This document shows, piece after piece, positions 1 through 32,100 of a stretch of 32,100 bases of DNA. The stretch is from an uncultured Dehalococcoidia bacterium. Lineage in GTDB: Bacteria; Chloroflexota; Dehalococcoidia; DSTF01; WHTK01. Numbering within the stretch: position 1 is the stretch's first letter; each line of letters begins with the position of its first letter. The notes below the pieces were generated by a model, which did not search any database, was not told the DNA's origin, and saw only the letters and a list, made by a program, of their open reading frames with translations. The translations under genes and the position numbers were made by a program. Location: assembly GCA_964572535.1 (NCBI GenBank), contig CAZNHI010000002.1, forward strand, positions 1 through 32,100, read 5' to 3'.

Positions 1-801
1 GTCGCCGACCAGGAGCACGCGGCCGCGCACGATCGGTGCGCCCTCGTCGCGCGTCGGGAGGTGGTGGCCGCGTATGTTCAGCATCGGCGCCGATTGCAGT
101 CCGTAGTGATCGCGCAGGGCCGCGAGGTGTGTGCGCAGGCGGCCGCCTTCGGCCTGCCAGCCGCCGCAACCGACGTTGAAGTGGTCTGACTTCGGGAAGG
201 ACCAGCCGTAGCCGCCGGGCATGCTGCCCAGCTCCAGCGCCGCCATGTCGCTCCACTCGTCCGGGATGCGCTCGCCGGCGTAGGGGAGGTTAGCCTCCAG
301 CGCCACCTGTGGGTCCTTTACGGGATGCAGGCCGGCGCTGCGAGCGACGATGCCGTTCGCACCGTCGGCGCCGACCAGAGCGCCCGCCTCGTACGTATCG
401 CCATTGACGGCGATGCGGACCCCGTCCTTCTCCAGCTCAATGCCACGCACGACGCTGCCGCCATGGAACTCGGCGCCTGCCTCGACGGCCTGACTCATCA
501 GATACTCGTCCAGGCGCAGACGCTGGGTCATGTAGACCAGGGGTTGGTGGTATTCGTAGTCGAAGTACTCGCCCAGGCGGTAGCTGAGGCGCACCTTGTG
601 GATCACCTGCTCGACGACAGGCGTGAGGTCAACGGGCGCGCGCTCGAAAGCGCGGGCAGTGACGCCACCGCCGCAGGGCTTCTCGCGCGGGAAGTCTGCG
701 CGGTCGAGCAGCAGGACGCGTGCGCCCGCCTTCGCCAGATGGTAGGCGGTGGTGCTGCCGGATGGTCCGGCGCCGACAATGGCTACGTCGTAGCGGTGCA
801 C
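1..801 (-). CDS. FAD-dependent oxidoreductase, geranylgeranyl-reductase-like (3' end runs off the window)
   Basis: Hand translation of the minus strand from GTG at 801-799 gives VHRYDVAIVGAGPSGSTTAYHLAKAGARVLLLDRADFPREKPCGGGV..., with a GxGxxG dinucleotide-binding motif. The frame stays open to position 1. It is absent from the ORF track because no stop codon lies in the window. The track ORF 325..1128 (+) is mostly its antisense shadow. Confidence 0.7.
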   Translation of the reverse strand, partial: MHRYDVAIVGAGPSGSTTAYHLAKAGARVLLLDRADFPREKPCGGGVTARAFERAPVDLTPVVEQVIHKVRLSYRLGEYFDYEYHQPLVYMTQRLRLDEYLMSQAVEAGAEFHGGSVVRGIELEKDGVRIAVNGDTYEAGALVGADGANGIVARSAGLHPVKDPQVALEANLPYAGERIPDEWSDMAALELGSMPGGYGWSFPKSDHFNVGCGGWQAEGGRLRTHLAALRDHYGLQSAPMLNIRGHHLPTRDEGAPIVRGRVLLVGD

Positions 802-867
802 ACAGCCAGTCTAACAAGGGGCCTGTGCCTGGGCGAGTGGCGCTTGCTGTACATTAGACGGACGAAG

Positions 868-1128
868 ATGAAGACCCACGAGCGTATCGACGTGAACCCA
901 GCGGTCATGCTGGGAAAGCCTGTCGTCAAAGGGACGAGGATCACCGTTGAGATGATCCTAAGACGGCTCAGCGAGGGCGCCGGCGAGCAAGATATTTTGG
1001 CGGCCTACCCTCATCTAACCGCGGAGGACGTGCGCGCGGCAGTTGGGTACGCGGCGGACGTAGTAGCTCGTGAAGAACTCGTCACTTCCACTACCGCCGA
1101 AACCCCCTTTGCCCGCGTGCCCGCCTGA
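868..1128 (+). CDS. DUF433-family small protein (antitoxin-like HTH)
   Basis: Internal ATG at 868 of track ORF 325..1128. The product MKTHERIDVNPAVMLGKPVVKGTRITVEMILRRLSEG...DILAAYPHLTAEDVRAAVGYA matches the DUF433 pattern. Confidence 0.75.
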   Translation: MKTHERIDVNPAVMLGKPVVKGTRITVEMILRRLSEGAGEQDILAAYPHLTAEDVRAAVGYAADVVAREELVTSTTAETPFARVPA

Positions 1129-2034
1129 CTACTCAGCCACTGCCACGATGACGGCGATCAGCAGCATGACCTGCACCGCGATCCCCGCGAGCAGCAGCAC
1201 GTAGCCGACCATGCGCTCCCAGCTGTGCAGGAGGATCGCCAGCAGCAGGTCGACGGCCAGAAAGCCGAAGGCGGAGCGCGGGATGTCCAGTAGCTCCGAC
1301 TTGTCAGAGACCCGCACGACGCCGCCTAGCGAGGGGAAGCGCAGCGGCACGCTCTGACTCAGGTCCGGGTAGGTGTTCAGCACGTAGCCCAACACCGCGC
1401 CGAACGCCGCAATCATCACCAGCGCGAGGAACTGGGCGCTGCGGTCCAGCCAGAAAGTCTGCGACGCGATACCCCAGCGGTGCACCCCCTGCCTCTGCTC
1501 GAACAGCGGCCCGCGGGACTGGTTGGACTGGACCGTCTGCGCGAAGAACACCGGGTCCGGCACCGAGATGCCATAGATCTCGGTCGGTGTCTGGACGTAG
1601 AGCACCTCACCCGGCGAACGATGGGCCGAGTAGAACAGCACGTCGCCTACGTCGTCGACGTGGGCGCTACCGATGTGGTGGCCCACCCAGTTGATGCCCT
1701 CGATTTGCGGGTTGTCGTCTTCCTCTCCCGGCACCAGCCGCTCGATGTTGGCGAGTGGCACGATCTGGTGCACGCCGCCCCAGCGTATGTCGAGCGCGTT
1801 GCGGTCGACGACGTAGCGCAGCGAGGTGCAACTCCAGGTCCAGTAGGCGTAGAGGGCGCAAAGGCAGAGGAAGAAGCCGCCCGCGAAGAGCACCGGCAGC
1901 TGCCCCAGGCCGACCTCCAGGCTCAGGCCACGGTAGATCAGCCCGGCGCCCAGCAAGAACGAGACGGCGACAATGGCGCCGCCGTAGAGGCTGCCGACGG
2001 CGTTCCCAGGACGAAATACGGTGAAGGACGGCAT
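1129..2034 (-). CDS. integral membrane protein with a bacterial PH (bPH_2-like) domain
   Basis: 301-aa ORF with hydrophobic helices at both ends. The central segment RYVVDRNALDIRWGGVHQIVPLANIERL resembles bPH_2 domains. High GC3 like the neighbouring genes. Confidence 0.6.
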   Translation of the reverse strand: MPSFTVFRPGNAVGSLYGGAIVAVSFLLGAGLIYRGLSLEVGLGQLPVLFAGGFFLCLCALYAYWTWSCTSLRYVVDRNALDIRWGGVHQIVPLANIERLVPGEEDDNPQIEGINWVGHHIGSAHVDDVGDVLFYSAHRSPGEVLYVQTPTEIYGISVPDPVFFAQTVQSNQSRGPLFEQRQGVHRWGIASQTFWLDRSAQFLALVMIAAFGAVLGYVLNTYPDLSQSVPLRFPSLGGVVRVSDKSELLDIPRSAFGFLAVDLLLAILLHSWERMVGYVLLLAGIAVQVMLLIAVIVAVAE

Positions 2035-2092
2035 GCCTGCGAGCTACCCTAATCGGCCTGCGCGGGGTCTTGCGACGGCGCAGCCGCGGTCA

Positions 2093-3034
2093 CTACGGCG
2101 CTACCGGCTGACGCAACGGCACGGCCGTGCACCAGGAGCGGTATTTCGCGTTGCGGCCGTAGATGATGTCGAAGTAGAGGCCCTGCAGCTGCTTCGTGAT
2201 CGGCCCGGGGTCTCCGTTGGCCACGGGGCGGCGGTCGACCTCGAGGATCGGCGTCACATGCGCCGCTGTGCCGGTCATGAACACCTCGTCCGCCACGTAC
2301 AGCTCCGAGCGGTCGATGGTGCGCGACTCTGTCTCGACGCCCAGCTCGGTCGCAGCCAGCTCGATCACGGTGTTCAGGGTCAGGCCCTCGAGCACGTTGT
2401 CCGAGCGCGCGGGCGTAACGATCTTGCCGTTGCGGACGAGGGCGATGTTCTCGCCGCTGCCCTCGGCGACGTGGCCGTCCTGGTTGAGCAGGATCGCCTC
2501 ATCGAAGCCGTTCTGCATCGCCTCGGTCTTGGCCAGAGCCGAGTTCAAGTAACCTGCTGTGGTCTTGGCGCGCGCCGGGATGGACGTATCTTCGATGCGG
2601 CGCCAGGTCGACGTCTGGACACGCGCGCCGGCGTCAATGTCCAGGTAGGGGCCGAAGGGCGCGACGAAGATCAGCAGGTCGTCCTCAAGGTCGTGCACGC
2701 GCACGCCGATGGCCTCTGAGCTCTTGTAGGCCAGCGGTCGCACGTATTGGTCCTCGCGGATGCTCGACTTCTCGACGATCTGCGTGATCATCTCCTTGAT
2801 CTCCGCGTCGGTCTCAGAGATGTCGATGCGGCAGATCTTGGCGCTCATGCGCAGGCGCTTGAGGTGCTCATCCACTTTGAACAGGAAGACGGTCTGCTCT
2901 TCTGCGTTCCAGTTGCCGCGAATGCCCTCGAAGACGCCGGTGCCGTAGTTAAACGCGTGCGTCATGATGCCGATTTTGGCGTCGGCCAGCGGCACGATGC
3001 GCTTGTGGAAATAGGCGTACGGCGTAGAAGGCAT
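2093..3034 (-). CDS. ilvE: branched-chain amino acid aminotransferase
   Basis: Class IV aminotransferase signatures FEGIRG and AEGSGENIALV. Start moved to ATG at 3034 (MPSTPYAYFHK), which has GGAGG 10 nt upstream. Confidence 0.9.
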   Translation of the reverse strand: MPSTPYAYFHKRIVPLADAKIGIMTHAFNYGTGVFEGIRGNWNAEEQTVFLFKVDEHLKRLRMSAKICRIDISETDAEIKEMITQIVEKSSIREDQYVRPLAYKSSEAIGVRVHDLEDDLLIFVAPFGPYLDIDAGARVQTSTWRRIEDTSIPARAKTTAGYLNSALAKTEAMQNGFDEAILLNQDGHVAEGSGENIALVRNGKIVTPARSDNVLEGLTLNTVIELAATELGVETESRTIDRSELYVADEVFMTGTAAHVTPILEVDRRPVANGDPGPITKQLQGLYFDIIYGRNAKYRSWCTAVPLRQPVAP

Positions 3035-3127
3035 GCAGCAGGAACCTCCGCTTTCGGGGGGTAATTCAGGTTTGCAGATTATAGGCCCCGCCAAGAGGGA
3101 GCGGCAAGCTAAGCAGGACTGCGACCG

Positions 3128-4234
3128 TCAGCCGTCCTGGCCAAGAAGACGAGGCTGTTCGGACGGTCCCGCGGTAGCCGCCTGCTTCCGGTCCACGATT
3201 CGGTAAACTCGGCCGCGAGTCCTGCCTTCCGCCTCCAACCATCCCTTGGCCACAAGGTCGGCCAGATCCCTTGATGCGGTCACTGGCGACGTCCTGTTGA
3301 TTTCGAGGTAGTCGGACCGCGTCAATCTGCCTGACCTCAGCGCGTAAGCCAATGCATCCACCTGACGGTGATTGATGTCCATGGAGCCCGCAGCTGCATG
3401 CACCTGCTCCAGGCTGCGGTGCCAGTCTGTCAACCGCTGAGTCAGTTGAATGCTGTGAGCCATGAGCGCCGCGACGAAAAACTCCACGAAAGGCATCGCG
3501 TCGTAGTCAGAGCTGAAGGCCCGCCCGAGCGACCTCTCGAGCGCCGTGAAGTACTCGTCCCTGGTCTGCGCCAGAAACTGCTCCAGAGACAGCAGCTTCC
3601 TGAACGAGTAGCGCTCGGCTCTCTGCAAGACCAGCGTCGCAATTGCCCGGCCCGTACGGCCATTCCCGTCCCAGAAGGGATGTATGGCGACAAAGTGAAG
3701 GTGCGCGAGCGCTGCCCTGATCACGGCGTCGATCTCGTCGTCGGCGTTTAGCCAGACGACGAAGTCCTTCATCAGGGCCGGCACGTCACCCTGATCCGGC
3801 GGGTCGTAGCGCGCGCCCACGCGGTTCTGGCCCCTACGGTAGACACCCGGCGTCAGTGCCTCAGACGATCCGAGCAGGAACTGGCGATTGAGCTCGCGAA
3901 TAACCAGCTCGTCGATGGGGATGTCGTCCTGCCCGCTGAGATAGTCCACGAAGTCGTAGGCTGCAATCGCGTTCAGGTTCGCCTGCTCGTCGGGAGTCAG
4001 TTTCCCTCCCTGGTTCGCGTTGACAAGGTCGCTGACTTCCGCTTCGCTGAGGGAGGAGCCTTCGATTTGAGTCGTCGCGGCAGCCCGGGCGATCTGCACG
4101 TCGCGCTTGAGCCACAGCTCATGCTTCGGCATCAGCAGCATCCGCTCTACCAGCCAGGCATTGTTGCTGATGCCCCGCAGAACGTTCTCAACCTGGGATT
4201 GATCGAATCGCGGCTGAAAGATAGTATCAGTCAT
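3128..4234 (-). CDS. Fic family protein (N-terminal inhibitory helix, Fic core, C-terminal winged HTH)
   Basis: Canonical Fic motif HPFWDGNGRTGR. N-terminal TTQIEG fits the [ST]xxxE[GN] inhibitory motif. The C-terminal DLADLVAKGWLEAEGRTRGRVY looks like a wHTH. Confidence 0.9.
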   Translation of the reverse strand: MTDTIFQPRFDQSQVENVLRGISNNAWLVERMLLMPKHELWLKRDVQIARAAATTQIEGSSLSEAEVSDLVNANQGGKLTPDEQANLNAIAAYDFVDYLSGQDDIPIDELVIRELNRQFLLGSSEALTPGVYRRGQNRVGARYDPPDQGDVPALMKDFVVWLNADDEIDAVIRAALAHLHFVAIHPFWDGNGRTGRAIATLVLQRAERYSFRKLLSLEQFLAQTRDEYFTALERSLGRAFSSDYDAMPFVEFFVAALMAHSIQLTQRLTDWHRSLEQVHAAAGSMDINHRQVDALAYALRSGRLTRSDYLEINRTSPVTASRDLADLVAKGWLEAEGRTRGRVYRIVDRKQAATAGPSEQPRLLGQDG

Positions 4235-4359
4235 GTCAGTTTATCCAAATTATTCACATCTTTATGACATAATTGATACTATCAAGCGTCCATCAACGTG
4301 TCAATCCTACTTACTCCACTGGCTCGGCCCCAGCACAGGTCTGCGCTATCATCCTCCCG

Positions 4360-5220
4360 ATGCCCGCAAAGCACCGCCTCGGCAACCTCGACCTCGCCAT
4401 CCTCTCGGACGGTCTGTTTCACATGGACGCCGGCGCGACGTTCGGCATCGTGCCGCGCGTCATGTGGGAGCCCTTCGCGGGGCAGATGGACAACCGCCAC
4501 CGGCTGTCGCTGGCGCTGAACTCGCTGCTATTGCGCTCCCAGGGCAAGCTGATCCTGATCGAGACCGGTGTCGGCGACAAGGCGGGCGGCTGGCGGCGGC
4601 AGTCGAGCCCGGTCGCGGACGGCACGCTGCTCTCCGACCTCGACAAGCTAGGCGTGCGGCCGGAAGAGATCGACGTCGTGATCAACACCCACCTGCACGC
4701 CGACCATTGCGGCTGGAACACGCGCTTCGAGGGCGAGGCTCTCGTCCCTACCTTCGCCAACGCCGAGTACCTGATTAGCCGCGACGAGTGGCAGGCGGCG
4801 ATCGCGCCCAACGAGCGCACGCGCGCCACTTACCTGGAGGAGAACGTGCTGCCGCTGGAGCAGCACGGCCGCCTCAACCTGGTCGACGGCGAGCACAGGC
4901 TGACGGACGAGGTGACGATCGTGCCGGCGCCGGGGCATTCGCCGGGACACGCGCACGTCGTGCTATCGTCCGGCGGCGAGACCGGCATCTACACCGGTGA
5001 TATCGCGCAAGTGGCAGTGCAGCTGGAGCGCACAGCCTGGGTCTCGGCCTTCGACATCCTGCCCCTGGTGACGATGCAGACCAAGAAGGCGATGGTGGAG
5101 AAAGCGATCGCCGAGGCTTCGCTGATCATCGCGGCGCACCTGCCGTTTCCGGGCATGGGGCGCATGACCCGCAACGAGCAGGGCCAGCGGAAGTGGCAAC
5201 CGGTGCCGCCGTCTGGCTAG
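4360..5220 (+). CDS. MBL-fold metallo-hydrolase
   Basis: HxHxDH motif (NTHLHADHCG) and a downstream PGHSPGH. Start placed at internal ATG 4360 (MPAKHRLGN); the upstream extension looks non-coding. No clear SD, so the start is uncertain. Confidence 0.8.
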   Translation: MPAKHRLGNLDLAILSDGLFHMDAGATFGIVPRVMWEPFAGQMDNRHRLSLALNSLLLRSQGKLILIETGVGDKAGGWRRQSSPVADGTLLSDLDKLGVRPEEIDVVINTHLHADHCGWNTRFEGEALVPTFANAEYLISRDEWQAAIAPNERTRATYLEENVLPLEQHGRLNLVDGEHRLTDEVTIVPAPGHSPGHAHVVLSSGGETGIYTGDIAQVAVQLERTAWVSAFDILPLVTMQTKKAMVEKAIAEASLIIAAHLPFPGMGRMTRNEQGQRKWQPVPPSG

Positions 5221-5328
5221 CTACCGGCCGACCAGACAGCGGTGCTGCGGCGTTCAGTCGTGGTACTGTTGTGGAACCCCTCGCCGTTTTGCGGAATAGG
5301 ATGTAACAATGTTGAGGAGGTGCCGCCT

Positions 5329-5916
5329 ATGATGCCACCTGGCTTTGACGGCCAGCCCGAAAGGCCACCGTCGCCGCTCGAGTTCCGCCGGCGCGAGTCC
5401 GAGCGGACTATCTACACCGAAAAGAAGCTCGGCGATGAGTGGATCGCGCACTGGACGACCGGCGAGCTGCCGGAAGACGCCAGCGTCGCGCACGTGACGG
5501 TCCTCCCCTACCGCGGCGAACGCGGCGTGGTGCCGTGGAAAGACGGCCGCCTCTCGCTACCCGAAGGCGACGTGCAGGCAGGCGAGAACGCCGAGGGCGC
5601 GATCCGGCGTCTGCTCCTGGAGCAGGTCGGCATCCAGGACCCGGCGATCACCCACCTGGGTCACTTCGTGCTCAATGCGACCACCCTGAACAAGAAGCTG
5701 CAGGCCGGTACCACGGTCCACGACGCCTTCTACGTCGCCGAAGTGGGCTCGCTGGCCGACAACCCGGGGGACGAGAGCTACCAGCGGCGCTTCGTGCTGC
5801 AGCGCGAGCTGAACGAGATCCTGCGCGGCCACTACATCGAGCGCCGCCGTGAGTACACGGACGCGCTGGACCGCTGGCTGCTGCAGCGCCTGAAAGCCGC
5901 CCGTGTAGACAGCTAA
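5329..5916 (+). CDS. Nudix-fold protein with a degenerate Nudix box
   Basis: ATG at 5329 follows GAGGAGG. GDVQAGENAEGAIRRLLLEQVGI fits GX5EX7-R-x-U-x-E-x-x-G-U, but REUxEE is replaced by RLLLEQ. Confidence 0.5.
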   Translation: MMPPGFDGQPERPPSPLEFRRRESERTIYTEKKLGDEWIAHWTTGELPEDASVAHVTVLPYRGERGVVPWKDGRLSLPEGDVQAGENAEGAIRRLLLEQVGIQDPAITHLGHFVLNATTLNKKLQAGTTVHDAFYVAEVGSLADNPGDESYQRRFVLQRELNEILRGHYIERRREYTDALDRWLLQRLKAARVDS

Positions 5917-5972
5917 AGAGGGTCTTTCGCACTAAGAGCCCTGTCTTTCAGCCCTAAGAACCCTGCAGGTCA

Positions 5973-5998
5973 GGTTGAACAACAGGGTTGAACAACAG
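5973..5998. repeat. 13-bp tandem duplication GGTTGAACAACAG x2 in a convergent intergenic region
   Basis: Read directly. A third partial copy, GGTTGAAAC, lies inside the adjacent hairpin. The 12-mers CTAAGAGCCCTG (5932-5943) and CTAAGAACCCTG (5954-5965) lie just upstream. Confidence 0.85.
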
Positions 5999-6000
5999 AT

Positions 6001-6020
6001 CTGAGGGTTGAAACCCTCAG
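6001..6020. terminator. stem-loop CTGAGGGT-tgaa-ACCCTCAG between convergent genes
   Basis: Perfect 8-9 bp inverted repeat read from the sequence. There is no flanking T-tract, so terminator function is uncertain. Confidence 0.3.
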
Positions 6021-6036
6021 CTCGCGGCCCTTGGGT

Positions 6037-6486
6037 CTAGTCCAGCAGGTCGCGCACGGCTGCCACCACCGCCTCCGGCGTTTCGCGAGGCAGGAAATGC
6101 CCCGCACGCGGCACGATGCGCCGTTCGTAGCGCCCCGTGAAGTGCCGAGCGTGGCGATCATTCGCATCCGGGGCGCCGAGACCGTCTGATTCACCTACCA
6201 GCGAAATCGTGGGCACCGTGATCTGCGGCTGAAGCGCCAATAGCGCCTCGATGGGCTCCAGCGCCGGGTCGCCGGGCGCGGCGCGATGCCGGTGACGGTA
6301 GGACTGGATGACGACGTCCACGAAGTCGGGGTTGTCGAAGCTCTGGGCCGTCTGCTCGAACGTCGCCTCATCGAAGTCGTAGTTGGGCGACCAGAGGCGC
6401 CAGAGCAGGCGGCAGACGTCGCGCCGGTCCTGCTCCAGGCCGTTGCGGCCCCGCTCAGTGTGGAAGTACCACTGGTACCAGAACCG
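6037..6486 (-). pseudogene. alpha/beta hydrolase (epoxide-hydrolase-like), C-terminal half only
   Basis: Hand translation: (stop at 6540-6538) QASTRDTSHASGSAGGN-RFWYQWYFHTERGRNGLEQDRRDVCRLLWRLWSPNYDFDEATFEQTAQSFDNPDFVDVVIQSYRH...AGHFLPRETPEAVVAAVRDLLD. It has the catalytic-His region but no HGxP or nucleophile elbow. It is in frame with track ORF 6037..6321. Confidence 0.8.
6478..6486. repeat. left copy of the 9-bp direct repeat CCAGAACCG (insertion junction)
   Basis: Identical 9-mer at 30446-30454. On the minus strand both copies encode R-F-W in the hydrolase frame. Confidence 0.85.
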
Positions 6487-6970
6487 GTTGCCTCCGGCAC
6501 TCCCGCTTGCGTGGGAGGTGTCTCGTGTCGAAGCTTGCTAGCGTTGTGGCTCTGGTGCTCTTGGCTGTCCTGTTCCGCCTCGGCCCGGTCCCGCACCAAG
6601 TCACTCCCGACCAGGGCAGCCAGCCGGGCCGCGTGGGACCGGGGCCGGCAACAGTTAACTCCTCGTTGGGGCGGTCTCGTATTGGCTCACCTGGCGCCAC
6701 CGCAGTATCTGCCTGCTCCGCGAGCGGGTGGAGCATGGCCAATCAAACTGCGATCTGAAGATGCCCGACGGCAGCTGTCGCTCCCATCGTTTGGGATCTT
6801 GGACAGCAGAGAGTCGGGAGAACGAGACCAACATGACCAGGGCTTTGTTCCGGCTTCAAAGAGCCGTCTTTCGGAGTTCGCCGCGAGTAACCTACACGTA
6901 AGGGGGCATCTCACGATGCCGTCATAGTGTCTCGGTCAGAGATTCTGTAATCTGTAAGTGGATGTGGCTT

Positions 6971-8077
6971 CTAGGGTTGTCCCATGATGACGGCCAGGTT
7001 GGCCGCACTCTCAAGAGGCAAAGGCGGCTGGCTGAAATCGACCTTGACCAGGGTTCGGGTCGCGGCGATGCGACGGTACGCGGCAACGTAGTCGTCCGTC
7101 ATGCGGCCGATGCTGAACCGCTCAACAACCTCCTGGCGGCAGGCCTGTGGACTGATCTGACCGATTCGTGCGACCGCGTCCACCATGCCTTCTACGTTAT
7201 CCACGATGAAGCCGGTCTCCCCGTGGCGGATCAATTCGGGGGCTGAGCCTTTGCGCATCGCGATCACTGGCGTGCCGCAAGCCAGTGCCTCCGCCATGAA
7301 GAGTCCAAAAGGCTCGTCCCAGGTCAGCGGCGCCAGCAGGCAGCTCGCGCTGGAGAACAGCCGGCGTTTGACCTCGTAGTCCGCCTCGCCCACGTATTGC
7401 ACGAGCCCGCCATCGATGGCCGGCTCGACCTGTGTCCTGAAGTAGGGTTCGTCCACTGCGTCGACGTTACCGGCGATGATCAGGGGGCGGCCCAGCCGCT
7501 TTGCCACTTCGATAGCGAGGTGAGGCCCCTTCTCCGCGCTGATCCGGCTGAGGAAGAGCAGCGAGCCGTCCCGTGCGCCTGGATTGAATGGGTAGCTCTC
7601 GTAATCGATACTGTTGTAGATCACGCCGGCAAAGTCGCCCTTATCCGGCAGAAGCGACTTGGCGGATTGGCTGATCGTGTTGTACCAGCCTTTGTAGCGC
7701 TCGAACAGCAGCAGCCAGTCTCCCTGCATACCGCCGTGGAGCGTGGTGAGCACAGGCGTGTCGACGAGCCCCGCCGTCGCCATGCCCTCGATGCCGGTGT
7801 GATTGTGGATCACGTCGAATTCGTCGGCTCGCTCCAGGCAGGAGACGACGTTGAGCATCGTAAAGATGCCTGCCTGGCGGCCGCTGCCGCGCAGGAAGTG
7901 CGGCGATCCTGGGACGAGGGTGGCGGTCGTCAGCGAGTCGCCGCTCGCGAAAAGCGTTACGTCATGGCCACGCCTGACCAACTCTTCGGTGAGCAGGCTC
8001 ACTACCAGTTCAGTGCCACCATACGCTGCGGGAGGTACACGAATCTCCAGGGGCGCGATCATTCCGATGCGCATCAT
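6971..8077 (-). CDS. glycosyltransferase family 4 (GT-B, GT1/GT4-like)
   Basis: N-terminal MRIGMIAP...PPAAYGGTELVV and C-terminal EPFGLFMAEALACGTPVIA (E-x7-E). The track start at 8083 is a GTG; the ATG at 8077 or 8074 is more likely. Confidence 0.85.
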   Translation of the reverse strand: MMRIGMIAPLEIRVPPAAYGGTELVVSLLTEELVRRGHDVTLFASGDSLTTATLVPGSPHFLRGSGRQAGIFTMLNVVSCLERADEFDVIHNHTGIEGMATAGLVDTPVLTTLHGGMQGDWLLLFERYKGWYNTISQSAKSLLPDKGDFAGVIYNSIDYESYPFNPGARDGSLLFLSRISAEKGPHLAIEVAKRLGRPLIIAGNVDAVDEPYFRTQVEPAIDGGLVQYVGEADYEVKRRLFSSASCLLAPLTWDEPFGLFMAEALACGTPVIAMRKGSAPELIRHGETGFIVDNVEGMVDAVARIGQISPQACRQEVVERFSIGRMTDDYVAAYRRIAATRTLVKVDFSQPPLPLESAANLAVIMGQP

Positions 8078-8125
8078 CCGCACCGGCGGAACAGGCTACG
8101 TCTCTTTGGGGTTAGCATTATTTGC

Positions 8126-8309
8126 CTATCCTTCATCATGGAGAAGTCGCCGAATCTCGGTCTCCGCCTCACCCGTCTTCGCCTTGCCGATTCCAACGAG
8201 GCGATCCAAGTTGCCTGCGACGCGTTCCAGGTCATCGTCAGTCAACGTCCCCCACATGCTTTTCAGGCGGCCTCCAAACTCCTACAGTTTGCCCTCGGTC
8301 TGCCTCCAT
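8126..8309 (-). pseudogene. CsbD-like small stress protein, apparently frameshifted
   Basis: Hand translation 8257->8126: MWGTLTDDDLERVAGNLDRLVGIGKAKTGEAETEIRRLLHDEG*, which is CsbD-like (WGxLTDDDL). The expected N-terminus MEADRGQTVG (ATG 8309) is in another frame, and an in-frame TAG lies 8 codons upstream of the MWG start. Too short for the ORF track. Confidence 0.4.
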
Positions 8310-8536
8310 GCCGAATTCCCCCCTCACCGGTGTATCTCTACCGGTTTACTCGCGTTCCAATGACCGTTTGGTGTGCCTTCGAGGCTGATACGAACAACCT
8401 ACGGAGGACGCAGGAAAGGCGGCATCAAGTCCTAGCCACTCGGCGTCAAAGAAGTATCAATTTGAAGCTTGCTGTTGTCCGTGGCAGCTGGCGGTCAGAC
8501 GCTCCGACTGTCAGGAGTGTCGACTCTGGTTGTGTG

Positions 8537-8944
8537 TTATGCGAGTAGTTGAGTAACGAGGTCGAGGAGTCGCTCGGGATCAAATGGCTTCTCTATCGCG
8601 GCCTCGGCACCGAACTCTCGCTGGGCGGCGCGGGCTCCGTAGGCCGAGGCAATCAAGACTGGCGTGTCCTGATCCCTTGAGCGCAGCTCTTTCAGGAAGG
8701 TGCGCCCGTCCATGCGGGGCATCCTAAGGTCCAGGATGATGATGTCCACCGCCTGACCGTCCAGCAGTTCCAGTGCAGCAAGACCATCGGTCGCGGTAAG
8801 GACGTTGAGCCCCGCAACAGCGAGAACCGCGGAGACCATCTTCGTGAGGTTTCGGTCGTCATCGACGATCAAGACGTTACGGGTGATTGTAAGTTGCGTC
8901 TCAGATTGCAAGGCTTCGCTGGTCGTTGGGCACATACAGGACAA
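8537..8944 (-). CDS. single-domain response regulator (receiver only)
   Basis: VLIVDDD...IILDLRMPRMDGRTF...KPFDPERLL. Paralogous to 16180..16578. The start codon is uncertain (TTG 8944 or ATG 8935; no clear SD). Confidence 0.85.
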   Translation of the reverse strand: MSCMCPTTSEALQSETQLTITRNVLIVDDDRNLTKMVSAVLAVAGLNVLTATDGLAALELLDGQAVDIIILDLRMPRMDGRTFLKELRSRDQDTPVLIASAYGARAAQREFGAEAAIEKPFDPERLLDLVTQLLA

Positions 8945-9116
8945 CCATTTTGTTTATTCTAAGGAGACTATCTTCATTTTCGTTCACTGCTTTTCATAAT
9001 AGAAGCGCAAATGGCAGTTATTGTGGCCTTCAAACCTCTTTGAAAGAACCCTGAAATAGCCGAAGCGACAAATTCGTGCCCAAGTCAAATGCGATAAAAA
9101 TGAAAGCCGACCCTGC

Positions 9117-10649
9117 TTGTTTCAGTCACTATCTTGGATAGCCTATCGAATGGAAATGCTAGAGCTTAGAGAGTCAGACGTGCCCAAGCCATGGCGACTT
9201 CGATCGCGCATCAGTCTGGCCCTGGTCGCCCTTTTCGTCGCGATCTTCGGGATGATAGTGACCCGGCTCGCAGCCGCTGCAGGGGCCATTGCGCGCGGCG
9301 AATCAACTCGTGATCTGCTTGGGACGCGGCATTCGGATGCGGAGATCGCGACGCTGGCGGCGACTATGGAGATGATGCAGCGGTCGATTCAGGTACGGGA
9401 AGAACAGCTGCGAGGTCAGAGCGCCGTTCTGGAATCAATCGAGCGCATGGGTGAGTCGCTGGCAAGCGAGTTAGACCTGGACAAGGTGGTCAGCGCCATA
9501 ACCAGGGCTGGCCTCGAACTGGCGGAAGCGGAGGCGGCAGTTTTCCTACTGCGACTGAACGTTGATGGCCAATTCGAGGTCATCGACTCTACCGGGCGGG
9601 AACAGTGCGTGATCCTGACATCGGATGATCCGCTGATGCAAGAGGTGCTTCATGGCCACAGAGTGCATATCTCCGACCTTACTGCTGTGTCGGGACGTCC
9701 GGCTGCTGCTAACAATGAGCGTGGCGCCAGGAGCGTGCTTGGCCTGCCGGTCATGTCGCGATCTGGTGAAATTGAGGGCGCGCTCGTTCTGTTCCACACC
9801 GGCGATGACGCGTTCAGCAGCCTCCATCAACGACTAGCTCTAGGCCTGGCTCGCTGGGCAGGTATCGTTGTCGAAAACGCCAAGCTCTACAAGCAGAGTC
9901 AGGAAGTCCTGGAATTGCTCCGTCACGCCAATGTTTCCAAGGACGAATTCCTGGCCATCGTCTCGCATGAGTTGCGAACTCCGATTACCACGATCTACGG
10001 TGGTTCTCGGCTTCTAAAGGTACGGCGCAAGGGCATGCCCGAAGAAGCTGTCGATGAGTTGGTCGAGTCGGTTTCCGAGGAGGCGGAGCGCTTGTACCTT
10101 CTTGTGGAGGACCTGCTCGCGATCGCCCGGACCGAGATGTCAGAGGAGGTCGAGCGGGAACCGGTCGCACTGGGCTTGATCGTTGAGCAAGCCGTCGCGC
10201 AGTTCTCACGAGCCCACGAACGGCAGGTCGAGGTCCAAATCGAGACTGACATGGCCCCTGCCCTTGGCGAGTCGACGTATGTGCAGCAGGTGGTAACTAA
10301 TCTGCTCTCGAACGCTCACAAGTACTCACCTTCTGAGCATCCCATCGAAGTCGAAGCGACTTGCGATGGAGAGGAGCTGACAGTCCGCGTAATGGACCGC
10401 GGCCCGGGCGTCCCCGAGGCTGAGCTCGAGCAGATCTTCGAGAGCTTCTACCGCTCTCCGGAGGCCGCGGAGCAGGCTACGGGCAAGGGACTGGGCCTTA
10501 CGGTATGCAAGAGGCTGATCGAAGCCCTTGGAGGACGCATCTGGGCGCAGAACCGGCTCGATTCGGGACTCGTCGTTGCATTCACACTCAAAGTTGCGCC
10601 AATGGAGGCCACGGAAGCGATAGACCTGCCTCTCTCGCCGGCCGGTTAA
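9117..10649 (+). CDS. membrane-anchored GAF-domain sensor histidine kinase
   Basis: One TM segment (LALVALFVAIFGMIV) and a GAF-like middle region. H-box SHELRTPITTI, N-box LLSNAHKYS, G-boxes DRGPGV and GKGLGL. The start may be TTG 9117 or ATG 9150. Confidence 0.85.
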   Translation: MFQSLSWIAYRMEMLELRESDVPKPWRLRSRISLALVALFVAIFGMIVTRLAAAAGAIARGESTRDLLGTRHSDAEIATLAATMEMMQRSIQVREEQLRGQSAVLESIERMGESLASELDLDKVVSAITRAGLELAEAEAAVFLLRLNVDGQFEVIDSTGREQCVILTSDDPLMQEVLHGHRVHISDLTAVSGRPAAANNERGARSVLGLPVMSRSGEIEGALVLFHTGDDAFSSLHQRLALGLARWAGIVVENAKLYKQSQEVLELLRHANVSKDEFLAIVSHELRTPITTIYGGSRLLKVRRKGMPEEAVDELVESVSEEAERLYLLVEDLLAIARTEMSEEVEREPVALGLIVEQAVAQFSRAHERQVEVQIETDMAPALGESTYVQQVVTNLLSNAHKYSPSEHPIEVEATCDGEELTVRVMDRGPGVPEAELEQIFESFYRSPEAAEQATGKGLGLTVCKRLIEALGGRIWAQNRLDSGLVVAFTLKVAPMEATEAIDLPLSPAG

Positions 10650-10667
10650 GAAAGGAAGGGACGTTCT

Positions 10668-10715
10668 TTGAAGAAAGAGCCTACTCCGACTTTGAAGAAA
10701 GAGCTTACTCCGACA
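10668..10715 (+). repeat. 24-bp tandem duplication spanning the start codon of the response regulator
   Basis: TTGAAGAAAGAGCCTACTCCGACT / TTGAAGAAAGAGCTTACTCCGACA, encoding (M/L)KKEPTPT-LKKELTPT. Confidence 0.9.
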
Positions 10716-11441
10716 ACGGTTCCACTCATTCTGGTGGTTGATGATGACGCTAACATCCTGCAATTCGTGAAGCTGGAGTTGACGAGCCAGGAGTTCCGCG
10801 TAGCGACCTCACAGGACGGCGCCGAGGCCCTTAAGATAGTCGAGGAGCAGCGGCCAGACCTCGTCATCCTGGACGTTGTGATGCCGAACATGAGCGGGCT
10901 AGAGGTAATGCGGCGCCTGAGAGAAACCAGCGGCGTGCCGATCATCCTGCTCACGGGCCGAAACCGCGACCAGGATAAGGTCCGCGGTCTAGATATGGGC
11001 GCGGATGACTACCTCGCTAAGCCATTCAACCCAGACGAGCTCAGCGCTCGAGTGCGCGCCATTCTCAGGCGTGGCCATGCGTTGGACGAGCGTCCCCACC
11101 CAATTGTAAGAAACGGGAACATTGAAATCGATCTGGTCAAGCGATTGGTTACGAAGGACGGCGAACTTGTCACTTTGACAAGAACCGAATGGCTGCTCCT
11201 CCAGTATCTGGCGACGAACGCCGGCCGCGTCATCGTCAACGCAGAGTTGTTGACCCGTGTCTGGGGCGTGGAATATTCCACCGACGTCCAGTACCTCCGC
11301 GTTTGGATCTCGCGGATCCGTCACAAGCTCGGGGAGGAGACTGCCAACCGCACGCTGATCAAGACCATGCCGGGTGTCGGCTATCTGCTTCAAGCCGATG
11401 AACCCGTGCCTGATGCAGGCGGCATGGTAGCAGCTGTATAA
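10668..11441 (+). CDS. OmpR/KdpE-like DNA-binding response regulator
   Basis: Receiver domain (LVVDDD...LDVVMPNMSG...KPF) plus a winged-helix output (LTRTEWLLLQYLATNAGRVI...YLRVWISRIRHKL...GVGYLL). Lies 18 nt after the kinase stop. Confidence 0.9.
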   Translation: MKKEPTPTLKKELTPTTVPLILVVDDDANILQFVKLELTSQEFRVATSQDGAEALKIVEEQRPDLVILDVVMPNMSGLEVMRRLRETSGVPIILLTGRNRDQDKVRGLDMGADDYLAKPFNPDELSARVRAILRRGHALDERPHPIVRNGNIEIDLVKRLVTKDGELVTLTRTEWLLLQYLATNAGRVIVNAELLTRVWGVEYSTDVQYLRVWISRIRHKLGEETANRTLIKTMPGVGYLLQADEPVPDAGGMVAAV

Positions 11442-11444
11442 GCC

Positions 11445-11981
11445 TCAAACCGGGTCGCGCTTTGGCTTTGTCTCTTCCGCTTCCTTTTCCAGCGATTCCA
11501 TATCGCTGGCCAACTTGCGGATTTCTGTTGGCTCCTGCATCTTGGCGATTTCGGCATCATCGCTTCCGGGCAGGGCCAGGTGATCGCGAATCTCAGTCAG
11601 CATGACTATTAGCTTGGTGACTTCACTTTCAGCGATGAGATTGACCTGCAGGTCGAGCTTTGCGCGCTTATCTGCAAGGCCGGCCTGGCGATTCTCACTG
11701 ATCAGCACGAAGGTCGCGAGAAAGATCGCCTCCAATGAGACGATCATCGTCAGAAAAGTGAACGGATACGGGTCGAATCCCCACACACCCGGAAGATTGA
11801 CAACGACCCACGCGGAGAACCACGCAACATGCAGCCAGACGTACAGCATGCTGCCGGCTGCACCGGTGATTGCCTTCGCCAAGTTGTCGCCGAGGGTCAT
11901 GCGGATATTGTCGCGTTGCTCCAAATCGACCATCTCTCGGACCGTCGAGTGTGCTCCTGTTTCCTGGTTTCCGTTGATCAC
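11445..11981 (-). CDS. DUF1003-family membrane protein
   Basis: FDPYPFTFLTMIVSLEAIFLATFVLISENRQ is the typical DUF1003 core. Two TM helices. GTG start with AGGTGA upstream. Confidence 0.7.
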   Translation of the reverse strand: MINGNQETGAHSTVREMVDLEQRDNIRMTLGDNLAKAITGAAGSMLYVWLHVAWFSAWVVVNLPGVWGFDPYPFTFLTMIVSLEAIFLATFVLISENRQAGLADKRAKLDLQVNLIAESEVTKLIVMLTEIRDHLALPGSDDAEIAKMQEPTEIRKLASDMESLEKEAEETKPKRDPV

Positions 11982-12016
11982 GTTGTCACCTGCGTCGGTT
12001 TGAGGCTACCTCGGCA

Positions 12017-12607
12017 CTAAAGAAGGTCTTTGCGAGCTTGCGCAGCCCTCGCGGCGCCAATCGCCGTCTTGACACTCTTTTCTTCCTCAGGTGGTGGAAG
12101 CACCGCAGGCATACCCAGGGAATCGATCCAGAGTTCTCTGGCCCAGCCCATGGTGTGGTAGAGGTGTTCGTCCTCCTCGTCCTCGACCTCTTCGACAGCT
12201 CGCTTTATCGCCGTTGCAGTTTTGCCTGAGGCGGCATTGGCCACTTGTTGCAGTAATGTCCAGTTCTGGTGGTCCTTGGTTTCCGCCAGCACCACGCACT
12301 CAGCAGCGAAGATTTCCGCGGCTCCGGCATTTGCGCTTCGCCCTATCGCCATGGCAGCGATCAGCGACTCTCCGATGTGGCGAACTATGCGACGGCCGGG
12401 AGTCTCGATAGACGCGTCAAGTGAAAGCTCGGCAAAGCAGTCTCGAAGAACCTGCTCGTGGTGTTCCGTTTGTTCGAGGTACTTTGTCCATTCCTCTTGC
12501 AAATTCGGATCCTGTGCGCATTTGATTGCGGCCTTGTAGATGTCTTGACCGCCGATTTCTGTCTCCAATGCTTGATACAACAGCTCGTTGACCTGCTTCG
12601 TGTTCAT
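12017..12607 (-). CDS. ferritin-like (four-helix-bundle) stress protein
   Basis: Start moved to ATG 12607 (MNTKQVNELLYQALETEIGG), preceded by AAGGAGA. Repeated E/H-rich helices (EQTEHHEQ, EDEEDEHLYH). Confidence 0.6.
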   Translation of the reverse strand: MNTKQVNELLYQALETEIGGQDIYKAAIKCAQDPNLQEEWTKYLEQTEHHEQVLRDCFAELSLDASIETPGRRIVRHIGESLIAAMAIGRSANAGAAEIFAAECVVLAETKDHQNWTLLQQVANAASGKTATAIKRAVEEVEDEEDEHLYHTMGWARELWIDSLGMPAVLPPPEEEKSVKTAIGAARAAQARKDLL

Positions 12608-12803
12608 TTGGATTCTCCTTGTTCTGACTAGTCTCCATCTCGGAATCTCAATATGACTTAGGGGCATAGCACGGAGAGCTAAGACACCCGTGAGCGATCT
12701 TGCAAAATGCGTCTACTTCTCTAGCTAGGAGATAGGAGCTCGGCTTGAAGGCTTGAGCTGCCAGCCGAGAGCGGTCAAAGGTTGAAGCAGCGCTATTTAC
12801 TAC

Positions 12804-12848
12804 TTTGTAATCGCGATCGCTGCCGCCACTCGCATGCCCTTTACTAGG
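12804..12848 (+). promoter_or_regulatory. bipartite motif TTTGTAAT-N27-CTTTACTAGG upstream of the DUF6458/GlsB/DUF1232 operon
   Basis: Same two boxes with the same 27-nt spacing as at 17859-17903. Ends 49 nt before ATG 12898. Confidence 0.4.
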
Positions 12849-12897
12849 GGCCGCCTACAGTTCGCATGTCGGTTAGTTCCCGACAAGGAGGACGAAG

Positions 12898-13113
12898 ATG
12901 GCTACAGGATTGAGTCTCTTATTGTTGGCAGCCGGCGCGGTCATCGCGTTTGGTGTGAACGCCCAGGTTTCAGGCATCGAAGTGCAGACAATCGGCATCA
13001 TCTTGTTTGTAGTGGGCATCGTAGGGCTGGCGTTCTCGATGTTGTTCCTGGCAAGCTTCGCGCCGTTTGCGACCCGCGAAACTCGCGAAATCAACACGCA
13101 CGATCACCTTTAA
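12898..13113 (+). CDS. small two-TM membrane protein (DUF6458-like)
   Basis: AAGGAGG 6 nt upstream. MATGLSLLLLAAGAVIAFGVNAQVSGIEVQTIGIILFVVGIVGLAFSMLF. Confidence 0.6.
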   Translation: MATGLSLLLLAAGAVIAFGVNAQVSGIEVQTIGIILFVVGIVGLAFSMLFLASFAPFATRETREINTHDHL

Positions 13114-13145
13114 CGACGGAGTGGCTGGCAAGGAGGAAACGTAAA

Positions 13146-13412
13146 ATGAGTATTCTGGCTTGGATTCTGGTCGGCCTCGTTGCCGGGGTGCTAGCAAAGT
13201 TCCTGTTGCCAGGGAGAGACCCAGGCGGCATCATCATTACCACTCTCTTGGGGATCGGTGGCGCCATCGTGGGAGGCTACTTGGCCGTCGCGTTGAACAT
13301 CAGCAACGGCGTGGACGACTTGGATGTCGGCACGATTGCGTTGGCCGTCGCTGGCGCAGTGCTGATCCTGTTCGTTTACCGGCTGGTGCTGGGCGATCGA
13401 GTCCGCGCCTAG
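13146..13412 (+). CDS. GlsB/YeaQ/YmgE-family stress-response membrane protein
   Basis: ATG 13146 after AAGGAGGAAA. MSILAWILVGLVAGVLAKFLLPGRDPGGIIITTLLGIGGAIVGG is typical of the family. Confidence 0.85.
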   Translation: MSILAWILVGLVAGVLAKFLLPGRDPGGIIITTLLGIGGAIVGGYLAVALNISNGVDDLDVGTIALAVAGAVLILFVYRLVLGDRVRA

Positions 13413-13421
13413 GAGACAACA

Positions 13422-13769
13422 GTGCCGTTACTGCTGCGATTCCTCGCCATCCCGGTCATCTGGATGATTGTGCGCCGTCAGCGTTCTTCGCGAGCGCCAG
13501 TGATCGACGAGATCGAGAAGTTGAACTTTAGCAGGCGCCTAAAGCTGACCTGGAGCCTGGCGAGGGACGAGAGGGTACCGATTTACGTGCGGCCCCTCTT
13601 GCTCCTACCCGCGCTCTACCTGGCATCACCGATCGATGTGATACCGGATTTCGTGCCGGTAGTGGGGAAGCTCGACGACGCGTTCGTGGCATCGACAGCC
13701 TATTCGTTGCTGGTGCGATTCGTGCCGCCTGCGGTCCTGAGAGAGCATGTGGACTTAGCCTCGGGCTAG
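13422..13769 (+). CDS. DUF1232 (YkvA-like) membrane protein
   Basis: ASPIDVIPDFVPVVGKLDDAFV core motif. GTG start 10 nt after the upstream stop. Confidence 0.75.
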   Translation: MPLLLRFLAIPVIWMIVRRQRSSRAPVIDEIEKLNFSRRLKLTWSLARDERVPIYVRPLLLLPALYLASPIDVIPDFVPVVGKLDDAFVASTAYSLLVRFVPPAVLREHVDLASG

Positions 13770-13937
13770 ATCGTCGCACTTGACGCTCTGTCGCGAATAT
13801 CTTGGCTGGCGTTGGTCAAGAGGTAAGTCTGAGGGCGCCCACCGTACCTCCCCAGGCGACCCTCAAAACGAGTCGCAAGCTTTTTGTAATCCCGCTGTCC
13901 TAGCGTTTCCACCTGTGGGTGCTAACTTGATAACGAC

Positions 13938-16187
13938 ATGCAGGAAGTGAAGCCCGGAGCTCCGTCTCTTGAGGGACTGCTCTTAGAGAGCGATGTGACG
14001 CATCGCATTCTCGCGGCATTGGGCGTCGCTGTTTACACGACCGATGCCGAGGGCGTCATCACCTTTTACAACGAGGCTGCGGCTGAGCTTTGGGGACGAC
14101 GCCCCGAGGTCGGCGTTGACATGTGGTGCGGATCCTGGCGCATCCTCCGCCCGGATGGAACCGTACTCCCGCACGCAGAATGCCCTATGGCGAGAGCGCT
14201 CAAAGAGAACGTTGCCGTCCGGGGCGAGGAAGCAATCGCCGAGCGGCCGGACGGCTCCAGAGTATGGTTCATGCCCTACCCCACACCGCTTCAGGATTCC
14301 TTTGGGAGGCTCGTAGGCGCTGTCAATGTGCTTGTCGACATTACCGAGCGAAAGCAGGCGGAACTGGATGTTCTAGAGGACGAGCAGCGCCTCCGGGAGC
14401 TCATTTCCGGAATGGGAGTCGCCGTTTATACGACCGACGCAGCCGGCCGCGTCACCATGTACAACGAGATTGCCGCTGAACTCTGGGGACGGCGGCCGGA
14501 GATTGGCAAGGAGATGTGGTCCGGCGCATGGCGCATGCTGCGGCCTGATGGCTCCTTGCTACCCCCGGAAGAAACGCCCATGGCCATAGCCCTGAAAGAG
14601 GGCCGGCCCGTACGCGGCGTCGAAGCCCTCGTCGAACGGCCAGATGGGACCCGCATCTGGATTGAGCCGACTCCGACGCCGCTCCGTGATTCCTCCGGCA
14701 GGATGGTTGGCGCCGTGAACGTATTTCAAGATGTCACGCCGCGCAAGGAAGCCGAGGTCGCGCTGCAGAAGAGTGAAGAGGAGTTTCGCGACTTCTTCGA
14801 CAATTCCCCTATGCCCCTCCATTGGGTCGACCGTGCAGGGCGAATCATCCGGGCCAACCGGGCAGAGCTCAACTTGCTGGGCTACGACGAATCTCAGTAT
14901 TTGGGCCATCACGTTAGCGAGTTCCAAGTAGAGCCGCCCGTCGAGATGCTGGATCGCCTGGGCAGTGGCGAAGTACTTCGCGAATATGAGGCGAGGCTGC
15001 GGTGCCAGGACGGGTCAATACGAGACGTGCTGATCGATTCCAGCGTCTTGTGGCGTAACGGTGAGTTCGTGCACACGCGCTGCTTTACGCGCGACATCAC
15101 AGATAAGAAGCTCGCAGACGAAGCTGTATACCGGTTGAGCGCGATTGTCGAGTCCTCGGACGACGCGATCGTCAGCAAGGATCTAAACGGAATCATCCAG
15201 TCCTGGAACCCTGGTGCCAGCCGGCTCTTCGGCTACTCCGCGGAGGAGGCTATTGGCCAATCGATCCGGCTGATCATTCCTCCGGAGCACCAGCACGAGG
15301 AGGACGAAGTACTAAGACGACTCCGGCAAGGTGAGCGCGTCGAGCACTTCGAGACCATCAGGCGCCGGAAGGAGGGTACAGCCGTCCCAATTTCGCTCTC
15401 CGTTTCTCCACTAAGAGACGATCGAGGCAGGGTCATCGGAGCTTCGAAAATTGCCCGGGACATCACGGAGCGGAAGCAGGCCGAGGAGGAGATGAGGGCG
15501 GCTGGTGCCCTGAAAGATCAGTTCCTCAGTCTGGTGTCTCATGAATTGAGGACACCCATTTCTACAGTGCTAGCTAACGCTCTGATCCTCTCAAGGCGGG
15601 GGGCGCAAGTCGCCGAGGCGGACCGCCTGCAAGCACTCCAAGACATCGCTTCCGAGGCTGAGCGACTACAGCGTGTAGTTGAGAATCTTCTGTTGTTGAC
15701 TCGATTGGAGGCATCGAGAGGACTCGAGTTCGAGCCATTGGACATCGAGGAAGTATTGTGTGGGCCGGTCGCCGCGTTCCGGCACCGCAACCCTGGACGA
15801 ACGGTTGATGTTGTAAACGGAGTAGACGGCGCCCGCGTCCAAGGGCAGCAAGAGTTGCTGGAGATGGTTATTGACAACCTTCTCAGCAACGCCGGGAAGT
15901 ACAGCTCACCTGAGACTTCAATTGAGGTCAAGGTAAGTAGAAACGCAGATGGTCACGTGGAGTTCAGCGTCCTCGATCGTGGGATAGGCATCGATGACTC
16001 GGATCTTGAGGAGTTGTTCGCACCATTCTATCGAGCTGCTTCTGCCGCGGAGTGTGCAACAGGAATGGGCCTCGGCCTTGCAGTCTGCAGGCGAATAGTC
16101 GAGGTCCATGGTGGCCGCATTAGTGCACGCAGACGGCCTGGCGGAGGTTCAACCTTCTCGTTTGTGTTGATGCAATTAGATGCCTGA
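13938..16187 (+). CDS. cytoplasmic sensor histidine kinase with four PAS domains
   Basis: Four PAS-like modules, the first two a tandem duplicate. H-box SHELRTPISTV, N-box LLSNAGKYS, DRGIGI, GMGLGL. No TM segment. Confidence 0.9.
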   Translation: MQEVKPGAPSLEGLLLESDVTHRILAALGVAVYTTDAEGVITFYNEAAAELWGRRPEVGVDMWCGSWRILRPDGTVLPHAECPMARALKENVAVRGEEAIAERPDGSRVWFMPYPTPLQDSFGRLVGAVNVLVDITERKQAELDVLEDEQRLRELISGMGVAVYTTDAAGRVTMYNEIAAELWGRRPEIGKEMWSGAWRMLRPDGSLLPPEETPMAIALKEGRPVRGVEALVERPDGTRIWIEPTPTPLRDSSGRMVGAVNVFQDVTPRKEAEVALQKSEEEFRDFFDNSPMPLHWVDRAGRIIRANRAELNLLGYDESQYLGHHVSEFQVEPPVEMLDRLGSGEVLREYEARLRCQDGSIRDVLIDSSVLWRNGEFVHTRCFTRDITDKKLADEAVYRLSAIVESSDDAIVSKDLNGIIQSWNPGASRLFGYSAEEAIGQSIRLIIPPEHQHEEDEVLRRLRQGERVEHFETIRRRKEGTAVPISLSVSPLRDDRGRVIGASKIARDITERKQAEEEMRAAGALKDQFLSLVSHELRTPISTVLANALILSRRGAQVAEADRLQALQDIASEAERLQRVVENLLLLTRLEASRGLEFEPLDIEEVLCGPVAAFRHRNPGRTVDVVNGVDGARVQGQQELLEMVIDNLLSNAGKYSSPETSIEVKVSRNADGHVEFSVLDRGIGIDDSDLEELFAPFYRAASAAECATGMGLGLAVCRRIVEVHGGRISARRRPGGGSTFSFVLMQLDA

Positions 16188-16578
16188 AGCTCACATTCTT
16201 GTGGTCGATGATGATCCAAACTTACTTCGCTCGGTGAGACTTTCGCTGGTTCTCGAGGATTTCAGCGTGGAGACCGCTAGAGACGGCTTGGAAGCACTCG
16301 AAAAGGTCGACAAGGCCACCTTCGATCTCATAGTTCTCGATCTCCAGATGCCCCGAATGGATGGAAGAACTTTCTATCGCGAGATGCGCTCTCTCGGCCT
16401 GGATACGCCCGTGGTTGTCCTCTCCGCCTATGGGGCCGAAGCTGCCTGCGCCCAGCTGGGGGCCGACGGAGCCGTGGCGAAGCCGTTCGATCCGGACAGG
16501 CTGCTGGATGAGATTCGGAGGCTCCTTGGTGAACATGGACCAGAAGTGGCCCGCATCCTCAATCCCCAGACACGTTGA
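16180..16578 (+). CDS. single-domain response regulator (receiver only)
   Basis: ILVVDDD...VLDLQMPRMDGRTF...KPFDPDRLL. The ATG overlaps the kinase stop by 8 nt. Confidence 0.85.
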   Translation: MPEAHILVVDDDPNLLRSVRLSLVLEDFSVETARDGLEALEKVDKATFDLIVLDLQMPRMDGRTFYREMRSLGLDTPVVVLSAYGAEAACAQLGADGAVAKPFDPDRLLDEIRRLLGEHGPEVARILNPQTR

Positions 16579-16970
16579 ACCGAGGCCTCAGCTTGGACGA
16601 AAAGCGGGTAATACTCGTCGACGATGACGTACCGACCTCCCGGTTTATGAGGCTGATCCTTGAACCTGAGGGATACGCTTTGGCTGTGGCGAAGACTCGC
16701 GACGAGGCCCTGACGTTACTCTCCAAAGACCTGCCCGACGCGATTGTTATGGATTACCGCATGCCGGGCCTCGCCGTCACGAGCTTTGTCCACAATGCCA
16801 GGGCGCTCGGGTTTCAAGGCCCCATCCTCCTCTGCACTGCGACACGTCAAGAGCTCCACCTGCCGGTGGATGACGTCCTGTTCAAGCCATTTGATCCAAA
16901 CGACCTGACCAGGAAGCTCTCAGTACTGCTGTCCACCAGGTCCCGCGGTATGACTGACCTAGAGGCCTGA
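16575..16970 (+). CDS. single-domain response regulator (divergent receiver)
   Basis: ILVDDD...VMDYRMPG...FKPFDPNDL. The TTG start overlaps the upstream TGA (TTGA). Confidence 0.7.
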   Translation: MNRGLSLDEKRVILVDDDVPTSRFMRLILEPEGYALAVAKTRDEALTLLSKDLPDAIVMDYRMPGLAVTSFVHNARALGFQGPILLCTATRQELHLPVDDVLFKPFDPNDLTRKLSVLLSTRSRGMTDLEA

Positions 16971-17780
16971 ACCCCCAAAGGAACCAAGGGTTCGAACCGT
17001 GCCTTCCGCGGCCTGGCCCTCGTATTCGTACTTACGTTTGTTAATCTCGTTGGCGTTCTGGTCACGGTCTCAGCCCTCGGCAAGACAGGATGGTCGGGCT
17101 GGCAGTTCGTCGGCCTCTTCGGTCTGATGGAACCGCATCCTCGCCCCTAATATCTGGCACTTGCCAGCAGCCCAACTCGAAACCAGCCGCCGCAAACGTC
17201 AGGCTGGCGGCGACGGCGATGCTGATTCCTCACTGGGGCGGGGGTGCAAGAGCTTCGCCAGGCGTCTGCTTGATGCTAGCTGGCGGGTTCCATGAAGGCT
17301 GGACAGTTACCAGCGTCCTGATCTTGCCGCTGGTGGCGCTGCTTGTGATTTCGCTTCTGGGCGTGTCGGTAGCCATCGCGCGGCCGGGCGTGTCTCGACC
17401 AGACATCGATACGGTCCAGGTCATCTTTCGTTGGCGTCATACAGAACACGAAATGGCCCCGCTCAGCATCACTGCCTCCGCACAGCAGTTCCTCCTGGGA
17501 ATCTTTACGCTGCCCATGGTCAAGTTCCTCAGCCCCGGTTCCCTGTCGCCCCACACTTCCACCTATCGCTCGAGACTCTTGCCGTTAACGCATTGGCGGC
17601 CAACATCCTCTCGATGGCACGATCCTTCTTTGGCAAGGGCGCATTCAGTGGCGCGCATCAAGAGAGCAACAACCAGCTCAACAACCTCACGCCTCGGTGG
17701 GTAGAGGCAATTCTTACGGTGGCAATTGACGGGGATAACAGCCCGAATCGTCAGCTCAAACTTGTTAAGAAAGGCTAAAC
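16971..17780 (+). pseudogene. remnants of a membrane-protein gene (possibly an ABC-2-type permease), startless and frameshifted
   Basis: The frame directly after the 16970 stop reads TPKGTKGSNRAFRGLALVFVLTFVNLVGVLVTVSALGKTGWSGWQFVGLFGLMEPHPRP* with no possible start codon. Further hydrophobic pieces (VLILPLVALLVISLLGVSVAI, MAPLSITASAQQFLLGIFTLPMV) lie in other frames. Confidence 0.3.
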
Positions 17781-17858
17781 CGCGTAACGCCGAAGGTGAC
17801 GCAGCGCGGTTCAAGATGACTGCCGAAGTAGGTGATCTTAACCAGGACTCTTGAGTTC

Positions 17859-17903
17859 TTTGTAACGGCTACCGCATAGAGCCCGAATGCCAACTTTACT
17901 AGG
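17859..17903 (+). promoter_or_regulatory. bipartite motif TTTGTAAC-N27-CTTTACTAGG upstream of csbD
   Basis: Second copy of the motif at 12804-12848. Ends 32 nt before ATG 17936. Confidence 0.4.
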
Positions 17904-17935
17904 CAGTGATTACCGTGGTTGTAGGAGGTAGAGAA

Positions 17936-18124
17936 ATGGCCAGCGACAAGATAAAGGGCAAGGGCAAGGAAGTAATCGGTGCGGGCAAAGAGAAGCTCGG
18001 CGAGATGACGGGAGATAGGCGGATGCAGGCCGAAGGCAGGAGTCAGAACGTCGAAGGGAAGGTTCAGAAGGCTGTTGGCGGGGTAAAGACTAAGGCGAAG
18101 GAATTCAAGAAAAAGGTGTCGTAG
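17936..18124 (+). CDS. csbD: CsbD-family general stress protein
   Basis: ATG 17936 after AGGAGG. MASDKIKGKGKEVIGAGKEKLGEMTGDRRMQAEGRSQNVEGKVQKAVGGVK is the typical CsbD repeat pattern. Confidence 0.85.
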   Translation: MASDKIKGKGKEVIGAGKEKLGEMTGDRRMQAEGRSQNVEGKVQKAVGGVKTKAKEFKKKVS

Positions 18125-18219
18125 CATCCCGGATCGCCCGGCAGGTCGCCCGCCGCTTCCAAGCTGTGTCACGTCTTGGTGATGCTTGGGCCAGTAGCGT
18201 AAACAAGAAGGAGGATTTC

Positions 18220-18303
18220 ATGGATCTACTCACACTTGTCATCATCGTCTTAGTGCTCGCCGTAGTCTTCGGCGGATTTGGTTTTTCGCGTCGCGGCGGT
18301 TAG
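18220..18303 (+). CDS. 27-aa hydrophobic peptide
   Basis: AAGGAGG 7 nt upstream of the ATG. MDLLTLVIIVLVLAVVFGGFGFSRRGG*. Below the ORF-track size cut-off. Confidence 0.4.
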   Translation: MDLLTLVIIVLVLAVVFGGFGFSRRGG

Positions 18304-18481
18304 GAAAGCCTTGCGCCACGCGCGGCTTGGCAGCGGGCTGCGTCTCGGTCGCCTGTAATGAGTGACGAAGTTGAGTGCCGAGGGACTGCTGTTCGTCGGC
18401 GGATCTTTCTCGGGGGAGGCCTCCGAATTTGAGAGTTCGTGCCTCCCAGGCAAGGTTCTTCAGCGCTGGAAGGCACCTGGT

Positions 18482-19021
18482 ATGACGGAAGCCCGTGCTC
18501 CGCGAGACGCTTATCTGGTGTGGTGTGGTGCGTTCGCGTGCATCGTCATGGCCGTGGCGGCGCTGGCCGTAATCGCGACTTCAAATGAATGGCTCCGCGC
18601 CCAAAGCTCTCCTCCACCTGCAGCTGCCGAGCCCTTGACTGCATCTCCAGGGCTTGCGAACCGTACGAGCTGCGCTGAGATCGGCCGGTCAGACCTTCGG
18701 TCACCACTGGAGGGACTCTGGTTCCAGAGCAACTGCATACCCGTCGCATCCTCGGAGCCGACACTGGACGTAGCCAAATGCAACCGAACGGCGCTTGATC
18801 CTGCTGAATTCACGCTCGTAGCGCCTCAGCTCTATGTTTTCCGGCAGACGCCGGCTGCGAGGGCTTTTCTCTGGTACTCCAGCTCCGAAACATGCTTTGA
18901 CCTGGTCTCTTCCCGAGTCGTCACATTTGTGTGCGTAGACCAAGCTCTGAGCTTCGAGTCGGACCCTCGGTCGGCGTGCTCAAGCCATGGTGGGATTCAG
19001 GCCCGAGTTAATGGGCGTTGA
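18482..19021 (+). CDS. hypothetical membrane-anchored, Cys-containing protein
   Basis: Internal ATG of track ORF 18362..19021. One TM helix (WCGAFACIVMAVAALAVIA), then a Cys-rich extracytoplasmic part. No family recognised. Confidence 0.4.
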   Translation: MTEARAPRDAYLVWCGAFACIVMAVAALAVIATSNEWLRAQSSPPPAAAEPLTASPGLANRTSCAEIGRSDLRSPLEGLWFQSNCIPVASSEPTLDVAKCNRTALDPAEFTLVAPQLYVFRQTPAARAFLWYSSSETCFDLVSSRVVTFVCVDQALSFESDPRSACSSHGGIQARVNGR

Positions 19022-19077
19022 AGTGTCCGACGTGGAATCAGGCGCGCATCAGAGGCCTGTAACCACCGTTAACGGAT

Positions 19078-19180
19078 GTGGGACCGGACTTTATCGCCCA
19101 CAGTTTTGGCACTTGGCTTCTGGGCAATGCCCTCCTCAGTGACCCCTCACTAAGAGTAGGCTACGTCATTACCCTGGGAT
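19078..19180 (+). pseudogene. short fragment of a lipase/esterase-type alpha/beta hydrolase
   Basis: GPDFIAHSFGTWLLGNALLSDPSLRVGYVITLGS contains a nucleophile-elbow-like HSFG. An in-frame stop lies 5 codons upstream, and the frame degenerates after about 35 codons. Confidence 0.3.
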
Positions 19181-19817
19181 CAAGCCGAATCTCGCATACC
19201 AGGCGCGAATGCGTATGTAGAAGGCCGGGGTCTGGACGAAGCCCACGTGTCCTGCGCCCGGATAGACCCACAGCTCGTACGGAACGCCGTTGGCGTCGAG
19301 GATCGATGCCAGTCGCTGGTCGGAGCTGAGGGGGTTGGTTTCATCAGGGTCGCCGTGGTGCATGTTGTATGGAGTACGAACTCCGGCAGCCAGTATCAGC
19401 AACGGCGGGTTCGTCACAACAGCGATAGTGGCGACGTACAGGCTCGGGGACGGTGCGCTTGGGGGCGACCCGCTAGCAGGATCCCTGCACTCCCGCGGCC
19501 GCATGGGAGGCGACACGAAAGGCGGACGGACCGTGGGCGGCCACACGGTTCATGTCGACATAGCCCAGGCTTGAGAGAATTTCCCGCACCTTACGCGCAC
19601 GCAGTATGTTCGACTGGGTGGCGCCGCGTTCGCCGTCCGTACCCGGCGATCCGATCGGCCCGCCGGTGTCGGTGGCGTGCGTATAGTTGGTCGCGATGCC
19701 GACCAGCCCCCAGGTCACCATTTCCCTCCCTGCGGGAAGCATGGCGAGGGCGTTTTGCATGCCACCGTGACTTAAGATGACGGCCGGAAACGGCCCTTGG
19801 CCGCGCGGTTTCAGCAA
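19169..19817 (-). pseudogene. dienelactone-hydrolase/S9-like alpha/beta hydrolase, frameshifted
   Basis: The N-part (PFPAVILSHGG...NRVAAHG) is in the 19473..19817 frame. The C-part (PPLLILAAG...GDPDETNP...YELWVYPGAGHVGF) is in the 19169..19546 frame. The frames overlap, and the nucleophile motif is lost at the shift. Confidence 0.55.
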
Positions 19818-20390
19818 GATTCCCCGCAGGTCATACGCGACTCCGTCAGTCGTCGCCCTGTAGGTCCACGTCGCACCCGAGGAGGACTCCGGATCGCCGG
19901 CAAGCTGGAAACGCCGGGGGCATCGGGTTCATGGTCGGGCCCGGTGCGCTCGGCTCGCGAAATGGAAACGGTCCACATGAACTCGCGAGTATGCCAGTTT
20001 TTTGTTGATTGCGACCCTGTTATCCGGATGCGGATCAGGGTCCACGACGATCAATTCAGTCACGCAAATGTCACTCGCCCTGGAAGCTATGTCAGCGAAA
20101 ACGTCGCGCTGCCGACTCTAGCACGTCACGGTTGCGTCTTACTAACTTAAGGCGCGGAGCTAGTTCGGCCATAAAAGTACGCCTAAGCGCTCGACAGCTC
20201 CCCTCCGCTGGACATCGTGCTTGCAGAGGCTTCTCCCGGACGCGCACGATGCCGTCATAGTGGTGATGTTCGAGCGCCGCCTAAAGGGAACTGTATTCCA
20301 ACGATTTGGTCAGCTTCAGCGATGATCCGCAGCGTCTATGGATGCGACGGCGGGGAATCTACGAAACGAAGAACATCGAAGGCGTGCAGG

Positions 20391-22856
20391 TCAGGCCGCC
20401 CTTATCCCCAGGTAGTGCTGGCGCTTGCCAACAAACTCGTCGAGCCCTTCGCGGGACAAGGGTGGGCTGAAGAGGAAGCCCTGTCCGAACTCACACTGAA
20501 GCTCGATCAACTTTTCGAGTTGTTCTGGCCGCTCGATGCCCTCAGCCACGATCCGCAATCCGAGCTGGTGGCCCAGCGCCACAGTGGCCCCAGTTAGTAG
20601 GGATTCCTTGGGTGAGGAAGCAATGTTGTCGATGAACGTTCTATCGATTTTCAGAACGTCGATTGGGAGGTCCTTGAGATAGCTAAGCGATGAGTATCCG
20701 GTTCCGAAATCGTCGAGCGCCAGACTAACGCCGAGCTTCTTCAATTCATGCAGCGCCTTTACTCCGCGGTCGGGGTCCTCAATGACCGCGCTTTCCGTGA
20801 TTTCGAGGAGCATTCGATGAGGGTCGACCGCTTCGCGTTCGAATGCCAACTTGATGCTGGCGCCGAAATCGTTGTCATTGAGCTGACGTGCCGATACGTT
20901 AACTCCCATTATTAGAAAGGAATCCGGGAAACGACTCTGCCAGTCCGCCATCACCCGGCAGGCTTCGGCCATTACGAATTCACCGATCGTGCCAATCATG
21001 CCGGTTTCCTCGGCTAGGTGAATGAATTGGTCCGGCGACAAGAGCCCCTTGCTTGGGTGATTCCAGCGCACCAGGGCCTCGGCCGCGACCATCCGTCCGG
21101 TCTTGAGTTCAATACCGGGCTGGTAATGCACAACGAGTTCATTGCGAGCGAGCGCATGTCTGAGGTCGGCGATCAGAATCTGCCTTTCCGCGACGTGCCT
21201 GTGCATCCCCTTTTCATAGACATGTACTCGACCCTTGCCCTGGGCCTTTGCTGCGTACATCGCGACGTCGGCGTTGCCTATGAGGACATCCGCAACTGAA
21301 TCACGAGTCCCCTCCACAACCCCCACACTGGCCTCCAGGACGATTTCTCGATCCTCCAGGAAGACGGGTACGCGGATAGCGGCCAGAATCCGCTCAGCTA
21401 CCTTGACGGCTTCATCCAACCCGTTGAGGCTTTCAAGCAACACGGAAAACTCGTCGCCTCCAAGCCGGGCGACGCTATCCTCAGTTCGTAGAGATTCAGC
21501 AATCCTTCGTGCGATGACGGCCAGGGCTCGGTCGCCGGTGAGATGCCCGAATCTGTCATTGACGGATTTGAAGTCGTCGAGGTCAAGGAAGAGAACGAAG
21601 ACTGAGGCTCTGGAGCGACGGCCCCGGGCAATAGCGTGTTCAAGTCGATCCATGAAGTGCGCCCGGTTGGAAAGACCCGTAAGCGAATCATGGAATGCCT
21701 GGTGTCTGAGCTGCTCTGCGAGCTCGCGTTGAGCGGAAACGTCGCGCCAGCTCCAGACTCGCCCTGTGGGCGTGCCCCCGGTGACTAAAGGCTTCGAGTA
21801 CACCTCGAAAGTGCGTCCATCGAGCAGCTCGACCACGTCGCTCGCTTCGACGGATGGATCAGCATGAGCCTGAGCCCAACGCTGCTGGTAACCCTCCGGG
21901 TCCTTCAATCGAGAGAGGGCAGTGACGTAAAGAGCTTCTGCGTTGGCGCCTTGTTCGATGTTCTCCAGCCCCCACATCTCGATGAATCGCTGATTATGCC
22001 CAAGTATTCTGCGGTCCGTACCAATGATGATGATTCCGTCTGTCGTAGACTCGGCGGTGGCAGTGTAGAGAGCAAGAGCTTGAGCGAGGTCCCGCTCGGT
22101 TTCCTTCTGGGCGGTGATGTCGACGAACGTGGCACTTACAAATGGCTGGCGACCTTGCTGATAACCAGCTTCGCCAAAACCCGAGATATGGACCGGTCTA
22201 ATGCTTTCGAGAACCCAGCGGAGGGACCGGTTCTTGGTACGTATCCGGTGCTCATGCGTCGTCTGGTCGGCGCCCTTGAGCATCGAGCGCGCATAACGAC
22301 GCACTGAGGCCCAATCCTCTGACGCGACCAACCTCTTCCAGCTCTTGCCGATGAGTTCTCCACGCGAATACCCGGTGTCACGAGCAAACTGTTCATTGGC
22401 AAAGCAGATCTTCTCGTCACGCAGTAGAAAAACCGCGACGGGTGAGGCCTCTGCCAGCAACGTGAAGTTATCGTAGGTGGTGCGGGTTTGGATGATGGCG
22501 CGACTCAGGCTAACCGAGAAGACGAGCGCTCCGCCGGTATCGCACATGGGGGAGACTACGGTCCCCTCTTGGTAGAATTCGCCGTTCTTGCGCCGGTTCG
22601 TAAGAATGAACCGGAACGGTTGGCCAGCCCTCAGGGTATCCTCCATTTCCGTAAAGACCTCTTGAGGGTGGACGCCAGAGCTCAGCAACTCCCGCGTTTG
22701 GCCAATGGCCTCCTTCGCGCTGTAACCGGTCAAGCGCTCGAACGCATCGTTCACCATGACGATTCGACCGCCGGGATCGGAGATCATGATGGAGTCGGTC
22801 ATCTGGCCAACGAACGACTCTAAGTCAATGCCAGTTGCCCAGGAATTTTCTCGCAT
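20391..22856 (-). CDS. PAS-PAS-PAS-GGDEF-EAL c-di-GMP turnover protein
   Basis: RLGGDEFSVLL (GGDEF), AEALVRW (EAL), DDFGTGYSS, EGIE. N-terminal PAS modules. Confidence 0.9.
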   Translation of the reverse strand: MRENSWATGIDLESFVGQMTDSIMISDPGGRIVMVNDAFERLTGYSAKEAIGQTRELLSSGVHPQEVFTEMEDTLRAGQPFRFILTNRRKNGEFYQEGTVVSPMCDTGGALVFSVSLSRAIIQTRTTYDNFTLLAEASPVAVFLLRDEKICFANEQFARDTGYSRGELIGKSWKRLVASEDWASVRRYARSMLKGADQTTHEHRIRTKNRSLRWVLESIRPVHISGFGEAGYQQGRQPFVSATFVDITAQKETERDLAQALALYTATAESTTDGIIIIGTDRRILGHNQRFIEMWGLENIEQGANAEALYVTALSRLKDPEGYQQRWAQAHADPSVEASDVVELLDGRTFEVYSKPLVTGGTPTGRVWSWRDVSAQRELAEQLRHQAFHDSLTGLSNRAHFMDRLEHAIARGRRSRASVFVLFLDLDDFKSVNDRFGHLTGDRALAVIARRIAESLRTEDSVARLGGDEFSVLLESLNGLDEAVKVAERILAAIRVPVFLEDREIVLEASVGVVEGTRDSVADVLIGNADVAMYAAKAQGKGRVHVYEKGMHRHVAERQILIADLRHALARNELVVHYQPGIELKTGRMVAAEALVRWNHPSKGLLSPDQFIHLAEETGMIGTIGEFVMAEACRVMADWQSRFPDSFLIMGVNVSARQLNDNDFGASIKLAFEREAVDPHRMLLEITESAVIEDPDRGVKALHELKKLGVSLALDDFGTGYSSLSYLKDLPIDVLKIDRTFIDNIASSPKESLLTGATVALGHQLGLRIVAEGIERPEQLEKLIELQCEFGQGFLFSPPLSREGLDEFVGKRQHYLGIRAA

Positions 22857-23058
22857 CTACGCCGTCGCCTCTCCTACTTTATCGGCAGCTTTTCATCTCG
22901 GGATCACGTCTGACGCTGGCGGCGCGGCGCTCGCCTCCCATGAACGTTATGTCCTCATAGTGCGTGCTGGTGATCAACAAGAGTTTTTCAGGTCGCAATC
23001 CACCGTCATAACGGTCTGGTAGTTCTGCCCTGTCGCCTTTGCCAGGATTGCCTCCTGA

Positions 23059-23646
23059 TTATCGAGAAATGTGATAGCCGATTGGCTTGAAGCTCCAGTT
23101 ATTGGATTGCTCGGCCGAGCAGGCTGTCACGCCGACGATGAGGTCCACCTCCGCGCGGAACTCGATGTAGTCGCCGGCCCGAGAGGTCGGAGGCAGAACC
23201 CTTGCCTTACCATCGGGTGCTAGCTCGACGTTCATAAAGGCGTTGAATGTAGTAGGAATGCGGTCCGGGCCAATTCCGAAGTCGGCGAGTGCTCGCGATA
23301 GGTTACCGAAGCAACTCGGATGCCTCTTATCAAAACCGTAGAGGCGCTCGAACATCTCCGGGCTGCAAGGTGCGAAGAGGAAATCATGCCGCGCCACAGT
23401 GTCAGCCACGATGGTGAGCATGGGATTGCTGCGATTGGAGTAAAGGACGTGGCCGGCCGTGAACGCCACTGTGCCGTTATAGTCGATAGACCGACCCGAG
23501 GAAAGCCACTCTTCGCCATCGAGCGTAAACGCGATCAGGTCGGATACTTGCTCACCCATCAGGTCAGTGAGCCGCAATGTGCAACCTGCCTCCAGACGAA
23601 ACGCACTGCCCGTCTGAGGTTCAATCCGGTTCTCGGTAACCAGCAT
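23059..23646 (-). CDS. DUF1989 (urea-carboxylase-associated) family protein
   Basis: ATG 23646 preceded by GAGGAGG, which overlaps the upstream TGA. MLVTENRIEPQTGSAFRLEAGCTLRLTDLMGEQVSDLIAF...FAPCS is typical of DUF1989. Confidence 0.8.
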   Translation of the reverse strand: MLVTENRIEPQTGSAFRLEAGCTLRLTDLMGEQVSDLIAFTLDGEEWLSSGRSIDYNGTVAFTAGHVLYSNRSNPMLTIVADTVARHDFLFAPCSPEMFERLYGFDKRHPSCFGNLSRALADFGIGPDRIPTTFNAFMNVELAPDGKARVLPPTSRAGDYIEFRAEVDLIVGVTACSAEQSNNWSFKPIGYHISR

Positions 23647-23657
23647 CCGCGGCCTCC

Positions 23658-24422
23658 TCAGTCGAAGTGGACAGGGCAACGCCAATCATCGCCCACGTTA
23701 CGGCCCGAGTATTGCCGCGCCTCACTATGGGCGCCGTAGTCGTCCAGCATGGGGCTGGCTGAGCCGTGGAGATGGCTATCCCGCTCGCGGATCGTGTCGC
23801 GGATGCCGTTGAACCGGTGCTCCTCGCGCAGGCGCTCGAATTGAAAGTGATCGTTGAAGACCAGGGTGGGCCATGCGAACCGCCGTGCCCAGCGACTGCT
23901 GGCGGGTGAGAGGCCCACGACGAAGTAGGCTCCACCGGCAAAGCTAAATGAGAAGCCCTCACTCTCGGGATCCGATGAGACCTGCGGGTTCCAGTCGAAG
24001 TGCCGGCGGTCTAGCTCGTGCAGGGCTTGCAACTGGCGCCAGAGCAGGGTTTCGAAGGTCTTCATCGATCTCACCTTCGGCCCCATGAAGCTGGCGATAA
24101 AGCTCGTGAAATCAGCCTCGATATGGGGCCGCTCCTCACCGAAATGATAGAGGTCGTATGCCAGCCCAGCCGTTGCACCCTCAGAGGCGATCTGGTCGTA
24201 GAGGCTAAAGCGGTAGCTAGACTGGTTGACCACGGACTTGGCGCCGACGCAGGGGAATTCGGGGTCGTGAAGCATGGCGCGCAGCGCGGAATGAACGTCC
24301 GCCGTCATCCTGTTATGCGCGCCGCTCGCCTCGATGATGAGCTGCTCCCCGTCCCAGCGTCCGTAGTTGCTCTGAGCACGCGCTTCGTCCGTAGCGAAGG
24401 GGTTCTTGACCTTGGCTCTCAT
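23658..24422 (-). CDS. YqcI/YcgG-family protein
   Basis: Internal ATG 24422 (MRAKVKNPF) forms an ATGA overlap with the GT2 stop. DPEFPCVGAKS and FSFSFAGGAYFVVGLSP are typical of the family. Confidence 0.8.
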   Translation of the reverse strand: MRAKVKNPFATDEARAQSNYGRWDGEQLIIEASGAHNRMTADVHSALRAMLHDPEFPCVGAKSVVNQSSYRFSLYDQIASEGATAGLAYDLYHFGEERPHIEADFTSFIASFMGPKVRSMKTFETLLWRQLQALHELDRRHFDWNPQVSSDPESEGFSFSFAGGAYFVVGLSPASSRWARRFAWPTLVFNDHFQFERLREEHRFNGIRDTIRERDSHLHGSASPMLDDYGAHSEARQYSGRNVGDDWRCPVHFD

Positions 24423-25384
24423 ACTGCTGCCCCCGACTGTCGGCGGAGTTCGGCTTCCGGCGTCGCCGCCCGTCGTAAGAGCTGGCCGCGATAGCGCACG
24501 CCACCTTGAACCAGGCGTGAGAACAGGGCGAGCCAGCTGCATACGGCGCGCTCGAGCAGCCAAACGGGCGCGAACAGCGAGGCCGAAAAAGGAAATACGC
24601 TCGTCGCTCCGTCCTTACGCCGGCCAGCCTCGGCCAACACGACGGCGCTCCCGGCCGCGATAAGCAACAGATGGGGTGACTTCTGGGCGATGAATACGGT
24701 TGATGGCAATAGCGCCAACTGCCAAACCAACCTCGCGGGTCGCGCAAACTCGTCATATGCCTGACGTATACGCTGAGAGAAGAACTGTGATTTGCTCGGC
24801 GGCAACCGCCGCACGAATATGCCCGAGGCCACGATTTCGCGGCCGCCGAGGGCAGAGACTGTGCGTACAAGCTCAAGGTTCTCAAATAGGCTATCGCCGT
24901 TATAGATGTGGGACGGTCCCAGTGCAGAACGGCGCACGGCCAGAGTGCCTGGCCAGTCGCCACCGCCGATCCGGTTAAGCAGGCTGCGGGCAGTGTCCCA
25001 GCGGGCGTGCCACGGTAACGGATCGAAGTAGTTCTGCGGCCTTACGATTTCGGCGTCATCCAGCAGCCCAACCACCTCGGCGAGCCCAGCGATGTTGTAA
25101 CGGACATCGTCGTCGGCGATGACAACACGGTCACGTGTCGCGAGGTCAAAGCCGGTTAATACACCGGCTACCTTACCGTTGGCGCAGCGATGTCTCTCGT
25201 CGGGTGCCACGTGATGTATGCCTGGCCAGGCAGACTCGTGATACGAAAAGACTGTCTCAGGAGACCCGTCCACAACGATCAATTCAACTTCGCCGTTCAG
25301 CCAGCGCAAATAGGCCGCCAGCTCCTCCACATCGCCGGTCCGGTTGCGTCGTATCGGCAGGATATACGAGCAGTCGAGCTTCAT
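24419..25384 (-). CDS. glycosyltransferase family 2 with a C-terminal membrane segment
   Basis: YILPIR...ELIVVDGSP...VVIADDDVRY (DxD). Hydrophobic C-terminal third. ATGA overlap with the upstream methyltransferase. Confidence 0.8.
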   Translation of the reverse strand: MKLDCSYILPIRRNRTGDVEELAAYLRWLNGEVELIVVDGSPETVFSYHESAWPGIHHVAPDERHRCANGKVAGVLTGFDLATRDRVVIADDDVRYNIAGLAEVVGLLDDAEIVRPQNYFDPLPWHARWDTARSLLNRIGGGDWPGTLAVRRSALGPSHIYNGDSLFENLELVRTVSALGGREIVASGIFVRRLPPSKSQFFSQRIRQAYDEFARPARLVWQLALLPSTVFIAQKSPHLLLIAAGSAVVLAEAGRRKDGATSVFPFSASLFAPVWLLERAVCSWLALFSRLVQGGVRYRGQLLRRAATPEAELRRQSGAAV

Positions 25385-26208
25385 GACGGAACCCTGCCCA
25401 CGGCGAGCACCTGCGCTTCACAGCCGTAGAAGTCGGGCCTGTTGACGAAGGGGCGGCCGCCGTCACGCGCTATCTGCTGCCATTCGAGTTGGTCCGCGAT
25501 AGGCAGGTCCAGGCCGGCCGCGAGACCTGCAAGGTAGGTGAGCCAGCCGGACCAGAGATCCGCTTCGGCCGGCGCTAGTGGCGCCCATCTCTCGATGAGG
25601 ACCGCCTGCTGGCGTACTTCCTGAAAGCCGGCTGCGAGCATGAGCAGTCTTAGTTCGCGCCCTCGGAGCGAGCCGCTGGACTCTGGTCGCGAGTCTGAAG
25701 CCAGAAGGCAGGCCTCCGCTAGATGCGACGCTAAGAAGGGACTCGCGGGCGCAACCTTGAAGGCGGTCATGTCCACATCCTTGACCGCGACAATCCCTCC
25801 CGGCCTAACAATGCGCCTCAGGTCGGCCAACGCCTCCAAGGCTTCCGTGTCGTCCAGGTACTGGAGCGTATTGGCGCACCAAGCGCCGTCGAAGGTCGCG
25901 GTGCTGAATGGAAGCGCTGTTAATCCAGCCTGCAGGGCAGCCCCGCCGCGGCTCGGCAAGCGCTGGAGCGAAAGCCTGCAATTCTCGACGGCAATGTCGA
26001 CGCAGACGATGCGCCCCGCGCCGATCGCTTCGAGCAGCCAGGGCTCGAAGCTCCCAGCGCCGCTGCCGAGGTCAACGATAAAGGAGCCAGGCTCGAAGTC
26101 GACCGCGCGGACGAAGGCCTCGTACTCGGGCGCACAGGCGGTAAAGTGCACGTCGAGCCAGCGCTCATCGCTCAATACGTGGCCGGCGGACGTGCGAAGT
26201 GTGGTCAA
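25381..26208 (-). CDS. class I SAM-dependent methyltransferase
   Basis: Motif I VDLGSGAGS and post-I IVCVDI. TTG start 12 nt after the catalase stop. Confidence 0.8.
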   Translation of the reverse strand: MTTLRTSAGHVLSDERWLDVHFTACAPEYEAFVRAVDFEPGSFIVDLGSGAGSFEPWLLEAIGAGRIVCVDIAVENCRLSLQRLPSRGGAALQAGLTALPFSTATFDGAWCANTLQYLDDTEALEALADLRRIVRPGGIVAVKDVDMTAFKVAPASPFLASHLAEACLLASDSRPESSGSLRGRELRLLMLAAGFQEVRQQAVLIERWAPLAPAEADLWSGWLTYLAGLAAGLDLPIADQLEWQQIARDGGRPFVNRPDFYGCEAQVLAVGRVPS

Positions 26209-26220
26209 ACCGTCGTTTCC

Positions 26221-28440
26221 CTATGCCGGGACCGCGTCCTTGAGGCGGCCCGCGACGAACCTGTGCGCCTTCATGGCTTCAATAAAGGCGTCGGCGAAGC
26301 CGCTGTTGCTTGTGCCCCGGCGCCCGCCGCTGGCAGGTCCCATCGATGTAACCACTCCCTGGTCACTGACCAACCCGCCGTCCGATAGCTGAATATTGGC
26401 CAGATCGGCCATGGCGAAAAGCTCGACTCCGTTGCCGGTGGCGCCGATGGGCTTGCAATGACGGAAGGCCTCATTGATGAAATGCAGAGCGTTGCCATGG
26501 GTCTTCAACGCTTCAATGTGGGAGCCGCCCGGCACGTACACGGCGTCGAACAGTACGCTCGCGCCGGTGCGGTAGCTCTTATCCGGCGTCACAGCTGTTC
26601 CGTCGGAGCCTTTTACCTGGTTCAGAGTCGGCGATACAACCTTGAGGAGCGCACCTTGGGCGGTCAGGCGAGCCTTGAGGGCATTGACCTGAGCCGCGTC
26701 GAACCCATCCGCCAAAACGGCGGCCACCTGACGCGTCTTGATCTGGTCGTGAGCGGTGCGCTCTACGCTAACCTCGGGTGCCTCATAGGCGGGCTCGACT
26801 GCCTTACCGGCTGGTGGCGGATCGACGCCGACGCCGGCAGCAATACGCGCTGCCAGGTCGTGGTCCACGCGGTTGAAGTTGGCTATGACGCGCTCACGCA
26901 CCGGCATGAACTGGCACATACCGAGTTCGAATTGGCCTGCTTCTACAATATGCTGCTTTTCCGCCTCCGTCTGGCCGCGCCAGAACATCGCCGCCTGGCT
27001 GAAGTGGTCGAGGAAGCTGGGGCTTCGCTCGCGCACCTTTGTACCCTCGATCGGCTCCTCGTAATGAACGTAGCCGCCCTCCTCAGCCGAGGCTGGCTTC
27101 GGGTTCCCCACTATCGAGTTGGGATAGCCCGGCTCCGGCAGCGGCGCCGGGCCGGCTGCTCCATTTGCGAATGAGTTCGGAGAGTAAGAAGCCGGACCGT
27201 CATGGATATACATCTGGTGGATGCCGTCCCGGTGGTTAGTCTTTGGCTGCGCCAGGGGAGAATTGATTGGAATATGGGTAAAGTTTGGTCCGCCCAACCG
27301 CGAGAGCTGCGTGTCCAGATAAGAGAACAGTCGCCCTTGTAGTAGCGGGTCGTTCGTGAAGTCGATGCCCGGGACAACGTTCGCGATGTGGAATGCGACC
27401 TGTTCAGTCTCGGCGAAGAAGTTATCCGGGTTGCGGTTGAGAACCATGCGGCCAACGCGCTGCAAAGGTACGAGCTCTTCCGGCACGATCTTTGTCGGGT
27501 CGAGCAGATCAAAGTCGTATTTGAACTCGTCTTCTTCGGGGATTAGCTGTACCGCGAACTCCCACTCAGGGAAGTTGCCGGCTTCGATGTTGTCGAAGAG
27601 GTCGCGACGGTGGAAGTCGGGGTCCTTACCGGAAATCTGCTGGCATTCCTCCCAAATGAGGGAGTGCGTGCCCAGAACGGGCCGCCAGTGGAATTTGACG
27701 AACGTGGACTTGCCTTCGGCGCTAATCAGCCGAAAGGTATGCACGCCGAAGCCGTCCATCATGCGGAAGCTTCGCGGTAAAGCGCGGTCGGAGAGTAACC
27801 AGAGCAACATGTGGGTCGACTCTGGGGTTAGAGAGGCAAAGTCCCAGAACGTGTCGTGCGCCGATGCAGCCTGGGGCATTTCGCTCTTGGGCTCCGGCTT
27901 TACGGCATGGATCAGGTCGGGAAACTTGATCGCGTCCTGAATGAAGAAAATCGGCATGTTATTGCCGACGAGGTCGAAGTTGCCCTCTTCGGTGTAAAAC
28001 TTGGTCGCGAACCCGCGCACATCCCTCGCTGTATCGGTCGAACCACGCGAGCCCGACACCGTCGAGAATCGTACAAAGACCGGCGTCCGCCGCGAAGGAT
28101 CAGTGAGGAAGCGGGCCTTCGTGTAGGGCGCCAGCGAGTCATCGTACGCCTGAAAGAAACCGTGGGCCCCGGAGCCACGAGCGTGGACGACGCGTTCCGG
28201 GATACGTTCGTGATCGAAGTGGGTGATCTTCTCACGCATGTGGAAGTCATCCAAGATCGTCGGTCCACGGATGCCGGCCCGGAGCGAGCTGTCTGTGTTA
28301 CTGATGCGAACGCCCTGGTCGCTCGTTAGGTAGTCGTCCGAATTTGCAGGGACGCGTGCCTTCGCTACCTCTGGAGGGACTCCGTTGGATTCGGGTGTTT
28401 TGTCGGCCCGGGACTTGCGCTTCTGGCGGTGGTCATTCAT
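26221..28440 (-). CDS. katE: large-subunit (HPII-type) monofunctional catalase
   Basis: FDHERIPERVVHARGSGAHGFF and RLFSYLDTQLSRLGGPNF, plus a C-terminal DJ-1/PfpI-like domain. The start is either ATG 28440 or TTG 28461. Confidence 0.9.
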   Translation of the reverse strand: MNDHRQKRKSRADKTPESNGVPPEVAKARVPANSDDYLTSDQGVRISNTDSSLRAGIRGPTILDDFHMREKITHFDHERIPERVVHARGSGAHGFFQAYDDSLAPYTKARFLTDPSRRTPVFVRFSTVSGSRGSTDTARDVRGFATKFYTEEGNFDLVGNNMPIFFIQDAIKFPDLIHAVKPEPKSEMPQAASAHDTFWDFASLTPESTHMLLWLLSDRALPRSFRMMDGFGVHTFRLISAEGKSTFVKFHWRPVLGTHSLIWEECQQISGKDPDFHRRDLFDNIEAGNFPEWEFAVQLIPEEDEFKYDFDLLDPTKIVPEELVPLQRVGRMVLNRNPDNFFAETEQVAFHIANVVPGIDFTNDPLLQGRLFSYLDTQLSRLGGPNFTHIPINSPLAQPKTNHRDGIHQMYIHDGPASYSPNSFANGAAGPAPLPEPGYPNSIVGNPKPASAEEGGYVHYEEPIEGTKVRERSPSFLDHFSQAAMFWRGQTEAEKQHIVEAGQFELGMCQFMPVRERVIANFNRVDHDLAARIAAGVGVDPPPAGKAVEPAYEAPEVSVERTAHDQIKTRQVAAVLADGFDAAQVNALKARLTAQGALLKVVSPTLNQVKGSDGTAVTPDKSYRTGASVLFDAVYVPGGSHIEALKTHGNALHFINEAFRHCKPIGATGNGVELFAMADLANIQLSDGGLVSDQGVVTSMGPASGGRRGTSNSGFADAFIEAMKAHRFVAGRLKDAVPA

Positions 28441-28545
28441 TAAGGATTTATCCTGTCTCAATCTCCATCTGTCTCAGGCAAGTACATTGCCTTTCAGCTG
28501 GGCCTTGTGAGGGGCTGGGAGAACACTGTCATCGGTTGATACCCT

Positions 28546-28908
28546 CTAGCCCGATCGAAGCATCCTTCTGAGAGCTAAACCGGCAAGGAGAGCGCACGCG
28601 ATCGCGGGTCCAGGGTGTTTTCGAGCAAAGTTCCTGACCTTTACCCAGAACCGAGATGCCGAGGGCCCCTCAAGATAGCCGGCCGTATCCTTGCCTGCCC
28701 TGCGCAGCACTTCCTGAGGTTCGGCCGCACGTTCCTTCACCGCATCGGCGACGTTCCGCATGCCGTTGGCCGCCTTCTCCTGCAAGACCTCGACCTTCTT
28801 TGGAGCACCCTCGGCGAGCTTCGACACCTTCTCTTCAACCTGAGTCATGGCCTTGTCGATCCTGTCGCTCGCTTCATCGAGACCTTGTTCTGTGTCCTTC
28901 TTAACCAC
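28546..28908 (-). CDS. DUF883/YqjD-ElaB-like tail-anchored stress protein
   Basis: GTG start after AGGGAGA. Charged helical body and a single C-terminal TM (HPGPAIACALLAGLALRRML). Confidence 0.5.
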   Translation of the reverse strand: MVKKDTEQGLDEASDRIDKAMTQVEEKVSKLAEGAPKKVEVLQEKAANGMRNVADAVKERAAEPQEVLRRAGKDTAGYLEGPSASRFWVKVRNFARKHPGPAIACALLAGLALRRMLRSG

Positions 28909-29044
28909 GATTCTCCCTTTCTATCTGTGTCACTTGGGATCTCAGACTCTGGGTCCTCCGAGGTCTTTCATGCTTTCCAGGGGGACGACCGTCTTCATTA
29001 GCACGCTGACACCGCCGCGCTCATGGGTTAGCGCCAAGGCTTAG

Positions 29045-29066
29045 AGGGGTCTAAGTGACCCCTTTT
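29045..29066. terminator. hairpin AGGGGTC-taagt-GACCCCT followed by TTTT on the plus strand
   Basis: Perfect 7-bp stem read from the sequence. It lies 36 nt downstream of the minus-strand SRPBCC stop, but the T-tract is on the plus strand, so its orientation and function are ambiguous. Confidence 0.35.
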
Positions 29067-29101
29067 CTACCCACCATGCCGGAACTGCCGTCACCGGGCC
29101 G

Positions 29102-29647
29102 TTACTGGTCGCGAAGGCGCTGCGGGAGATCGCCCGAACCGGGAGCGCTGTCGAGGCCCTTCCTATACAGCTGACTCGACTCACCCTCATCAGCACCGTG
29201 TTTGATCTCACCGCGCCAGGCACCCGTTTCCTGGCCGCGTCCTTCAATGAAGTCCTTGAAGCGGTGCAGGTCGCCCTCGACCCGTCGCGAAACAACGCCG
29301 AGCACGCTGCCGGCGCTTTCCTTCACGCCTTGCGGCTCATAGTTGATGTGCATCTCAATTTCGGTGTGCTCGCCGTCCAGAGGCTTGAAGGTGATCGTGC
29401 CGTCGTTCCGGGCGCCACCTTCACTCTCCCACGCCAGAACCTCATCCGGAACCTGGCGGGTGATCAGTGCGTACCACTCCTTCGTCTCTCCACCGATGTC
29501 TGCTGCCCAGAAGAGCCGTTGATCGTCGAGCTGCCTGACCTCCCGCACACCCTCCATGAATCGTGGAAAGTCCTCGAATTGCGTCCACTGGTTGTAAGCG
29601 GTCTGTACCGGAACGTCGACTTCGATGGTGCTGTCAATTGTCGCCAT
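29102..29647 (-). CDS. SRPBCC (cyclase/dehydrase-like) family protein
   Basis: Start moved to ATG 29647 (MATIDSTIEVDVPVQTAYNQWTQFEDFPRFMEGV), preceded by GAGAGGGGAAA. Confidence 0.8.
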   Translation of the reverse strand: MATIDSTIEVDVPVQTAYNQWTQFEDFPRFMEGVREVRQLDDQRLFWAADIGGETKEWYALITRQVPDEVLAWESEGGARNDGTITFKPLDGEHTEIEMHINYEPQGVKESAGSVLGVVSRRVEGDLHRFKDFIEGRGQETGAWRGEIKHGADEGESSQLYRKGLDSAPGSGDLPQRLRDQ

Positions 29648-29854
29648 TTGTTTCCCCTCTCTGATTGGTGTCTCCAACATGAGGGGTACCTAATCAAGCG
29701 CGCATCAAGCTCTGCGCTAATGCCTCAAGGATTCATCAACGATGGCTGGGGCGTCTCCACGATGGGCGCGCCGGTGAAGCACAACTTGACCTACGCCGTC
29801 CCAGGTGCTGCTGTAGACGACACTATCCCGTGATAGTGTCAGGTCCCTAGAGGC

Positions 29855-30226
29855 CTAGCTGAGAGGCCGAGGCGTCGATTGTCGCTGTTCGCGCAGCTCC
29901 TGGACCGCCGCGACGAAGCCCTCTCGGACGTGGCGACGAGTTGCCTTTGGGTCGCGCAGAAGGTCGGCCAGGCGCGTATGGAGCTCGTCGGTCAACGCAA
30001 TGCGCTCTCGGCCCAGCTCATTTTCCAGCCATCGGCTGGCACCGTCGTAGAAACTCATGTGAATGGCTGTCTTTAGACGGGAGCGTAGCTCGCAATAAGC
30101 GGCCCAGCGCTCCCGCTCCTCAGGTGCCTCGCCGTAGGCAGTTGCTTCCTGGAAGGGTATGAGAGCGTCGAGGGCCTCAATGAGCATGACGATTTCTGTC
30201 CCGGTCAGGGCTTCGTGTGTGGACAA
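29855..30226 (-). CDS. hypothetical protein
   Basis: 123-codon ORF. TTG start with AGGAG 10 nt upstream. No family recognised. Confidence 0.4.
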   Translation of the reverse strand: MSTHEALTGTEIVMLIEALDALIPFQEATAYGEAPEERERWAAYCELRSRLKTAIHMSFYDGASRWLENELGRERIALTDELHTRLADLLRDPKATRRHVREGFVAAVQELREQRQSTPRPLS

Positions 30227-30445
30227 CTCGGCTGAACTCCTGGGGCGGGCAGAAGCGGCGGGTTGAGGTCAGGGCGATTGTAGCGCGGTTCTTACACGTA
30301 TACCTGAACCGGCGTGTCACAACGACCTATACGCCGGCTCGCTGCTTCACCCACTCCCGCAGGTCTTCGAGTTCTTCTTCGAGCGGGTCGCGGAGCACGA
30401 CCTCCATCTTCAGCCAACGCAGATGCTCCTGGATGGTCAGCAGCT

Positions 30446-30454
30446 CCAGAACCG
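30446..30454. repeat. right copy of the 9-bp direct repeat CCAGAACCG (insertion junction)
   Basis: Identical to 6478-6486. Sequence outside the 9 bp does not match between the two sites. Confidence 0.85.
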
Positions 30455-30889
30455 CTGCTCAACCGCCGCGGGCGCCGGGTTAGCGGACGCCGCGACGTCC
30501 TGCAGGTTGTAACCGCCCACCGTGACCAGGCCCCGCAGTCGCTCCGGCCACAACGCCGAGACGATGCACGCCGCGCGCCCGCCCCAGTCGTAACCGCCGA
30601 CCACTGCCTGCTCGATGCCCAGGGCGTCCATGAAGTCGCGCAGATCAGCGCCCAGGGCTGCCTGCTGACCGGAGCGCGGCGTCTCAGCGCTGAGGAATCG
30701 GGTGGCGCCGTAGCCCCGCAGCCACGGCACGTAGACGCGGCAGCCCAGCTCGACGAGGCCGGCAAGACAGCCGTCGTAGGCGTGCGGGTCGTCCGGGAAG
30801 CCGTGCAGCAGGATCACCGGGGCGCCAGCTTGCGACCCGTGCGCCTCGTAGGCGATCTCGAGCGTCGGGGTGCGGACGGTTAGAGGCAT
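30446..30889 (-). pseudogene. alpha/beta hydrolase (epoxide-hydrolase-like), N-terminal half only
   Basis: MPLTVRTPTLEIAYEAHG...VILLHGFPDD (HGxP)...VVGGYDWGGRAA (Asp nucleophile elbow)...AAVEQRFW. After the repeat it runs into SC-stop at 30437. Confidence 0.8.
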
Positions 30890-30933
30890 CTTCGAACCCC
30901 TCAGATGCCCCGGGGTTCAACCCAGGGTGCTGC

Positions 30934-32100
30934 TCAAGCTCTCTCACGGATGACAGGGACGGTGAACTGACCGTGCGGCAGGACCAGGACGCTGCCTTCG
31001 CGACCCCGCGCCTGCGCGTCCGCGACGAGCTCTCGCACGGCCAGCGAGGCGTCGGCGGCGTACTCGAGGTGGGCGGCGCGCGTCTGCTCCGGGGTCAGCT
31101 TCGAGTGCAGCAGCACGCGGGCCCGGGTCTGCACCATGGCCTGGCACTGGATCTGCCACTGATCGTGACGCGGCTCCTCCGTGTGCAAGATGCGCCGCAG
31201 CAGCGCGGCAGGCGATTCCGCGGCCTTGAGCCCTTCTTCATAGTCGCTGCTGCCGATGCCCTCCTCGCAGCCGGCGACCAGCAGGATCGCGCCGCCTTCG
31301 CGCACGCCCTGCCCGGCCACCGACATGCCCTTCACAGACTGGTACAGCGTCGTGTCCGGCGGGTAGCCCATGTTGGTCACCACCACGACGTCGTAGGGGT
31401 GGCTGAGGCGCACCTGGTACTGCTCTGCCGCCTGCTCGACTGCCGCCGCGTGCGCAGCCTCCAGGTCGCCCGCGAAGACACCCGTAAGGTTGCGTTGGCT
31501 GTCCAGCGTGACGTTGAGCAGGAACTGGGGCGGGCAGAGCCGGACAATGTTGCTAATCTCCTCGAACACCGGGTTGCCTTGGGTCACGCACCAGTTGGCT
31601 TGCAGGTGCGCGAGGTTGGGCGCGCCGTGGTTGCTCATGACGATGTCCGCGCCCGCGACGCCCGGCATCACGCCCTTGGCGCCGCCCGAGTAGCCCGCGA
31701 ACAGGTGTGGCTCCACGAAGCCGACCACGATGCGCACGTCTGCCTCGACATAGGCGCGGCACAACTCCACCGGCACGCCCTTGCTGCGCCCCACCTCGAC
31801 CAGCGTCGAGCGGTCACGCGCCACGTGCTGCACGATTCGATAGCGCTGCGGCATCTCCAGCCCCAGCATTTCGACCAGCTCTGCCGGCGTGTTGACCCGG
31901 TGCAGACCCGTGCCGTTGACGATCGTGATATCGGCGTCCGGCACGCCAGCAGCGGCGAGCTCCGACAGGATGGGCTCCAGCAGCAGCTGGTTGGGCACCG
32001 GACGCGTGATGTCTGAGATGACAATCACGATGCCCTGCCCCGGACGCACGCGCTCGCGCAACGGCGGCCCGGCGATCGGCGCCCGCAGCGAGGCGAGCAC
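30934..32100 (-). CDS. LarA-like (DUF2088, lactate-racemase family) protein; 5' end off the window
   Basis: 388 codons open to the window edge. VIVISDITRPVPN...NGTGLHR...GGAKGVMPG resembles the LarA family. Confidence 0.75.
   Translation of the reverse strand: MLASLRAPIAGPPLRERVRPGQGIVIVISDITRPVPNQLLLEPILSELAAAGVPDADITIVNGTGLHRVNTPAELVEMLGLEMPQRYRIVQHVARDRSTLVEVGRSKGVPVELCRAYVEADVRIVVGFVEPHLFAGYSGGAKGVMPGVAGADIVMSNHGAPNLAHLQANWCVTQGNPVFEEISNIVRLCPPQFLLNVTLDSQRNLTGVFAGDLEAAHAAAVEQAAEQYQVRLSHPYDVVVVTNMGYPPDTTLYQSVKGMSVAGQGVREGGAILLVAGCEEGIGSSDYEEGLKAAESPAALLRRILHTEEPRHDQWQIQCQAMVQTRARVLLHSKLTPEQTRAAHLEYAADASLAVRELVADAQARGREGSVLVLPHGQFTVPVIRERA

Follow-up and report, generated by a model that had tools for sequence, protein, structure and literature searches.

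A hydrolase gene of an uncultured Dehalococcoidia bacterium split by 24 kb of compositionally foreign DNA between 9-bp direct repeats

The window, by which we mean the whole stretch of 32,100 bp analysed here, carries on its minus strand two parts of an alpha/beta-hydrolase gene, each ending at a copy of the same 9-mer, and between them a long block of other genes. The features to which we refer are the following:

6037 to 6486, minus strand: C-terminal part of the hydrolase, from RFWYQWYF... via AGHFLPRE to the stop codon
6478 to 6486: left copy of the 9-bp repeat, CCAGAACCG (minus strand CGG TTC TGG, encoding RFW)
6487 to 30445: inserted DNA, 23,959 bp, GC 0.592 (flanks 0.66-0.70), mean GC3 0.70 (backbone 0.86)
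6971 to 8083, minus strand: GT4 glycosyltransferase, within the insert the clear gene nearest to its left end
8537 to 16970: signalling/stress block with a response regulator, a GAF histidine kinase, an OmpR-type regulator, DUF1003, a ferritin-like protein, Transgly_assoc, DUF1232, a histidine kinase with four PAS domains and two receiver proteins
20391 to 26208, minus strand: PAS-GGDEF-EAL protein, DUF1989, YqcI/YcgG (GntA-like), GT2-like protein and methyltransferase
26221 to 28440, minus strand: large-subunit (HPII-type) catalase, the cargo gene most easily recognised
29855 to 30226, minus strand: 123-aa gene, function not assigned
30327 to 30445, minus strand: 3' gene remnant, i.e. the last 39 codons and the stop codon of a gene of 231-350 aa, function not assigned, cut exactly at the junction
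30446 to 30454: right copy of the 9-bp repeat, CCAGAACCG; donor-like sequence begins straight after it
30446 to 30889, minus strand: N-terminal 148 codons of the hydrolase (HGFP, GYDWGG), ending ...EQRFW, 85-87% identical in nucleotides to the uninterrupted genes of two related contigs (L083, L086)

In its present frame, the N-terminal half of the hydrolase reads S-C-stop past ...EQRFW. A sequence-only reading of this DNA had reported the 9-mer at both junctions with 23,959 bp between the plus-strand copies, no match between the sites in the bases just outside the repeat, and an uninterrupted frame of 294 codons once positions 6487-30454 are deleted; coordinates, sequences and flanking mismatch proved correct, and translation of the joined sequence reproduced the open frame. 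This joined translation contains the motifs HGFP (predicted oxyanion site), GYDWGG (putative nucleophile elbow with its Asp) and AGHFLP (presumed catalytic His), and Pfam Abhydrolase_1 matches its residues 24-277 with 83.7 bits. Residues 14-300 of PDB entry 5bov_A align with it in a single stretch (E 1.4e-74), ungapped at EQRFWYQWYF, and 120 database homologues cover 91-100% of it, the best of them with 88% identity; in every one of the 120 the junction position has a single R-x-W, of which R and W never vary, and is free of gaps. The restored protein falls into the epoxide-hydrolase-like subgroup of the alpha/beta-hydrolase fold, colinear at full length through the RFW junction, which bears out the claim of a single split gene. 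No protein at least 90% identical to the restored ORF was found in the protein collection searched. Neither half contains frameshifts, and dN/dS against the L086 gene is equal in the N- and C-halves (about 0.13-0.137); the halves being undecayed, the insertion should be recent relative to the relatives with 85% identity.

The search for an empty site in related genomes, which the same reading had suggested, was successful: syntenic contigs of Dehalococcoidia type, at 85% nucleotide identity, contain the intact hydrolase gene with one uninterrupted copy of the site, in the gene order LarA - hydrolase - ... - NUDIX - MBL - aminotransferase. Judged by these relatives with their intact gene in the same LarA/NUDIX neighbourhood, the hydrolase is evidently one interrupted gene, and two conserved half-genes are ruled out. 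The sequence expected where the hydrolase halves join directly, i.e. at the uninterrupted site, is GAGCAGCGGTTCTGGTACCAG.

The sequence-only reading had made no choice between a target duplication and a crossover core for the 9-mer, and here the right junction is informative. On the hydrolase side, the window tracks the hydrolase as far as ...CGGTTCTGG; on the side of the insert, it tracks a donor-like contig (L170) from (GG)AGCTGCTG... onwards, the two overlapping by no more than 2 nt, an approximate value since this contig is a donor proxy at only 84% identity. At the position where the window reads CGGTTCTGG-AG..., the donor-like sequences have AAGCGGG/AAGCAGG-AG..., and the closest proteins read ...TKQ/TKR-ELLTIQEHL as against VL-ELLTIQEHL in the window. 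Because the donor-like sequences differ at the 9-mer, the right-hand copy is evidently derived from the target and not from the donor, and a core common to attP and attB is not what is found. For the left-hand copy we infer the same origin, and with both copies derived from the target the repeat would be a true target-site duplication of exactly 9 bp. The three-way alignment of the right junction favours target duplication over a crossover core. It should be noted that the window contains four copies of the 9-mer where 0.31 would be expected, the two further ones being at 3822 (minus strand) and 28645 (plus strand); the latter encodes RFW in a minus-strand gene and is probably an effect of codon usage, so the statistical argument has to be built on the register of the repeat, not on the number of 9-mers.

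The right inner end of the insert, recognised here as a gene remnant in addition to the target origin of its 9-mer, offers a second clue. The remainder of the truncated gene is absent from the whole window, including the left end, while an intact form together with its downstream spacer exists in a contig of another genome, where the 123-aa gene and its upstream spacer are the native downstream neighbour. Identity to the window amounts to 84% over 30202-30447 (246 bp) for L170 and to 89% over 29979-30345 for a further contig (L167). By this comparison, the insert ends on the right in an arbitrary break inside a gene and not in a defined element terminus, and this speaks against both a transposon and an att site; arbitrary breakpoints with minimal homology, as in illegitimate insertion, are thus seen at the right end, and the statement holds for this end only, no donor proxy having been found for the left breakpoint. 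Pfam, NCBIfam and PHROGs assign no family to the truncated gene and give no link to mobile elements. The sequence-only reading had stated that the inner ends do not form inverted repeats, and this holds: in register they agree at 5 of 30 bases, and 30 of 300 shuffles gave a local inverted match as good as or better than the best one here. Its further statement that no recombinase is encoded also stands, since neither a recombinase or transposase nor a remnant of one was detected with these three databases in the ORFs scanned, which comprised the plausible genes and the longer unassigned ORFs. RNA gene searches revealed no tRNA or tmRNA as target or end and no Rfam match.

Some other candidate features were rejected. 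Integration of a circle is not supported, as joining the inner ends via one 9-mer gives no continuous ORF and the codon-phase pattern shifts there; a circle recombining inside the truncated gene is excluded, the 5' part of that gene being missing from the left end. An 18-nt motif considered as a recombination site has no flanking similarity and is absent from other loci. A Fic cassette of 1.2 kb near the insertion is flanked by a 9-mer matching at 8 of 9 positions; as a second target duplication it was discarded and is no more than a lead, since the repeat lies 3-4 nt away from the breakpoints of the alignment and is expected by chance at about 5% given the freedom of placement.

The insert is compositionally foreign. 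Besides the genes given above, its cargo includes CsbD and two-component systems, and the 484 bp from the left junction to the GT4 gene contain no assigned gene. Parts of it look decayed, namely a dienelactone-hydrolase gene that is frameshifted (19169-19817) and a non-coding stretch of about 600 bp. The nearest relatives of the catalase are 82, 81 and 78% identical and a further one, at 71%, is from a Dehalococcoidia MAG; the nearest catalases are found in MAGs of this class. Exact look-ups of the window proteins matched only their own contig and the Logan assemblies of SRR6868922, and their 90% clusters are singletons or contain Logan variants only, save a 60-aa fragment. Apart from this fragment, none of the 17 island proteins looked up among 15 billion proteins has a relative of at least 90% identity beyond these same sources, and there is thus no sign of a repeatedly moving element. 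A metagenome scan with the catalase for a sister island gave, among the matches listed, a best identity of 58% and no synteny.

The insertion is real and ordinary in kind. The best explanation, to which we give a probability of about one half, is that a linear foreign fragment was captured once, by illegitimate recombination of the end-joining type, at a break with a 9-nt stagger. The hydrolase gene would have been broken by strand cuts 9 nt apart, the overhangs filled in to give CGGTTCTGG on both sides, and the foreign fragment ligated in between with little or no homology; this fragment, linear and of about 24 kb, may have come from another Dehalococcoidia-like bacterium, of the same class but lower in GC, and would have been joined into the chromosome once. 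Ku/LigD-type end joining, for example, or annealing at gaps could have served for this purpose, and both the staggered break and a route of DNA entry into the cell have to be presumed. Retention of the insert might be explained by a useful catalase/stress cargo and a dispensable hydrolase. It is the lack of mobility genes, together with a right end broken at random inside a gene, that makes a one-off repair accident most likely and not a mobile element. Two points speak against such a capture. Deletions, or microhomology of a few bases, are the normal traces of bacterial illegitimate recombination, and a clean 9-bp duplication, unusual for this process, is a hallmark of DDE transposition; moreover, it is not obvious how a 9-nt staggered break could arise spontaneously. 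Nothing specific was found in the literature on microhomology-mediated insertion of islands.

A duplication of 9 bp is the length produced by IS4/Tn5/Tn10 and IS1-type elements, and a non-autonomous mobile element has therefore to be considered, whose recombinase acted in trans or has since been lost, be it a DDE enzyme with 9-bp cuts or a serine or tyrosine integrase using the 9-mer as core. The exact repeat, codon-precise and with all target bases kept, would suit such an element, the decay within the island makes internal gene loss conceivable, and the Fic cassette with its 8/9 repeat lies nearby. However, we find this explanation doubtful, as the ends lack inverted repeats, the right terminus falls within an ordinary gene known intact with its spacer from another genome, the right 9-mer came from the target and is not shared with the donor, which leaves no att core, no recombinase domain was detected in the ORFs scanned, no second copy appeared in protein look-ups at an identity of at least 90%, and the Fic repeat is open to the objections given above. 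An improbable further reading is that these bacteria possess an integration activity, perhaps a casposase-like integrase or a transposase that has been domesticated, acting in trans, that makes 9-bp staggered cuts in the target and accepts arbitrary DNA ends; it would insert anything from single genes to 24-kb chromosomal blocks without element termini, and the Fic cassette would be its second product. Very improbable, in our view, is that the segment is native to the lineage and was conservatively relocated within the same genome: the donor-like contig L170 and the backbone relative L086 do share one ENA sample, L170 diverges from the window (84%) about as much as the backbone does (85%), and the nearest catalases belong to Dehalococcoidia, but the codon composition differs strongly (GC3 0.70 vs 0.86 in the backbone), the best relative of the catalase (82%) is more distant than that of the hydrolase (88%), and the Logan graph does not branch at the left junction, which means that no second copy with other flanks exists in that sample. 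That an unrelated 24-kb fragment was merely stitched into the hydrolase locus by metagenome mis-assembly is hardly credible: the window is a whole MAG contig, the independent Logan assembly of SRR6868922 is fragmented, its right-side contig ending at 30369, 77 nt before the right junction, which has no second assembly behind it, but a Logan contig (2923-17969) crosses the left junction with 100% identity over the 11.3 kb retrieved (2923-14234), both junctions lie at the same point of the gene in the right orientation with a 9-bp overlap, as is not expected of two independent chimeric joins, and the repeat is too short to cause a false join, 9 bp being, to our knowledge, far below the k-mer of any assembler.

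Returning to a one-off capture, comparison with known systems helps to place the event. Known illegitimate integration, by homology-facilitated and double illegitimate recombination in natural transformation or by end-joining capture at double-strand breaks, resembles our case in the arbitrary right breakpoint inside a gene, the microhomology of 0-2 nt at the joint, the lack of mobility genes and a unique event bringing ordinary chromosomal cargo from a related organism. It differs in that our insert, at 24 kb, is very long, that a clean 9-bp duplication arose in the target without loss of bases, and that neither side shows a homologous anchor segment. With the DDE transposons that duplicate 9 bp (the IS4 family including Tn5 and Tn10, and IS1) the locus shares the exact direct duplication of the target, but neither inverted repeats nor a transposase within or at the ends, nor IS copies at the ends, nor, by the protein look-ups, further copies with the same termini accompany it, and at one terminus the insert stops inside a gene unrelated to such elements. 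The skin element in sigK of Bacillus, SPbeta in spsM and the elements in nifD, fdxN and hupL of Anabaena are likewise large inserts in a coding gene, with short direct repeats and an ORF restored upon removal; these, however, encode their own site-specific recombinase and have as repeat a crossover core common to the element, whereas the 24-kb insert encodes no recombinase and its repeat is not donor sequence. Finally, islands carried by integrases, ICEs and IMEs are also compositionally distinct accessory or adaptive blocks between direct repeats, but the insert has no integrase, relaxase or tRNA target, its ends are not element-specific, and no tyrosine or serine recombinase gene, as an island, prophage or ICE would have, was detected in the ORFs scanned.

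As a lone case, the locus is best read as a repair accident. An empty site in relatives, a target duplication and a donor-like contig with the cut gene intact are seen here together, a combination which is rare for a transfer known from metagenomes only, and they provide a case resolved to the base pair of a large adaptive block, here one with a catalase, proteins of the general stress response, two-component systems and c-di-GMP signalling, entering an uncultivated and poorly known lineage without the machinery of mobile elements. Should this lineage prove to contain further insertions that have arbitrary ends and duplicate 9 bp, they would indicate an undescribed route of integration.

The 9-mer CCAGAACCG occurs on the plus strand at 6478-6486 and at 30446-30454, with unlike neighbouring bases on both sides and a spacing of 23,959 bp between the copies. 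Read on the minus strand, 30889-30446 is a frame of 148 residues closing with EQRFW (today it continues S-C-stop), and 6486-6037 starts with RFWYQWYF and ends at a stop codon; once 6487-30454 is taken out, an uninterrupted ORF of 294 codons is restored. Coordinates, spacing and restored ORF all reproduce those of the sequence-only reading. The window contains four copies of the 9-mer where 0.31 would be expected, and because one additional copy also codes for RFW in a different minus-strand gene, codon usage is probably behind the surplus; the strength of the case lies in the register of the two hydrolase halves, not in the 9-mer count. The joined protein matches Pfam Abhydrolase_1 (residues 24-277) and aligns in one stretch with the putative epoxide hydrolase PDB 5bov_A (residues 14-300, E 1.4e-74), EQRFWYQWYF remaining ungapped. 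Species-representative genomes, when scanned, yielded 80 loci with products matching residues 1-293 or nearly so (59-71% identity), and among 5.8 billion protein clusters a search retrieved uninterrupted homologues, mostly of 289-300 residues, with up to 88% identity and 98-100% coverage. Across 120 of the latter, R146 and W148 are invariant, the R-x-W is single and the junction is ungapped; that full-length homologues run colinear over RFW upholds the proposal of one split gene. The interrupted gene is an ordinary representative of the alpha/beta-hydrolase fold, near the 5bov epoxide-hydrolase-like group.

The empty site, which the sequence-only reading had suggested looking for in related genomes, was found there in single copy, within an intact gene and in a LarA/NUDIX neighbourhood. 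The contigs carrying two of the closest hydrolase homologues, P0005 (83% identity; an NCBI MAG named Dehalococcoidia bacterium and two JGI contigs) and P0003 (87% identity; an ENA contig), match the gene order of the window's flanks: LarA, intact hydrolase, a 325-aa gene, NUDIX, metallo-beta-lactamase (MBL), class IV aminotransferase and bPH_5. The backbone is 82-88% identical to these contigs at the nucleotide level, left and right of the insert; the alignment stops at 6480 and restarts at 30453, and the site itself reads GAGCATCGCCTTTGGTACCAG, one copy, colinear with both halves. The intact hydrolase is therefore the ancestral state and the insertion derived. Compared with L086, a syntenic relative, the halves show a dN/dS of 0.137 at dS 0.55 and neither frameshifts nor stop codons, so the disruption is recent relative to that divergence.

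The backbone around the insert differs from its relatives in other places as well. A 1.2-kb cassette of lower GC (3115-4331, GC 0.60), whose only gene, besides an upstream spacer, is a minus-strand Fic-domain gene (3128-4234), separates the aminotransferase gene from the MBL gene, its direct neighbour in all three relatives; the cassette's flanks carry AGGACTGCG (3115-3123) and AGGTCTGCG (about 4333-4341), matching at 8 of 9 positions, 3-4 nt off the alignment breakpoints and with a chance expectation of roughly 5%. Between NUDIX and hydrolase, where relatives have the 325-aa gene (1,164 bp), 5917-6033 holds 117 bp of unrelated sequence, including a tandem GGTTGAACAACAG (two units) and a hairpin CTGAGGGTTGAAACCCTCAG. 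At 819-1103 lies the C-terminal portion of a DUF433 protein, in place of which the syntenic relative L083 (15701-17883) has two GerE-domain genes. These three differences show that the hydrolase neighbourhood is highly variable.

The key new result comes from the right end of the insert. Straight after the 9-mer, the minus strand carries a 41-codon frame, VLELLTIQEHLRWLKMEVVLRDPLEEELEDLREWVKQRAGV-stop, which in an exhaustive HMMER search matched 17 proteins, nearly all at their C-termini; a follow-up search enlarged the family to 37 uncharacterised proteins, mostly of 345-361 aa, some of 213-231 aa, and some from Dehalococcoidia MAGs. The closest member ends ...TKQELLTIQEHLSWLKMKVVLREPLEEELEDLREWVKQRVGV (90% identity across 39 residues) and the second-closest, on the donor-like contig L170, ends ...TKRELLTIQEHLRWLQMEVVLRDPLEAELQEMRGWAKQRAGV. 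Similarity to these two begins at the E straddling the last base of the 9-mer, and the V-L encoded by the 9-mer stands where they have a native K-Q or K-R. L170 shares 84% identity with window 30202-30447, over the 3' end of the gene, the spacer and the start of the 123-aa gene. In a three-way alignment, the window equals the hydrolase as far as CGGTTCTGG and L170 from (GG)AG on, which shows that the right-hand 9-mer is target sequence, that the overlap at this joint is at most 2 nt, and that on its right the insert breaks off some 190-310 codons into an ordinary gene. With the left-hand copy presumably target-derived likewise, the repeat would be a true target-site duplication and not donor microhomology; of the two options in the sequence-only reading, target duplication or crossover core, the alignment at the right junction thus favours the first and speaks against the second.

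The 5' part of the right-end gene is absent from the entire window, left end included, and the junction of a reconstructed circle has no continuous coding frame; integration of a circle by crossover within this gene is therefore excluded. The region at the start of the 123-aa gene, with its upstream spacer, turns up again in two other metagenome contigs at 84-89% identity (window 29979-30447; L167, a 293-kb ENA contig, 9778-10140; L170 2144-2385), each time with different flanks and one of the two genes truncated, and looks like a rearrangement-prone spot of the donor lineage.

No donor proxy was found for the left end, where 484 bp without an assigned gene precede a GT4 glycosyltransferase. 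As already read from the sequence, the two inner ends do not form inverted repeats: in register they agree at 5 of 30 bases, and shuffled controls yield local inverted matches as good as their best one. A possible small gene (6507-6758), 38 nt from the left junction, reads inward; it has GGGAGG six nt before a GTG at 6525, followed by MSKLASVVALVLLAVLF..., and a coding-like codon-phase pattern over about 150 nt, and gave no family match. An 18-nt near-palindrome, CACGATGCCGTCATAGTG, is present within the insert on the plus strand in two exact copies and one with three mismatches (CACTATCCCGTGATAGTG), at 6912-6929, 20245-20262 and 29821-29838, each following the stop codon of a minus-strand gene at a distance of 17-129 nt (chance expectation 0.01). 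The copies share no flank similarity and the motif was not found in the other 165 loci; possible roles are those of an operator, a small terminator or a recombination site.

The cargo consists of stress and signalling genes:

Genes of the insert (coordinates, strand, product)
6971-8083, minus, GT4 glycosyltransferase
8537-8944, minus, receiver protein
9117-10649, plus, GAF histidine kinase
10668-11441, plus, OmpR-type regulator
11445-11981, minus, DUF1003
12017-12667, minus, ferritin-like protein
12834-13412, plus, Transgly_assoc protein
13422-13769, plus, DUF1232
13938-16187, plus, four-PAS histidine kinase
16180-16970, plus, two receiver proteins
17906-18124, plus, CsbD
19169-19817, minus, dienelactone-hydrolase / S9-peptidase-like, frameshifted (two overlapping frames)
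20391-22856, minus, PAS-GGDEF-EAL protein
23059-23685, minus, DUF1989
23658-24563, minus, YqcI/YcgG protein, above the NCBIfam GntA cutoff
24419-25384, minus, GT2-like protein
25381-26208, minus, SAM methyltransferase
26221-28440, minus, HPII-type catalase
28546-28908, minus, uncharacterised 120-aa protein
29102-29680, minus, SRPBCC protein
29855-30226, minus, uncharacterised 123-aa protein

The absence of an encoded recombinase, stated in the sequence-only reading, held: none of the scanned ORFs (the plausible genes, together with the longer of the unassigned ORFs in 16970-20400 and 6487-6970) matched transposase, integrase, relaxase or phage families, and the window has no tRNA genes or Rfam matches. 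Based on GC (0.592 against 0.66-0.70 in the flanks) and mean GC3 (0.70 against 0.86 in the backbone), the insert is foreign in composition and has not yet ameliorated. The closest catalases are 82, 81 and 78% (JGI contigs) and 71% (a Dehalococcoidia MAG) identical, and a related organism of lower GC was probably the donor. The frameshifted pseudogene at 19169-19817 and the following 600 bp or so without a plausible gene are signs of decay within the insert. The minus-strand cluster at 23059-26208 (DUF1989, YqcI/YcgG, GT2-like and SAM methyltransferase) may be a small-molecule modification pathway, its YqcI/YcgG protein scoring 267 bits against the NCBIfam model of the guanitoxin N-hydroxylase GntA (cutoff 145). 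Exact sequences of 17 island proteins are present in a collection of 15 billion proteins, where at 90% clustering all 17 are singletons or grouped solely with variants from Logan (an independent assembly of run SRR6868922) or with one 60-aa fragment; the fragment stems from L167, whose common ground with the window is a 370-bp patch (29979-30345, 89% identity) in unrelated context. This search revealed no second occurrence of the island, nor of its termini.

The mix of features is unusual: a clean 9-bp target duplication, no terminal repeats, transposase or further copies, and an arbitrary intragenic terminus. Clean 9-bp duplications are typical of DDE transposition, and a transposase or integrase requires specific ends or a shared core; since the right end offers neither, the fewest assumptions are needed by a single illegitimate event joining a linear foreign fragment into the hydrolase gene, to which we assign a probability of about 0.5. 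The target would have been broken with a 9-nt stagger, the overhangs filled in and the fragment ligated with little or no homology. Comparable processes are the capture of DNA at breaks by end joining and, during transformation, double illegitimate recombination. The main rival, in which a recombinase supplied in trans, or lost since then, acted on ends not recognised as such, seems unlikely, given a right end without specific terminus or shared core, yet it has to be taken seriously, as the duplication is very transposase-like and the arbitrariness of the breakpoint is established at the right end only. An integration activity cutting with a 9-bp stagger but indifferent to end sequences appears improbable. 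Conservative relocation within the same genome is very unlikely, considering the gap in codon composition between insert and backbone.

Least credible is an assembly artefact: although the right junction is seen in one assembly only, the third of three Logan contigs ending 77 nt short of it, the junctions share one codon of one gene in the right orientation with a 9-bp overlap, and k-mer assemblers are not misled by repeats this short. The window is a complete 32,100-bp contig of the NCBI assembly, the Logan contigs (inferred extents 2923-17969, 18699-24318 and 27919-30369) match it at 100% identity wherever their sequence was retrieved, and the retrieved portion of the first (2923-14234) crosses the left junction.

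The sequence-only interpretation is thus supported, and the finding is real. Compared with known systems, the island behaves like illegitimately integrated foreign DNA. It does not belong to the 9-bp-duplicating IS/Tn families, whose terminal repeats and transposase were looked for and not found, nor to integrase-borne islands (no recombinase, and a repeat that is not a shared core) or skin- and nifD-type excisable elements (no recombinase). It is a horizontally acquired genomic island without mobility genes, a kind already known, and its value lies in being an unusually well-resolved case, in which empty site, target duplication and donor-like contig are visible together.
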